A DNA stretch of 64,000 bases from Bdellovibrionales bacterium (lineage in GTDB: Bacteria; Bdellovibrionota; Bdellovibrionia; Bdellovibrionales; JAUICD01), in assembly GCA_965262715.1 (NCBI GenBank), contig OZ253553.1, positions 160,001 through 224,000 on the forward strand. Reading direction: 5' to 3'. The number at the start of each line of letters is the position of its first letter. Position 1 is the first letter of the stretch. This document shows positions 1 through 64,000 of the stretch, in pieces. The notes beneath the pieces were generated by a model. It made no database searches, was not told the DNA's origin, and saw only the letters and a program-made list of their open reading frames with translations. The position numbers and the translations under genes are program-made.

Positions 1-284
1 TGTATAGTCCAACCATCGAAAAATGATTCTATATCTAACTCGCTTTCCTCTTCTTCTTCCTCTTCATCTGATTTTTTTAACTCATCTTGATCGTTTGGTA
101 CTTTATCTGCTTGCTTTAAAGTGTTTTTTGAAGGAACAAAGGAAGGATACTTTGGTTGTTGTTCTACAGGTTCGGGGTGGTCTATGTCTTTAGATAAATC
201 AAATGAGCCTTTATAAAAATAATAAAAGACTGTTAAACAAAAAATACTAGCAATTCCTATATAAATAATACTTTTTTTATCCAT
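1..284 (-). CDS. Membrane-anchored protein, tandem paralog of 475..1332 (runs off window start)
   Basis: Manual translation from ATG at 284: MDKKSIIYIGIASIFCLTVFYYFYKG...EEEESELDIESFFDGWTI, collinear with the N-terminus of 475..1332. Confidence 0.85.
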   Translation of the reverse strand, partial: MDKKSIIYIGIASIFCLTVFYYFYKGSFDLSKDIDHPEPVEQQPKYPSFVPSKNTLKQADKVPNDQDELKKSDEEEEEEESELDIESFFDGWTI

Positions 285-474
285 AGCTTATAATAACCTT
301 TACTTACCTAATTGAAGAACTAGATCAAAAGTACATCATAAATGTCAAAAGTGTTTATTTTGTTTTAATTGCAATTAATCTTCTTGTGCAAACCTTTATT
401 ATTATTCATTTGTATTTTATCTCTTGAACTGTCTAGCTAGATTATTGTTTGAATGAAAGAAAGTAATTGGACAC

Positions 475-1332
475 TTAATAAGTAAGTGTAGATCTCTTTA
501 CCAAACGTTCTCCAGACACACCTCCAACAACCACACGCATGACATCAGATTGATTTCCTTCTAGCTTTACGTCAAATACCCATGCGAGCTCTTGAACAGG
601 ATTTTCCACTCTCACAAAAAGTTGAGGGCTTCTATGCTTTTCAGTATTGATCTGTGTGATCTGTGTAGTGGGAGATAAAGCCTCTTTTTGTAAACACCTT
701 TCATTTTTTAAACATTCATCCCAAGCTTGCTCTCGATCGTAGTTTAAATTTGTATTAAAGTCTTCCATGTTTATTTCTTTAAGAGAATTAATTACACTAA
801 AAACACTTTGATTGTCTTGCAATACAGAAACTCGCAGTTTTCCCCCATACACTTCATAACTATCTATAATTTGCTGAAAGGAATAATGCTTCACAAAATT
901 TGTTCCTGTGACTGAAGAACCACCAACTTGATTTGCTCTTCCTCCAAAAAGGGGTGCCATCTCCTGTGCCAACAATAAAACACTTGCAGTCTGACTTTCT
1001 GCATCTGGTAATGGAAGATTTTTTTCTCTATCATCAGAACTTACAGACATGACATCACCTAGGCCATTTCTCTGTATAGTCCAACCATCGAAAAATGATT
1101 CTATATCTAACTCGCTTTCCTCTTCCTCATCTTCATCTTGATCTTTTGGTACTCTGCTTGCTTGCTCTAAAGCTCCTCTTGAAAGAGTAAAAGAAGGATA
1201 TTTTGATTCTTCTAAAAGATGGTTCTTAACATCTTCGCTAGGTAAATGAGACGGACTTCTATAAAAATAATAAAAGACCGTTAAACAAAAAATACTAGCA
1301 ATTCCTATATAAATAATACTTTTTCTATCCAT
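475..1332 (-). CDS. N-terminally anchored protein with FTP-like and PepSY-like propeptide segments, no catalytic domain
   Basis: TM helix at N-terminus; KHYSFQQIIDSYEVYGGKLRVSV resembles the thermolysin/fungalysin propeptide; LAWVFDV...VVVGGVSGERL resembles PepSY; no HEXXH. Confidence 0.6.
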   Translation of the reverse strand: MDRKSIIYIGIASIFCLTVFYYFYRSPSHLPSEDVKNHLLEESKYPSFTLSRGALEQASRVPKDQDEDEEEESELDIESFFDGWTIQRNGLGDVMSVSSDDREKNLPLPDAESQTASVLLLAQEMAPLFGGRANQVGGSSVTGTNFVKHYSFQQIIDSYEVYGGKLRVSVLQDNQSVFSVINSLKEINMEDFNTNLNYDREQAWDECLKNERCLQKEALSPTTQITQINTEKHRSPQLFVRVENPVQELAWVFDVKLEGNQSDVMRVVVGGVSGERLVKRSTLTY

Positions 1333-1907
1333 AACTTATAATAACCTTACATGACTTATGTAGGTTCATAAAAACCTCTCAAAGTCATGAATAATTTTTT
1401 CTTTTCACTTCACTAATATATTTTAATCTTATCTTTTTTCTGCATACATGCATTAACTTTAAATCATTAATTATTTCAAGAACATGACCTCCTTTTATTG
1501 AATAAACAAGCACTTAAGTTTTTAAAAAATAAGCTTGTAAACAGTATTTTAGCCTTATTTTCATAAACTTTAACACTACTTATATCATAACATAAAACAC
1601 TCATTTTTATGTAAAATAACTAAATAAAACCTTGAATCAACTTGAAGTACCGGACCTTTATCTAGCTACTGTAATAAAGTTAACCAACACCTACTTAAAC
1701 AAATAACAAACAAAAGATTTTATACCATACCATATAAATGGGGTACAAATCAAGTCAAAAATATCTTCAACAAAAAAAGTAAATGATGAAATTTTTAAGA
1801 ATTTCAAATGACTCAATGAAACAAGAACTCTTCAAATTACTTTGCAATAAGGGAAGTAAAAGTACATGATATTTCTTTAAATCACATACTATCAAATAGG
1901 AGATGAA

Positions 1908-3008
1908 TTGGAAGAAATATCTGCACAACTGCGCTCTCGTTCTTTTGCAAGTGATAACAACTCAGGAGTGATCCCTGAAGCTATAGCTGTTTTATTAGAA
2001 GTAAATAAAAATCATGTTGGAGCCTACGGTAACGATTCTGTCACTTTAAAAACAAAAGATTTATTTAAAGAAGTATTTGGCTCTTCTTGTGATCCTTATT
2101 TTGTGTTTAACGGAACTGCTGCTAATAACCTCTGTTTAACTCCTTTTGTAAAGCCTTTTGAAGCAGTGATCTGTTCAGAGCATGCGCACATTCATCAAAA
2201 TGAATGTGGAGCACCAGAACGTCTTTTAGGTATCAAGTTGCAACCATTGAAAACACAAGATGGTAAATTAGATGCTCAGCAAATCAAGACACATCTAAAA
2301 ACACAAAGGTATGGCGACATCCATTCTATCCAGCCGCGTATGGTGAGTATCACTCAACCTACAGAATTAGGTACTGTTTATTCCATAAAAGAAATGCAAG
2401 ATATTTCAGCCGTGGCAAAAGAACATGGCCTTTTCCTTCATATTGATGGCTCTCGCTTAGTCAATGCAGCAATGGCATTAAATAAATCTCTTAAAGAAAT
2501 CACTGTAGATGTGGGCGCAGATTGTATCTCTTTTGGTGGAACAAAAAATGGATTGATGCTTGCTGAGGCTGCGCTATTTTTTAACTCTTATCATCAAAAA
2601 GATATTCCTTTCTATCAAAAGCAACTCTTACAACTTCCTGGAAAAAGCCGTTTTGTTGCGGCGCAATTTTATGCATTACTTAAAAATAACTTATGGAAAA
2701 AATATGCCCGACATGCCAATCAGATGGCGCAAAAACTAGCTTTACAGCTTAAACCTCTAAAGCAGGTGAAAATCATACAACCTGTAGAAAGCAATGCTAT
2801 CTTTGCGCAAATCCCTAGAGCTTCTCTAAAGAAAGCGCGCGCGCGTTTCTTTTTCTATCTTTGGGAAGATAGTGACCGTATATCTCCAAACGATACTCAT
2901 GATACACCTTACTGTGTTGTAAGATGGATGAGCACATTTGATACCACTCAAGAAGACATTGATGCTTTTTGTTTAGATATTTCAAATTCTCTAAAAGAAA
3001 GCCTTTAA
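1908..3008 (+). CDS. ltaE: Low-specificity L-threonine aldolase
   Basis: FASDN, YGND, FNGTAAN, LHIDGSRL, SFGGTKNG PLP-lysine motif. Confidence 0.9.
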   Translation: MEEISAQLRSRSFASDNNSGVIPEAIAVLLEVNKNHVGAYGNDSVTLKTKDLFKEVFGSSCDPYFVFNGTAANNLCLTPFVKPFEAVICSEHAHIHQNECGAPERLLGIKLQPLKTQDGKLDAQQIKTHLKTQRYGDIHSIQPRMVSITQPTELGTVYSIKEMQDISAVAKEHGLFLHIDGSRLVNAAMALNKSLKEITVDVGADCISFGGTKNGLMLAEAALFFNSYHQKDIPFYQKQLLQLPGKSRFVAAQFYALLKNNLWKKYARHANQMAQKLALQLKPLKQVKIIQPVESNAIFAQIPRASLKKARARFFFYLWEDSDRISPNDTHDTPYCVVRWMSTFDTTQEDIDAFCLDISNSLKESL

Positions 3009-3713
3009 TCACTTTGACAGTGCTTGCATGTAATCCATTCGCACTTTAGAGTTCTCATTAAAATCACCTCTTAAATCATAAGTGTTTGTAACACTAAGCC
3101 TATCTTCAACACCTCTTGCGATCACACAATAATGTCTGGCACTTATTGAAACAGCTACATGAGGGGTGTCTAAAATATAACAGAGAGCATCTGTAATTTG
3201 CCGAGTTAGCCTTTCTTGAACCTGTGGCCTTTTAGAAAAAAAATGAGCTATACGATTGATCTTAGAAAGTCCAACAATTTGTTTACGAGGAATATAGGCA
3301 ATATCTGCACTGCCATGAATAGTCACAAAATGATGCTCACAAAAAGTAGTGATATTGACATTCTTCACCAAAATCATTTGATCATATTGAAGATTATTTT
3401 TCATAGTAGTGATTTTAGGAAAATGATTTAGATTAAGTCCTTGAAAGATTTCCCGAACATACATTTTTGCAACTCGTCGAGGCGATTTTTTCAATTCGCT
3501 ATCTTCAATATCTAAACCTAATATTTTCATTATACTTTCAAAATGCTTTGCAATTCTATTTTCTTTTTCTACATCAGATAAAGTGTTTGGCTTCGTATAA
3601 AAAGAATCTACATGAGACAAAATATCTTCTACTGAAAGTTGTCTTTGATCAGAAGATGTATTATTATAGGGGTTACAGTTATTGTCTGAATCCTGATTTT
3701 TAGATGAGTCCAC
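3009..3713 (-). CDS. folE: GTP cyclohydrolase I
   Basis: SPRRVAKMY, FCEHH, GLSKINRI, RPQVQERLT, HYCVIARGV. Confidence 0.95.
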   Translation of the reverse strand: MDSSKNQDSDNNCNPYNNTSSDQRQLSVEDILSHVDSFYTKPNTLSDVEKENRIAKHFESIMKILGLDIEDSELKKSPRRVAKMYVREIFQGLNLNHFPKITTMKNNLQYDQMILVKNVNITTFCEHHFVTIHGSADIAYIPRKQIVGLSKINRIAHFFSKRPQVQERLTRQITDALCYILDTPHVAVSISARHYCVIARGVEDRLSVTNTYDLRGDFNENSKVRMDYMQALSK

Positions 3714-3725
3714 GTAAGTCCTCCA

Positions 3726-4667
3726 TTGTCAATAATTGAAAAAAGGTTTTATAAAATGCAAGAGATTTCTAATTTAAGGTTACAAATTGCTGGTTATCAA
3801 GTCATTTCTTTACCTACAGGTCTTTTTGGGTTGGATGGTGGGGCCATGTTTGGCACAGTGCCAAAAGTTTTGTGGGAAAAATCTCATCCAGCAGATGAAT
3901 CCAATCGCATTCAACTAGAAGCTAGAGCATTACTGCTTCTTTCCGATGATAAAAAAATTATCATTGATACAGGTAATGGAGCTGACTTTGTTATCAAATA
4001 TGGGACAAAATTAGGTCAAAAATTTGCCGAGATGTACAATATTTCTACGACAGGAAAACCTCCTATCTTAGATACTCTTGATCAACACGGATTAAAGCCA
4101 GAAGATATTACAGACGTCATCCTCACACATCTTCACTTTGACCATGCAGGTGGTGGAACAACAGCACAAGATGGAACTCTTGTTCCTACTTTTCCAAAGG
4201 CTACATATTATGTTCAAAAAGACAATTTAGAAACAGCAAAAAAACCGAATCTCAGAGAAAGGGCTAGTTATTTTCCAGCAAACTTTGAACCCCTCTTAAA
4301 CGCTGGAGTATTAGAGATTTTAGAGGGTCCCTTAGACAACTTACTACCTGGAATATCTTTGAAACTCAGTTACGGTCATACTAGAGGACAACAAAATGTC
4401 TTTATCTCAGATAGTAACAATACTCTAGTTTATTGCGCAGATGTCATTCCTACGGCCTCTCATGTGAGACTGGCTTGGGTAATGGGATATGATTTAAACC
4501 CAGTTTTATTGATTGAAGAAAAGCGTAAAATTTTAAAAGAAGCTGGAGAAAAAAATTGGCTTCTATTTTTTGAACATGATCCTTACATTGATTGCGCTAA
4601 AGTTCAATATGACTCCCAGAGACAAAACTGGACCGTCTCTGAGAAATTCTGTTTGTTATTTCACTAA
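3726..4667 (+). CDS. MBL-fold metallo-hydrolase (YtnP-like); true start probably ATG at 3756
   Basis: LDGGAMFGTVPK, THLHFDHAGG, GHT, WVMGYD, FFEHDP. Confidence 0.9.
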   Translation: MSIIEKRFYKMQEISNLRLQIAGYQVISLPTGLFGLDGGAMFGTVPKVLWEKSHPADESNRIQLEARALLLLSDDKKIIIDTGNGADFVIKYGTKLGQKFAEMYNISTTGKPPILDTLDQHGLKPEDITDVILTHLHFDHAGGGTTAQDGTLVPTFPKATYYVQKDNLETAKKPNLRERASYFPANFEPLLNAGVLEILEGPLDNLLPGISLKLSYGHTRGQQNVFISDSNNTLVYCADVIPTASHVRLAWVMGYDLNPVLLIEEKRKILKEAGEKNWLLFFEHDPYIDCAKVQYDSQRQNWTVSEKFCLLFH

Positions 4668-4678
4668 AATGCATCCTC

Positions 4679-4820
4679 TGTTTCACTAAAATGCATCTAG
4701 CCTCTGGCTACTTTCTGGCGATAACCCTGATGACTTCATCAGAAAATGGTTATCGCCTAGAAAGCTTGATGCATTTTAGTAGGGAGACTCTCCTCATTTT
4801 TTAACATCATGTTAAGGAAA
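4679..4820 (-). repeat. Family A structured element, copy A1 (candidate ncRNA / non-autonomous mobile element)
   Basis: Nested stems ACTAAAATGCATC/GATGCATTTTAGT, CTTTCT/AGAAAG, GGCGATAACC/GGTTATCGCC, CTGATG/CATCAG, TAGCC-AGA-GGCTA; TTAACAT-G-ATGTTAA leader. Confidence 0.9.
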
Positions 4821-4886
4821 CTTTCCTTTTACTATCTTTTCTCTTTCTCTCTTACAAATCACCTAAATCTTTATAGCTAATAAGAA

Positions 4887-4978
4887 TTGATGTTTTAAGC
4901 TAAAGACAATATCTTCCGCAGAGTGATCGCTACACAAGCGATCACTCGAGGACTTCGAGGCTTAGGTTAAAACATCAA
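4887..4978. repeat. Family E palindromic element (single copy in window)
   Basis: Outer stem TTGATGTTTTAA/TTAAAACATCAA; inner perfect 11-bp hairpin GAGTGATCGCT-ACACA-AGCGATCACTC (4921-4947). Confidence 0.75.
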
Positions 4979-5007
4979 GTCATTGCTTCAAAGATTTTTT
5001 CCTTGTC

Positions 5008-5154
5008 TGTATCACTAAAAATGGTCTGGCCTCTGGCCACTTTCTGACAGTAAGCCTGACAGTCTGCACTGTCAGCAAGTAGCTTACTGTCTAGAAAGCT
5101 TGACTATTTTTAGGAAGAAGATACTCCTCATTCTTTAACATCATGTTAAGGAAA
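5008..5154 (-). repeat. Family A structured element, copy A2
   Basis: Near-identical reverse complement of 17103-17251; stems GACAGTAAGC/GCTTACTGTC and CTGACAGT/ACTGTCAG. Confidence 0.9.
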
Positions 5155-5185
5155 TCATTTCTAAAAAACAATCACGCTCTATAAG

Positions 5186-6079
5186 TTAGAGCATTTTTTG
5201 GATAGAAGCTGAAATTGCCAAAGAGCTTCTTTTGCCTATATAATAACGAGGTTCTATTTTAAAAACAAGAGATTGAATATGCAACCCTAACTGAAGAGAT
5301 ACAACACCTCCAAAATTGAGCTTTGATTGCGCAGCACCTCCTCCTATGCCCATAGGATTTTCTTTTTTAAGACTCCAACGATTTACAGTAGGTCCAAGAC
5401 CAATAAAGAGAAATCCATTTTTCCCCATGATCGCATCTAATAAAAATAAAACTTGAATATCTAAAAAAATAGTTAAGTTACTCTGATAACCTTGGGGAGG
5501 AGTGAGTGTAAAATGAGTTGTGATATCCCAAACTTGAGAACTAGAAAAAAATTGAGATGCAAAGTTAAATTTTAAACCATAGGTAAGAAATTGACCTGTA
5601 TTATCAACTATATAATTGCGGTTTAAAAAATAACTTGCAGTGATCCCTGCATAAGGAATTTTTGTAAGATGAGCATCAACAGATGTATTTTTTTTCTGCG
5701 CTGGTGCCGTCCTTACCTGATTGGCCACCTTATTATCACTGTCTTGATCCTCAGATGTAGAATTAGGAGATGTTACAAGTTTCACATCTACATCTGAAAT
5801 GTATCCAACACGTTTTTCAAATTTAACACGGTAAAAAGCTCCTATAGTCTTATTGGAAATTCTAACTATTTCCCCAGCTCGCAGATAACCAAGTACGGCA
5901 CTATCAAAATTAGCTGTTTTATAAACAATAGCCCCATCTGTAAATACAGAGGCATCTTGCGCAGCTTTACTTTCTATCACAAAAGTCAATAAAAACATAG
6001 CGATGAAAGCAGTAGATATTTTACGTGATAAAATATTTTTATTTATACCATTGCTATTGGTTTTATAGATATATGACAT
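5186..6079 (-). CDS. Secreted SH3-like domain protein with probable C-terminal outer-membrane beta-barrel
   Basis: Signal peptide; GAIVYKTANFDSAVLGYLRAGE...FYRVKF..VGYISDVDV is SH3b-like; alternating beta strands at C-terminus. Confidence 0.65.
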   Translation of the reverse strand: MSYIYKTNSNGINKNILSRKISTAFIAMFLLTFVIESKAAQDASVFTDGAIVYKTANFDSAVLGYLRAGEIVRISNKTIGAFYRVKFEKRVGYISDVDVKLVTSPNSTSEDQDSDNKVANQVRTAPAQKKNTSVDAHLTKIPYAGITASYFLNRNYIVDNTGQFLTYGLKFNFASQFFSSSQVWDITTHFTLTPPQGYQSNLTIFLDIQVLFLLDAIMGKNGFLFIGLGPTVNRWSLKKENPMGIGGGAAQSKLNFGGVVSLQLGLHIQSLVFKIEPRYYIGKRSSLAISASIQKML

Positions 6080-6343
6080 CTTGATCCTAGTTGTGCTATT
6101 TATCTTTTAAACAACTCACATTTTAATTATAAGTTGTAATTGAGGAAATGTGAAAGTTTTCAAAAAAAAGAGATTGTAAACAATTTTTATTCAAAACTTA
6201 ACTTTTGTCATAAAAGTTTATTCTTTTGTCTTAAAATGGGACACTTATTGTTATATAATATTAAAAAATTGAGCGTTTCTCTTGTATAAGAATAACTCAC
6301 AAAAATTTATTATATTAAACCTTAAAAGAAAGTTGATGTTGAA

Positions 6344-7687
6344 ATGGTATTATTTCGTATATTTATTGTCTCTTTTTTCATATTGTATTGTCCTCAAGCT
6401 TTCTCAAAGATTGAAATTACAGATGTAGTAGGAGCATCTAACTGGGAATATGAGGAATATGATGGAAATAGCTTGATTATATGGGCAGGTTTAGCAGGGC
6501 CTTCAACATGTAACAATGGAGTGTGTGACAACTGTAATGGCGGATTAGGAGACTGTAACAGAAATCGTATTGACGAGGATGGTTACTTAACTATACATTT
6601 CAGATCAGATGTGAGGCCAGGTATCCCTCTCATAACAGACGCTAACAACCGATCTACACCCCTTGGTGAAAGAAATATAACAATACCAGTAAATGCAAAT
6701 GATCCAGCTTCTTCTCGAGTAGCTTGGTCACGAATTTGCACGCAACCAAATGCTGACAATTGTACAGGCAATGCACAGCTCACTCTCCTTGTAGGAATAG
6801 ATGGCAGTAATAATGGGCAAGGTAATGTAAGCTTAGATAATGATGCTGAAGATGATTCATTATCGTTTACTGTATATATCAGAAAACGACTTCCTCAGGA
6901 AGGAATCAACACATTTTCACTTTTTCCAGGGGATGAAAAAGTTATTATGCTAACCCCAGCAGATGAAGGTGCGGGAGAGTTTGGACCAAAAAAAATTGAT
7001 GAACACCCTCCTATCATATTTCCAAATGGTTTTCCAACCTATGATGGCACACGCATCACATATATCCGTTTTTACTATGTAGAAGTTCCAAACGGTGAAG
7101 AGGGCTGCAGCATCGATGAACGTGGAATTGGAAACAATTCAGATTATGTTGAAACAGAAGTGATAGATCTACTTGAAGGGAGCAGCAAGGTTGAGTTAAG
7201 TAACCTCTATTTTACAAAAACTAATCAACGTAACACATTTAAAAATAATGTCACCTATGTCTTTAAAATTGCGCTTGTAGATGAAGCAGGTAATGTTGGA
7301 CGTTTCAATACAAGTTGTGATCCTGTGACTCATGTGATAACTCCTTCAGAGGTTCATGGACTCTTACCCGGCTGTTTTATTGCAACAGCTGCCTATGGAG
7401 AATCCCACAAAATTCTAGAAACCTTTTACCAATTTCGAGATCAAAAACTACTACCTTACACCTTGGGAAAACTCATTCACAACCTTTATTATATCTATTC
7501 TCCTCCTCTAGCAAATATCATTCAAGATAATGTACTTTTAAAATACATGGCTCGCATATCACTTATCCCTTTTTGGATATATGCTTTCCTAGCCCTTCAA
7601 ATAGGACATATCTTAACCTTCTTCCTATTGGCTAGCTTTACATCAATTCTTATATATTTCTTTATAAAAAAGAATGTAATAATATAA
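6344..7687 (+). CDS. Secreted Cys-rich surface protein with CFI-box-CTERM sorting domain
   Basis: Signal peptide; GCFIATAAYG...FYQFRDQKLL...LYYIYSPPLA followed by TM helix and basic tail. Confidence 0.8.
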   Translation: MVLFRIFIVSFFILYCPQAFSKIEITDVVGASNWEYEEYDGNSLIIWAGLAGPSTCNNGVCDNCNGGLGDCNRNRIDEDGYLTIHFRSDVRPGIPLITDANNRSTPLGERNITIPVNANDPASSRVAWSRICTQPNADNCTGNAQLTLLVGIDGSNNGQGNVSLDNDAEDDSLSFTVYIRKRLPQEGINTFSLFPGDEKVIMLTPADEGAGEFGPKKIDEHPPIIFPNGFPTYDGTRITYIRFYYVEVPNGEEGCSIDERGIGNNSDYVETEVIDLLEGSSKVELSNLYFTKTNQRNTFKNNVTYVFKIALVDEAGNVGRFNTSCDPVTHVITPSEVHGLLPGCFIATAAYGESHKILETFYQFRDQKLLPYTLGKLIHNLYYIYSPPLANIIQDNVLLKYMARISLIPFWIYAFLALQIGHILTFFLLASFTSILIYFFIKKNVII

Positions 7688-7806
7688 TAAAAAAAAGCCA
7701 AAGCTATATTTAAAGAAGTGAAGAAATCCACAGAAATGAAGAATATAAATAGGTAAAAGGCTAGTTTGTAATTTTCGATGCTCTTTAATCATCAAGAGGT
7801 AACAGC

Positions 7807-9438
7807 ATGAAATGGAGCGCTGCTTCGAATCGAAATAAGAAATTAAAAAGTCTTATTGTTTTTCTATTTATATTAGAAGCTTTCTTTATTTTTTCTTCAA
7901 ATCTATCCCTAGCTCAAACAGATAAGTCATCTCCTCTTAACTTGGAAGAAGATTTAGAAATCTTTAATGAAGGTACAGTCAACGAAAATACTAAAGCCAC
8001 TCAAAATAAAAGTAATGAAGATACAAAAGCATTTGAGTCTGATTCTATTGAGATTGCAGAGGAAGATGAACTTGCTGGAGTAGAAGATGAGGCTTTAAGT
8101 AAAGATGAGGAAGTAGAAAATAATAACCAGGTAGAGGATTTGATTGATAGTGAGATGAGTTCAGATATATTAACTGATAATGAGGTCCAAGAAGAAGCAA
8201 ATGAAGAAAGTACTGAAGATATCGAACAGATAGCAAGTGATAATGAAAGTGAAGAAGAAGTTGCTGCTGAAGCCAATGAAAATATAGAAGAATCTGCTGA
8301 AACGACTCAAGAAAACATAGTGAGTGATAGTGATGAAGATACCATTGCTGATGATACACAGGAAGATACAGAAGTCATTGAAAGTATAACAGATGATACT
8401 GATGAAGGTGAAGAGGAGATTGTTCAAACAGATGAAGAAGAAAACACTGAGACCTTCGAAGATATAACTGGTAATGATGATGAAAGTGAAGAAGAAACAG
8501 CCGAAGCTGATGAAATAGAAAGTATAGAACAAGATGAGTTTATTGACATAGAAGACGAAATATTAAGTGAGGATGAACAGCCAGAAAGCTCTCCACAAGC
8601 AGAATCTTTAATTGGTAGTGAAATCAATACAGAAAATGATAACGTTTTATCACAAACTCTTGTGCAAGCAGAGGAAGTAGGTCTCTCTGCCTCTTTTATC
8701 AAGTTACCTTTTGAAGAAACTAAAGAAGAACGGCTAGCAAGACTGCAACAAGATGAGTACTTCGATGAGTTAATACATATTAGTCAAACAGGTGTACATC
8801 AATACAAGGTCACTACATCACGCATTATTGGTTCTGTCGGTTTAAATATTGGATATTTTCCAGCTCCTTCCATAAATATAGAGAACCTCACTTATGAGGA
8901 TATATATGGCAATAATTCTAATATAGCATTTTTCTTAAATTATGAATGGAAGTTTCTTAAAAAGGTAGGATCTCTTTCGCTTGTCCCAGAAATTGGGCTT
9001 TCTTGGGCTAGAGGAACCGGTCGGTTCGCGTCAGGGAGTATTAATGAAGGTGAAACTCCTAAGGAAAAGTATTTTTTATTTGTTATACCTGTTGGAGCTG
9101 GATTGATGTACCGCCTGCAATACTGGAAAAATCAAATATTCACTCCTTTTGCAATAGGCGGTGCAAGTTATTTTGTACTCTTAGAAACTAGAGATGATTT
9201 CAAATTTAGTGATCCTAAAGAAAGTCTAGCAGTGGCTGCTACTCCAGCTCTTTATTTTGGAGGTGGTATTCAACTTTCACTCGATAGTTTTTCTCGTAGA
9301 GCAATTAACACATTAGACAGAGAATTTGGAATCAATCATATCTATTTTGTAGCAGAGGTTCGACAATATTTTGGCCTTTCAAACAATTTGAACTTCACTG
9401 GCCTTGTTTTCTCTGGAGGCATTCGTGTTGATTTCTAA
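7807..9438 (+). CDS. Outer-membrane beta-barrel protein with long acidic N-terminal region
   Basis: Signal peptide, ~250-aa Glu/Asp-rich tract, amphipathic strands ending in GIRVDF (terminal Phe). Confidence 0.7.
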   Translation: MKWSAASNRNKKLKSLIVFLFILEAFFIFSSNLSLAQTDKSSPLNLEEDLEIFNEGTVNENTKATQNKSNEDTKAFESDSIEIAEEDELAGVEDEALSKDEEVENNNQVEDLIDSEMSSDILTDNEVQEEANEESTEDIEQIASDNESEEEVAAEANENIEESAETTQENIVSDSDEDTIADDTQEDTEVIESITDDTDEGEEEIVQTDEEENTETFEDITGNDDESEEETAEADEIESIEQDEFIDIEDEILSEDEQPESSPQAESLIGSEINTENDNVLSQTLVQAEEVGLSASFIKLPFEETKEERLARLQQDEYFDELIHISQTGVHQYKVTTSRIIGSVGLNIGYFPAPSINIENLTYEDIYGNNSNIAFFLNYEWKFLKKVGSLSLVPEIGLSWARGTGRFASGSINEGETPKEKYFLFVIPVGAGLMYRLQYWKNQIFTPFAIGGASYFVLLETRDDFKFSDPKESLAVAATPALYFGGGIQLSLDSFSRRAINTLDREFGINHIYFVAEVRQYFGLSNNLNFTGLVFSGGIRVDF

Positions 9439-9470
9439 TCTGTCTGATATGTACAATCAAGACACTAGAC

Positions 9471-9752
9471 ATTCTTTCTTATTAGAGTATTCTTATCTAT
9501 CTAAGATATGGCAACCCGGCACTCTGGCAGTCCGGCATGACCATTCGAGTTCAATTTTTCTATTTGAAAGCACTTTATTTGAATGCCAAGTGAGTAGGAA
9601 GTGATAAAAGCTAATGATAAGAAGGGGCAGAGGCTCGCCTCACGAGTCTGGCCTTAGGGCAATGACTTTGGATTTAAGAAAGAAATTGAAGGTCCAGCTC
9701 AATCAGTTGCCGGGAACTGTTAACTGCTTGCCCGTCTGCCGTATTGCCGGAA
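9471..9752. repeat. Family B GC-rich palindromic repeat interrupted by a family C element (~9537-9705)
   Basis: B tail and arm are an inverted copy of 11336-11402; central CAGTTGCCGGGAACTG; the C segment matches 47813-47945 plus 48117-48150. Confidence 0.8.
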
Positions 9753-9887
9753 TACTCCTATGACAAACATTTTTATATTGAAAGCTCTTTCTTATTAACT
9801 CTCTAAATTACAGTAGATGACAAAAGACAAACTCTCACAAAGGTTTTCAATATATATTTGCCCATAGAGTAGAGAAGTGATAAAGTC

Positions 9888-11195
9888 TTGAGCTTTGATA
9901 GATACTATGGAGAGTTTATGTCCTCTAAAAATACTCAGCTGCGCAAAGTATTAAATTTAAGTCAAACAGTGGGGCTTGCCATCACAGTGGTTATTGGTGG
10001 TGGTTTTTTGGTGCTTCCTGGATTGGTCTACCAAAAAATTGGTAGTTCAGCTATTTATGTATGGCTATCAGTTTCATTATTGATGATCCCGCTACTAGTT
10101 ATGGTTGCAAAACTTGGAGCTAAATACCCTTCAGCAGGAGGAGTTGCTGGTTTTATGCATAATGCTTTTTCTCGTCGTTGGGGCATGGCAACAGAAACTT
10201 TATTGATCGGAACAATAGGGCTAGCTGTCCCCGCTATTGCACTGATAGGAGGTCAATATTTTGCATTATTGTTAAATAATGATGATATTGTTTTTGAGTG
10301 CGCGCTTATATTACTTTTTGCTGCCACTATCATTAACTGGTATGGCGTAACTGTATCTGCTAATATTCAAAGAATATTGGCATTCACACTTTGTGCTGTT
10401 TTATTTGCTGTAGCTTTGATGGCTCTTGTATTTGGTGATCATACACAGGGTACTCAGCTAGCTCCAATATTTTCTTTAAAAACATGGTCGGAGGCACTTC
10501 CAGCAACTGCATTGGTATTTTTTGCATTCACAGGGTGGGAAGAGTTGCCGGCGATGTCAGAGGAATATCAAAATCCACAACGTGATTTTCCACTATCTAT
10601 TGCAATTAGCTTTGTTGTTGTTGTCTTATTGTATTTTCTGGTGGCTATAGCTACCCAGTTGACTCTATTACAATCTGATCCACAAATTGCGATAGCTCCT
10701 ATTGCTCTTTTATTAAATTTTACTATTGGTCCATTAGGTACAATCTTCATCTCAATCATTGCGGTTCTTATTATTTTCACACATTTGATTAGTGCTGTTT
10801 GGGTAACTTCCCGCATTATCTTTTTTTCTGCTCGTGAAGGCCTATTGCCCAAATATTTTGTTTCATTAAATTCTTCTTATCAAGCACCTCGTCCCGCTAT
10901 TTTACTATGCATACTTATTTTCATTTCTGTACTATATGTTTATCTTATAGGACTTCTAAACTTAGAAAGCATATTAAAACTTTCTGGACAAAACTTCTTC
11001 TTTTTATATGCCTTGTGTACAGCAGTGTACCTTAAACTTGCAAATAAGATGACAGAATATATACTTAGTGTCATTGGATTGCTGATTATTTTATCAATGA
11101 GTATTGTTTTTGGATGGATGGTATTGTATCCATTATCATTTCTATTTATTGGATTTATCATCTCTCATCTTATTGATGTAAAAAACAAGAATTAA
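9888..11195 (+). CDS. APC-family amino acid permease (YjeH-like); start probably ATG at 9918
   Basis: About 12 TM helices; IGGG, YPSAGG, FFAFTGWE, EEYQNPQRDFP motifs. Confidence 0.85.
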   Translation: MSFDRYYGEFMSSKNTQLRKVLNLSQTVGLAITVVIGGGFLVLPGLVYQKIGSSAIYVWLSVSLLMIPLLVMVAKLGAKYPSAGGVAGFMHNAFSRRWGMATETLLIGTIGLAVPAIALIGGQYFALLLNNDDIVFECALILLFAATIINWYGVTVSANIQRILAFTLCAVLFAVALMALVFGDHTQGTQLAPIFSLKTWSEALPATALVFFAFTGWEELPAMSEEYQNPQRDFPLSIAISFVVVVLLYFLVAIATQLTLLQSDPQIAIAPIALLLNFTIGPLGTIFISIIAVLIIFTHLISAVWVTSRIIFFSAREGLLPKYFVSLNSSYQAPRPAILLCILIFISVLYVYLIGLLNLESILKLSGQNFFFLYALCTAVYLKLANKMTEYILSVIGLLIILSMSIVFGWMVLYPLSFLFIGFIISHLIDVKNKN

Positions 11196-11210
11196 TGGCA
11201 TAGATATTTC

Positions 11211-11402
11211 TTAGAAGCTATCTTAAAAATAAGGTTTGTATTTTGCTTTTGCGAATTAAAGCTGAAATAGCAAATCACTGTTATACCGGGATATGGCATT
11301 CCGGCATTCTGGCAATGAAGTTCCCGGCAACTGCTTGCTGGACTGCCGGATTCCCCGACTGCCAGATTCCGGATAGATAAAGATACTTTAATAAGAAAGA
11401 AT
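11211..11402. mobile_element. MITE-like remnant: D-type terminal arm plus family B repeat
   Basis: Starts TTAGAAGCTATCTTAAAAATAAG; the ~70-bp arm is homologous (inverted) to 36080-36151 and 39005-39078; B core AAGTTCCCGGCAACTG. Confidence 0.7.
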
Positions 11403-11494
11403 ATCCAGCTTATAAAATAGAAGTGTTACCTATTGCCTTGAAGAATTTGTTATCTATGTCTCTTGGTAAGACCAAATAATGAGGTAAATAAAAA

Positions 11495-11531
11495 AATACC
11501 TTCAGTTATAAAACTGAAGGTATTATTTTTT
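11495..11531. terminator. Intrinsic terminator, probably bidirectional
   Basis: 13-bp stem AATACCTTCAGTT-ATAA-AACTGAAGGTATT with A/T runs on both sides, between convergent genes. Confidence 0.85.
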
Positions 11532-11583
11532 CTTAAATTAATGGGTAGTATTTATCAAACTATCTCCACCATTTAATTATCAA

Positions 11584-13284
11584 CTACTGCTGCTTAGGAG
11601 CTTCTACTACTGCAGGATCTACATTACCAGCAGCAGGATCTACATTACCAGCAGCAGGATCTACATTACCAGCAGCAGGATCTACATTACCAGCAGCAGG
11701 ATCTACATTACCAGCAGCAGGATCTACATTACCAGCAGCAGGATCTACATTACCAGCAGCAGGATCTACATTACCAGCAGCAGGATCTACATTACCAGCA
11801 GCAGGATCTACATTACCAGCAGCAGGATCTACATTACCAGCAGCAGGATCTACATTACCAGCAGCAGGATCAGCAGTTACATCAGGATCAGCAGTTACAT
11901 CAGGATCAGCAGTTACATCAGGATCAGCAGTTACATCAGGATCAGCAGGTGCTATTACTACAGCAAAATCATTAAGTTCAAAACTATGTCCAGTAGCAAC
12001 TGTTGCCATCATAGCAATTCCATCATCATCAGTCATAGCAATTCCTTGATCATTAGTCATAGCTATATCTTTAAGTAATTCAAGAACAAGAGAGAATCCT
12101 TCACCATTAACGTTTCTTGTTAGTAAACGAGCACTGTAAGCTGTACCATCTTCATCAGTAAGACCTTCAAGAGAAGTAATTATACCACTCAAGTCGTCCT
12201 CTTCTAGTACACTACCCATTGCATTTGGATCAAGGCCATTACCATCTTCACCAATTGCTCTTCTAAAACTGTCTCTAGCCTCTGTAGCACTACCATCTGC
12301 CATTTCAGTAACATGAGAGATGATAATAGGATCAGCATCTGTTTTTGATAACTCAACCCAGATTGATCCTTCATAACTCAAATCTGTTGCCTCATTAAAA
12401 TTGCTCATATCTTCATCTGTAGTCAACCAAACTGCTTGAGTAATAGTCACATAACCATTTCTTTCACTAAGAAGTGTCTCAAGTTCATTTTCTGCATTTC
12501 CTTCACCTCCGTTAAACATATTTCTATAATCACGTATTGGACCGAAGTGTAATACAAAACGAGAGTTCAATGCACCATTGATTGTTGCTACTGTCTCACT
12601 TGCGACTTTCCCTTCTTCTATTACGATAAGTCCTTCAAGTGATTTAGTTGGTACAACAATCTCTTCAAATTCAATGTAGTGATTTGCAAGATAACCATCT
12701 GCTTCATATCGAAGAAGCCTAGCGGTATCTTCAGTAAAATCTGCTACTTTACCCTCTTCATTGGAAGGTAAAATATAAGTTGCATCTGCAGTCTCTATTT
12801 TGTTACTCAAATCATAATATTCATCACCTATAGACAATCCATTCACAACATTATTAGAAAGATCACGCATAACAGAGATATCGAGTTGATAATTCTCATC
12901 ATCATCATAATTTACAAGGTAAGCCTTAGCCTCTTCTTCTTCTGCTTCTATTGATGGTGTTGCCTCTACATTAGGTGCGCCCGTTGCTTTTATTTCAGCT
13001 TGCAGTTGTGCTCTAGCAACATCTTGAGATACTACACTCTCATCATTTAGGAAGCTCTCAAATACATCCCCTGATAGTTCAGGTGGAATATGTACAGCAT
13101 TTTTTGCACTGTATCGACTGGAATTATTCTTATCAAAATTAGCATTACTTAACTTAAGGTTGTTAGCTCGCCTCTGAATTTCATTAGGCTGATTTGTACC
13201 TGATGGGGAACATCCCGTCATCATAATTAATGCGCTCGTTATACCTAAAAGTGAAAGAATGGTTGATGGTGATTTTGCTCTCAT
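11584..13284 (-). CDS. Acidic lipoprotein with C-terminal tandem repeats
   Basis: Lipobox-like MMTGC; (DPDVTA)x4 and (DPAAGNV)x12 at C-terminus. Confidence 0.75.
   Translation of the reverse strand: MRAKSPSTILSLLGITSALIMMTGCSPSGTNQPNEIQRRANNLKLSNANFDKNNSSRYSAKNAVHIPPELSGDVFESFLNDESVVSQDVARAQLQAEIKATGAPNVEATPSIEAEEEEAKAYLVNYDDDENYQLDISVMRDLSNNVVNGLSIGDEYYDLSNKIETADATYILPSNEEGKVADFTEDTARLLRYEADGYLANHYIEFEEIVVPTKSLEGLIVIEEGKVASETVATINGALNSRFVLHFGPIRDYRNMFNGGEGNAENELETLLSERNGYVTITQAVWLTTDEDMSNFNEATDLSYEGSIWVELSKTDADPIIISHVTEMADGSATEARDSFRRAIGEDGNGLDPNAMGSVLEEDDLSGIITSLEGLTDEDGTAYSARLLTRNVNGEGFSLVLELLKDIAMTNDQGIAMTDDDGIAMMATVATGHSFELNDFAVVIAPADPDVTADPDVTADPDVTADPDVTADPAAGNVDPAAGNVDPAAGNVDPAAGNVDPAAGNVDPAAGNVDPAAGNVDPAAGNVDPAAGNVDPAAGNVDPAAGNVDPAAGNVDPAVVEAPKQQ
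11612..11936. repeat. Perfect coding tandem repeat: 12 x 21 bp plus 4 x 18 bp
   Basis: GCAGGATCTACATTACCAGCA x12 (11612-11863), then CAGGATCAGCAGTTACAT x4. Confidence 0.95.
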
Positions 13285-13325
13285 GATTGCCTCCTTAAAA
13301 GGGTAATTTAATTAAAATACATAAA

Positions 13326-13375
13326 CATAATATAAAAAAATAAACTAACTCATAATATAAAAAAATAAACTAACT
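13326..13375. repeat. 25-bp direct tandem duplication upstream of the lipoprotein
   Basis: CATAATATAAAAAAATAAACTAACT twice. Confidence 0.85.
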
Positions 13376-13601
13376 AACTAAAGTTAAATACACCAAATCA
13401 AATACTACAAAGCACTTGAAATGGTATATTTATAACCAAGTAGAGCCTATGTAATATTTATATAAGTAAAAGTCAAGAAGTTTTTCAATATAAACTATAA
13501 AATAATTTAATTGACTGTCTAAATCAAATCATCAAAATAAGCTTACCAATAAAACAATCAATGATAAAAGTAAGTTAAAAAATAATGCGACGAGTCTAAA
13601 A

Positions 13602-14279
13602 ATGTCTAAATATCAATCTATAAATATAGGATCATTTAAGGCCTTAGTGGCTGAAAAGTCATCAAATCCTTTATTTAATGTGGTTTTATTTCATGGATAT
13701 GGGGCAAATGCCCTCAATTTATATCCACTAAGCCGTTACTTGGATGTTGATGATCGTATCAAATGGATATTTCCAGAAGGCCCAGAATCTATTGATATGG
13801 ACCCTTCAGGCTTAGGCCGCACATGGTTTCCTGTAGATGTAGAGGCATTTTTACAAGATAAAGACAACTACAATGTTCCTCCATCTATCTTTGATGCGGC
13901 CATAGATAAAGCTTATCAAGCTCTTAAACCACTGCCAAATTTAATTATTGGTGGTTTCAGCCAAGGAGCTGTATTAACAACAAATCTTATTATGAAAACT
14001 GATCTCAATGTTGAAGGATTGATTGTGCTTTCAGGCGCTTTACTAGACAAAAAAAGATGGCATAAACACACAATAAGAGAAGGGCTGCCTTTTTTTCAAT
14101 CGCATGGATATTCTGATACTATGATTAAGCATTCAAGAGGTCAGAAGTTAGAAGTGACCCTTAGAGGATATGGATTGATAGGCAAACTTTTTAGCTTTGA
14201 GGGAGGTCATGAAATTCCAGAGAGCGTTCTTGTACAGCTTCAAAAATTCTTAACTTCTTTAATCTTAAATCATTCGTAA
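13602..14279 (+). CDS. Phospholipase/carboxylesterase (alpha/beta hydrolase)
   Basis: HGYGAN, GGFSQGA nucleophile elbow, QSHG..D, GGHEI. Confidence 0.9.
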   Translation: MSKYQSINIGSFKALVAEKSSNPLFNVVLFHGYGANALNLYPLSRYLDVDDRIKWIFPEGPESIDMDPSGLGRTWFPVDVEAFLQDKDNYNVPPSIFDAAIDKAYQALKPLPNLIIGGFSQGAVLTTNLIMKTDLNVEGLIVLSGALLDKKRWHKHTIREGLPFFQSHGYSDTMIKHSRGQKLEVTLRGYGLIGKLFSFEGGHEIPESVLVQLQKFLTSLILNHS

Positions 14280-14310
14280 CTTTCACCCACCCTAAAAATA
14301 AACCTGCCTC

Positions 14311-14456
14311 TGTATCACTAAAAATGAACTGGCCTCTGGCCATTTTTGGATAGTAAGCCTGACGATTTGCATCGTCAGAAAATGCTGACTATCTCAAAAA
14401 TCTGTTCATTTTTAGTAAACAGATACTTCTTATTTCCTAACACCATGTTAAGGGAA
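14311..14456 (-). repeat. Family A structured element, copy A3
   Basis: ACTAAAAATGAAC/GTTCATTTTTAGT, TTTTTG/CAAAAA, CTGACGAT-GCAA-ATCGTCAG; followed by a D-type end TTTTTGAGATGGCTTCAA at ~14484-14501. Confidence 0.9.
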
Positions 14457-14577
14457 TTTTCCATTTACTATCTCTAGCTCACATTTTTGAGATGGCTTCA
14501 AGTAAAAAATTGCTTCAAGATGGCTTACCAGTTATTCTCTTATCAACATCATCAAGAAAAAATAAGGATAAATAAAA

Positions 14578-15855
14578 ATGCAAGGTGGGTTTGGAAACCA
14601 TATTACAAGTGAAGCTATTTTAGGGGCTGTGCCTAAAAATCAAAATAATCCACAGAAGCCACCTCTCGGCTTATATGCAGAACAAATCTCAGGGTCTGCT
14701 TTTACACAAAAACGTGCTGAGAACCTACGGTCTTGGATGTATCGTATATTACCATCAGTAAAGCATTCTGCTTATGAAGAGTTTTATCTAGAAAACTTCC
14801 TAACACCTCCGCTTAAAAAATCTTTTTGTTCTCCTATACAATACCGCTTTGACCCTCCTGAAATACGTAACACTCCCCATGATTTCTTAGAAGGTGTAAA
14901 GACAATAGCTGTTTCAGGTGATCGGCAGTGTGGTGTTGGTGTGCATTTATTTACTGCTAACACTTCTATGAAAGAGTGCTTCTTTTTAAACTCTGATGGT
15001 CATTTACTTATCCTCCCGCAAATAGGACATTTAGAATTGCACACAGAGTTTGGCCTTCTTGCCATAGCTCCTAAAGAAATGGCAGTGATTCCTAAAGGGA
15101 TCAAGTTTCAAGTCCATTTAAAAAGCCCTACAGCAAGAGGTTATATCTGTGAAAACTTTGGTTTTCCTTTTATTTTACCTGATCTAGGACCTATAGGCTC
15201 TAATGGACTTGCTAATCCTCGCCATTTTTTAGCGCCTTCTGCTTCCTTCAATGATCAAAAAGGTGAGTTTTACATTATCCATAAATTTGCAGGACAGTTT
15301 TTTAAAGCTCAGCTTGATTATCACCCTTTAAATGTTTTGGGTTGGTGTGGAAATTACTTTCCTTATAAGTATGATTTAACTCTTTTTAATGTCTTAAACT
15401 CAGTAAGTTTCGATCATACTGACCCTTCCATCTTTACAGTATTAACATCTCCTTCATTCAAAGATGGTCTTGCCAATGTTGATTTTGTGATTTTTCCTCC
15501 AAGATGGATCGTTGCAGAAAACACATTTCGTCCTCCTTATTACCATAGAAATATCATGAGTGAGTTTATGGGACTTATTTGTGGTGTTTATGATGCTAAA
15601 GAAGAGGGTTTTTTACCTGGAGGGAGCACCCTTCACAATAGTTTTGCAGCTCATGGTCCTGATGCGCAAGTATTTCAAAAAGCAAGTCAAAGTGAACTTA
15701 AGCCAGAGAAGCATGAAGGATCTTTAGCTTTTATGTTTGAGAGTTCTAGCCCTTTTACTGTGACTGATTATGCCCATAACGGACCTTTAAAACAAGACAA
15801 TTACAATCAATGTTGGCAAAATTTAAAAGATTATTTTAAGGACAGCAAGCTTTAA
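14578..15855 (+). CDS. hmgA: Homogentisate 1,2-dioxygenase
   Basis: LYAEQISGSAFT, RSWMYRILPS, DPSIFTVLT, TFRPPYYHRNIMSEFMGLI, HGPD. Confidence 0.97.
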   Translation: MQGGFGNHITSEAILGAVPKNQNNPQKPPLGLYAEQISGSAFTQKRAENLRSWMYRILPSVKHSAYEEFYLENFLTPPLKKSFCSPIQYRFDPPEIRNTPHDFLEGVKTIAVSGDRQCGVGVHLFTANTSMKECFFLNSDGHLLILPQIGHLELHTEFGLLAIAPKEMAVIPKGIKFQVHLKSPTARGYICENFGFPFILPDLGPIGSNGLANPRHFLAPSASFNDQKGEFYIIHKFAGQFFKAQLDYHPLNVLGWCGNYFPYKYDLTLFNVLNSVSFDHTDPSIFTVLTSPSFKDGLANVDFVIFPPRWIVAENTFRPPYYHRNIMSEFMGLICGVYDAKEEGFLPGGSTLHNSFAAHGPDAQVFQKASQSELKPEKHEGSLAFMFESSSPFTVTDYAHNGPLKQDNYNQCWQNLKDYFKDSKL

Positions 15856-15970
15856 CCTAAATTCTCAAACTACTGCTTTAAAAATAACCTTTACTTAGAC
15901 AACCCTTTTTATACAAGAAATTAGAGGTAATAGGTACAAACGTTTATAGACTTTTACTGAAACAGCACGA

Positions 15971-16131
15971 TTCCCTTAACATGATGTTAAATAATGAGGA
16001 GTATCTCGTTTACTAAAATGCAGCAGGCTTTCTAGGTAGTCAGCTATTTGCTGACGATGTGAACCGTCAGGCTGACTACCAGAAAGTCGCCAGAGGCTTG
16101 CCTCGAGAGGCGACATGCATTTTAGTGAAAA
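15971..16131 (+). repeat. Family A structured element, copy A4 (extended last hairpin)
   Basis: GGTAGTCAGC/GCTGACTACC, CTGACG/CGTCAG, TCGCC..GAGGC-TT-GCCTC..GGCGA. Confidence 0.9.
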
Positions 16132-16222
16132 AAAAATGAACACTGATATACATTGTATGTTAGATAAAGTTATGAACCGCTAGCAATGTTTATCAAAATT
16201 TTATTTTTGAGACTGGTTCTAA

Positions 16223-16642
16223 TTACAATCTAATGAAAGAACCTAAGATATATGGAGAGTAAAAACCTCCAGGAATATGAATTAACTCTTTACTTCCATT
16301 GAGATAACCCAGGTAACCAGCAACTTCATTTGGTTGAAGATGTTTTTTAAGAGTTTTGTTATAAACAGAAGAAACTTGTTTTAACTTATGTTTTGTCTGA
16401 CGAGAATAAGATTGATTTCTCTGAGATCGAATTTTTTTAGACCTCATATCAGCAGCGCTTGATACCTTGAAGTCATTAAGAAGTTTTGTTTCAAGATTTC
16501 GAATAGACTGAATATCTGCAGAAGCAACTCCTACCTTTGATAAATAATGAGCTCTTGTGCCTTCACTTGACATGGCCACTTCAGAGACTAATAAAACAGC
16601 TACGACTAAAAATAAATTGAAAATGATTTGCTTTGATTTCAT
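16223..16642 (-). CDS. Hypothetical secreted basic protein
   Basis: Signal peptide, GAGGGA RBS upstream, sigma54-type promoter. Confidence 0.7.
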   Translation of the reverse strand: MKSKQIIFNLFLVVAVLLVSEVAMSSEGTRAHYLSKVGVASADIQSIRNLETKLLNDFKVSSAADMRSKKIRSQRNQSYSRQTKHKLKQVSSVYNKTLKKHLQPNEVAGYLGYLNGSKELIHIPGGFYSPYILGSFIRL

Positions 16643-16693
16643 GACTTCCCTCTCTTTCCTCTTTGTTAAAAGAACATTTATAATTTAATAAAG

Positions 16694-16709
16694 AGCAAAA
16701 AAAGTGCCA
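16694..16709 (-). promoter_or_regulatory. Sigma-54 (-24/-12) promoter
   Basis: Minus strand reads TGGCAC-TTTTT-TTGCT, an exact TGGCAC-N5-TTGCW consensus, ~50 bp upstream of the start at 16642. Confidence 0.75.
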
Positions 16710-17015
16710 ACAATATAACTACTTGTTATTACTTAATAAATTTATAAAAAAGCCATTTAAGCAGTCAGGAAGTGGTAAGAAATGATCCATTTTATAAATA
16801 GGTATTCATAGGTTCTATCACCAACAAAAATGACAGAGGGCTTATGCACATAACCTATTGATATTATTAAATATAATAAAATATCTCTTATTGCAAAAAA
16901 ACTGAGAGGAAGGTTTTAATAATATATTTTGAACAGGGTGTTTAAAAAAAAGACAGAGTGACGTTTTTGCGCGCCTTTTTTTGTCATGAACCTATTTTTC
17001 AAATCTTTTTAGGGA

Positions 17016-17092
17016 TTCTAGCATTCGGGCAAGCTGGCAATTAGTTGCCGGGAACCGTTTACCGGAGTGCCGGATTGCCCGATTCCCGGAGA
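17016..17092. repeat. Family B GC-rich palindromic repeat
   Basis: GGGCAAGCTGGCAA-TTAGTTGCCGGGAACCG-...TGCCGGATTGCCCG; adjoins copy A5. Confidence 0.75.
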
Positions 17093-17102
17093 AATTAAGA
17101 GA

Positions 17103-17251
17103 TTTCCCTTAACATGATGTTAAAAAATGAGGAGTATCTTCTTCCTAAAAATAGTCAAGCTTTCTAGACAGTAAGCTACTTGCTGACAGTGCAGACTGTC
17201 AGGCTTACTGTCAGAAAGTTGCCAGAGGCCAGAGGCATTTTTAGTGATACA
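17103..17251 (+). repeat. Family A structured element, copy A5
   Basis: Near-identical to A2 (inverted) and A7. Confidence 0.9.
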
Positions 17252-17343
17252 ATGAAATAAAATGAATATTGTAAATTACTCTATTATCATATAGTTTATA
17301 AATGAGTGATATAGTTAGGGGTTTTTATTATAGGGGTTTTTAA

Positions 17344-18006
17344 GTGGATACAAATGTATTAGAGTTTATAGTCAAGTTAAGTTTATTTATGGTGCCTTTT
17401 TTATTTGCTATATCTTTCCATGAGTTTTCACATGGATGGGTTGCCAAAAAAAAGGGCGATAACACTGCAGAGATTTTAGGTCGTTTGACACTTAACCCTG
17501 TAGCGCATCTAGACATTATAGGTACATTAATTATACCTTCTTTGGCTTTGGTTTTTGGATGGCCTTTATTTGGATGGGCTAAGCCTGTTCCTGTCAACTC
17601 TAGAAACCTTAAAAACATTAAAAATGATATGTTTTGGATTGCAGCAGCGGGTCCTCTTTCTAATATTTTATTAGCTATGTTAGGTGGAGCTGTTTTGCAC
17701 CTTATGCTTTGGTCTTCGACAGAAGTTCTTTCCTCAAATTTTTACGCGCCTATTTTACAAATGTTGATATTTTTTATAAAAATAAATGCTGTTTTAGCCA
17801 TTTTTAATTTACTGCCTATGCATCCGCTTGATGGTGGGAAAATCCTTGCTCGATTTTTACCATATAATGCCAATCGCTTTTTAGAGGATAACCAAGCTAC
17901 AACATCTATTATTTTATTAGGTCTAGTTGTAACAGGAGGGCTTACATTTATAAGCCTTCCAGTTTATTGGCTTACTCGTCTTTTTATACCAGGTGGTCTT
18001 CTTTGA
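17344..18006 (+). CDS. Site-2 protease (M50) family protein
   Basis: HEFSH, GRLTLNP, AAAGPLSN, NLLPMHPLDGG. Confidence 0.92.
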   Translation: MDTNVLEFIVKLSLFMVPFLFAISFHEFSHGWVAKKKGDNTAEILGRLTLNPVAHLDIIGTLIIPSLALVFGWPLFGWAKPVPVNSRNLKNIKNDMFWIAAAGPLSNILLAMLGGAVLHLMLWSSTEVLSSNFYAPILQMLIFFIKINAVLAIFNLLPMHPLDGGKILARFLPYNANRFLEDNQATTSIILLGLVVTGGLTFISLPVYWLTRLFIPGGLL

Positions 18007-19010
18007 CTTTGGGCAAGTACAAACCTTGTTTAATGAGCGGCATGCGTCCTACAGGTTCACTCCATTTTGGCAATTATTTTGGCGCATTAAAGCATTGGGT
18101 AGATTTGCAAGACAAGTACACATGTTTTTTTGGATCAGTGGACTGGCATGCAATGACAGATACCTATAAAAGCCCGGAAAAGATACCTGAAAATATACGT
18201 ATTATGTTTGCAGAATGGATAGCCTGGGGTATCGACCCTAATAAATCAGTACTTTTTATTCAAAGTAAAGTACCTGAGCACTTAGAGCTTCTTATTATCT
18301 TCGCTAATTTGACTCCTATGGGTTGGTTAGAGAGGGTGCCCACATGGAAAGATGCTATTGATGAGCTTAAATTAAATGATACTTACAATTTAGGAAGATT
18401 TGCTTACCCGGTTTTACAAGCTGCTGATATTGCTCTTTACAATGGCGAGATTGTTCCAGTTGGCCAAGATCAAGTTGCGCATATCGAATTAGCGCGAGAA
18501 ATTATTAGAAGATTCAATCGTATTTATAACACAAATATTTTAAAAGAACCCAAAGCCTTATTAACCAAAACCCCTTTATTACTTGGAATTGACGGAAAAA
18601 AGATGTCCAAGTCCAAAAATAACGTATTTCCTTTACTTACTGAGGTTTCTGAAGTTAAAAAACTATGTAACAAGATGCTTACAGACCCTCAACGCGCCAG
18701 AAGAGAGGATAAGGGAAATCCTAATGTCTGTTCTGTCTTTCACTTTCATAAACTCTTTTCCAGTAAAGAGGATCTTTCGTGGGCTTTTGAAGGGTGCACG
18801 ACTGCGGGCATTGGCTGTGGAGAATGTAAAGCAAAACTAGCAGATAATATCAACCACAAAATGGCAGAGCCTCTTGAAACTAAAAAGAAGCTTTTGGAAA
18901 AACCAAAGGCTTTAGATGAAATTATAAATGACGGTTGTTTTCGTGCTAAAAGAGTAGCTCAAGAAACCTTAAATAAAGTTTATAAAGTGATGTCATTTAA
19001 AACCTCTTGA
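17967..19010 (+). CDS. trpS: Tryptophan--tRNA ligase (true start probably slightly downstream)
   Basis: SGMRPTGSLHFGNY, YPVLQAADI, VPVGQDQ, KMSKS. Confidence 0.97.
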   Translation: MAYSSFYTRWSSLTLGKYKPCLMSGMRPTGSLHFGNYFGALKHWVDLQDKYTCFFGSVDWHAMTDTYKSPEKIPENIRIMFAEWIAWGIDPNKSVLFIQSKVPEHLELLIIFANLTPMGWLERVPTWKDAIDELKLNDTYNLGRFAYPVLQAADIALYNGEIVPVGQDQVAHIELAREIIRRFNRIYNTNILKEPKALLTKTPLLLGIDGKKMSKSKNNVFPLLTEVSEVKKLCNKMLTDPQRARREDKGNPNVCSVFHFHKLFSSKEDLSWAFEGCTTAGIGCGECKAKLADNINHKMAEPLETKKKLLEKPKALDEIINDGCFRAKRVAQETLNKVYKVMSFKTS

Positions 19011-19039
19011 ATATAAAGTATAGGAGAGGATACTGAAAG

Positions 19040-19810
19040 ATGAGTATACAAGTCCATTTAGAACGATTTGAAGGTCCACTAAGTCTATTGCTTTATCTAA
19101 TTCGTCGTGAAGAGATAGATATTTATAATATCCCTATCCATGAAATTACAAAGCAATATATGAAAGAATTAGAATTGATCTCAAAATGTGATCTGGAGAC
19201 TGCTGGAGATTTCATAGCAATGGCAGCTACTCTTTTGCAAATCAAATCTAAAATGCTCTTACCTGTAGAAAGCACTGAGGATGAAGAAGAGGCAAAGGAC
19301 CCTAGGGAAGGTCTAGTTCAACAGCTTTTAGTTTATCAAGCTTATAAGGATATATCTTCAACGCTTTATACACGTCCTTTATTAGGACGAGATATCTGGA
19401 TAAGAGGAGTGAGAGGATCTCTGCCCCAGAAAGACAGTGAAATTGTGATAGATGAAAACAGTCTTTTTACTTTAATTGCAAGTTATAAAAAGGCTTTCTC
19501 TTTTTACAACAAAAGACCTCATAAGGTAAAAACAGAGAAAGTCTCATTAACTTCTTGTATTTTAGAGCTTGCGGATCAGCTCCATGTAGGTCAAAAAATA
19601 ACTTTTAATAAATTGATCCAGATAAGAGGACATGTAAAATCTCAAATTGTGATTGTGCTCTTATCCCTCTTAGAATTAAGTCGTATGGGTATTTTATCTC
19701 TGCTTCAACCCAACATAGACTCGGAGATTTACATTGAAGTCAAATCTGAAGTCAACGCAATATCTCATATCAACATGACTCAAGATTATGAATACAACTT
19801 AAGCCTTTAA
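19040..19810 (+). CDS. scpA: Segregation and condensation protein A
   Basis: FEGPLSLLLYLI, AGDFIAMAATLLQIKSKMLLP, LSLLEL. Confidence 0.93.
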   Translation: MSIQVHLERFEGPLSLLLYLIRREEIDIYNIPIHEITKQYMKELELISKCDLETAGDFIAMAATLLQIKSKMLLPVESTEDEEEAKDPREGLVQQLLVYQAYKDISSTLYTRPLLGRDIWIRGVRGSLPQKDSEIVIDENSLFTLIASYKKAFSFYNKRPHKVKTEKVSLTSCILELADQLHVGQKITFNKLIQIRGHVKSQIVIVLLSLLELSRMGILSLLQPNIDSEIYIEVKSEVNAISHINMTQDYEYNLSL

Positions 19811-19823
19811 AAGGAGAGGTAAT

Positions 19824-20699
19824 ATGCCTAAAAATAAAGAAGAAAAAGAAACAAAAACATCAAAACAAAAAATCAATAAAAATAGCCCTAAATTATTTTT
19901 TGATAATGAAGATATCGACATTGAAGATAGCAGAGAGGTCTTAGATGATGATAGAGTGTATTCTATTCTAGAAAGTGTTTTATTTTTTTCTGATCGTCCT
20001 GTTACCTTAGATGCTTTTAAATGTGCTTTTGAGGGAACCAATATAAACCTTATCCAAATAAAAAAGTATCTCAATAAATATAGCACTTTATTAGCAGAAT
20101 CAAACAGAGGAGTCTATTTAGAACAAATTGCTAGTGGTTATCAATTAAGAACAAAGCAAGATAATACTGGTTTTTTAAACAAGTTAAAAAAAACAAGACC
20201 TTTTCGTTTATCTCCTCCTTCATTAGAGGCTTTAGCCATTATTGCCTATGAGCAACCATGTGTAAAAGCACGATTAGATGAAATCCGAGCAGTTGATTCA
20301 AGTCATTTGCTAAGAGGGTTAATGGATAAAGGTCTAGTTACCTTCTACGGCAAGAGTGATCTTCCTGGAAAACCTATGCTTTATAAGACGACAAAAAAGT
20401 TTTTAGAAATCTTTGGTTTAAAAAACCTTAAGACATTACCTCAAATGAGTGAAATAGACGCCTTATTGCCAAAGGGAACCATGGAAGAACTCGATAAGGA
20501 AGAAAGCTTACCTCTTCTTGCAGACCTCTCAGAGGATTTAAAGATGAAGTCTAGTGATTTAAGAGAAAAAAGCCAAGAAGATTATAAAAAGACAGAAGAA
20601 CAGCTTAAAAAAATTACAGAGGATTTACTACAAGTTCAAATACCGCAAAAAGAAACCGCCCTTAACTTTTCTAAAGATTCCTCTGACGTGCCTACTTAG
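19824..20699 (+). CDS. scpB: SMC-Scp complex subunit ScpB
   Basis: GYQLRT, LSPPSLEALAIIAYEQP, GKPMLYKTTKKFLEIFGL. Confidence 0.95.
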   Translation: MPKNKEEKETKTSKQKINKNSPKLFFDNEDIDIEDSREVLDDDRVYSILESVLFFSDRPVTLDAFKCAFEGTNINLIQIKKYLNKYSTLLAESNRGVYLEQIASGYQLRTKQDNTGFLNKLKKTRPFRLSPPSLEALAIIAYEQPCVKARLDEIRAVDSSHLLRGLMDKGLVTFYGKSDLPGKPMLYKTTKKFLEIFGLKNLKTLPQMSEIDALLPKGTMEELDKEESLPLLADLSEDLKMKSSDLREKSQEDYKKTEEQLKKITEDLLQVQIPQKETALNFSKDSSDVPT

Positions 20700-20816
20700 A
20701 ACTCATCTTAAAAGCCATGAATTTATTATCTATGTTGTAGGATCGATTTAAAGTTCCGGCAGCTGATCGCCCAATTATCGGGCTGCCAGAGACCGGATAG
20801 ATAAAGATACTTTAAT
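20696..20816. mobile_element. MITE-like remnant: D-type end overlapping the scpB stop codon, plus family B tail
   Basis: TTAGAACTCATCTTAAAA contains the scpB TAG; CCGGATAGATAAAGATACTTTAAT is shared with the element at 11211-11402. Confidence 0.65.
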
Positions 20817-20851
20817 ATAAAGTCATACAAAATATAAATCTAAAATCTACT

Positions 20852-20899
20852 TCGAAGTGCTACTTCGATCTATCAGGATTAATCGAAGTAGCACTTCGA
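20852..20899. promoter_or_regulatory. Perfect 18-bp inverted repeat, operator-like
   Basis: TCGAAGTGCTACTTCGAT-12 nt-ATCGAAGTAGCACTTCGA; each arm is itself TCGAAGT-N3-ACTTCGA. Confidence 0.75.
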
Positions 20900-20900
20900 T

Positions 20901-22091
20901 ATGTCTAAAAAGACCTTTCTTTTTTTCCAATTATGTGTTTATAATGAAGCCATGTATAAAAGGATTTTAAATTTACCTCAAAAGCAGTCTTTTTTATTAT
21001 TAGGGCCTCGTCAAACAGGTAAAACCACTTTATTGAAAAAGCTCTTTCCAAAAGCTTATTGGATTGACTTTCTTAAATCTGAACTTTATAGACGTTACAC
21101 AATCTATCCAGAGTCTTTAAGGCAAGAAGTTTTATCTGACCCCACAATAAAGCAAGTTGTTATTGATGAAGTTCAAAAGTTTCCTCAAATTTTAGATGAG
21201 GTTCATTGGTTGATAGAAAATAAAAAAGTGACTTTTGCTCTTTGTGGGTCAAGCGCAAGAAAAATTAAAAGACAGGGGGTCAATCGTTTAGGTGGTCGGG
21301 CTTTAAGATATGAACTGTCTGGTTTAACCTCAAAAGAGATTGGCAAAAACTTTGATCTCAAAAGGATGCTCAATTATGGTTATTTGCCCTCAATTTATTT
21401 ACACAAGCACCCTCAAAGAGCTTTAGAAACTTATGTATCTGATTATTTGAAAGAAGAAATTGTTCAGGAAGCACTTATAAAAAAACTCCTTCCTTTTTCT
21501 CAATTTTTAGAAAAAGCAGCTTTATCAGATACAGAAATGGTTCAATACTCTAATTTTGCTAGAGATTGTGGTGTTTCTGACAACACCATTCGAGAGTATT
21601 TTGAGATCCTTCAGGACACTCTTATAGGTCATTGGGTGCATGGTTACAGAAAGAGATTAAAACGTCGTCATGTTTTTAAGCCTAAGTTTTATTTTACAGA
21701 TGTTGGAGTTGTCAATCTTTTAGCAAAAAGAAGAAGCTTGCAACCTAAATCTTTTGTTTGGGGGAAGGCTTTTGAAAACTGGGTTTTCCATGAGTTAATG
21801 TGTTTAAAAAAATACAAATCATTATTTGATGATATTTTTTATTGGAGGCTTGCAAGTGGCGGTGGAGAAGTGGATTTTATTATTGATGATATGAGGCTTG
21901 CTATAGAAGCTAAAGCTGTTGACTTTGTTCACTCTGATCACTTGAAAGGTTTAAGGCAGTTGAATAAAGAATGTCATATCAACAAGAAAGTCATTGTCTC
22001 TTTAGATCAAAGAAAACGAAAAACAAGTGATGGTATTCTTATACTTCCTTATAAAAATTTTACAAAAGAAATTGAAGGTTTATTGACCTAA
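20901..22091 (+). CDS. AAA ATPase with C-terminal DUF4143-like/nuclease-like domain; start probably ATG at 20952
   Basis: GPRQTGKT Walker A, IDEVQK Walker B, GSSARK, PKFYFTDVG, EVDFII..AIEAK. Confidence 0.88.
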   Translation: MSKKTFLFFQLCVYNEAMYKRILNLPQKQSFLLLGPRQTGKTTLLKKLFPKAYWIDFLKSELYRRYTIYPESLRQEVLSDPTIKQVVIDEVQKFPQILDEVHWLIENKKVTFALCGSSARKIKRQGVNRLGGRALRYELSGLTSKEIGKNFDLKRMLNYGYLPSIYLHKHPQRALETYVSDYLKEEIVQEALIKKLLPFSQFLEKAALSDTEMVQYSNFARDCGVSDNTIREYFEILQDTLIGHWVHGYRKRLKRRHVFKPKFYFTDVGVVNLLAKRRSLQPKSFVWGKAFENWVFHELMCLKKYKSLFDDIFYWRLASGGGEVDFIIDDMRLAIEAKAVDFVHSDHLKGLRQLNKECHINKKVIVSLDQRKRKTSDGILILPYKNFTKEIEGLLT

Positions 22092-22629
22092 ATGAAGATA
22101 GAAAGGTGGAATTTTCGCTGTTACAATGCAGGGATACATGTTGCCGGCTTTCAACTACTTACCTTTATGTAACAAAACCTAAAAATATTAGAAGCCATCT
22201 CAAAGATACTGCTAGAGATAACAGTTTTAGAAAAACTCTCTCCTATAAGTTATGTAGTTGAATATAAAGTTAAGTGATTTTATAAGTTATAAGCATAAAA
22301 GGATTTTATACCACTATATTTTCGCCTTATGGCTTCTCCTAAAAAGAACTTCAATAAAGTCTAAAAGACTACTCTACTTTGAAAGCGGAAAGGTTATTTT
22401 TTTCTTTATTCGAGTATTTTTTACAGGCTGCTACATCAAATTACCTGCTTATTTTGTAAAGTTTATAATGCTTCGAAGTTATTCACAATTAAAGTAAATC
22501 TTTTCTTGTTAATATTATAAATTATGATATATTTAAGATATTTTTAAAGTAAGCTAAAAAATAATTAATTTAATTTTTTGGGCACAGATACCAATGTTAT
22601 AAACTTAAGACTACTAGGATGATTATATT

Positions 22630-24259
22630 ATGAACTCTAGACTCCCATTTGTTACCTATATCTGTATTTTATCATGTCTTGCAGTTCCAAGATTAGAAGC
22701 TTCTGGCTTATCACAAACTCCTGTATCTCATTGATCTTGGGCGTATGGAATTGCGCTCAGGAAATTATGAAGAGGCGATTGCTCATTTTGAACAAACCAT
22801 AGCTATTGATCCACAAAACGCTGAAGCCTATTATTATCGTGGGGTTGCCAATACTGCTTTAGGTAATTATGAAGAGGTGATTGTTGATCTTGATCAAGCC
22901 ATAGCTATTGATCCACAAAACGCTAAAGCCTATTATTATCATGGAGTTGCCACAACTCATTTGGGTAGTAATGATGAAGAAGCTATTGCCTATTTTGATC
23001 AAGCTATAGCTATTCATCCAGAATATGCTGTAGCCTATTCTTATCGTGGGCGCGCAAAACAAAGACTAGGTTATGATGATGCAGATGTTGACCTCTATTT
23101 TGCCCGTGCATTGACTTGGTGGTCTTTGCGAAATACTCCTAGCTATGGAAGAAATGTTATTATTAATTTTAGTCGAGCCATAGCCATTGATCCACAAAAT
23201 GCTAAAGCCTATTATTATCGCGGGATGGCCAATGCGACTTTAGGAAATGATGAAGAAGCAATTGTTGATTTGGATCAATCCATAGCTATTGATCCAGAAA
23301 ATGCTTTAGCCTATTTGTATCGTGGAATTGCCAAAGCTGATTTAGGAAATGATGATGAAGCGATTATTGATTTGGATCAATCCATAGCTATTGATTCAGA
23401 AAATATTTTAGCCTATTTGCATCGCGGACGTATAAGGGCAAGATTAAATAACTATGAATATGAAGAGGCGACTGCTGATATAAACCAAGCTATAGAATAT
23501 TCTCATATCTTGCTTGATTATGGGCACAGAGACTTCCGACGAGATAATTTTGCAGAAGCTATTATTGATTATAGTTTATTTATAGATACCAATAATAACA
23601 CTGATAGCTATCGTATCGCCACTGCTTATCTTTATCGTGGGCTTTCCAAAACTAACTTGGGTAATGATGAAGATGTTACTGCTGATTATATTCAGGCTGT
23701 ATCTATTGATCCAGAAAAATATAGTATCTTATCTGATTTTGGGGAACAAGAACTTCAACAAAGCAAGTATGAAAAAGCTATTGTCTATTTTAGTCAAGCC
23801 ATAGCTATTTTTGATCAAACCATAGCTATTATAGATAATAATTTACAAAATGATCCATCTCCCTCTTACCACAACCTTCGTCGACACCTCCGCTATCAAT
23901 ATGTTAATAGCTATGTTAATCGTGGGCGCGCAAAGGCTGGCTTAGGCAATTCTGAAGAAGCTATTGATGATTATAATCAAGCCATAGTTATTGACCCAAG
24001 AAATTCTAATGCCTATTTCCATCGTGGGATTGCCAAAGCTGATTTAGGTAATGATGAGGGAGCTGTCGATGATTATACTCAAGCCATAGTCTTTAACTCA
24101 AGAAGTTCTAATCTCTATTTGTATCGTGGTGGGATTGCCAAACAAGTCACAGATATGAATTATAACACTAGCAAACGAATATATTTTCATCGTAGACAAG
24201 CCAATTTCAGGTTAGGCAGATATGGAGATGCTTTTATTGATAGCCTTTTTACATTTTAA
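22630..24259 (+). pseudogene. Secreted TPR-repeat protein with a frameshift after the signal peptide (TPR ORF 22745..24259)
   Basis: ATG at 22630 encodes MNSRLPFVTYICILSCLAVPRLEA...SH-stop; the TPR frame (LIDLGRMEL...AYYYRGVAN...AIAIDP repeats) is offset by one base. Confidence 0.7.
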
Positions 24260-24282
24260 TAGGGCCAAATGAGGTGTACCCT

Positions 24283-25065
24283 TTATTTGGAGGATCCGTT
24301 CCATATTTTACTCACTTCTGAGATTCCCATTGTTGTTAATTCTCCTGTTTTCCGTTTAGCTTCAAATTCATTAGGTGATAAGTAACCTAATGAAGAATGT
24401 CGCCTTTTTTTATTATACATACCTTCGATAAACTTTGGAATACTTCTTAATACATCTTCAAAAGTTTTATATTCACACAGATGAACTTCTTCTCGTTTTA
24501 AAGAGCTAAAGAAAGATTCAACAAATGCATTATCCCAACAATTGGCTTTTCTCGACATACTGATCTTAAAGCCTTTTTCTTTAAGCTTGTAGGTATAATC
24601 TTTACTGGTGTATTGCACACCTTGATCACTATGATGAATACATCCTTTAGTATCTGATCTCTGCTCTAAACTCATCTCTAAAGCTCCTAAACAAAGCTCT
24701 GTGTTGATCTCTCTAGAAATAGCCCACCCTACAATCTTCCTTGAAAAAATATCTAAAATCACTGCTAAAAAAACAAAACCATCTTGAATCCTAATGTATG
24801 TGATATCTGTTACCCAAAGCTGGTTGGGTCTATTCACTTCAATGCCAAAAGTTAAATTCGGATAAACTCGATTTGAATGTTTAGAATCTGTGGTTGAAAC
24901 TCTAAAACCCTTGTAAATCAAAGCTTTTAAACCGTATTTCCGCATAATCCGAGCAATTCTCTTGCGGTTGGCTTTAATACTCTTCTCTTGCTCAAGTTCC
25001 AATTGAATACGACGTATTCCATACATCGGATATTTACACTGTATCCTCTCAATCTGCTCTTTCAA
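24283..25065 (-). CDS. IS3-family transposase OrfB (DDE); the frame stays open up to the frameshift site
   Basis: YGIRRI, WVTDITYI, HHSDQGVQY, DNAFVESFF, YNKKRRHSSLGYLSP. Confidence 0.95.
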   Translation of the reverse strand: MKEQIERIQCKYPMYGIRRIQLELEQEKSIKANRKRIARIMRKYGLKALIYKGFRVSTTDSKHSNRVYPNLTFGIEVNRPNQLWVTDITYIRIQDGFVFLAVILDIFSRKIVGWAISREINTELCLGALEMSLEQRSDTKGCIHHSDQGVQYTSKDYTYKLKEKGFKISMSRKANCWDNAFVESFFSSLKREEVHLCEYKTFEDVLRSIPKFIEGMYNKKRRHSSLGYLSPNEFEAKRKTGELTTMGISEVSKIWNGSSK

Positions 25066-25136
25066 ATCAAAATCCCTTTGCTCTCGCTCTTGCTGTGAAA
25101 CCTTTCTCTTGTAATAGTAGCTGCTTAAAGGTAATC

Positions 25137-25487
25137 CTAACGCTTTACACGTTTTTGAAATTGATCCAAATTCTTGCCAGTGATTACAGACGATCTCACG
25201 CTTCTCCTCTGTTGAAGCTCCTTTTTGGCCTTTTTTAAAAACTCGTTCTCTAAGCTGAGCTGTCCTACCTTTGCCTGAAGTGCATATATTTGTCTCTCTA
25301 GAGATCTCTCCCTTGATGAAGGGGTTCCCAAAGGTGTCCCTTGTTGATACTTCTTAAACCACTCTAAGACTGTTTGGCGATGAAGTTGATGCTCCCGGCA
25401 AATCTCTAACAAAGATCTGCCTTCATGCATCGATTTACAAATAGCTTCCTTAAATTCAACATTAAATCGTCTTCTTACTTTGCCCAT
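25137..25487 (-). CDS. IS3-family transposase OrfA (HTH)
   Basis: RRFNVEFK..ICREHQL..W, coiled coil, ENEFLKKA. Confidence 0.92.
   Translation of the reverse strand: MGKVRRRFNVEFKEAICKSMHEGRSLLEICREHQLHRQTVLEWFKKYQQGTPLGTPSSRERSLERQIYALQAKVGQLSLENEFLKKAKKELQQRRSVRSSVITGKNLDQFQKRVKR
25230..25236 (-). other. Programmed -1 frameshift site A-AAA-AAG
   Basis: TTA AAA AAG in orfA; the -1 frame is open from here into orfB. Confidence 0.85.
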
Positions 25488-25855
25488 GATCTTCCTCCTG
25501 ATCTTATAGCTTTTTATAGCTAAAATTCAGGAATCTCAAGTGAGTTACTTTATCACTTAACTCTCCAGTTTATGGGGTACAGACCACTTAAGACTGGTAC
25601 AGTAGCGGGTGCCATTACTGGTCTTGGCACTCGTATTATTATTACCACTAACATTGCTCTACTTGCTATTAAAAGTATTGCTTATAGCATTTTTGAGAGG
25701 GCTTCATATTATCTCGAAACGGCAACCACTCCTAGTAATCCCTAATGAAAAATTTATGATATTGGCATAAAACAAAGTCAAAATAACAAATTGACATCCT
25801 TCGATAAGCCTTGTTCATCTTATATAAAGACAGTAAGCCTCAAGCACTCTAGGTC

Positions 25856-26818
25856 ATGTATTATACTGATAATGCGGACGGAGCTTATACAACAGAAAAA
25901 AGAGATTTTATGAAGATTTCACAGTTTTTCAGGAGCAATGTACATTTCCATCTGACTTATTTTGTGATGAGTGGGATATTATGTTTGCAATTTACAACAG
26001 TTATGGGGTTTGACATGAGCGATGAGGGAATAGAAAAAGCTATCCGACAATACCTATCTATCATCTATGAACCTTTTGACGAAGAAATAGATGCAGACTT
26101 AATCAATCGTTACATTCAAGTTATTAAAAGACATTCAGATGTTTTTCAGTACCTAGCAGATGCTCAAACCGCAACTGAAGTTTTACCTTATCTTGATGAA
26201 TACAATGTTTTGACACTCAAGTACACAAATCGACCTTTAGACCCAGACGTGAAAGTCATATTTACAAACCACCCATTAAAAAGAACTCCTCATGATTCAA
26301 GCTCCTATAATGCCGGAATTTGTGACCCAATAACTCGTGTTATTCTTCTAGATCGCAACTTTTGGGAGTATCATAACCAGAATGAAAGATTGAAAAAATC
26401 TGTTTTGTTCCATGAGTTAGGACATTGTGATCTATATCGAAATTATAGTAATGAAGAAGATAATTCAGAAGGTCCGATTGATCATACACATTTTTCTTTA
26501 ATGACTGATAGAGGACTCTTTTTTTCAGCAAGTCTCTTATTACCTGACCCATTCTTAAAGGCATCGCATGCAAGAGCTATTAGACCATTAGAAGAAGCTT
26601 ATAAAAATATATTTGATGCCAACTTAGATAGGGTTTTAGAGGCCATGTTTGAGGAGCTTTTCTCTGAAGCAAGAACTTCCTTTAAAGACTTAATTATTGG
26701 CAAAGTATGTTCTTACAACAATTCTCAAGAAATATGCTCTTATCAAAGCCTATCTCCAGAGGAAATGTTTCAAACTTTTCGCAGAGCTATAGACAGACAT
26801 AGAAATCTTATCTTATAG
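25856..26818 (+). CDS. Putative secreted zinc metallopeptidase; start uncertain
   Basis: AGIC...ILLDRNFW...VLFHELGHCDLYR (HEXXH), downstream SLM Met-turn-like. Confidence 0.6.
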   Translation: MYYTDNADGAYTTEKRDFMKISQFFRSNVHFHLTYFVMSGILCLQFTTVMGFDMSDEGIEKAIRQYLSIIYEPFDEEIDADLINRYIQVIKRHSDVFQYLADAQTATEVLPYLDEYNVLTLKYTNRPLDPDVKVIFTNHPLKRTPHDSSSYNAGICDPITRVILLDRNFWEYHNQNERLKKSVLFHELGHCDLYRNYSNEEDNSEGPIDHTHFSLMTDRGLFFSASLLLPDPFLKASHARAIRPLEEAYKNIFDANLDRVLEAMFEELFSEARTSFKDLIIGKVCSYNNSQEICSYQSLSPEEMFQTFRRAIDRHRNLIL

Positions 26819-26873
26819 GCATAGATAATAGCAGTATAGACCTTTGAAAAAAACAATGACTGAGTCAGTAAAA

Positions 26874-27707
26874 TTAAGGTTTAGCTGTGAGGATAATACC
26901 TGAATACACTATATCTATAAACTTATCCTCTGGTTTTGGAAATGGAGAAGCCTTATCAATTGCAGTAAGTACTATCTCATCAAATCTAGTATCTCCAGAT
27001 GATTTAATGAGTTCCCTGTTTATAACATATCCATTAGGATCTAAGTAAATCTTTACAACTGTATTTAAATTATCAGAAACTGCAAGCCATTGCGGCAACT
27101 CCCAGTAAGATTGAATATGACTGTGAAGCACGCCGATGTAATTATCATAATCTAATTTATCAAGCCCTTCTAAGGCTGTTCCTGGCACGATTCTATTACC
27201 TTTAACAAGATCTTCCTCTTCTAGCATGCTTTGAACTTGCTTGAGATGTTTAAGGCGTTCTATAGCTGATTGACCTACTTTTTGCAATTGTTTGTCATAA
27301 ACAAAAGAAGGTTTTGTCACTTCCTGTGTTTTTTGAGACTTTTTTGGAGTTTGAACCTTTTTCACTGGAGGTTTAGGAGGAACTTCAGCTTTTTTTAATT
27401 GAGGTTCAGGTTTTTTGGTCTCTATTTTAGGTGGGACCTTTGTTTGATTGATCACAACGCTCTTACGAGGTGCTTGTTTGTCAGGTAGAGCTACCATATC
27501 TACTTTGATAGCAGGAATATAAGTTATATCCTCTCCTTTAAAAAAAAAGAGATTGATTATAAATAAAGAAAAGATAAGACAATGAAATAAAATCGACCAT
27601 CCTAAAAAAGAATTAAAATGCAATTGGCCATTAATCTGTCTCAAAAGGTTTATCTCTTTCTTATTACATGAGTTTTTATCTAAACTGCGCTCTTGGAAGA
27701 GTAACAA
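26874..27707 (-). CDS. tolA: TolA/TonB-family energy transducer
   Basis: N-terminal TM with S-x3-H, Pro/Lys-rich linker, C-terminal WELP...KSSGDTRFD..ASPFPKP. Confidence 0.75.
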   Translation of the reverse strand: MLLFQERSLDKNSCNKKEINLLRQINGQLHFNSFLGWSILFHCLIFSLFIINLFFFKGEDITYIPAIKVDMVALPDKQAPRKSVVINQTKVPPKIETKKPEPQLKKAEVPPKPPVKKVQTPKKSQKTQEVTKPSFVYDKQLQKVGQSAIERLKHLKQVQSMLEEEDLVKGNRIVPGTALEGLDKLDYDNYIGVLHSHIQSYWELPQWLAVSDNLNTVVKIYLDPNGYVINRELIKSSGDTRFDEIVLTAIDKASPFPKPEDKFIDIVYSGIILTAKP

Positions 27708-28098
27708 GTCCTATATTAGCAATACCTGCGGCTTTAACCTCCCCTATAACCTCAGCAACAACCCCATAATCTACACTTCTATCTGCTTGAATATAAACTT
27801 GCTTATTTGTTCTAGTTTCAAAAATAGCCATAAGCTTTTGTCTCAAAGATCTTATAGACAAATTTGCAGCTCCAGCTTTGATCTGACCATCTTTGTGAAT
27901 AATTAAAACAAAAGGGTCTTCATGAACAGCAACACCTGAACTAGCAGTCTCTGGTAAATTAACTTCAATCCCCTGTTGCATCATAGGGGTAGTGACCATA
28001 AAGATAACTAGGAGCACAAGCATAACATCCACAAAAGGAGTGATATTGATTTCACTCAACATGCTATCTCTAGAATCTTTGCTTTGATGCATACTCAT
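27676..28098 (-). CDS. tolR: TolR/ExbD protein
   Basis: EINITPFVDVMLVLLVIFMVTTP, IQADRSVDYG. Confidence 0.9.
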   Translation of the reverse strand: MSMHQSKDSRDSMLSEINITPFVDVMLVLLVIFMVTTPMMQQGIEVNLPETASSGVAVHEDPFVLIIHKDGQIKAGAANLSIRSLRQKLMAIFETRTNKQVYIQADRSVDYGVVAEVIGEVKAAGIANIGLVTLPRAQFR

Positions 28099-28855
28099 CA
28101 GAAGTACTCCTAAAGAATTTTTTCTTAGCTATATTTAAAAAATCAGAATTAAAATGATCCAAATCAACTTCTATTTGTTTAACTGTTGATAGATATTGAT
28201 TGTAAAAAATAACAGCTGGAATGGCAACGAGCAAGCCAAAAGCCGTTGCAATAAGAGCTTCAGAGATACCAGGGGCTACAACTGCTAAATGAGCAGCACC
28301 TGTTGTACCGATCTTTTGGAATGCATTCATTATTCCCCAAACAGTTCCAAAAAGACCTATAAAAGGAGATACACTACCGATAGTTGCAAGAAAGCTTAAA
28401 CCAAATTCTAGTTTTGTTGTTTCTAAGCCTGTCGCCTTTCTCAAAGATCTTTTGACACTATCTATATCTACAATATTAAAAACTTGTTCCTTACTTAAAG
28501 ATTTATGTTTTAAGGACTCCCCCGCGTGCTTCAATTCCTCAAAACCGGCATTAAAGATCACCTCTGATGGGCTATCATAATTGTTGCTATAGCTTCCATG
28601 ACTAATAGCATTCCAAGAAGAGGCATTCCAAAAACGCTTTAAAAAAAGCGAGTCTGCTTGTTTGATTTTTGAAAATTGCTTAAATTTCATAAAAATGATT
28701 GACCATGACAAAATAGAAAAAACAGCAAGTAATAATAGAGTTAATTGAACCACTGGGCTTGCAGACAATATAGAATCAATTGCATTGAAATGAATATCTA
28801 CATTCAAATTCCCACTACTATCTTCAATTGTGTCTTGAGCATATAACAAAGTCAT
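28070..28855 (-). CDS. tolQ: TolQ/ExbB proton channel
   Basis: LATIGSVSPFIGLFGTVWGIM, VAPGISEALIATAFGL. Confidence 0.9.
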   Translation of the reverse strand: MTLLYAQDTIEDSSGNLNVDIHFNAIDSILSASPVVQLTLLLLAVFSILSWSIIFMKFKQFSKIKQADSLFLKRFWNASSWNAISHGSYSNNYDSPSEVIFNAGFEELKHAGESLKHKSLSKEQVFNIVDIDSVKRSLRKATGLETTKLEFGLSFLATIGSVSPFIGLFGTVWGIMNAFQKIGTTGAAHLAVVAPGISEALIATAFGLLVAIPAVIFYNQYLSTVKQIEVDLDHFNSDFLNIAKKKFFRSTSDEYASKQRF

Positions 28856-29007
28856 AAATTCATTATTCCTCTAAAGTTACAGATAAAGTTTGATATTTAT
28901 AGTGAAAAAGATTTATCTTACAAAATCAACCGTTGTTTAAGCTGTTGCTCGAGGACTACGAGATCTTGCTATAAATATCAAATCAATGGAAAAACAAGCC
29001 TATAATT

Positions 29008-29553
29008 TTAACTTTTTTCAATTTGCGCAAAATCAAGTTCTACTGGTGTAGGTCTTCCAAAAATATTTACTAAAACCTTAACCGTACCTTTTTCTGGATG
29101 AACCTCTTCTACTGTACCATTAAAGTTACTAAAAGGTCCTTCTTTTACATGAACAGATTCGCCAGGTCTAAAAGATACTTTATGTCTTGGTTTATCCACA
29201 CCTACAGTCATTTGCTTTGTGATTTTTTGAACTTCGTGATCTGGAACAGGAGATGGATTGGTGGAATGACCTACAAAACCTGTGACCTTTGTAGAACCTT
29301 TTATCAAATGCCAAGTTTCTTTAGTTAGGTGCATTTGTACAAAAATATAGCCAGGGAAAAACTTTTGTGCGGTTGTTTGTTTTTGACCCTTAACAAGTTC
29401 TACCACATTCTCTGTAGGGATTAAGACTTGAGCGAACTGGTCTTCAAACCCTTTTTCTTTAACACGGCTTTCAATAGAAGCTTTAGCTCTAGCCTCATAA
29501 CCTGTTTGGGTATGAACAACATACCATTGAAAATTTTCTGGTGATTTACTCAT
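29008..29553 (-). CDS. nusG: Transcription termination/antitermination factor NusG
   Basis: WYVVHT, KFFPGYIFVQM, KOW GPFSNFNGTVEE, IFGRPTPVEL. Confidence 0.98.
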   Translation of the reverse strand: MSKSPENFQWYVVHTQTGYEARAKASIESRVKEKGFEDQFAQVLIPTENVVELVKGQKQTTAQKFFPGYIFVQMHLTKETWHLIKGSTKVTGFVGHSTNPSPVPDHEVQKITKQMTVGVDKPRHKVSFRPGESVHVKEGPFSNFNGTVEEVHPEKGTVKVLVNIFGRPTPVELDFAQIEKS

Positions 29554-29633
29554 TTCTTCCTACTTTGATTATAATAAGTCGTAGATTATTCATTTATATT
29601 ATTGTTCTCTTAAGTAGTTTTCAACAATATAAA

Positions 29634-29879
29634 TTAAAACTCATCTCAAAATTACTTCTAATATCCACGTTGTCAAAACAACCTCTTACTTAAGTACCAT
29701 ATAAAAGGACTGTTTCACTCAAAATGGACCTTTCCGGCTTTCCGTAGGGCCACTATCGTGGCTCTCGTCAAGTCCGTCCATTTTGAGTAAGAAGCCATCT
29801 TTCTTTAGTTATATTATGTTTTGTATTTTGCAATTTTGTATTATTTACCGCTATCATGTATTTTTGAAATGGCTTCTAA
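29634..29879. mobile_element. Complete ~246-bp MITE-like element between secE and nusG, carrying A6
   Basis: Ends TTAAAACTCATCTCAAAA and (reverse complement) TTAGAAGCCATTTCAAAA; the right end contains the secE TAG. Confidence 0.7.
29711..29820 (-). repeat. Family A structured element, divergent short copy A6
   Basis: Perfect outer stem ACTCAAAATGGAC/GTCCATTTTGAGT followed by GAAACA; shortened interior. Confidence 0.7.
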
Positions 29880-30256
29880 ATACTTATTATATAATCTACA
29901 ACATAATTGGATATGAGATCGAAAATTCCTAGCAATATCCCCGATATAATCAACATAATAGTGACGACTACTGTCATACCCATAGTATCTTTTTTAGAAG
30001 GCCATACAACTTTTTGCACTTCTACTATAACATCATCAGCTCTTTGAACAGTACGACGATTAAATTGAAGAAATAAAAACATAGCAATCCCTAAAATCAC
30101 AGGAACGCCATGAATAATAAAATCCCCTTGCAGGTACCTAGCAAATACAGCCCAACTCATTGATAATGTATCAATAATAACGCTGACAACATAAGATGTG
30201 CAAATGGCCAGCCCAACAAAGCAAACAGTGATATATTTTTGGTTACTATTTTCCAT
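29876..30256 (-). CDS. secE: Preprotein translocase subunit SecE
   Basis: Three TM helices, EVQKVVWPSKKDT motif, upstream of nusG. Confidence 0.93.
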   Translation of the reverse strand: MENSNQKYITVCFVGLAICTSYVVSVIIDTLSMSWAVFARYLQGDFIIHGVPVILGIAMFLFLQFNRRTVQRADDVIVEVQKVVWPSKKDTMGMTVVVTIMLIISGILLGIFDLISNYVVDYIISI

Positions 30257-30524
30257 AAAGTTTGTTTAACAGCTTAAATAATAGCAAGTCAAGGTAGAGA
30301 TACTTGTAAGTGACAATTTATGACTCTTTCAATAAATAGTGACACTATAAGCTTTCACTCTAGATTTAATTAAATTTTACTAAACTCACTTTATTTTAAG
30401 ATGATTTCATTAAACTCGTCAAAGAAATTGATATAAAAAAATATATAAATTGGTATATTTCTTGAAGTGTTATAAATAATAAGGTGATAAAACTTAAAAA
30501 TAAAGTCTATAAGGAAACTTTTTA

Positions 30525-31268
30525 ATGAAATACCATTCTATATTTATATTCTTTCTTGCATTTACTCTCGTGGCTTGCGCCCCTTACAATGATGCTTCAT
30601 GGAATCAAGCTTTAGACAGACTTCAAGGTGTTGTCGATTCTGCTGATCCAGGTTCTCTAGTACAGACAGATATTTTAGATATTCAGTGGAGTCTTTTACA
30701 TAATGAAGAAGGTAATAGCAACAATAGTGGTTTACCTCCAAATTTTAATCCTCTTGGCAATAATGAAGAAAGTAGTGGTGATAGCACTGGTATTACTGCA
30801 TACAAGATGGAAATTACAGATGTCAATACCAATACAAGCACAACTCTGACCTATAACTTTAGAGATGCAGTCAATATTGAAGGAACAAGCATTATTCTTT
30901 TAGCTTCTCAAGAAGACCTAAATTCTTCCTCAAGTCTTGTTACCACAAAAGTCCTTAAAATTGATACGAATGAAGAAACAGTAGAAGAAACCTCTTCAGG
31001 CACTACCCATACTATTTTAGGTACTATCCAAAAGATCACAGGTATGGCTGGAACTATCCTACTCAACCAATTAAGAAATAATAATAATGGAGAACCTATA
31101 TCTATCACATCATATATTGGTCAAACAGAAGCTTTTTTCTTACTAAGCATTGAGTACCCATTACCTGACACAAACCCAACTGATCACACTCTTTTTTATG
31201 CAACAGATTTAGTGCAACAGAGCTTAGATGGTATTTTAGCGACACCAAGAAGAATAACAAATCGGTAA
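30525..31268 (+). CDS. Hypothetical lipoprotein
   Basis: Lipobox LVAC; Thr/Ser-rich. Confidence 0.7.
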   Translation: MKYHSIFIFFLAFTLVACAPYNDASWNQALDRLQGVVDSADPGSLVQTDILDIQWSLLHNEEGNSNNSGLPPNFNPLGNNEESSGDSTGITAYKMEITDVNTNTSTTLTYNFRDAVNIEGTSIILLASQEDLNSSSSLVTTKVLKIDTNEETVEETSSGTTHTILGTIQKITGMAGTILLNQLRNNNNGEPISITSYIGQTEAFFLLSIEYPLPDTNPTDHTLFYATDLVQQSLDGILATPRRITNR

Positions 31269-31370
31269 TAACAGTAGGATTTACTGCTCAATATCATATA
31301 ATTCCAATATTTCTCTTGAACTAGCCTTCTGATTATGAATCAAAGAAATGACTGAGGTGTTATTTTAAGG

Positions 31371-33068
31371 TTATTTTAAGGCTCTTTTAAGTATTTTTCC
31401 TATATGACTTTTAGGTAGGCTCTTTCGAAATTCAATATATTTCGGGACTTTATAAGCTACGAGGTGTTTCTTACAATATTCCATAATACTACCTTTTGAG
31501 ATATCATCATTTTTAGGCACAATAAATACACAAACAACCTCTCCTGATCTGTCATGAGGAACACCAATTGCTGCAACTTCTAGAACATCAGGATGTTCTG
31601 CAAGTACATCTTCGACTTCATTAGGATAGACATTAAATCCAGAAACTAAAATCATGTCTTTTTTTCTATCAATAATTTTTAAGAAGCCTCCATCCTCAAA
31701 AAGAGCAATATCTCCTGTTTTTAGCCATCCGTCCTCAGAAAGGACTTGTTTTGTTTCTTCTTCTTGTTGCCAATAGCCTTTCATGACTTGTGGCCCTCTC
31801 AGACATAGTTCTCCTGCTCCTTTAAAAGATACATTTTTCCCCTTATCATCGATTAACTTAATTTCAGTAGATGGAAGGGGAAGTCCAATAGAGCCTACCC
31901 GTTCTTTTCCATCAAGAGGATTACAAGTAACAACAGGGGAAGCCTCTGTTAGTCCATAACCTTCTACGATGACTTGTCCTGTATTTACATACCATTGATC
32001 TGCCACAGCTTTTTGCAAGGCCATACCCCCTGCAACAGAAACTTTATTTGTAGACCAATCTATTTTGGAGAAATTACGATGACTCATTAAGGCAATGAAA
32101 AGTGTATTGACTCCTGTCATAACGGTAAACCGATGTTTGCAAAGCTCGTTAATAACACTAGAGATGTCTCTAGGGTTTGTGATAAGAATATTGCAACTTC
32201 CAATTTTCATAAGTGCTAGACAATTCACCGTGAGTGAAAAAATATGATAGAGAGGCAATGCCGTGATGATTTGTTCTGTGCCCTCCCTTAATTGAGGTAT
32301 GAGCCAAGCACCAATTTGCTCCATATTAGCCACAATATTTTTATGAGTCAGCATAGCACCTTTACTGATCCCTGTTGTACCGCCTGTATATTGTACAAAT
32401 GCTAGATCATCTGCAGCAATCTCCTCACTTCTAATATTTAAAGCATGTACTTTACCTAATTCTAAAGCTTTTTTATAAGAAATAGCGCCTGGAATACTGT
32501 ATGATGGTACAGATCGTTTTATATATTTAACAGCCGCATTAACAATTAGGTTTTTAGGAAAGGGCAAACAATCACCTGCTTCTGTGATAATGACATGTTC
32601 TATTGATGTCTCTTCTAAAACCTCCTGAAGTTGAGAAGCAAAATGAGCTAAAATAATAATAGCTTTTGCCCCTGAATCATTAAATTGATGCTTCATTTCT
32701 CTAGGAGTGTAAAGAGGGTTTGTATTTACAACTATTAACCCCGCGCGTAAGGCCCCAAAAATAGCAACAGGTGTTTGTAGAATATTAGGAAGCTGTATAG
32801 CAATACGATCGTTTTTCTTTAATTTGAGATGATTCGTTAAAAAAGAAGCCATTTGATATGTAAAGCAATCTAGATCATTAAACGATAGAGTACTCCCCAT
32901 ATTTTTAAAAGCGGGAAGAGTCCCAAATTTTGTACAAGTATTTTCGAAAACCTCTACTATATTTTGGAACTTAGAGGGGTCAATTTCCTCTGGTATATCT
33001 TTAGGGTAATTTTTAAGCCATGGCTTCTGCATATTTAATATCTTTTTACACCTTCTTAAAAAAGTCAA
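31371..33068 (-). CDS. fadD: Long-chain fatty acid--CoA ligase; start probably ATG at 33032
   Basis: QYTGGTTGISKGAMLTH, EGYGLTEASP, GWLKTGD, DRKKDMILVSGFNVYPNE. Confidence 0.95.
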   Translation of the reverse strand: MTFLRRCKKILNMQKPWLKNYPKDIPEEIDPSKFQNIVEVFENTCTKFGTLPAFKNMGSTLSFNDLDCFTYQMASFLTNHLKLKKNDRIAIQLPNILQTPVAIFGALRAGLIVVNTNPLYTPREMKHQFNDSGAKAIIILAHFASQLQEVLEETSIEHVIITEAGDCLPFPKNLIVNAAVKYIKRSVPSYSIPGAISYKKALELGKVHALNIRSEEIAADDLAFVQYTGGTTGISKGAMLTHKNIVANMEQIGAWLIPQLREGTEQIITALPLYHIFSLTVNCLALMKIGSCNILITNPRDISSVINELCKHRFTVMTGVNTLFIALMSHRNFSKIDWSTNKVSVAGGMALQKAVADQWYVNTGQVIVEGYGLTEASPVVTCNPLDGKERVGSIGLPLPSTEIKLIDDKGKNVSFKGAGELCLRGPQVMKGYWQQEEETKQVLSEDGWLKTGDIALFEDGGFLKIIDRKKDMILVSGFNVYPNEVEDVLAEHPDVLEVAAIGVPHDRSGEVVCVFIVPKNDDISKGSIMEYCKKHLVAYKVPKYIEFRKSLPKSHIGKILKRALK

Positions 33069-33092
33069 AGAAAGAGGTAGTTAAGAGGAAAT

Positions 33093-33227
33093 TTTCCTTA
33101 ACATTTTGTTAAAAAATGAGGAGTATCTTCTTCCTAAAAATAGTCAAGCTTTCTAGACAGTAAGCTACTTGCTGACAGTGCAGACTGTCAGAAAGTTGCC
33201 AGAGGCTAGACCATTTTTAGGGATACA
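33093..33227 (+). repeat. Family A structured element, copy A7 (12-bp internal deletion)
   Basis: Matches A5 but lacks GCTTACTGTCAG, deleted between CTGTCAG direct repeats. Confidence 0.9.
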
Positions 33228-33228
33228 G

Positions 33229-33343
33229 CATCTCCCTACTCAAAATAAACGGATTTTTGAGGCAGTTAGCTATTTGCTGAAGGCGCGAGCCTTTAGGCTA
33301 ATTGCCCAAAAATGACCAGAGGTCAGTTTATTTTGAGTGATAC
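33229..33343 (+). repeat. Family A structured element, copy A8 (tandem with A7, no leader)
   Basis: ACTCAAAATAAAC/GTTTATTTTGAGT, GGCAGTTAGC/GCTAATTGCC, CTGAAGGC-GCGA-GCCTTTAG, TGACC-AGA-GGTCA; GATAC end touches the rpoN stop. Confidence 0.9.
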
Positions 33344-34791
33344 TAATCAAAGAACTTTTTACGTTTAGAAGAAGGTAAAATACCTAAAAGTTCTCTATAC
33401 TTCGCCACAGTACGTCTGGCGATTTTGATGCCACCTTGTTTGCTGAGAATGTCTATGATTTTTTGATCTGATAGTGGTGATCGGTGATTTTCTTCCTCAA
33501 CTAATTGCTTGATTTTTATTTTGACAGACTTACTAGATAAGTCTTTACCATCTGTTTTTATACTTGAACTGAAAAAGTATTTTAATTCAAAAATACCTTT
33601 TGGAGTGTGAACATATTTGTTTGTAGTCACACGACTCACTGTAGATTCATGCATGCTAATGTCACTTGCGATATCTTTTAAATTCATAGGAATAATATGA
33701 GAACTGCCTTTTTCAAAAAAGGCTTTTTGATGTTGTACAATACTTTCAGTAACTCGGCGAATGGTATCTTGTCTGCGATATATAGATTGTATAAGAAAGT
33801 TGGCCGATTTGATTTTTTGCTTAAGGTAATCCTGAGTCCCTTCATTTTTATTTCTTTCTAACTCTCTTCTATAATGGTTAGAAATTTTCAACTTGGGAAT
33901 ACCATCATCATTTAAAATAACTTCATATCTATCACCTATTTTATAGACATAAATATCTGGAACCACATGTTGTGCTTCTGTAGTCGAAAAAATACGACCT
34001 GGCTTAGGATCCATTTCTTCTAAAACTTTGCACATTTCTCTAATGTATTCTACTTTCTGTTTCATTACTTTAGCAAGGGCTACATAGTTTTTTTGTTCAA
34101 GATATTTTAAGTGATGACTGATCAGGGTTATCATGCTCTCAGTATTTTCCTGAAGTTGTCTGGCTTGTATCAAGAGACATTCTTTAAGATCTCTAGCTCC
34201 TACACCGGGAGGATCAAACTCTTGTAAAAAAGGCAGATGTTCTTCTAGATCCTTTAGTGGGATATTAGTTTCCTCAGCAATAGCATCTAAGGATTTTTCA
34301 ATATAACCATTCTCATCCACATAATCTACAAGCGTGCTTATTATTTCCACCTCTTCTTCATTAAATCCGGAAGTTTTTATTTGCCAAATGAGGTGATCAG
34401 AGAGGGTAGTTTTAACTGGAATCACATTCTCATAGTTCATGATTTCATCTTTACGACCAGCTTTCCTATATTCTCTTTGATTATGATAGGTATTGTCGTA
34501 GTAATGATCTAAATTAAAGTCATCGTGTTCATCCTTCCTAGGATCAGCTTCTTTTGATCCTATATCGCTTTCTTTCATTTCACGACGATCGCCCTCGTTC
34601 TTAATGGCAGAATCTTCTAAGTTCTCATGTATTTCTTCAAGAATAGGGTTTTCTATGATCTCTTTTTGAATGGTGTTTTCTAGCTCCATTCTTGACATCT
34701 GTAGTAATTTAATAGCCTGTTGAATCTGTGGTGTGATTCTTAAAGACTGTGTTTGAGAGATGTGAAGCCCTTGTTTAAAGTTTTGCGCCAT
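33343..34791 (-). CDS. rpoN: RNA polymerase sigma-54 factor
   Basis: TPQIQQAIKLLQ, GVGARDLKECL, MHESTVSRV, RpoN box ARRTVAKYRE. Confidence 0.98.
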   Translation of the reverse strand: MAQNFKQGLHISQTQSLRITPQIQQAIKLLQMSRMELENTIQKEIIENPILEEIHENLEDSAIKNEGDRREMKESDIGSKEADPRKDEHDDFNLDHYYDNTYHNQREYRKAGRKDEIMNYENVIPVKTTLSDHLIWQIKTSGFNEEEVEIISTLVDYVDENGYIEKSLDAIAEETNIPLKDLEEHLPFLQEFDPPGVGARDLKECLLIQARQLQENTESMITLISHHLKYLEQKNYVALAKVMKQKVEYIREMCKVLEEMDPKPGRIFSTTEAQHVVPDIYVYKIGDRYEVILNDDGIPKLKISNHYRRELERNKNEGTQDYLKQKIKSANFLIQSIYRRQDTIRRVTESIVQHQKAFFEKGSSHIIPMNLKDIASDISMHESTVSRVTTNKYVHTPKGIFELKYFFSSSIKTDGKDLSSKSVKIKIKQLVEEENHRSPLSDQKIIDILSKQGGIKIARRTVAKYRELLGILPSSKRKKFFD

Positions 34792-35132
34792 ACACTTATT
34801 GCCCTTTTTATAGATATCGCTTATTTTACACTCTTTATGATCTATTGTAGTAATACTTCATAAACCATAAGCCTTTTGTATATTTTTAATCCATACTGTC
34901 TATAGACCTTTTGTTTATTAATTTTATGACTTTAGTGCTTTTTATCACTTGTGGTCTTAATATGGCTTACTATACTATCGGCTACATTGAGTTTATTTTT
35001 AAAAAATGTTGTCTAAAGTCTAAAATTATTATTTAAAAAAGAAGTTATTTTGTTATAAAATAAAATTAAATAGTAACCTTTATCTATATAATACAATTTA
35101 CTTTATATTTTTAAATTTAAGGAGGCTCCATT

Positions 35133-35936
35133 ATGGCTAAAACAAGAAAACAATCTAAGTCTAAGAAGGTAACACGAAAAACTTCTTCTAAAACAACGAC
35201 TAAAAAGAAAACAAAAGCAAAATTGCATCAAAAAAGCACTAAGAAGGCTGCTAAAAAAACTACAAGAAAGACAACTAAAAGAGCAGCAGCAAAAAAAACA
35301 GCTTCAAAAGCCTCTAAAAAGAAAGCAGCTAAGAAGAAAGTAACTAAAAAAAGGGTAGCTAAAAAGGCTAAAAATAAAGTTGTTAAGAAAAAGACAACAA
35401 AAAAACCCTCTTCCTTAGCAAAAAAATCTAGTAAAAAACCAAAAAAGTCCACTAAAAAAGTTGTTGCTAAAAAGACTGCTAAGAAAAAGACAGCAAAAAA
35501 AGTGTCTTCTAAAACCAAAAAAGTATCTCAAATTAAGAAACCAAAAGCAAAAAAGAAGGCACTGAAGAAAAAGCCTAAAAAGGTATCTCGAAAGCCATCT
35601 GTGCCTTCTTTAAAGGAAATTCAAGAAAATGCCGAAGCTCCTATAATTTCTAAAAATCCTTTAGCCATCGATGACAAAGTCAGTCATCATAAGACCTTTT
35701 CTGCTGAAGATGAAAAAGAGCTTTTATTACCTGATAATGGAATAAATGATGATGATGATATTGATATCGACTTAAAACATGATAATGGTAACAATGACTT
35801 TGATGATGATGATGATGATGATGATTTTGATGAACCAGAACCCTTAAAAGAAATCGATATTTCTCATGATGATGATATAGATGATGATGGCTTTATCGAT
35901 GATGATAAAGATGATGATGATACCAGTTTATTTTAA
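35133..35936 (+). CDS. Histone H1-like Lys/Ala-rich protein with Asp-rich C-terminal tail
   Basis: AAKK/KKTA repeats over ~155 aa, then poly-Asp tracts; AAGGAGG RBS. Confidence 0.75.
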   Translation: MAKTRKQSKSKKVTRKTSSKTTTKKKTKAKLHQKSTKKAAKKTTRKTTKRAAAKKTASKASKKKAAKKKVTKKRVAKKAKNKVVKKKTTKKPSSLAKKSSKKPKKSTKKVVAKKTAKKKTAKKVSSKTKKVSQIKKPKAKKKALKKKPKKVSRKPSVPSLKEIQENAEAPIISKNPLAIDDKVSHHKTFSAEDEKELLLPDNGINDDDDIDIDLKHDNGNNDFDDDDDDDDFDEPEPLKEIDISHDDDIDDDGFIDDDKDDDDTSLF

Positions 35937-35949
35937 TTAATTTCATAAC

Positions 35950-36151
35950 TAAGAGCTGTTGCCATTTCGAGATAAGACATTGAAGTTACAAACTATATCT
36001 TATTAAGCCTTTATTTTAACCCGGCAATCTGGCAATAGCTCCTGGAAACAGTCTTCCGGGTTACCTGATTGTCATATCCCGGAATAATGGTGATTTCCTA
36101 TTTTAACTTGCAAGAACAAAATACAAACTTTATTTTTGAGATAGCCTCTAA
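35950..36151. mobile_element. MITE-like composite: F-type end, family B repeat, D-type arm
   Basis: Left TAAGAGCTGTTGCCATTTCGAGATAAG (also at 47762 and inverted at ~25709-25735); right TTTTTGAGATAGCCTCTAA. Confidence 0.7.
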
Positions 36152-36177
36152 TTATTTACTAGAGACTTGATTTTATA

Positions 36178-36265
36178 TGGCGGAGAGAGAGGGATTCGAA
36201 CCCTCGAAGCGTTTCCGCTTGCCGGTTTTCAAGACCGGTGCTTTCAACCGCTCAGCCATCTCTCC
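36178..36265 (-). tRNA. tRNA-Ser (anticodon TGA)
   Basis: GGAGAGATGGCTGAGCGGTTGAAAGCACCGGTCTTGAAAACCGG...GGTTCGAATCC...CTCCGCCA; long variable arm; encoded CCA. Confidence 0.97.
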
Positions 36266-36376
36266 ATTAACCACTTTACTGATTTTACATAAGAAATCAA
36301 ACAGAAATTCAGCCATCAGAGCACTTAAACCTGCAGAGCTGCAATGGTTAGAAGTTATCTCAAAATGCTTATAATT

Positions 36377-36571
36377 TTATTTATCGTTGTTGGTTTTTGC
36401 TTCTAAAATCACATCTTGCAATTCTGAAATAAGTAGGTCGCGAATGTGATCTAATGTGACATCTTCCTTAGAAAGATTAGCCTTTTTTAATAATCTCTCT
36501 AGTTCAGAACTTACAAGATGTTCTGGTAAATCTGTATGCTCAACGAGCGTTTTAAATACATCAGATGTCAT
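36377..36571 (-). CDS. Small hypothetical protein
   Basis: 64-aa amphipathic helical ORF with an ATG start. Confidence 0.65.
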   Translation of the reverse strand: MTSDVFKTLVEHTDLPEHLVSSELERLLKKANLSKEDVTLDHIRDLLISELQDVILEAKTNNDK

Positions 36572-36802
36572 AATTCAAATCGAGCCTCAAAGATAATTTT
36601 AGGAAATAGTGCTACTAGAACGAAGATGTCTGTATCTTTTAACGCTAAAACTAGACAGATGTTTTGTTTTCTTAAGTTTAAAAATAGTCGTAATGATTTA
36701 AATAAAATTTTTATGTAGACATTTTGGTTTTGTTCTAGTTTAATTCGAATCGCATTTCATAATTTTTTATAGATAGTCATTTCAAGTAAGAAGGAGAAAG
36801 TA

Positions 36803-37348
36803 ATGGCACTTACTTACACACCACCTGTAAAAATGGACACCCCTTGTCCAGATTTTAATCTTTTAGGTATGGATAACAAATGGCACTGTCTGAAAGACTT
36901 TCAAGGCAGAGGGCTTATTGTCATGTTCATTTGCAATCACTGCCCCTATGTTCAAGCTGTAGAAAATAGACTGATTGAACTTTATAAAAAAGCCCTAACT
37001 TTAGGCTTTCAAACCATTGGTATCTGCGCTAACGATGCGGATGGTTACCCTGAAGACTCTTATAATAACCTTCAAAAGTGCTGGAAAGAAAAAAATTATA
37101 AATTCCCTTACCTACATGATCCTTCTCAAGAGGTTGCAAAGGCATTTAAAGCTGTCTGTACACCTGATTTTTTTGTCTATGATGAACATCACCTTTTAAA
37201 ATATAGAGGAAGGTTAGATGACTCATGGAAAGACCCAGATAAAGTCACTCAAACTGAACTTTTAGATGCCGTTGAACAAATTGCAAATAACAAACCTGTA
37301 AATCCTCAACAAGAACCTTCTATGGGATGTTCTATAAAGTGGACATAA
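36803..37348 (+). CDS. Thioredoxin-family (AhpC/TSA-like) protein
   Basis: MFICNHCPYV, AVCTPDFF, YRGRLDD, PSMGCSIKW. Confidence 0.92.
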   Translation: MALTYTPPVKMDTPCPDFNLLGMDNKWHCLKDFQGRGLIVMFICNHCPYVQAVENRLIELYKKALTLGFQTIGICANDADGYPEDSYNNLQKCWKEKNYKFPYLHDPSQEVAKAFKAVCTPDFFVYDEHHLLKYRGRLDDSWKDPDKVTQTELLDAVEQIANNKPVNPQQEPSMGCSIKWT

Positions 37349-37378
37349 AAAAACAGACCCTTATGTAAGGGTCTGTTT
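37347..37378. terminator. Bidirectional intrinsic terminator
   Basis: AAACAGACCCTTA-TG-TAAGGGTCTGTTT between convergent genes. Confidence 0.85.
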
Positions 37379-37409
37379 ATATACCTAAATGTTATTTAGC
37401 CAATATCAT

Positions 37410-38555
37410 TTACCAGTTCGGATTATCAAGAATGCGGTTGGTAGGTTCATTGTCCGCAAGGTATTGTCCGATAAAATTAAGTAGCTGCTGCATTGCTCTA
37501 AGTGCCTCTTCTGTAAACTCTGCCTCATCATTATCGTATGAGAGATAGATCCCTATAGCTATTGGAGCAAGTATTCCAGCAGTAATAGTACCTGCAACAC
37601 CTGCACCAGTTGTGGCAAGAGCTCTCCTAAACCATCGCGAGAAAAAGCCTCTAGTTCCACCTAATCGACCCATTTTTATCGTTGCTACTTTTCCACTAAA
37701 ATCTCTAGGAATTTCGTACTTTGATATACGGGTAATTAAGCTTTTAGTAACCTCTGAATTTCCCCTTGTTGCATAGGTCGATGGAGGGCCACATGAGCTA
37801 CGGAATGCAAACCATCCTACGAGTCTTGCAGGATCCGTGCACTGGTAAACTGTTACAGTGTACCCTTTATCCCTAAAAAGTAAGAGAAGATGCTTTTTAG
37901 GATCACTAGCGTGAGCAATAATTATTCTACTTTGTCTCCCATTCACTGTGCTTATGTTAAGCCCAGATACAAGAGTGTCCTGTCGGGCTATAACATTTAA
38001 AAATCTTGCATTTGCACTAAGTCCAGAATCCACATCATCTATGATAGATGTCCAGTGATGTTCAGGAGCTGGTGGTGTAGCGGCGGGAGCTGGTGGTGTA
38101 GCGGGAGCTGGTGGTGTAGCGGGAGCTGGTGGTGTAGCGGCGGGAGCTGCAGCTGCAGGTGACCGAGCTGCGCGTGGTAGAGGAGGGTCTTCTGCCGTTG
38201 CAGGAGTTAGGTCAAGGTCTGCTGCTGCGCTAGCTGGTCTAGCAGCATCAGCAGCCTCTGCTACTGTGCTTGCTGCCCCATCCTTAACATCGTTAAGAAT
38301 ACCACCTAAGCCTAAAAGGGAGGTGGTGCTAAACGATACCCTATATCCTCCATTGTCTGTGCGTTCTGCATTTTCTAAAAGCTCTATTAAAGCCTCTATT
38401 ATGCTTAAATCTTCTTGTCTATATATATCCATATCCTCTTCTAATTCCCATGATAGAGGGTCTTCAGTATTATCATTATCAAATACATTATTTGCTTGTG
38501 ATAAAATAGGATGAAACATTAGAGAGATAAATAAAACACTTATTGCAAACTTCAT
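37410..38555 (-). CDS. Secreted protein with Pro/Ala repeat linker and C-terminal Gly/Ala-rich hydrophobic helix
   Basis: Signal peptide; four APATPP-type repeats (18/21-bp units at ~38065-38149); ATTGAGVAGTITAGILAPIAIG. Confidence 0.7.
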   Translation of the reverse strand: MKFAISVLFISLMFHPILSQANNVFDNDNTEDPLSWELEEDMDIYRQEDLSIIEALIELLENAERTDNGGYRVSFSTTSLLGLGGILNDVKDGAASTVAEAADAARPASAAADLDLTPATAEDPPLPRAARSPAAAAPAATPPAPATPPAPATPPAPAATPPAPEHHWTSIIDDVDSGLSANARFLNVIARQDTLVSGLNISTVNGRQSRIIIAHASDPKKHLLLLFRDKGYTVTVYQCTDPARLVGWFAFRSSCGPPSTYATRGNSEVTKSLITRISKYEIPRDFSGKVATIKMGRLGGTRGFFSRWFRRALATTGAGVAGTITAGILAPIAIGIYLSYDNDEAEFTEEALRAMQQLLNFIGQYLADNEPTNRILDNPNW

Positions 38556-39004
38556 GTGAACCTCCTTGCTTAGGTTACATTTAATAATAAATTATGTAAT
38601 AAAGTAACTTTATACTTTTTAAGTTGAAAAATAACTGACTAACAACTAGGTTTATATTTATTCTATTTCTTACTTTTATCTTTTTTAGATTTACTATCAG
38701 TCGTTATAAATATCAACCACCTTATTTTTAATTTAAACTCTCTTTTAAATTCTACAAACCTTTCTATGGGTCAAAAAGCAATAATGCACTGCATAATCCA
38801 TTTTACTCACTCCTAAAAACCCAATAACGCTAAGCTTTCATCAAAATAAGATATAAGTATTTAATATCAAAGGTATCAAATATAATTAACATTGTTGTTT
38901 TGGCATAAATACATCCTCTTGTTTCTTTTATTAACTACAATAAAAGCGCAAAATGCTATTTTTTACCTTGAAAAATTTGTTACTGAAGTCCTTTGTGGTA
39001 CAAT

Positions 39005-39078
39005 AATAGCGATTTGCTATTTTAAATTTTAACTCGAATTGTAAAATACAAAACTTTACTTTCTGAAATGGCTTCAAG
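39005..39078. mobile_element. D-type MITE arm
   Basis: Inverted homolog of 11211-11283, ending TTTCTGAAATGGCTTCAA. Confidence 0.6.
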
Positions 39079-39089
39079 TAAGTAACAGT

Positions 39090-39857
39090 ATGAACAAATA
39101 TAAATCTGATATAACTGGTAAAGCCAAACTAAAATGTATGCAACCTGTAGGCAAAATAGTAAAAAGATGGGCAGATGATTTAAATATCAATGCACAGTAC
39201 TTTGAAACAATAGAAAGCACAAATGGCTATGCTAAAAAGAGCAATGCCTCACTTGTGATAACAGATGATCAAACCTGCGGACGTGGTAGAGGTAACAATC
39301 AATGGATTTGCCCTCGATACGGAGATGGCTTTCTAACAACATGGATATTCACTATATCTGATTCAGTTCAACCTATCTTCTCCCCTCTTGTGGGCTTAGC
39401 TCTCTATAGAGCACTTTGCAAAACATGGAAACTTAATGATACTTTAAGCCTCAAAGCTCCTAATGACATCTATTTGGACAATGGAAAATTAGCAGGTATT
39501 CTCATTGAAACCATCAATCAGTCAAAAAAAACAAAAGTGCTTATTGGTATAGGCGTTAATATATTTTCTCATCCTCAAAGTCTTAAAGAAGGGGTAAGCG
39601 CAACCAGTTTAGCAGCACACCATTTACCTTTAGATGAAACCTATATTAGAAATTTTACATCTTATTTATGGCAGGAATTATACACAAGCCCCCATTCTGC
39701 CTTATTAGAATCTTCAGCTTCTCATATAACTCCTTCTAAAAGAGAAGACATCAAAACAGCTCTTAATAAATACCCTAGCAAAATATATTATCAAAATGTA
39801 TTACCTGATGGTTCTTTAGAAACATCATCTGGTATTATTCCTTGGCAAGATCTTTAA
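39090..39857 (+). CDS. birA: Biotin--protein ligase (no HTH)
   Basis: ESTN, QTCGRGRGNNQW, LKAPNDIY, KLAGILIE, IGIGVN. Confidence 0.9.
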   Translation: MNKYKSDITGKAKLKCMQPVGKIVKRWADDLNINAQYFETIESTNGYAKKSNASLVITDDQTCGRGRGNNQWICPRYGDGFLTTWIFTISDSVQPIFSPLVGLALYRALCKTWKLNDTLSLKAPNDIYLDNGKLAGILIETINQSKKTKVLIGIGVNIFSHPQSLKEGVSATSLAAHHLPLDETYIRNFTSYLWQELYTSPHSALLESSASHITPSKREDIKTALNKYPSKIYYQNVLPDGSLETSSGIIPWQDL

Positions 39858-40032
39858 TTTGAACTCATAGCTCTATACTATAACCTTCAGATGACTTCGG
39901 CGTTTGGTATAAGACTAATTTATTAACTTTATAAGTAATTTAACTTAAAAGTGTATATGTATTGACTCAGTGATAGTGCTTCACTTAAAGAAAGATTAAA
40001 ACTTACCCTCAAGTAGGGAGGAGAAATTACCT

Positions 40033-40800
40033 ATGAAGTATTTATCCAGCTTAACAATAATGATGCTTGTCTACATTTCTTTTCATCAAGTAGCTGCGCA
40101 GACAACAGACATATGCAGTCCTTCATGGTGGCAACAGCTTATACAAAACAATACTTCTATAAACGAGGATGATATAAACCTTAACGACCTGCATAGAACG
40201 TGCGATCAGGATGGAAACACACCTCTAATGATTGCATACATCGAAGGTGTAGGTGATGAGATAGTAACCAGGACTCTTAACCTAGCTGTTAGAAATACTA
40301 TAGAAGAACTTTTCTCTATAGCAAATACTCATGGAAAGAGTTTTGCACAAATGTTTTTAGAAAGGCATGAACCAGACTCTAAGGTCTTTTTGCGTGTGAG
40401 TGTTCAGCTTATGATTAGAAGGTCAGAAGAAGCTTATCTGCATCCTTCTCCTTTTTTTGGAGATATATGCGATACCTCATGGTGGCAACAACTTGAATCA
40501 GAAGATAATATTCCTATTGAAGATATACGGAGCATAAACATCGACGATCTATTTAGCAGAGGTTGCAATGATGGAGATACACCTTTGATAACAGCTCTTA
40601 GAGCAAACATAACTGATGCAATCATCATAAACATTCTTGAAATGGCTACTCTAAATGCTATAAGAGAGCTTTTCAATACAGAAAATGTTCGTGGAGATAC
40701 TCTTCGAACAATTTTTTTAAGAGAACATAATCCAGGAGCTGGGCTTTTTTATATCGTACATACTCATTACAGCACAAACCGAGAAGAATTAATGAACTAG
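40033..40800 (+). CDS. Secreted protein with two ~120-aa ankyrin-like repeats
   Basis: Signal peptide; DIC(S/D)xSWWQQL...DG(N/D)TPL...ELF...N..G...FL..H.P occurs twice. Confidence 0.7.
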   Translation: MKYLSSLTIMMLVYISFHQVAAQTTDICSPSWWQQLIQNNTSINEDDINLNDLHRTCDQDGNTPLMIAYIEGVGDEIVTRTLNLAVRNTIEELFSIANTHGKSFAQMFLERHEPDSKVFLRVSVQLMIRRSEEAYLHPSPFFGDICDTSWWQQLESEDNIPIEDIRSINIDDLFSRGCNDGDTPLITALRANITDAIIINILEMATLNAIRELFNTENVRGDTLRTIFLREHNPGAGLFYIVHTHYSTNREELMN

Positions 40801-40832
40801 ACTCATTAATTAAGTGGTTTATTAAGTAGGCA

Positions 40833-41978
40833 ATGAAAAGAAGGTATAGAAGATATATGAAAAGAAAGTGGTATTTTATAAGGTTTGTGTTTTTAGGTTT
40901 TATTTTGAGTTCAACAGAAGGACTTTCTCAACGAACTTTAACTTCATACAATTTAGAATATATGTCTAGTTGCTACGACCGCTTGACTATGCCTTACACA
41001 GCTGTTGTAGACACACATTTGCATTTTCGCCCTTTTGCTGTCAGTGCAGCTCCTCCATTTGAAGAAGTGGTGCAATACCTTAGAGATGCAGGTGTGCTTT
41101 TTGCAAATATTTATGGGATTGGCCAAGTATTGCCGGCCACTTCATCTTGTGCAGACCTTACTTCATGTGTAAGCATACCTATCAGACCCAGCTTTCGAAA
41201 CGACATACTCAATGCTGAAAATTTAACAAAATGGAGAATATCAAATCAAACAAATGGAAATCGAAACGTTCATTTTGTCTTAGCTATGACATTTCCTGAT
41301 CTATCAGACCCTTCTTCAGTGTTATCTGGAATCCATCTTTTAGACAGAGAATATTCACAAAGGTTATTTCGCTGGATGGGTGAAGTGAATTTAGTAAAAG
41401 AGTTTCTTTTTAATCGTGGGATGGAAGCTGTTCCAAAATCTAAAGTCCCTGAATGGCAGCCCTTTATGACTGTTCTGCGAGAAAGAAATATTCCGTTAGC
41501 AATTCACTCTGATTTAGGCAATGACAATGACCCTACAAAATATATCTCTTGGATGGAAGAAGTCTTACAGTTATATCCAGACAATAAAATTGTTTGGATG
41601 CATGCAGGAATATCTATAAGATTAACCAAAATGGATGTAGATCAGCATATTGAAGTGCTCAGCTCCTTTTTAGATAGGTTTCCTCACCTCATGCTTGATT
41701 TTTCATGGTATATTCTTAATGATTATTATTTGTCTCCCAACGAAATTAATCAAACTAAGTATGTAGATTTCATCAATCAATATTCTACACGTATTTTACC
41801 AGGCACAGATTTTATAGCTACCAACAAAAGAGATTTTAGTTCCTACTTAAAAGAACTTGAACTAACAAGTTGGATTTACCAGTATGTCAGTGACGAAGCT
41901 TTTAGAAATATTGCCTTAGGGCAGAATTATTTTCGATTTACAAACTTATCATTTCGAGCTCCACGCATCTGCCAATAA
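40833..41978 (+). CDS. Secreted amidohydrolase-family protein
   Basis: VDTHLH, MGEVNL, IHSD, WMHAG, ILPGTDF. Confidence 0.8.
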   Translation: MKRRYRRYMKRKWYFIRFVFLGFILSSTEGLSQRTLTSYNLEYMSSCYDRLTMPYTAVVDTHLHFRPFAVSAAPPFEEVVQYLRDAGVLFANIYGIGQVLPATSSCADLTSCVSIPIRPSFRNDILNAENLTKWRISNQTNGNRNVHFVLAMTFPDLSDPSSVLSGIHLLDREYSQRLFRWMGEVNLVKEFLFNRGMEAVPKSKVPEWQPFMTVLRERNIPLAIHSDLGNDNDPTKYISWMEEVLQLYPDNKIVWMHAGISIRLTKMDVDQHIEVLSSFLDRFPHLMLDFSWYILNDYYLSPNEINQTKYVDFINQYSTRILPGTDFIATNKRDFSSYLKELELTSWIYQYVSDEAFRNIALGQNYFRFTNLSFRAPRICQ

Positions 41979-42238
41979 CTAAGTGATCTCTTTTATTTCT
42001 CTTACTTTTTTTATTTGCTATTGACTTTTGCAAAAGAGTATGGTTTAAGAAACAACAACAGCAAAAAGATTATACAAATGGAGTTATAACAAAAACATTA
42101 CTTTCTAAGGGTCAACCACTTTCTTATTTTATTGATCTTATTCAAGTACAAGCCTGATATCTATGTACCTCTGAGCCTATCTAATTCTTTATAAGCTTTC
42201 GTTTTTTTATAATTATTTAAAATTGAAAGAGGTGTACT

Positions 42239-42712
42239 GTGAACTTATTTAAGTTGAATATATGTATTTTAGTATGTTTCATTGCAGTTAATGTGAATGC
42301 TGACTTGTTTTGCAATCGTGAATATTGGAGAAATACGACACAACCTGACGTAGAATATATGCTAAATTCACAAGAATATGATCAGATTCAAGATGAACAA
42401 CAACTTATCTATGATTTGACATTTCTTTATGAGGAGTGTGAAGAAGGCCAAGAAAAACCCATCCAAATCCTGAAAAGAGAGGCAAGCCTTGATGTACAAA
42501 AATATCTTATGTGTGAAATAACCAGTGAAGTTAACTCTCTTAATGCTTTTTTTACAAGGATTATGGATCCATGGTATTGGACTGGATGTATATTGTATGA
42601 ACTAAGAGAAAGCTGTGAACAAGAAGCTATTTCTTCTTCAATAGGTGGCAAATTGGTATGTCAAGAACCACTAGTAAGATGGAATAGCGTTTTTGGTGGT
42701 GGTAGCAGATAA
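42239..42712 (+). CDS. Hypothetical secreted Cys-containing protein
   Basis: Signal peptide ending VNA; GAGGT RBS. Confidence 0.65.
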   Translation: MNLFKLNICILVCFIAVNVNADLFCNREYWRNTTQPDVEYMLNSQEYDQIQDEQQLIYDLTFLYEECEEGQEKPIQILKREASLDVQKYLMCEITSEVNSLNAFFTRIMDPWYWTGCILYELRESCEQEAISSSIGGKLVCQEPLVRWNSVFGGGSR

Positions 42713-43319
42713 AAGAGTATTTTATCTTCAATAGCGTTAGAAATTGTCCTTACTATTATTAATTAACTGTAACAATATAAATAATATCGTTTTGGATAAT
42801 AATATAGGATTTGAAATTGTAAATTGCTCTGATAATGTTTGTGCATATCTATGTTGTTTTTGTTCATTAATTATTATTAAGAGGTAACAAAAACTTAGAT
42901 TCATTTCAAGCAAAGCCTACTAGACATTTTCACAAACATATCACACATTATATGATCAAATACAACTCACATCAGCTTTGCTGCACAAACATGTATGGAA
43001 AGAAAAGATACTTGTGGTAAGCTTATGAACTAACTCTTATCCAGTGTTTTAGAAGATAAATTTTATAAAAAAGTTATCACAAAAATATTTTTTCTAAGCA
43101 TTGCATTATACTTAAAATTTCCTTATTTACAATTTAAAAGTTCTAATGACAAAACAAGATGAATTGCCTTAAAAAATCATGTAAAAAATACAATATTTAC
43201 AAATATAACTTGTAAATATTACAAACTTATATTTAAAGCTTGTATACACGATCTTGTTAAGATATATTAATTTATCAAAATACTATATATCTATTGTGTT
43301 GTATTATAGAGGAAAAATT

Positions 43320-44075
43320 ATGATAAAAAACTTTTTATATACAGGTCTATGTTTAATATTGTTAACTTCAATAGAAGCGATAGCTTATGAACCATCTGTT
43401 CAGAATTCTTTTGATCAACAAGATACATTTGATTTTAATAACACAACAGATATAGATATTGAGGAATATATTGACACAGAGGAAGCACCAGCTCATGGAC
43501 ATGGACCTAGGCGACATCGACGGCAGGGACGTTGTTGTCATCCTGTGACTGTACCTGTTGGACCACTTGTTTGGCAATATTATTGGGGATATTGGAGATG
43601 GTATCAACCCACTACTGTTGTGCAGGATTGTCATATTGTTATTATAGAGAGACCTGATCCTCCTCGTCGTCCTCGCCCTCGACCTCCACGACGTCCTCGT
43701 TACCCACATCCTTCTGACCATGTTGAAGATACCTATTGTGATCAGCTTAGAAGAAGTATCAGAGGTATGAGAGATAACTCACTATTTAATGCCATATGTA
43801 ATGGCCACGACCTTACTGTCGAAAACTTATTAAATAGAGGAAGCCATTATGTAAATGAAAGAGGGTTTACTGGAGAAAATGCTCTCATCCTAGCTACCAA
43901 ATTAGATGATATGCGTATTGTACGTTTGCTCATTCAAGATTTTGACGCAAATGTATGTCTGACTCATCAAGGCCTTATGGCAGTAGATTGGGCTTATGAA
44001 CTTGAACATGAACGTATGTTTCGATACTTAGAAAGAAGATCATCTCATTGCTTTGATGATTTTAGAAGACGATAG
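43320..44075 (+). CDS. Secreted Pro/Arg-rich protein with C-terminal ankyrin repeats (paralog of 48388)
   Basis: Start set at ATG 43320 after a GAGGA RBS; GENALILA...IVRLLIQDFDANV ankyrin; N-terminus matches 48388. Confidence 0.8.
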   Translation: MIKNFLYTGLCLILLTSIEAIAYEPSVQNSFDQQDTFDFNNTTDIDIEEYIDTEEAPAHGHGPRRHRRQGRCCHPVTVPVGPLVWQYYWGYWRWYQPTTVVQDCHIVIIERPDPPRRPRPRPPRRPRYPHPSDHVEDTYCDQLRRSIRGMRDNSLFNAICNGHDLTVENLLNRGSHYVNERGFTGENALILATKLDDMRIVRLLIQDFDANVCLTHQGLMAVDWAYELEHERMFRYLERRSSHCFDDFRRR

Positions 44076-44184
44076 CTTTATTAGGAGCTGTTTACCTTTT
44101 GAAGTTTTATCTTAAACGACTTAGTGTTGTATAAAATGAAAAAGCAATTATCGTTTTGAGTAAAATAACTGTATTTATTCTTAT

Positions 44185-45140
44185 TTATAATACAGCTTCT
44201 ATACATTCTTGCTGTTTCTGTTCTTCATTCTGTATTTCCTTTTCCTTATACGTATTGGATTTTAACACCTCTATAGTAGCAAAGTGACTACCAGAGGAAA
44301 AAATTGCGCTAATAGGAGCAAACAACAAGGAGAAACCATTAGACATAGTCTCTGATTGTCTGTTTTCAGCAATCATTAGAGCTGTTCTACCGTATTTATC
44401 TCTTTTATATGGTCTGCCCCTGCCTCTATAAGAGTTTTTACTAAATTCGAATGATTGCGATCACTACGGCTAATCACCATTAACGCTGTTTCACCATTTA
44501 CATCTGGAATATTAGGATTTGCTTCTTGTTTCAATAACATGTCAACAATAGTTTCACTATAATTATTTCTAACAGCTTTTATCAATGCCGTTTGAGTATT
44601 CTCACTATTTTGCGCATTAGGATCTGCCCCATAAGCTAAAAGCATTTCAACATATTTAGGATCAGCATTTTCAGCAGCTCATGTTAATGGTGTGTCACCA
44701 TACTTATCTCGAATATCAATATCTATTTTTGCATCTAATAACATTTTAGCAATATCAAGTTTGTTGTATCTCATTGCTAAAGCTATAGGTAATCTGCCAT
44801 ATTGATCATGAATAAAATTTGGATCTGCTCCTCTCTCTAACAACATACCCACAAAATCTATATTACCCCATAAAATAGCTGCTTCTAAAGGTGTCATAGG
44901 AGTAGAAAGAAAATTCAGGAAACCGGTGCCTATGTCTGGCACATTAAGATCAATCTTAGAGTTTATCAATTTATAAGCTTCATCAAGTTTATTATTTTGA
45001 ATACTAGTTATGAGAAGCTGTCTATTACGACGATTATGGTTATCATCATGCTTTGCGTAAGAAATAGTATTATTTATTAGAGAGAGAAAGATCGAAGAAA
45101 TACACAATTTTAAAAGAAAACAACCTTGTGATTCTTTCAT
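44185..45140 (-). pseudogene. Secreted ankyrin-repeat protein broken by an in-frame TGA (44679) and a 1-nt deletion (~44412)
   Basis: GDTPLT-TGA-AAENADPKYVEMLL continues in frame; GAD|PYKRDKYGRTALMIA continues in a shifted frame. Confidence 0.85.
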
Positions 45141-45304
45141 TAATCAACTCACCACTATCATACAAGTTTTTAGAGCAAGAAAAATTTCATATCAATGATA
45201 AAAAATATAATAGAATGCAACAAAATAACTTTCAAGGCATTTTTTATGAACTTTGCGTTATACATACCTAGAGCCCATCTCAAACTTTTATAAATAACTG
45301 CTTT

Positions 45305-45444
45305 TTTGGGCAATCCAGTAACAAGCCTCTGAAATAGTGGCCAGATTGCCAAATGCTAGATATCTTAAGCAACCAAGATTTATCATTTTAGTTCTTAACG
45401 TGTGTTATATAATACAAAAACTTATTTTGTCAGACCGCTTCTAA
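45305..45444. mobile_element. Degenerate family B repeat plus D-type end
   Basis: GGGCAATC...GATTGCC arms; ends TTTTGTCAGACCGCTTCTAA, whose inverted match TAGCAGCGGTCTGACAAAA is at 51015. Confidence 0.55.
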
Positions 45445-45481
45445 ATAGGATTGATGAATTCCCTATCAGTCTCTTTATAAT

Positions 45482-47677
45482 CTAAAGATTATTACGAAGT
45501 AACAAAATTAATAAGGATATGACCAAACCGATACAAGCAAAAGCCATCTTATAATAATAAGTATAGGCCCTTGATGTGTGATGTGATGATTGGATAGTTT
45601 TTACTTCTATAGAAGGAATAGGTGATCTACGATACCAACCTTTAACTGTAACCTCCTGTCTTTGAAACTTCTTAAAATGGAAGATACCAAATAGAATGTT
45701 AAGCCCAAAAGGTTCATGATCGAGAAAGATCAGCCCTGTCTTATCCTTAAGGAAAAAATCTTCAGAGAAAATTGATCCAGCAATTCCTCTTCCTAAAATA
45801 CGACCTTTTAGAACCACCGGATAAGAGCAAACAGGAGATACTTTCACTACTTTTAAAAGAGCTGCAATAGAGCAAGGGAAAAAACTTCCCTCACCTGGAT
45901 ATGCTTTTAAAACTCTGATCAAAGCTCCTATAGATACACATAAGATAAAAGTTGCAAATAAAGAAATAAGAGAAACCCAATCAGAACCATTAAACATGCT
46001 CCACATTTGAAGTAATGTGATCTGGTTAAACACGCTATATGATACAATACCTAAAACACCTAAGATATATGGCAGAAATACAATAAATAAATCAAAGAAG
46101 AAATCATCCCAATAACTTTCTGGCTTCCGCTTGTTAAATAAAAGGTAGGGTTCTTGATTTAAAGATAGAGCATAAGAACTAATAGCATTTATTCTCTTGG
46201 CTGTAAGAGGATGAGTGGAGTTCAGTTCATAGTAAGACGCCCAAGGATTCCAAAGATCCCATCTCATAATATCTTTTATAGATTCAGGATTATACATATC
46301 TTCAGATTCTGTTCCTTGTTGGAGAAGAGATAGCTGTTGAGATATTGAAGCACTCGCAATGTTAAAAGCTTCTACACTTTGAGCTGCTTGAGATTTCCTT
46401 TTTTGATTTTTCTTTTCTAAACTATTTGTAGCATGACCTAAGTTTTTTAATTGTTGTGTTACTGCTTGAGTTGCAATGTCTCGTCTTCTCCTCACCGAAC
46501 GTTGCCTAGAAGGATTGACCTGCTTAGAATCCTCTTGCATAGAAGAGGGGTCTAATAAACCGTAGGAAATTTTAACCAGTGCTGTTAACAAAGCATTTGG
46601 TTTTTTTGTGGCAAAACAACTAAACCGATCTGCATAATATTCTCTTGCCCTAGAGACAAAAAGTACTAAATACTCAGAAACCAAGTAAGAGACATAACTA
46701 ACAACCATAACAGCAATAATGTCTTTTCTCCCCTTTGACTCCCGAACGGCTTCCCTAAAGTAATCAAAAATATTGTATAAAATAATAGGTACAATCTTTA
46801 TGACAGTCATTAAGGCAAAGTCCCAATGTTTAATATGTCCTAATTCATGAGCTAAAACAGATTCTAATTCATCTTGATCAAGTAATTGAAACATTCCTTC
46901 GGAAAAAACAACTCTTGCGCTATAAGGAGTTCTACCATATGTATATGCCTGAGGAGATTGATCTCGAATAATTCCTATTCTAGGAGTAGGTATACGATTA
47001 TTACGACAAAGCTTCATCAAAGAATCTTGAAAGTGGGCAGGAAGGTCTTTAAATAAAACCCAATCTAAAGATCCAAAAAGTCTTAATTGCCAATCTAAAA
47101 AGATAGGGCCAAAGTAAAATTGCAATAAAACAAAAATGATAAGGACAATAGAACCAGCCCAAACAGGTAACGCTGTCATTTCCATTGCAAAAACTATCAC
47201 TCCAAATAATAAACCATAAAGAGAAAGTAGAACCATTCCAGAAGTTAAAGCTAAAGACGGCATGCGGGCAGGAACAACCATTTTATTTTGAGCAATTTTT
47301 TTAGAAATAAAAGTGTCTTCTTGAATTTTTTTAAATGATTTATCTTTTTGAATATTCTCAAATTCCTGAGCATCAAGGTAAATGCCACGGCAAGAAGAAC
47401 ATTCTTCAACTTGATAGGAAAATCCTGGAAACTTACCTGCTTGCATAGAAGCATTGTCACATTTTGGACATTTGGCAGATATACGTTGAGATCGATCTAA
47501 ACCAAAATGCAAATATTGTTTTAAAATAGTACGATCTTTAATGAAAAAATTAACTTCACCATAATCCAGCCACACACCTCGACAAGAGGGGCAAACGTCA
47601 ATCAATACTCCCTTTTTTGTCAAAACAGATCGCATCTGTTTTGTACACTTTAAGCATTTAATAGTTTTTTGATCCAT
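45482..47677 (-). CDS. HtpX-like M48 zinc metalloprotease with two N-terminal zinc ribbons
   Basis: CxxC...CxxCRGVWLD twice; PQAYTYG; AHELGH; SRAREYYAD; STHPL. Confidence 0.88.
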   Translation of the reverse strand: MDQKTIKCLKCTKQMRSVLTKKGVLIDVCPSCRGVWLDYGEVNFFIKDRTILKQYLHFGLDRSQRISAKCPKCDNASMQAGKFPGFSYQVEECSSCRGIYLDAQEFENIQKDKSFKKIQEDTFISKKIAQNKMVVPARMPSLALTSGMVLLSLYGLLFGVIVFAMEMTALPVWAGSIVLIIFVLLQFYFGPIFLDWQLRLFGSLDWVLFKDLPAHFQDSLMKLCRNNRIPTPRIGIIRDQSPQAYTYGRTPYSARVVFSEGMFQLLDQDELESVLAHELGHIKHWDFALMTVIKIVPIILYNIFDYFREAVRESKGRKDIIAVMVVSYVSYLVSEYLVLFVSRAREYYADRFSCFATKKPNALLTALVKISYGLLDPSSMQEDSKQVNPSRQRSVRRRRDIATQAVTQQLKNLGHATNSLEKKNQKRKSQAAQSVEAFNIASASISQQLSLLQQGTESEDMYNPESIKDIMRWDLWNPWASYYELNSTHPLTAKRINAISSYALSLNQEPYLLFNKRKPESYWDDFFFDLFIVFLPYILGVLGIVSYSVFNQITLLQMWSMFNGSDWVSLISLFATFILCVSIGALIRVLKAYPGEGSFFPCSIAALLKVVKVSPVCSYPVVLKGRILGRGIAGSIFSEDFFLKDKTGLIFLDHEPFGLNILFGIFHFKKFQRQEVTVKGWYRRSPIPSIEVKTIQSSHHTSRAYTYYYKMAFACIGLVISLLILLLRNNL

Positions 47678-47761
47678 GATATCTATTATACAGTAATTTT
47701 TTGATTTGTACTGCTTAACCCTACACTATATAGAAAAGTGTATATAAACATTTCAAAATAC

Positions 47762-48285
47762 TAAGGGCTGTTGCCGTTTCGAGATAAGGAGGACGGATCC
47801 ATTCCATTAGGTATGACCATTCAAGTTCAACTTTTTCAATTTGCAAGCACTATATTATATGGATTAAAAAAAATAGATGGTGATAAAAACCAATGATAAA
47901 AATGGGCAGAGGCTCGCCTTACGAGTCTGGCCTCAGGGCAATGATGAGTAGGAATGAATTTAATTGATTTCCCTAACATAGTATAAAAAAATGAAGAGTA
48001 TCTCCCTTACTCAAAATGAATATGTTTTCTGGGCAATAAGCTATTTGCCGACAGCGAAAGACTGTCGGGCTTATTGCCAGAAAACCGCCAGAGGCGGGTT
48101 CATTTTGAGGGAAACAATTCAAGAAGGAAAATGAAGGTCCAGCTCAATCAAGGCCATCCGGAATCGGTTACCCGGAACTGATAACAGTTTGCTAGATTGC
48201 CCGCTTACCGGACCTCGGAAAAAAAGAGAGCTTAACTGGTCATGAACCTATTTTTATACTTGCTGTGAATGACAACAACCTCTAA
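47762..48285. mobile_element. Nested composite element: F end, C left part, A9, C right part, B, F end
   Basis: Left TAAGGGCTGTTGCCGTTTC; right (reverse complement) TTAGAGGTTGTTGTCATTC; interior matches families A, B and C. Confidence 0.75.
47968..48116 (+). repeat. Family A structured element, copy A9
   Basis: CTCAAAATGAAT/GTTCATTTTGAG, GGCAATAAGC/GCTTATTGCC, CCGACAG-CGAAAGA-CTGTCGG, CCGCC-AGA-GGCGG. Confidence 0.9.
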
Positions 48286-48387
48286 AAGCCTTATACTTAT
48301 TATATTAATTCATTATATTAAAGGTTGCATAAGCCGTTTTGCTAATATATAATTGGCACCACATAAAATATGTAAAAGAGGAAATCT

Positions 48388-49494
48388 GTGATAAAAAAAC
48401 CTTTATATATAGCTTTATGTTTAGCATTATTCATCTCAGTAGAGGTAATAGCTTACCCGTCATCTGTTCAAAACTCTTTTGATCAACAAGATACATTTGA
48501 TTTTGATAACACAATAGATATTGAGGAATATATTGATGCAGGGCAACCAATAGCTCATAGAGGACCACCACATCGCCATAGAAGACGCTGTTATCTAGTA
48601 ACTGTACCTGGACCGCCTGTTTGGGGCCCTTGGGGATGGCGTCGACCTACCGTTCGTAAATGTCGCCCTGTTATTGTATACAAAGCACCTCCTCCTCCCC
48701 GACGACGTCCTGGCTATCGTCCTGGTCATCCACGAGGTTTCGACTACCGCCCTCATCATCACCCACGCCCACGACGTCCTCGCTATTCACAACGTTCTCG
48801 TCACTCATCACCCTCTCATAATTTTGAAGGTGCAAGAGATCATCCTTCTGATCACCATCATCCACGACGTTCTCGTCGCTCGTCATCTTCTTCTCATAAC
48901 TTTGAAGGTACAAGAGATCGTCATTTACCAGTAGAAGATTTAGAGGGTCGTTATTTATCACCATCTGCTCGTAGCCCTGAAAATGAAGAAGACCGCCTTG
49001 TACCACTACCTTCTCGCAGCCTTGCAGGTGTAGACGACCGCCTTGTACCACTACCTTCTCGCAGCTCTGAAGATGTAGACGACCGCCCTCCACCACTATC
49101 TTCTCGCAACTCTACTGAAGATACAGAAAATGTTTATATCTATACCTATTGTGATCATAGAAGAAATCTCAGAGATATTAGAAGAGAAGACGAGCAAGAT
49201 GACTTAGTAAAAAACCTACTATTTAACGCTATATGTGATAATGAAAGTACTATTGTGGGATTTCTATTAGAAGATAGAGGCTATTTTATAAATGAGGTAG
49301 TGTTTACTGGAGAAACACCTCTAATCCTAGCAATTAAATTAGAAAATATGGATATTGTACGTCTGCTTGTTGAAAGTTTCGAAGCAGATATATGTAGAGA
49401 AATCCAAGGTCTTACAGCAATAGGCTGGGCTGAAGAACTTCGCAATGAAGGCATCTTTGAATATCTAGAAGAAAGATCATCTCAGTGCTTTTAA
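48388..49494 (+). CDS. Secreted Pro/Arg/His-rich protein with internal repeats and C-terminal ankyrin repeats
   Basis: Signal peptide; SVQNSFDQQDTFDF shared with 43320; SHNFEG x2, DRLVPLPSRS repeats; GETPLILA ankyrin. Confidence 0.8.
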   Translation: MIKKPLYIALCLALFISVEVIAYPSSVQNSFDQQDTFDFDNTIDIEEYIDAGQPIAHRGPPHRHRRRCYLVTVPGPPVWGPWGWRRPTVRKCRPVIVYKAPPPPRRRPGYRPGHPRGFDYRPHHHPRPRRPRYSQRSRHSSPSHNFEGARDHPSDHHHPRRSRRSSSSSHNFEGTRDRHLPVEDLEGRYLSPSARSPENEEDRLVPLPSRSLAGVDDRLVPLPSRSSEDVDDRPPPLSSRNSTEDTENVYIYTYCDHRRNLRDIRREDEQDDLVKNLLFNAICDNESTIVGFLLEDRGYFINEVVFTGETPLILAIKLENMDIVRLLVESFEADICREIQGLTAIGWAEELRNEGIFEYLEERSSQCF

Positions 49495-49508
49495 ATATAC
49501 CTCTTTAA

Positions 49509-50207
49509 TCAATTATTCGTACAGTTTTCCCATTCTGTTTTTGCCATATTAAAGTCTGTTCTTCCTCTTTCTGTTATAATAGAAGCTCTCTCTTCCCTAT
49601 TTATACGTAATATAGATCCAAGATTATATCTTGCCGTAATACTTATATAGGATTCATTAATTGAACGCTGACACCTTATATCATCAGATGAAAGAATGTC
49701 TCGTCGAAGTTCAAAGATATCCTTCAGTGTATCTAGAGCTTCTCCTTCTATCCCATGTTCTCTTAATGTACCTATTAAGAAATCAAAATTATCTTCATAA
49801 ATTCGGTAAGCTAATTGTGATGGATCTGATATCTCTTCTGAATGTGATATACAACTACTCCATGAGTGTTGAGCTAAACCTAATTGGGCTTTTAAAGAAT
49901 CGATATGTTCTTGAGTTACATTATTGAATTGACTAGCTCTATGTTCCTCCATAAACGGCATAAGTACATAGCTATAGAAAATAAAAAAAGGTTCTCGATA
50001 ACGATCACAGAAAGAATTATTATTATTATCACTATCTACAATACTTAAAGTCTCCCTTTCTATATCTAACAATTGAAGTTCTCTTATATTTTGTCTTGAC
50101 CCGTGTGCACTCTTCAACCCTATAGGATACCCTAAAATGACCACTAATAATAAAGATAACAAAGGTTTAATCATCAAATGAGTTAAGGGATAATGAGCGC
50201 AATACAT
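49509..50207 (-). CDS. Hypothetical secreted helical protein
   Basis: Hydrophobic N-terminus, AGGAGG RBS. Confidence 0.65.
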   Translation of the reverse strand: MYCAHYPLTHLMIKPLLSLLLVVILGYPIGLKSAHGSRQNIRELQLLDIERETLSIVDSDNNNNSFCDRYREPFFIFYSYVLMPFMEEHRASQFNNVTQEHIDSLKAQLGLAQHSWSSCISHSEEISDPSQLAYRIYEDNFDFLIGTLREHGIEGEALDTLKDIFELRRDILSSDDIRCQRSINESYISITARYNLGSILRINREERASIITERGRTDFNMAKTEWENCTNN

Positions 50208-50392
50208 TTTTCCTCCTATTTTTAATGGATTTGAGAAATATATATTTCTATCTTAAAATCATTCACAACCTTTATACCTATTTTGTACACATAAATATAG
50301 AGAAATATGGGAAAATGTTTTAAAATAGTAAAGAAAATTTGAAGTAAACCGAAGACTCATAACCTAAAGGCCTTCCATTAAGAGGTTTTACA

Positions 50393-50908
50393 ATGAAAGT
50401 TAGACAATATGTGTTATTTATACCTTTTTTATTTATCATTACTGGTTGTGGTGCAACAATCTGCTCAAAAAAAGACAATTCAAAGCACGGTGTTGCCTTT
50501 AACTATGGAAATATGTATGGCAACAAATATGTAGACATTGATCATTTACCTACATTTGTTGAAAAAAACAAGTGGGTGAAAAAAATAATTATTGAAACTA
50601 ACGGCTTTTTAGTTATATCCTCTCAACAAACAGCTTCCTGTAAAAATAAAGAAGAAATAAAAGCAGCAATTAATAAGAAGCTTTCTCTCCCTCCCTGCGA
50701 AAGAATAGCCATGATAAAATATCCAGCTCATCGTTATATGACCGGCCAAGGATATGAACGATGGGATCATATTTCTGAAGAAGAATGGCCTAACATAAAT
50801 GATCTAAAACATACCTTTTCTCAACAAGCTGATTATCATTATGAAAATTGTAATTACAATATATTTGGCCGTTTTTATATGTTCTTAGCAGTACTTGATT
50901 TTATATAA
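50393..50908 (+). CDS. Hypothetical lipoprotein
   Basis: Lipobox ITGC; GAGGT RBS. Confidence 0.7.
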   Translation: MKVRQYVLFIPFLFIITGCGATICSKKDNSKHGVAFNYGNMYGNKYVDIDHLPTFVEKNKWVKKIIIETNGFLVISSQQTASCKNKEEIKAAINKKLSLPPCERIAMIKYPAHRYMTGQGYERWDHISEEEWPNINDLKHTFSQQADYHYENCNYNIFGRFYMFLAVLDFI

Positions 50909-51144
50909 TCCTTTTTAGAAAACACTTATCACTTTCTCTAAGCGTTACAATAATATCATAAAAATAAACTCGGTAATCTGATAGAAGATATTTCAATTTA
51001 TAATGATTAATAAATAGCAGCGGTCTGACAAAACTCTGTTTACATTATAAACAAAGCAAGATTCAGATAAAGTTTAAGCATTTTGACATAGTTTATATAA
51101 ATAAGCTCCTGTTCTGCTTGTCCCGCTAAAGTCAAGATGACCGA

Positions 51145-51468
51145 TCATAATACAGCGTTTGCACATTCATCTGTAAGGCTAAGGTCTGTTACTGTGACTA
51201 ATATCTCAGCAATATCATATTTGTTCTTTTTTATAGCAAAAGCTAAAGGTTCTCTTTTAATAAAACCAAAAGACCTATATGCATCTTGTTGAACATTAGG
51301 GCCTGCTCCTGCATCCAATAGCATATTAACAATATCTGTATGTTCCCATAAAACAGCTGTTGCTAAAGGAGTATATGCAGGAAATAAAAACCTAAAAAAT
51401 CCAGTACTTCTAGATCTTTTATTAAGATCAACTCCAGAACGTATTAACCTAGAAACCTCATTAACCAA
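51145..51468 (-). pseudogene. Ankyrin-repeat gene fragment, paralog of 44679..45140, lacking its N-terminus
   Basis: TGFFRFLFPAYTPLATAVLW vs TGFLNFLSTPMTPLEAAILW; begins inside the murG 3' end; frame continues past the TGA. Confidence 0.7.
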
Positions 51469-52561
51469 CGACGGTCATAATGCGCTCGGCCATTTTTTCT
51501 GCAGCACCCTTTTTATAAAATTTGGAAATATTATCTTCTAGAGTTTTTTTAAGAATCCGATTATTAACAATACCCAATATTTCTTTTTCTAATTTTTCAG
51601 GATTTAAATCTCTCTCTAAAATCATTACACATGCTTTTTGATCTAATAAAGCTTGTACATTTTTCTTTTGATGATCCTCTGATGCAAAGGAAAAAGGTAT
51701 AAGAATAGATGCCTTACCTATAGCTGCAAGCTCAAAAATAGTGCTTGCTCCTCCACGGCAAACTACAATATCAGCCCATTCATAATCCTTTTCTATCTTT
51801 TCTAAATAAGGAAGAACTTTTATATTTGAAAAATGTTTTAGTTCATTGTAAGTACTGTGATAATTTTGTTTGCCTGTTTGAAGTCTTACTCGAAGATTTT
51901 TGAAACACTCAGGTTGTTTTTTCACCCATTGAACAATACAATGATTGATTTTTTGAGCACCAAGACTTCCTCCAAAAATTAAAATATGATGGCTCTTATT
52001 TAAATTTTGTTTTTTCTGAGTCGCTAAATCTTCAATTTCCTTACGAACAGGTATAGATATTTTATAGCAAGGGTTACGATTTTTAAGATGAGCTTTAGCA
52101 CTATCAAGTACTATCCAACATTCCTTAACAAAACAGGATAAGATGCGATTTGTAAGCCCTGGGTAAGCATTCATCTCCCATAAGGCTGTATGAAATCCCA
52201 TTAACGAGCCTACCATCATTAAAGGCCCAGAAGCATATCCTCCCATCCCTAAGATGTAACAAGGACGTATTTTACAAAGCAAGTAAATACTTTTTAAAAA
52301 AGCAAATGGAATTAATAAACACACTTTGCATTTTTTTAAAAAACTTACATTTTGCCAACCTTTTATAGGCAGAAAGTGTAGAGGTATTTCCTTAGGAACA
52401 ATGTCCTTTTCTAATCCATATTGAGTGCCTACAAAATGGACTTGCCAGTTAGGGTTTACCTTTAATAAAGCACTAGCTACTGCAAGGCCCGGGTAAATAT
52501 GACCTCCCGTTCCTCCACCTGTGATGATTATTTTTTTTATAGAAGGTTTATGTTTTATCAA
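51461..52561 (-). CDS. murG: Undecaprenyldiphospho-muramoylpentapeptide GlcNAc transferase
   Basis: GGGTGGHIYPG, GMGGYASGP, FGGSLGA, CRGGASTIFE, HQKKN. Confidence 0.97.
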   Translation of the reverse strand: MIKHKPSIKKIIITGGGTGGHIYPGLAVASALLKVNPNWQVHFVGTQYGLEKDIVPKEIPLHFLPIKGWQNVSFLKKCKVCLLIPFAFLKSIYLLCKIRPCYILGMGGYASGPLMMVGSLMGFHTALWEMNAYPGLTNRILSCFVKECWIVLDSAKAHLKNRNPCYKISIPVRKEIEDLATQKKQNLNKSHHILIFGGSLGAQKINHCIVQWVKKQPECFKNLRVRLQTGKQNYHSTYNELKHFSNIKVLPYLEKIEKDYEWADIVVCRGGASTIFELAAIGKASILIPFSFASEDHQKKNVQALLDQKACVMILERDLNPEKLEKEILGIVNNRILKKTLEDNISKFYKKGAAEKMAERIMTVVG

Positions 52562-53786
52562 AGGAAACTCTTTGAATAGCTAAAGCAAAACCAAAAAGCA
52601 AAGACATAGAAATTAAGGAAGAACCTCCATAACTTAAAAAAGGTAATGTCAGCCCTTTTGTAGGCAGCATTCCTAAGGATACGCTAAAGTTGATAAAAGT
52701 TTGAATTCCAAATGTTAATGTCAATCCAAGAAAGACATACCTTAACTTTTCTTCCCAAATACTTTTAGATAAATGAAAAAGCCGAAATAAAATAATCCCA
52801 AATAAAATTAAAACAAGGCTAACACCTATAAAGCCAGCTTCTTCTCCTAAAACAGAGAGAGTAAAATCAGTGTGAGCTTCTGGCAGAAAATAAAGCTTTG
52901 ATTGACCATTGCCTAAACCTATTCCCATCAAGCCTCCTGTATGAAACCCTAAAAGACTTTGTATTGTTTGAAATCCACTTGAAGAAAACCTAGACCAGGG
53001 ATCTAAAAAAGATTTAAACCGTTCTACTCTATAAGGTGAAACTACCATAAATACAAACAAAGAGAAAGAAGATAAAAAACCCGTGAGTAAAAGAGTCGAC
53101 CACCTAATTCCTTTTAAAAACATAAGAGAAAAAAGCACTAAATAATAAATTACAAGTGCCCCAAAGTCAGGTTGTTTAATAAATATAAAGATTGGCAATA
53201 ATCCTAGAATAACTAGAAACAAGCGTGATATAGAACTTATCCTCTCCCAATTCTTTACAATCAGTGGTCCAACAACAAATGGAAGACTCACTTTAAAAAA
53301 CTCAGAAGGTTCTAAACGAAAATCAAAAGGTAAATTGATCCATCTAGTAGCCCCTCCAACCTTAACACCTATTTGAGGAATCAGTGTCAAAATCAATAAA
53401 AAGAGAGATATAGCAAATATCGTGACTCCTAGGGGAAGGATCCAATCCTTAGATAGTAGAGAAACAAAAAGCATAAGGCAAAGTCCCATGATCACAAACA
53501 AAAGTTGCTTTTGAAAGAAAAAAAGACCATCATTATATATATCTGTGGCATAAATATAACTAGCACTGTATATTTGTACCAGCCCAATACCCATCAAGAA
53601 AAAAATCATAATAAATAAAAAGCGATCTATCTCTAAAACATTCTTAAAAGATAAGTATCTTAATAATGGAATACGATCGACTGCCAAGTGAGCTATTGAC
53701 TCAGTCTGAATATAGGATCTATTTTGAATGTAGGTTTTAATATTTCTTAAATACTTTATCATAAAAAATATCTTTATATATGCCAA
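52548..53786 (-). CDS. ftsW: SEDS peptidoglycan polymerase FtsW
   Basis: GATRWI, EPSEFFK, QPDFG, LPEAHTDF, LPFLSYGGSS; upstream of murG. Confidence 0.93.
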   Translation of the reverse strand: MAYIKIFFMIKYLRNIKTYIQNRSYIQTESIAHLAVDRIPLLRYLSFKNVLEIDRFLFIMIFFLMGIGLVQIYSASYIYATDIYNDGLFFFQKQLLFVIMGLCLMLFVSLLSKDWILPLGVTIFAISLFLLILTLIPQIGVKVGGATRWINLPFDFRLEPSEFFKVSLPFVVGPLIVKNWERISSISRLFLVILGLLPIFIFIKQPDFGALVIYYLVLFSLMFLKGIRWSTLLLTGFLSSFSLFVFMVVSPYRVERFKSFLDPWSRFSSSGFQTIQSLLGFHTGGLMGIGLGNGQSKLYFLPEAHTDFTLSVLGEEAGFIGVSLVLILFGIILFRLFHLSKSIWEEKLRYVFLGLTLTFGIQTFINFSVSLGMLPTKGLTLPFLSYGGSSLISMSLLFGFALAIQRVSFDKT

Positions 53787-53866
53787 TTTATCAATAACAT
53801 AAATTTATCAATAAACAAAGATAAGTTAAAGCTATTTTTTATATGTCTGCGAATTTTATTAAAAAA

Positions 53867-54877
53867 TTAGACTGACCCGGGAAGGATAATACCTTTAGAC
53901 TCAAGGTTTTGAATAGATTGTTCAAATGTGACCATACCTTGTGCCTTACCTGTTTGCATCACTGAAGGTAACTGAGAGCTTTTATTTTCACGAATGAGAT
54001 TTGAAACAGCAGGTGTGACAACTAGCACTTCAAAAATACCTACTCTGCCTTTTTTATCAGCTCTTTTGACTAAAGTCTGTGCAACTATACCTTGTAAAGA
54101 TTCAGAAAGCATAGCTCTGATCTGTGACTGTTTCTCACCGGGAAAGACATCCACAATCCTATTGACTGTTTGTACTGCGCTATTGGTATGAAGTGTTCCA
54201 AAAACAAGATGCCCTGTCTCTGCAGCTGTTAAGGCTAGCTGAATCGTTTCTAAGTCTCTCATTTCCCCCACTAATATCACATCTGGGTCCTCTCTCAGCG
54301 CAACCTTTAACGCATCAGAAAAAGACTTAGTGTGTGTATTGATTTCTCTTTGAGATATTAAACACTGTTTATTTTGGTGCACAAATTCAATAGGGTCTTC
54401 AATAGTTATAATGTGCAGGTTATATGTTTTATTGATCAAATCAACCAAGGAGGATATCGTAGTTGATTTACCAGAACCTGTATAACCCGTCACTAAAACT
54501 AATCCATTGTGATGGGAACTCAAATCAACAACGGACTTTGGTAACCCCAGCTTACTATGAGGAACAATTTCATCAGGAATGTATCGAAAAACACCAGCTA
54601 TTCCTCGCAATTGCATAAATACATTCAGACGAAACCGGCCGACTCCTTTTATGCTATAAGCGCAGTCCAGTTGTAAGTTTTCCGTAAAAAGTTTTTTTTG
54701 CTTTTCTGTTAAAAGTTCAAAGAGCAGCCCTTGACACTCTGCTGCAGTTAAATCTCTATATTTAATAGGATGCATGTCCCCATGAATACGTATATAAGGA
54801 GGACAGCCACTGCTGATGTGCAAATCTGATCCATTTGTTTCTTTTACTTTACATAATAACTCGTCTAATTTTGCCAC
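53867..54877 (-). CDS. pilT: Type IV pilus retraction ATPase
   Basis: SDLH, GYTGSGKSTT, TIEDPIE, ALREDPDVILVGEMRD, GHLVFGTLHT, NLIRE. Confidence 0.95.
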   Translation of the reverse strand: MAKLDELLCKVKETNGSDLHISSGCPPYIRIHGDMHPIKYRDLTAAECQGLLFELLTEKQKKLFTENLQLDCAYSIKGVGRFRLNVFMQLRGIAGVFRYIPDEIVPHSKLGLPKSVVDLSSHHNGLVLVTGYTGSGKSTTISSLVDLINKTYNLHIITIEDPIEFVHQNKQCLISQREINTHTKSFSDALKVALREDPDVILVGEMRDLETIQLALTAAETGHLVFGTLHTNSAVQTVNRIVDVFPGEKQSQIRAMLSESLQGIVAQTLVKRADKKGRVGIFEVLVVTPAVSNLIRENKSSQLPSVMQTGKAQGMVTFEQSIQNLESKGIILPGSV

Positions 54878-55154
54878 ACTGTCTCACTTTTTCTCATTAT
54901 TGTTCTAGTAAACAATTTTTATCTCTAAACTTGATATCTCTTGAATATTATCGGATATCATTTCAAATATCATTAAGATATTTAAAATATTTTTAAACAA
55001 AAATGACATTCATTATCAACAATCTATTTATAAGAATATAGACTCTTGAGAAGTCATCTTAATCTTAGAACAATAAATTTCTCTAGAATTTCACCGGATA
55101 CTTGATTTGTCAGCACAATTCATCTAACTTCTTTACTATAAAAAGGTTGGTAGA

Positions 55155-57065
55155 ATGAAAAAAGCAGATAAAGATATCAATGAACAAGTTAGGGAAAAAT
55201 GGAAAGAGCAACTGAAAATCTTTCCAAAAACACCTGGCGTTTATTTAATGAAAAATAAACTCAATCAGATCATCTATATAGGTAAAGCAAAAAACCTTAG
55301 AGATAGAGTTTCCAGTTATTTTATAAAAAGTCATTCGACCTCAGAGAAAGTTTTTTATAAGACATATTTCTTAGTCCGTCAAATTCACAGTATTGATCAC
55401 ATCAAGACAATGACAGAAGTTGAAGCCTTTTTATTAGAAGCTTCCTTAGTTAAGAAACATCACCCTAGATACAATATACGTCTAAAAGATGATAAAGCCT
55501 ATCCATATATTCGGCTAAGTCTTCAGGATACATTTCCAAGATTCTATTTAAGTCGAAGAGTTAAGCAAGATGGTTCTATTTATTTTGGTCCTTACACACA
55601 AAGTTCTTTTGTTAAGGAAACAATGCATATTTTGAATAAAACCTTTCAACTACGAGACTGCAAAAACACATTCTTTAAAAGTCGAACACGTCCTTGCCTA
55701 ACTCATCAAATTGGCCATTGTTCTGCTCCTTGTGTTAAACTAATTACACAAAAGAAATACAACCAAAGTGTTAATAAAGCATTGGAATTTTTAAAAGGCC
55801 AGAATCAAAAACTTTTTACAAACTTAAACAAACAAATGAAAAAAGCAGCATCTCTAGAACAATTTGAAGTAGCTGCTAGACTAAGAGATGCTTTACTTGC
55901 TATGGAGAGATCTTTAGAAAAACTACCTATGATTGATAAAAAGTCTAAGATAGACCAAGACGTCATTGGATATTTTGGTGATGAAAAAGGCACACTTCTG
56001 GCAATGCTACATATTCGAAATGGCCGTCAAATTGGCGAACACTTCCAGCTCTTTTCTGTCAATGCTCGCTCTCCAATAGCTGACATCAAAAATATTTTCT
56101 TAGCTTTTATCAATCAGTTCTACGTAGATCATATCATTCCAGACGAACTGCTTATATCTATTGATTTACCAAAAGATATAAAAGCCCTTATTCAAAAAGC
56201 TCTACAACAAAAATCTGATAAAAAAGTACGTGTACGATTTCCTGTTGATACTCATGGCAGTAAATTACTACAAAAAGTAGACCTTTTTGCTCATGATCTT
56301 TTTAAAGAACAAGTACAAAAAACAGAGCAAAAAAGCCAAGGACTACTTGATATACAAAAGCGCTTTGCCTTAAAAGAATTTCCAAAGCGCATAGAATGTT
56401 TTGATATATCCACCTTACAAGGCAAAAACACAGTAGCATCCCAAGTCGTTTTTGAAGATGGCATTCCTGCAAAAGAATATTATAGACATTACAAAATTAA
56501 AAAAGTGAAAAAAATAGACGACTTTGCATCCATGAAAGAAGTATTATCTAGAAGACTCAGTCATACAGAATATGAAGATCCTCAGCTCATTTTATTAGAT
56601 GGAGGTAAGGGGCAATTAAATGTAGCTTTAGAAGTACTTAAAGAACTAGGAAGAGATGATATTCCAGTTGCTGCTCTAGCTAAAGCTAGAAGTCAGTTTT
56701 CTAAGAAGGGCAAAAAGGATTCATCTTTAGCTACTCATTCAGAAGAAAGATTCTTCTTACCTGGTCGTAAGAATCCTGTTATTTTTAAACCTCAATCTCA
56801 ACCTTTTCAAATTTTGGTAAGCTTAAGAGATGAGGCGCATCGCTTTGCAATAACACATCATAGGAAATTAAGAACAAAAGACGCTTTTGAAAGCCAATTA
56901 GATCATATTAAAGGACTGAGTCAGCAAAAAAAAGCTACACTCTTAGAACATTTTCAAACTATAGAAGATATCAGGCAAGCTTCTGCACAAGAGATCAGCC
57001 AGCTTAAAGGCTTTAGTCACATTTTAGCAGAACGTATTCTTATCTCTCTAAAAAAGACTTCTTAA
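55155..57065 (+). CDS. uvrC: Excinuclease ABC subunit C
   Basis: PGVYLM..IIYIGKAKNL, YFGPY, RIECFDIS, LLDGGKGQ, RDEAHRFA. Confidence 0.98.
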   Translation: MKKADKDINEQVREKWKEQLKIFPKTPGVYLMKNKLNQIIYIGKAKNLRDRVSSYFIKSHSTSEKVFYKTYFLVRQIHSIDHIKTMTEVEAFLLEASLVKKHHPRYNIRLKDDKAYPYIRLSLQDTFPRFYLSRRVKQDGSIYFGPYTQSSFVKETMHILNKTFQLRDCKNTFFKSRTRPCLTHQIGHCSAPCVKLITQKKYNQSVNKALEFLKGQNQKLFTNLNKQMKKAASLEQFEVAARLRDALLAMERSLEKLPMIDKKSKIDQDVIGYFGDEKGTLLAMLHIRNGRQIGEHFQLFSVNARSPIADIKNIFLAFINQFYVDHIIPDELLISIDLPKDIKALIQKALQQKSDKKVRVRFPVDTHGSKLLQKVDLFAHDLFKEQVQKTEQKSQGLLDIQKRFALKEFPKRIECFDISTLQGKNTVASQVVFEDGIPAKEYYRHYKIKKVKKIDDFASMKEVLSRRLSHTEYEDPQLILLDGGKGQLNVALEVLKELGRDDIPVAALAKARSQFSKKGKKDSSLATHSEERFFLPGRKNPVIFKPQSQPFQILVSLRDEAHRFAITHHRKLRTKDAFESQLDHIKGLSQQKKATLLEHFQTIEDIRQASAQEISQLKGFSHILAERILISLKKTS

Positions 57066-57228
57066 TCCTTAGGCGACCTCTACAAAATAACAACAACTTC
57101 TAGATGTATGTACAGTTTTTTATAAATATTTTCAGATCACTTTAAGTTCTTATTTTATGTACCGAAATGATAACAGTTCACTTAATAGTGTTATTTTTTT
57201 AGACTAAACTATTAAAGTTAGAAGGAGT

Positions 57229-57600
57229 TTGGTGATGTTAAAAATGAGGCAGTCTTCTATTTCACCTAATCTTAATGTGGAATATAAAAAAAAATATGCT
57301 CGCCATCTTAGAATTGGAAGGCTTAGAGATATTAGTAATTCTGAGGCATATTTACTGACTGAAGATGACAAAGCTCTCTTTAACTTAAGAGATGAAATTT
57401 TTATTACTCTAGAGTTAGGTCAACGCAAACGTACACTTCAAGCTTCTGTGATTGCAAATGATACTCAAGGAGTAAAAGTAAAATTCCATTTCTATAATAA
57501 TAGAGAGTATCAAATTATTGATGACCTGATATACTTTATCGAAAAGTCCAAAGAAGAAAGACGTGAATCTTTAGATTTTATCTTTAGCCAAACCCTATAG
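57229..57600 (+). CDS. PilZ-like domain protein
   Basis: GRLRDISNSEAYL (degenerate D/NxSxxG motif), GVKVKF. Confidence 0.55.
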   Translation: MVMLKMRQSSISPNLNVEYKKKYARHLRIGRLRDISNSEAYLLTEDDKALFNLRDEIFITLELGQRKRTLQASVIANDTQGVKVKFHFYNNREYQIIDDLIYFIEKSKEERRESLDFIFSQTL

Positions 57601-57903
57601 AAAGTTTATCATTATATAAGTTGGAATCATTCAAAATGAATCTGCTTCCGGCAGTAAATTAAAAGCTCAAAGTCTTTATGTCAAAGGCGGACTATCTATT
57701 AAGAAATAGCACAACGTGTCAGAAAGGCCTTCTACTATTAATATTAAGTTCTCTAACTCTAATCCCACAAAACGCTTTAAATTTATTTTAATTAACAGTT
57801 CTTATATTTAACCGATCATCATCTCAAAGAGCTATGAATTTTTTACAAAAACCATGAACCTTTTACAAGGTAAGCTAAAAGTATTTGTATTTTAAATTCC
57901 TTA

Positions 57904-58571
57904 ATGATATTATTCAAAACAAGTTTAATAAAGAAGGAGAAGTTATCTATGAAACACTTAAAACTTAAAGCATCTAATATTTCATTAAAAACCACTCTAA
58001 GGTTATCTATTTTTATTTTACTAACAAGTTTTTTTATTACTTCTCATATTTTTGCCCAAACTAATACACAAGACGATACAATAGAAGTAAGAGTGCTAGC
58101 CAGAGACATAGATAGGTTAAACGAACGTATAGAGGCACTACAATGGCGAGTTAACTATTTAGAAGAGGAAATGCCCTCCCCTCTCCTATACTCAACTCAA
58201 AGTTTTCTCCTTTTAGAGCAGCATCTACTATATTAGGTCCATTTACATTAGGCATTTTTGCAACGACCTCTGAGATAACAGAGATAAGAAGCTCTGAAAA
58301 GGGAAGATACGAACGATATGATAGGTTAAACTCATCACGTAAACAAGTAATAGATGAATTGGACGATTTGACAGATTTATGGTATCAAAAAATGGAATAT
58401 CTTGAAACTCTAGCAGAGTCTTATGACCTTCCTGATGATTATCACTGTGAAGACTCAGCTGTCACTTTTGCATATGGCAGTAATGATGGTGACATGAGAT
58501 GTCTTATAAGTTTTTACTTGGATAATTATAATAATGACGATCCAGGTAATCCATATCGACATCTCAGATAG
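57904..58571 (+). pseudogene. Secreted hypothetical protein split by a probable 1-nt frameshift near 58205
   Basis: The frame of 58359..58571 is open back to ~58155 (SPFRAASTILGPFTLGIF...) and overlaps 57904..58236. Confidence 0.6.
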
Positions 58572-58777
58572 AGGCTCAAAAAACATAAACTCTTCTTTAT
58601 TCACCTCTAAACAAAGTAAAAAATGGTAAAAAAATTTATACAAAAGCCTTGATTTTATAGTATAGCCATCAATTTTCATCTATGAACCTATATTTTATTT
58701 ATTGGTGAACTTTTCAATAATTTAAATACTTTATATTGTAACTTTTAACTAAAAATCACACCAAAAGGAGTATTTTT

Positions 58778-59644
58778 ATGAGCATTTCCAGCAGTCTTAC
58801 AGATTTTAAAGCACGGCAGTTTTATGTTTTGATAAAATCACATCTCTCAGCTTTAATTTTTATCAGTGTATTTTTGTTAAGTGTGTCATCCTTAGCTCAA
58901 AATCACATTAAATGTGAGGCAGCAGAACATTTTGTTAAAAATACTCCAGGTCAAACTAATTATTGCTGGCTTTTTCGATGTAACGGATTAAGAGATGTCC
59001 TTGCTTTAGAACCTTCTGATATTCAAGTCCAAGCCACACTAGAATCTTGTGGTTGGGGAGGTTGTACAGAACGAATAATACAACAAGATTTAGAAGGTAT
59101 CATCTATCGTGGTGATAATAGATTTCAGAGAGGAGATGGTAACCTGAGATCAATTTTAGTACCTGCTGGAGTTGCTTACAATAGGGATTGGCAATGTAAT
59201 GGACCTTTTGAACAAGTTCTTAATGATGTATCACAAAGCTCTTCATTCAACCCAAGGCATCTGCCAAACCCTGAGATTGATGATGAAATCTCTTGTCAGT
59301 CTATAGGTCCTATACAGGCTAAAAGGTTTACTAGGGAAGAACAAAGATACTACGGGTTTAACAGCGATGACTATTTATGTTATTCAAATGTTCAAAATTG
59401 CAGTGCTAATGGTATGCCCATTAATACAGACATCTTTATTTGCGATACTGCAAGGAACGCTTGTTCTACAGGTTATGCAGGTGGAGTATTATGTCCATGT
59501 CCAATAAACCTTAATGAATGTGCAAAAGATGTAATTGATAATGATGGTGCTTACATAGGAGATCATGAAATGATCCAAGCTGATGATGATGAGCTATCCA
59601 CAAATTCTAGCCCACAGAGAAGACCAGGAAGAAGGAGACGATGA
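58778..59644 (+). CDS. Secreted cysteine-rich protein
   Basis: AAGGAG RBS, signal peptide, many Cys, basic C-terminal tail. Confidence 0.7.
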   Translation: MSISSSLTDFKARQFYVLIKSHLSALIFISVFLLSVSSLAQNHIKCEAAEHFVKNTPGQTNYCWLFRCNGLRDVLALEPSDIQVQATLESCGWGGCTERIIQQDLEGIIYRGDNRFQRGDGNLRSILVPAGVAYNRDWQCNGPFEQVLNDVSQSSSFNPRHLPNPEIDDEISCQSIGPIQAKRFTREEQRYYGFNSDDYLCYSNVQNCSANGMPINTDIFICDTARNACSTGYAGGVLCPCPINLNECAKDVIDNDGAYIGDHEMIQADDDELSTNSSPQRRPGRRRR

Positions 59645-59728
59645 ATACAAAACATTTCAAAGTTAATGCTTAATCCTTATAACCATGAGACCTGAGTTTG
59701 GCAGTTGAAAAAACAAAGTTGAGTAACT

Positions 59729-59966
59729 TTAATTACTTAAATGCGGGTTGGGGTTTTGTGCCACTACATTTTTATGGTTTGTTATGACACCATGAATGCC
59801 GCTCCGTTGAGCGTCTCGATCTATTCTTCGTTGATAGTAACTTCTTGATGTGCTCAAATAAAAGTAGCTTAAAGATGATCTCTCGATCAGAGAGATTGCT
59901 AAAAAGTTTTCGTGCTCAACAAACAAAATCAGTTGCTTACTTTTAAAAATATCTATTGCAATTTGA
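59729..59966. pseudogene. Mobile-element debris: IS1634-like transposase scrap (minus) and stop-riddled HTH scrap (plus)
   Basis: Minus strand RIDRDAQRSGIHGVITN; plus strand VLK*K*LKDDLSIREIAKKFSCSTNKI. Confidence 0.45.
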
Positions 59967-59975
59967 ACTTACGGG

Positions 59976-61481
59976 CTATGGGCCTGTTGGAAATGCTGAG
60001 TATGAAGGAGATTCAAGTGCGGTTAAGATTTTTGAGTGCAAGCCTCCAAAGGCTCCATTACTCATAATCAATACCACATCCCCTTTTTGTACATTTTGTT
60101 TTACTAAGTCAACTATATTTTCTAAGTTTTTACCTATAAAAACTTGGCCACTTAATCTGTTAATTTCTTTTTTATTCTTGATATCCGTAACTAATTTTTT
60201 AACATCCAGTCTTTCACTTTCAAACAATAGATCTTTTTTATATACGTCAGATAAAATTGCAAATTGAGCTTGCGAAAAAGCATCTATATATTCTTGTTGA
60301 AAAATAGCTCTACGTGATGTAGCTGATCGAGGTTCAAAAATAGAGATCACCTGAGAATCTTTAAAATGCTCTTGAACAGACTTTATAGTTTCTTTGACAG
60401 CAGTAGGGTGATGAGCAAAATCATCAATGACAGTGATACCTCTAGGCCTGCCTATTATTTCCTGCCTTCTTTTAACTCCTAAAAAACTTTTAAAGCCTTC
60501 ACAAATAGCCTTGCTTGAAAGTCCTATATTCATCTCTGAGATCAAAGTATATACAGCTAAAGCATTTGCCCTATTGTAATCTCCAAAAAGAGGTAAATTA
60601 AGTGTTACATCATTCTTTTTGTTAGAAGATATTATATCCATTTGATTTTTCTGAATATTTTCTATCCAATAATCAGGTGGAATGTGAGACTTCTTAAGGT
60701 CAAGAGCGTAAGACTTGATATTATGACAAGAAGACTCTTTTAACATTTCACATATCACCTTATCTTGCCCATTAACTACTAATAAACCATTTTGAGGGAT
60801 CATTTGCAGAAGCTTTTTAAAGGCTGCTTTAACAGCGTCAAAGTTAGAATAAATATCTATATGGTCCATTTCAATAGATGTTAAAATCACAAATTGAGGT
60901 TTATAATGAGTGAACTTAGGAACTTTATCAAAAAAGGCAGAGTCATATTCGTCGCCTTCAATAACAAAAATTCCTTCATTAGGCTCAAATGTAGGCAAAT
61001 GGAAGGAAACATCAAAATTTTGAGGAATCCCTCCAATCAAAAATCCAGGCTTTTTTCCGCAAGATGTAAGTATCCAACTAAGCAGTGCTGTGCAAGTTGT
61101 CTTACCATGAGTTCCACATACAACAATGCTTTTCTGATCAGCAATAATAGACTCTCCAATCATTTCTGGCAAACTTGTATAAGGAATACCTGATTGGAGT
61201 AAAAATTGAACTTCTTCATGCTTTCTGGTCATCACATTACCTACAACCACCAAGTCAGGAAGTGACTTTAACCTATCTAGTGTCTCTGAAATAGGAATAT
61301 TCAACTTTTGTAATTGCAATGACATAGGAGGATAAACATCTTTATCGCTACCTGTGATATAATATCTCTTTTGCTTTAGTAATCCTGCAAGACTGGCCAT
61401 CGCTGTGCCACAGATGCCCATTAAGTGAATATGTGAACCTTCTTTGAGGATATTGAGCCACTCAGTTTTTTTTTGATTCAA
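59976..61481 (-). CDS. mpl: Murein peptide ligase
   Basis: HIHLMGICGTAMASLA, VYPPMS, GTHGKTT, EGDEYDSAFFDK, DDFAHHPTA, EPRSAT, MSNGAFGG. Confidence 0.93.
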   Translation of the reverse strand: MNQKKTEWLNILKEGSHIHLMGICGTAMASLAGLLKQKRYYITGSDKDVYPPMSLQLQKLNIPISETLDRLKSLPDLVVVGNVMTRKHEEVQFLLQSGIPYTSLPEMIGESIIADQKSIVVCGTHGKTTCTALLSWILTSCGKKPGFLIGGIPQNFDVSFHLPTFEPNEGIFVIEGDEYDSAFFDKVPKFTHYKPQFVILTSIEMDHIDIYSNFDAVKAAFKKLLQMIPQNGLLVVNGQDKVICEMLKESSCHNIKSYALDLKKSHIPPDYWIENIQKNQMDIISSNKKNDVTLNLPLFGDYNRANALAVYTLISEMNIGLSSKAICEGFKSFLGVKRRQEIIGRPRGITVIDDFAHHPTAVKETIKSVQEHFKDSQVISIFEPRSATSRRAIFQQEYIDAFSQAQFAILSDVYKKDLLFESERLDVKKLVTDIKNKKEINRLSGQVFIGKNLENIVDLVKQNVQKGDVVLIMSNGAFGGLHSKILTALESPSYSAFPTGP

Positions 61482-61504
61482 CTTATTTTCTCCTAAAAGA
61501 AAGC

Positions 61505-62662
61505 TTAAATATTAAGAGCCTTGATAATGTGTTCATGTATTAAAGGACGTAAAGCAACAAACCTTTTGTTTTCAGTATTGGGACACGTTCTATTTGACAG
61601 TAAAACAACAGTAAGATCTTTTATCGGATCAAACCAGAAAGAGGTGCCTGAAAAACCTGTATGTCCAAAAGAGGCTTTTGAAAAATACCTACCGCAACCA
61701 GATATTTTATTTGCTGGATAAGGTTTCATAAAACCTAAAGCAAAGATTTTTTTAGATTGAGTGAATGTTTGAAGAGTTTTTTGGCAAATTGGCTGATTGA
61801 CTTTTCCATAAAAAATATCCCTTAACTTCAATATCCACAAACATGTATCGTTCAAACTACTAAAAAGCCCCGCATGAGGAGCTATCCCGCTCAATGCATA
61901 AGTATTTTCATCGCTCACCTGACCACAAATTTGCTTTTTCCTCCAATTGCAATATTGAGTTGGCGCATAGTTACTTGCTTTGTGTTTTAAAATATTATCA
62001 ATATTGAAGTGAGTTTCTTTTAAATTAAATGCTTCTTGAACTTTTTTCCAAGAAAACAAAAGAGGTCTGCTCTCTAAATATTCTAAAGCCATCCCTAAAA
62101 GTAAAAAACCCACATCACTGTAGACACTTGATATAGGTTTTGAACGAGGTTTTTGAAAAGAAGGTTCAGATCGAATTTTTTTTTGCAACCAAATCCACTT
62201 ATCTTCTCTAGAAAGGTCTTGTGGGATACTCTTAAAGTAAGGTTTCCACCATACTGCTCCAGAAGTGTGATTGAGCAAATATTTAAACTGGTGAGATGAC
62301 TTAAACCATGGGATTGTTTTTTGAATCATATCATTTTCATGAAATATTTTGTTTTCTTTGAGCATCATTAAACGAGTGCTAGTTAGCATAGGTTTTGTGA
62401 TAGAAGCTAAATCATAAAAATGAGCTGTCTTACCATAAGAAAGATCAATGTGTTTTCTTCCCTTATAATAAACTCTTAAAAGAAGACCTGGAGTGGCTCT
62501 TTTTGTCTGCTTTTGGTCTAAAAACTGCAATATAGATTTTTCTAAAATTGTTGATTTCATTTTGCCCCTATATGACAAAGCATTTCCGCCTTTTTTGTAT
62601 TTGAACGAAGTGTACAAGGGGTATTGAAAGGGAGGAATCTTTGAAGACGACCGTGGCCACAA
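61505..62662 (-). CDS. Serine hydrolase, beta-lactamase/class C family; start probably ATG at 62560
   Basis: DLASITK (SxxK), LLNHTSG, YSDVGF, HAGLFS, GHTGFSGT. Confidence 0.88.
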   Translation of the reverse strand: MWPRSSSKIPPFQYPLYTSFKYKKGGNALSYRGKMKSTILEKSILQFLDQKQTKRATPGLLLRVYYKGRKHIDLSYGKTAHFYDLASITKPMLTSTRLMMLKENKIFHENDMIQKTIPWFKSSHQFKYLLNHTSGAVWWKPYFKSIPQDLSREDKWIWLQKKIRSEPSFQKPRSKPISSVYSDVGFLLLGMALEYLESRPLLFSWKKVQEAFNLKETHFNIDNILKHKASNYAPTQYCNWRKKQICGQVSDENTYALSGIAPHAGLFSSLNDTCLWILKLRDIFYGKVNQPICQKTLQTFTQSKKIFALGFMKPYPANKISGCGRYFSKASFGHTGFSGTSFWFDPIKDLTVVLLSNRTCPNTENKRFVALRPLIHEHIIKALNI

Positions 62663-63477
62663 GGTAAGCCTTTAAACACAGGACAGTTGAGAGATGAAAA
62701 AAAATGAAGTAAAATGTGAGACATAAGAGATTGATGCTCTTCTTTATTTAAAAAATCTCCTAAAACAATAGCTTTAACTCCCTGAAATACTCCAGCTAAG
62801 AGAAAGTGGTGTAGCATACGATCTACTCGATAAGCTCTCTCACCAACCTCTTCAAGAAACAAGATTTTATTTTTCGCTTTGACAGGCAAAGCAGTTCCAA
62901 TTATCGATTGTAGAGTCATAAGGTTTCCTCCCATGATAGGAGCCTTGATCATTTGTGTCTTTTTTGCAGGTGCGTTGAGTGGTTTTAAATGTTTATAATG
63001 TAAAGCAGTGGTTTTTCCTTTAAGAATCTCCATAAATTCTTTTCTTTCTCTAGGTGTTTGGTTGAGGCTTCCCAGGCGAGAGAGCATTGGTCCATGTAGG
63101 CTTGGCCAGCCCCATTTTTGATTCACAAAATAATGTAAAATAGAAATATCGCTTGATCCAATGAGTATTTTACAATGCTTAGGTTTTTTCCATTTTATCA
63201 AATATGGTAAAAGATGAAGACAGCCATATCCTCCTCGCAAACACAAAATGGCTTTAGAATCTTTTGCAAAAATAGCCTTTTTAAGGCCGTCTCTTCTAGA
63301 TATAAGATCGCTGGCGTAAATGAGGTCTTTTTTCAAGATGTTTTTTTGTAAACGTACAGTAAAGTCTTGATTTTCTAAGAAAACAACACCTTTTTCTATT
63401 TCAGATCGAAGAGTTGGCCATGCAGGAGCCACAATATCAATCAAATCTCCTTTTTGAAGTGTGTGCCAGAAATTCAA
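62557..63477 (-). CDS. ldcA: LD-carboxypeptidase (S66)
   Basis: IVAPA, RGGYG, GSSDIS, HGPM, GGNL, FLEEVGE..YRVDRML, GHG. Confidence 0.92.
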   Translation of the reverse strand: MNFWHTLQKGDLIDIVAPAWPTLRSEIEKGVVFLENQDFTVRLQKNILKKDLIYASDLISRRDGLKKAIFAKDSKAILCLRGGYGCLHLLPYLIKWKKPKHCKILIGSSDISILHYFVNQKWGWPSLHGPMLSRLGSLNQTPRERKEFMEILKGKTTALHYKHLKPLNAPAKKTQMIKAPIMGGNLMTLQSIIGTALPVKAKNKILFLEEVGERAYRVDRMLHHFLLAGVFQGVKAIVLGDFLNKEEHQSLMSHILLHFFSSLNCPVFKGLPCGHGRLQRFLPFNTPCTLRSNTKKAEMLCHIGAK

Positions 63478-64000
63478 ATGAAGCCTCTAGTAAATAGCCT
63501 AATGAGTAAGAAGATCACACAACCCCAAAGAAAAATAACAAACCATTTCAAGTTTGAGATTTGCTTTTTAAGTAGTTTCATCTGATCTGAGTTCTGATTT
63601 GATTCTTTATTTGTCTTTTCTATGAAATTCATTGTGCCTAATGAATAAGTCAAATTATTTCGTATTTTATAAACAGGTTCAGAAATATTCGCTAGCTCAT
63701 TATTATCTTGTAAATCACCTTCTTTTAAATTAGAAACAGCATTGGAATGATCTAGGTCCTCAGATACAATAGATTTTGTAGGGGAATTAAGAGATTGACT
63801 GTTCTGATGATTTGCCTTTTTACTGTGAATATGAATAAGCCATTCAAGCGCGCGGTAAAAATGTGGAGGAGCCCCTTGTGGAGATTTTGTCCATCTTGTC
63901 CAAGCAGAAGGATTGACTAAAAGTATCTGACAGATCTGCCTACGACTCATACCTAAATTTGTACGGATGCCTTCTAGATCACCTAACCTCTCCTTGATCT
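63474..64000 (-). CDS. HTH-like protein with C-terminal TM anchor (5' end outside window)
   Basis: Frame open to window edge: IKERLGDLEGIRTNLGMSRRQICQILLVNPSAWTRW; hydrophobic C-terminus. Confidence 0.7.
   Translation of the reverse strand, partial: IKERLGDLEGIRTNLGMSRRQICQILLVNPSAWTRWTKSPQGAPPHFYRALEWLIHIHSKKANHQNSQSLNSPTKSIVSEDLDHSNAVSNLKEGDLQDNNELANISEPVYKIRNNLTYSLGTMNFIEKTNKESNQNSDQMKLLKKQISNLKWFVIFLWGCVIFLLIRLFTRGFI

Follow-up and report, generated by a model that had tools for sequence, protein, structure and literature searches.

Copies of a folded repeat in the window

The window, i.e., the whole stretch of 64,000 nucleotides analyzed from the genome of a Bdellovibrionales bacterium (contig OZ253553.1, positions 160,001 to 224,000; source genome G000), carries dispersed copies of a folded element of ~147 nt. 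The first full copy (4679 to 4820, minus strand) consists of a leader, an outer 13-bp stem, a 6-bp and a 10-bp stem, an apical hairpin, a C-AGA-G side hairpin, and a GAAAC end, and an extra 3' module, recognized by its sequence as a piece running from the side loop to GAAA, is joined straight after its 3' end (4659 to 4678, minus strand). A second structured repeat, family B, lies with a purine-rich 5' extension between this copy and the next (4821 to 5007, minus strand). The next full copy (5008 to 5154, minus strand) has a 3-nt 5' extension and sits inside the head of family B, at a target that resembles the element's own 3' end, and the corresponding empty paralog is found at G000:2726805. 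Another full copy occupies 14311 to 14456 (minus strand). On the plus strand, the full copy at 15971 to 16131 has a duplicated side hairpin and no target-site duplication, and is preceded by a 19-nt 5' extension (15952 to 15970) that is missing from the empty paralogous sites G000:11936 and 791564. Contigs of three sequencing runs also join across this copy, which was not counted as same-locus polymorphism because the host sequence is itself a repeat. The full copy at 17103 to 17251 (plus strand) is near-identical to the 5008 copy, and upstream of it lies a degenerate 7-nt repeat arm (approximately 17024 to 17090, plus strand), assigned by sequence to the type that flanks four-helix-bundle genes.

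The remaining copies are more varied in structure. The stretch at 29711 to 29827 (minus strand) represents a variant subfamily with about 10 relatives in G000, in which the outer stem and the GAAAC end are kept, the inner stems differ, and the leader is missing. The copy at 33093 to 33227 (plus strand) has a 13-nt internal deletion and is missing one of the two arms of the 10-bp stem, and a 5'-truncated copy without leader (33229 to 33343, plus strand) follows head to tail on its 3' end and terminates at the stop codon of a convergent sigma-54 gene. The last full copy (47968 to 48116, plus strand) is preceded by a 22-nt 5' extension (47946 to 47967, plus strand) missing from the empty paralog G000:654849, with about 5 target bases lost. 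Empty paralogs thus exist for three window copies. All nine stretches which the initial annotation listed were present with their stems; the profile HMM recovered 8 of them at E ≤ 3.4e-26, and the 29711 copy, missed by the HMMs, was matched by the covariance model at E = 2.2e-6.

Family size and distribution

The copies of the proposed nine-member family are real, but their total is not nine, with 473 profile HMM matches genome-wide making up 2.1% of G000 (0 in the reversed genome). The same-genus genome G001 holds 1,348 matches, accounting for 6.0% of the genome, so that copy number differs threefold between congeners (completeness, 90 to 93%). The G001 copies are younger, with a median nearest-neighbor identity of 94%. 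Among 150 genomes of the order, the covariance model found the element in three, and the element is confined to one genus-level lineage. Since the element-bearing contigs of the third genome, G004, are 83 to 93% identical to G000, only two genomes are independent carriers. Exact-pattern scans returned at least 80 loci in genome contigs, all from one record among the matches listed, and 0 matches in viral and metagenome contigs. No Rfam family overlapped any window copy at a meaningful score, the single match at E = 3.2 overlapping one copy, and no description of the family was present in the full-text literature searched, which lies mostly outside subscription journals.

Fold and covariation

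The element folds as a branched three-way junction with strong covariation, and the covarying multi-stem fold first suggested for the window held in both a 24-copy and a 351-copy analysis. Across 24 copies, 96.6% of cells were paired, versus 36 to 48% with slid partners, and both sides had changed in 29 of 41 pairs. Of 336 simultaneous double changes on a tree built from 351 distinct copies, 313 led from one Watson-Crick pair to another, while slid partners gave 1 to 10 such changes and shuffled partners a mean of 10 (maximum, 43). When folded as DNA on the given strand, seven window copies reached z values of −4.7 to −9.7, with 0 of 200 shuffles equally stable; the opposite strands of three window copies were about equally stable. 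No Rfam ribozyme matched the element, and a likeness to hammerhead, twister, or hairpin ribozyme cores, compared by eye, was unsupported.

Module swapping or palindrome correction, and not selection alone, may account for part of the very high rate of double changes. Double changes were frequent relative to single ones (336 versus 605), and the stem modules reassort freely (109 combinations in 149 copies), as might be expected if no dedicated enzyme were involved, the fold provoking nicks or polymerase stalls and template-switch repair by the host copying it to micro-homologous sites while correcting the palindrome arms. Insertion targets often resembling the element's own end, and enzyme searches that turned up none (see below), are also consistent with such a process. 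However, unpaired positions are near-invariant, with the leader C-C-Y-TAACAT conserved at 98 to 100% and the C-AGA-G side loop kept in 322 of 351 copies, which points to a specific reader, and the restriction to one genus-level lineage likewise argues against it. We therefore regard this explanation as quite improbable.

Genomic placement and mobility

The element is a mobile repeat rather than a fixed RNA gene, because its positions are unshared between genomes and empty paralogous sites exist; together with the high copy number, this agrees with the proposal of a non-autonomous mobile element needing a factor in trans. Beside 1,122 orthologous genes, same-position copies numbered 24 versus 18 expected by chance, and the G004 contigs carry copies at sites that are empty in G000. 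Orientation to neighboring genes was not fixed, as initially stated (90, 59, 57, and 51 of 257 loci), and orientation to replication was nearly balanced (146 versus 130 of 276 copies). Overlap with an ORF was found at 6 of 276 loci, and the element almost never lies in frame within genes. Clusters and tandem flank-plus-element units were observed, and neighboring copies were arranged head to tail in 179 of 187 pairs.

Alternatively, the element could be a functional structured RNA, such as a regulatory or RNase-processing signal, kept for the benefit of the host at many loci. The strong covariation would suit this role, as would the S10 ribosomal operon site, which is occupied in both G000 and the G004 contigs. 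Nevertheless, the gene context is not conserved, copies interrupt genes and a CRISPR array, and copy number is threefold different between congeners. Considering the near-chance sharing of positions and loops that fit DNA better than RNA, the suggestion of a functional RNA at fixed loci was not supported, and we find this alternative highly implausible.

Insertion junctions

The element appears to be polar, with a sharp 3' end (GTGAAAC), a variable 5' extension, and no fixed target duplication. Its 3' end coincided with the CCA end of an opposite-strand tRNA at 5 of 38 tRNAs in G000 (0.06 expected) and 2 of 37 in G001 (0.14 expected), and with convergent-gene stop codons in 15 of 317 cases in G000 (3.6 expected) and 26 of 673 in G001 (8.1 expected). 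None of 300 simulations reached such abutment, and the 5' end showed no such excess. In filtered pairs of empty and filled sites, the 3' junction fell within 8 nt in 18 of 22 cases in G000, whereas the 5' junction did so in only 4; in G001, the corresponding counts were 21 and 13 of 40. An unfiltered symmetric empty-site test supported polarity in G000 (19:6) but not in G001 (35:56), with a pooled p of 0.52, and isolated copies shared upstream versus downstream flanks in 13 versus 16 of 60 cases (G000) and 24 versus 24 of 54 (G001). The junctions show 0 to 5 extra bases and micro-homology. At empty sites, GAAAC does not pre-exist in the target and is supplied by the element, and ahead of the leader the inserted units bring along bases that are absent from the empty sites.

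These upstream bases also bear on the possibility that the element is a classical MITE mobilized by a DDE transposase, its leader and GAAAC end being degenerate inverted repeats, and argue against it. In many G001 copies the two ends are alike over 9 to 11 bp, IS256 and IS1634 are present in both G000 and G001, and 8 of 187 neighbor pairs face heads inward with the GAAAC ends outermost, all of which would be compatible with a MITE. Long duplications of the IS1634 type in G000 further suggested IS1634 as the mobilizer, but the ends listed for it differ from those of the element, as do the ends listed for IS30, IS5, IS3, IS1595, and IS256, read by eye. Moreover, no fixed target duplication of 2 to 9 nt stood out, a duplication of 6 nt or more was absent in 212 of 277 full copies, and longer flank matches were mostly 13- to 150-nt flank repeats in arrays. 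A MITE is thus very unlikely.

The apical loop and the folded strand

In G001, the apical loop GCGNNAGC occurred on the plus strand of 564 of 705 distinct copies and on the minus strand of 2, while in G000 it was found in 53 versus 0 of 265 copies. This motif is described as an unusually stable DNA mini-hairpin that is weaker as RNA and occurs at single-strand priming sites (PMC13037366); the one-strand occurrence in the element resembles the G4 ori/ssi single-strand priming signal. Its presence on one strand only favors single-stranded DNA, and the loops are a better match to DNA than to RNA. The idea of a single-stranded product was borne out insofar as it is one particular strand that folds. 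Most loops are nevertheless GNRA (125 versus 30 in G000, 383 versus 233 in G001), although two window loops read AAGT and GCAG and thus differ from the GNRA-type apical loops given in the initial annotation (GCAA, GCGA, GAAA, and GTGA). The reported excess of G-T wobbles on the same strand is real but moderate (137:78 and 115:74, counts that are non-independent).

The GNRA majority and the wobble excess would also be in line with a SINE-like retro-element, in which a reverse transcriptase (RT), primed at the 3' end of the target or the CCA end of a tRNA, would copy read-through transcripts that stop at GAAAC, with template jumps producing arrays and extra modules. The fixed 3' end, the variable 5' side with 0 to 5 extra bases and micro-homology, the junctions at tRNA CCA ends, the linkage to a gene homologous to Avd, an accessory protein of diversity-generating retroelements (DGRs), and the group II intron and retron RTs of G000 all suit such a route. 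However, profile and six-frame searches detected no RT in G001 (best E, 0.2), despite its younger copies, and 195 of the 564 GCGNNAGC loops of G001 are not GNRA. In addition, 3' ends were not enriched at terminator-like sites in G000 (0 of 317 versus 1.7 expected; 10 of 673 versus 3.6 in G001). Taken together, retrotransposition appears rather unlikely.

Search for a mobilizing enzyme

An HUH transposase or an RT had been guessed as the enzyme acting in trans, but in G001 no match to Y1, RAYT, IS91 Y2, Rep_trans, IS110, or RT was detected. RAYT matches numbered 0 in both G000 and G001, IS110 recombinases were found in 0 of 5 genomes, IS91 Y2 transposases exceeded the cutoff in 0 of 5 genomes and likewise in none of the control genomes, and the Rep_1 search gave no match in any genome, controls included, which makes it uninformative. 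The check for a copy beside an HUH gene was also negative, the sole Y1 of G000 being an IS200-type transposase with no full copy adjoining, and G000 has three unrelated RTs. Six shared proteins contain an HUH-like motif.

Other candidates were rejected. Rpn nucleases gave 16 matches in G003, a genome without the element; in G001 they do lie close to copies, but on either side and either strand, with no polarity. Of five genomes, only the two rich in the element carry a large Cas12-like gene, but this gene is part of a type V CRISPR locus that has an array of its own, and in G000 no element copy lies within 9 kb of it. GIY-YIG gave single matches only, in ORFs of 612 to 653 amino acids (UvrC in G000). 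The mobilizing enzyme could be encoded on an unbinned plasmid or phage.

Association with four-helix-bundle genes

In G001, no coding unit is linked to the element more closely than a multicopy Avd-like four-helix-bundle gene, with a same-strand copy within 250 nt of 25 of 28 gene ends (4.5% expected); in G000, a copy lay downstream of only 1 of 26. The element interrupts this gene near codon 67 in both genomes, and pN/pS among the paralogs is about 0.25. The protein (101 amino acids) was assigned to TIGR02436, for which no mention was found in the full-text literature searched, and is homologous to PDB 2GSC as well as to the DGR accessory protein Avd as described in PMC10053308. In the family, both genomes that lack the element are also without the gene. 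Since the gene occurs in 24 of 61 relatives and the element in 3, it may be cargo or target. On this circumstantial evidence, the multicopy Avd-like cassette is the best candidate partner. In G025, the starts of four-helix-bundle genes are similar, in reverse complement, to the leader, which is no more than a lead. A four-helix-bundle unit of G021 that terminates in a fixed GAAC was discarded as a parallel case, because this terminus abuts the end of a transposase-like ORF, is found at either edge of the unit, and resembles an ISL3 inverted repeat.

Proposed mechanism and relation to known systems

We consider it somewhat probable (roughly 0.55) that the element, a non-coding mobile repeat, is copied as folded single-stranded DNA and that a trans-acting enzyme inserts it by way of its fixed 3' end. 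The plus strand would be released single-stranded and fold into the three-way junction, and the GAAAC(A) end would be the first to be joined, to a target that is often DNA close by or another repeat. Joining of the 5' side would follow and be imprecise, about 5 to 25 nt upstream of the invariant leader, usually with the loss of a few target bases. If the same end were joined upstream, (flank+element)n arrays would result; if it were joined inside another copy, extra 3' modules would result; and if it were joined downstream, DNA would be lost up to the point where the end of an essential gene stops the deletion. More tentatively, and with considerable doubt, the element may be the rider of a transposase-free and RT-free system in which an Avd-like protein and a host polymerase or primase copy folded single-stranded DNA by its 3' end.

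Small folded repeats are common in bacteria, and most are traceable to a known transposase. Rickettsia palindromic elements, ERIC, and other prokaryotic MITE-like repeats are folded, 100 to 160 nt long, and limited to narrow lineages; the present element differs in lacking a terminal-inverted-repeat pair with a fixed duplication and in its branched, near-completely compensated fold, and it hardly ever lies in frame within genes. Elements of the IS91/ISCR type have one fixed end and another that is variable with captured flank, make no target duplication, and form tandem multimers. The G000 copies agree with this one-ended footprint, and those of G001 agree in the abutment test but weakly or not at all in the flank tests; however, no Y2 transposase was found in the five genomes, and GAAAC is supplied by the element instead of being found in the target. 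Eukaryotic SINE-like retro-elements share 3'-anchored insertions, variable 5' ends, and micro-homologous junctions, whereas the present element has a DNA-type loop signature, lacks both a poly(A) tail and a target duplication, and is without a cognate RT in G001. REPINs are described as small hairpin repeats that are non-coding, number in the hundreds between genes, and are mobilized by the Y1 protein RAYT and thought to move in trans as single strands, their clusters arising by insertion into or beside existing copies and their tandem units consisting of flank plus element (Bertels and Rainey 2011, PMC3116915). The hundreds of copies, clusters, and tandem flank-plus-element units of the present family are similar, but it folds into a three-way junction of 147 nt that has a leader apart from the fold, instead of forming a doublet of short inverted REPs, has asymmetric ends, and occurs without RAYT in G000 and G001. 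Four-helix-bundle (S23p/IVP, Avd-like) genes with heptamer repeats are reported, e.g., for the Coxiella 23S intervening sequence (PMC4990558). The same protein family and 7-nt repeats are multicopy in both genomes here and tied to the element in G001, although the element has no ORF, lies outside rRNA, and is far more numerous.

In G001, the repeat fills 6% of a chromosome in which the usual enzyme candidates were undetected, and its one-ended footprint is unusual. If the family is only a parasitic relic of an HUH enzyme that has been lost or was left unbinned, it would add one more to the REPIN-like families. If the enzyme is new, the element offers a defined substrate for finding it (147 nt, hundreds of natural variants, and known junctions) and possibly a handle on Avd-like four-helix-bundle genes outside DGRs. 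Mobility based on the four-helix bundle, if true, would provide a mechanism for widespread heptamer cassettes together with a 1,000-copy natural substrate.

Fold and covariation of the element

All nine stretches that the initial annotation had described as dispersed copies were recovered with the stems assigned to them, eight by the family profile HMM, while the leaderless variant copy at 29711-29827 (minus strand) was detected by the covariance model alone (E=2.2e-6). The fold is a three-way junction whose outer stem spans 13 bp; after a 3-nt linker comes a long arm built of 6 bp, a bulged A, 10 bp, a T-rich bulge, and an apical hairpin of 7 bp, and then a 5-bp side hairpin, looped as C-AGA-G in 322 of 351 copies. 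A 40-nt leader starting with TTTCC(T/C)TAACAT lies 5' of the outer stem, and GA(A/G/T)AC lies 3' of the fold. The covariation claimed at the outset was supported in three ways: the 15 best-scoring covarying column pairs were all predicted base pairs, 96.6% of cells in a 24-copy alignment were paired, with both sides changed in 29 of 41 pairs, and in a tree built from 351 distinct copies (G000, the genome holding the window, supplied 149, and loci L006-L085 supplied 202) 313 of 336 double changes kept Watson-Crick pairing, compared with 1 to 10 in slid controls. The Rfam comparison proposed at the same time returned no match to the element.

As had also been noted, wobbles fall mostly on one strand, with plus-strand G.T pairs exceeding A.C pairs by 137:78 and 115:74, although these counts are not independent. 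Apical loops are G-N-N-A, and non-GNRA loops made up 30 of 155 in G000 and 233 of 616 in G001, the same-genus genome richest in the element. Among 705 distinct G001 copies, 564 had the full motif GCGNNAGC on the plus strand and 2 on the minus strand; the corresponding counts among 265 in G000 were 53 and 0. The review PMC13037366 describes GCGNNAGC as a DNA mini-hairpin of exceptional stability that is far weaker in RNA form, resists SSB, and is present at the phage G4 and ssiA priming sites. This one-strand bias favours single-stranded DNA as the folded molecule, and RNA is still compatible because the majority of apical loops remain GNRA.

A second structured repeat, family B, occupies 4821-5007 (minus strand) of the window and forms composites with the element; motif counts put it at ~60 copies per genome, and in G000 it also lies within IS30 copies, inside their right end.

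Copy number and distribution

G000 (2.94 Mb, 33.6% GC) contained 473 non-overlapping matches, equal to 2.1% of the genome (reversed genome, 0), and G001 contained 1,348 (6.0%). The distribution of the family is narrow, as an order-wide covariance-model search detected it in 3 of 150 genomes. In the third, G004, 9 of the 11 leaders lie on three contigs that are 83-93% identical to G000 and probably represent a misbinned sister species, so the independent genomes with the element number two. Contigs C1, C4, and C11 of G004 (L123-L125) are also syntenic to G000, though G004 is placed in another genus, and are likely bin contamination. OZ241865.1, a Bdellovibrionales MAG record, is dense in copies, and its genes are ~71% identical to those of G000.

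Mobility and probable insertion polarity

The element is a mobile repeat. Of the two options initially offered, mobile element or functional RNA, the former is borne out by empty sites: two sites with copies on G004 contigs are empty in G000, and empty paralogous sites exist for the window copies at 5008, 15971, and 47968. A fixed RNA gene was rejected on these sites together with the sparse ORF overlap (6 of 276 loci), the mixed orientation relative to both adjacent genes and replication, and near-chance orthologous positions, with 24 of 1,122 orthologous gene pairs having copies that agree in position and orientation in both genomes (expected, 18). One S10-operon site is occupied in both the G004 contigs and G000, with differing arrays.

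Duplications of at least 6 nt were absent in 212 of 277 full copies, no length stood out in a search for a fixed 2- to 9-nt target duplication, and longer flank matches were mostly 13- to 150-nt flank repeats within (flank+element)n arrays, one array sometimes mixing different subfamily members. According to PMC11708052, adjacent deletion or recombination is often the source of missing target duplications, a caution for this footprint argument. The cleanest empty/filled pair lies within a four-helix-bundle gene of G001, where the filled allele shows an 18-nt extension, the element, and the target directly after GAAAC, at the cost of a few target bases. Among the filtered pairs, drawn from 261 chains in G000 and 540 in G001 (the majority without an empty paralog), the junction fell within 8 nt of the end on the 3' side in 18 of 22 and on the 5' side in 4 of 22 in G000, and in 21 and 13 of 40, respectively, in G001. 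The unfiltered G001 test ran in the opposite direction (35:56), and isolated copies had upstream flanks in common about as often as downstream ones; polarity is thus not proved by the flank tests on their own. Support for it comes from an independent abutment test: for 5 of 38 tRNAs in G000 (expected, 0.06) and 2 of 37 in G001 (expected, 0.14), an element on the opposite strand had its 3' end at the CCA terminus, and the 3' end also lay at the stop codon of a convergent gene in 15 of 317 (expected, 3.6) and 26 of 673 (expected, 8.1) cases, counts reached in 0 of 300 simulations; the 5' end showed no excess at any boundary. Under the favoured reading of these positions, a reactive 3' end would join nearby DNA and so yield deletions halted at essential gene ends, as well as upstream duplications and extra 3' modules. 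As an alternative reading, they would reflect priming by tRNA or transcript ends.

Other loci in G000 and G001

The four-copy S10-operon array at G000:C1:2842754-2843519 has duplicated the final codons of rpsQ, and the duplicated version seems to have overwritten the original end of that gene. Element copies are also inserted in repeats of a putative Cas12a CRISPR array (G000:C1:2607210-2608435) and were duplicated along with it. Type V CRISPR loci with Cas12a, Cas1, and Cas2 (G000:C1:2589828-2601755 and G001:C1:235349-244554) encode a second protein of 1,325-1,334 aa (50% identity between G000 and G001) that bears a Cas12-type zinc ribbon and whose C-terminal 904 aa are matched by no NCBIfam model; it is possibly a divergent second effector. 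In G000, four tRNA-Trp-like copies of 88-89 bp, arranged in tandem at C1:2198524-2198955 and altered in the anticodon loop, precede an intact tRNA-Trp.

Candidate partners and mobilising enzymes

The four-helix-bundle gene (99-101 aa, TIGR02436) is multicopy in both element-rich genomes. Its product is similar to PDB 2GSC and, according to PMC10053308, homologous to Avd, and the gene is flanked by 7-nt repeats, an arrangement shared with the Coxiella intervening sequence (PMC4990558). A pN/pS of ~0.25 indicates purifying selection. In G001, a same-strand copy lies within 250 nt of 25 of 28 gene ends (expected, 4.5%), the element leader is also found at the head of heptamer arms that lie upstream of the gene, and heptamers precede 179 of 733 full copies (background, 1.7%). 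Against the link count G000, with a copy downstream of only 1 of 26 gene ends, and the presence of the gene in 24 of 61 relatives. In G000 and G001 alike, the element interrupts this gene near codon 67. The gene may be its partner, cargo, or target. In three genomes (G035, G031, and G025; L266, L270, L272, and L287-L289), such genes form divergent head-to-head pairs separated by a palindromic stem bearing both ribosome-binding sites. Another, G021 (L298-L327), has 34 copies of a unit with fragments of the gene and a fixed 20-bp terminal motif; the unit probably derives from an ISL3-like transposon.

G000 encodes a single Y1, of the IS200 type; its RTs are a group II intron RT, a broken one, and a retron RT. 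Copies in G001 are three times as many and younger, and its genome yielded no match for Y1, RAYT, IS91 Y2, Rep_trans, IS110, or RT. Six resident IS families were compared with the element at their ends, and none matched. Rpn nucleases were rejected as mobiliser, being abundant too in G003, a genome without the element. Rpn (PD-(D/E)XK) genes are expanded to 37 (G000) and 87 (G001) ORFs or fragments, and, counting one side at a time, about half of those in G001 lie within 300 nt of a copy. A retron St85-family RT is fused with an effector domain in one 590-aa ORF at G000:C1:2650522-2652294 (minus strand).

In being a folded nonautonomous repeat with clustering and flank-plus-element arrays, the element behaves like REPINs (PMC3116915). 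Comparison with the defining features of REPIN/RAYT, IS91, DDE MITE, IS110, and retro-elements with a resident RT placed it in none of them. The mobilisers searched for here do not account for the movement of what is a real and strongly structured element.
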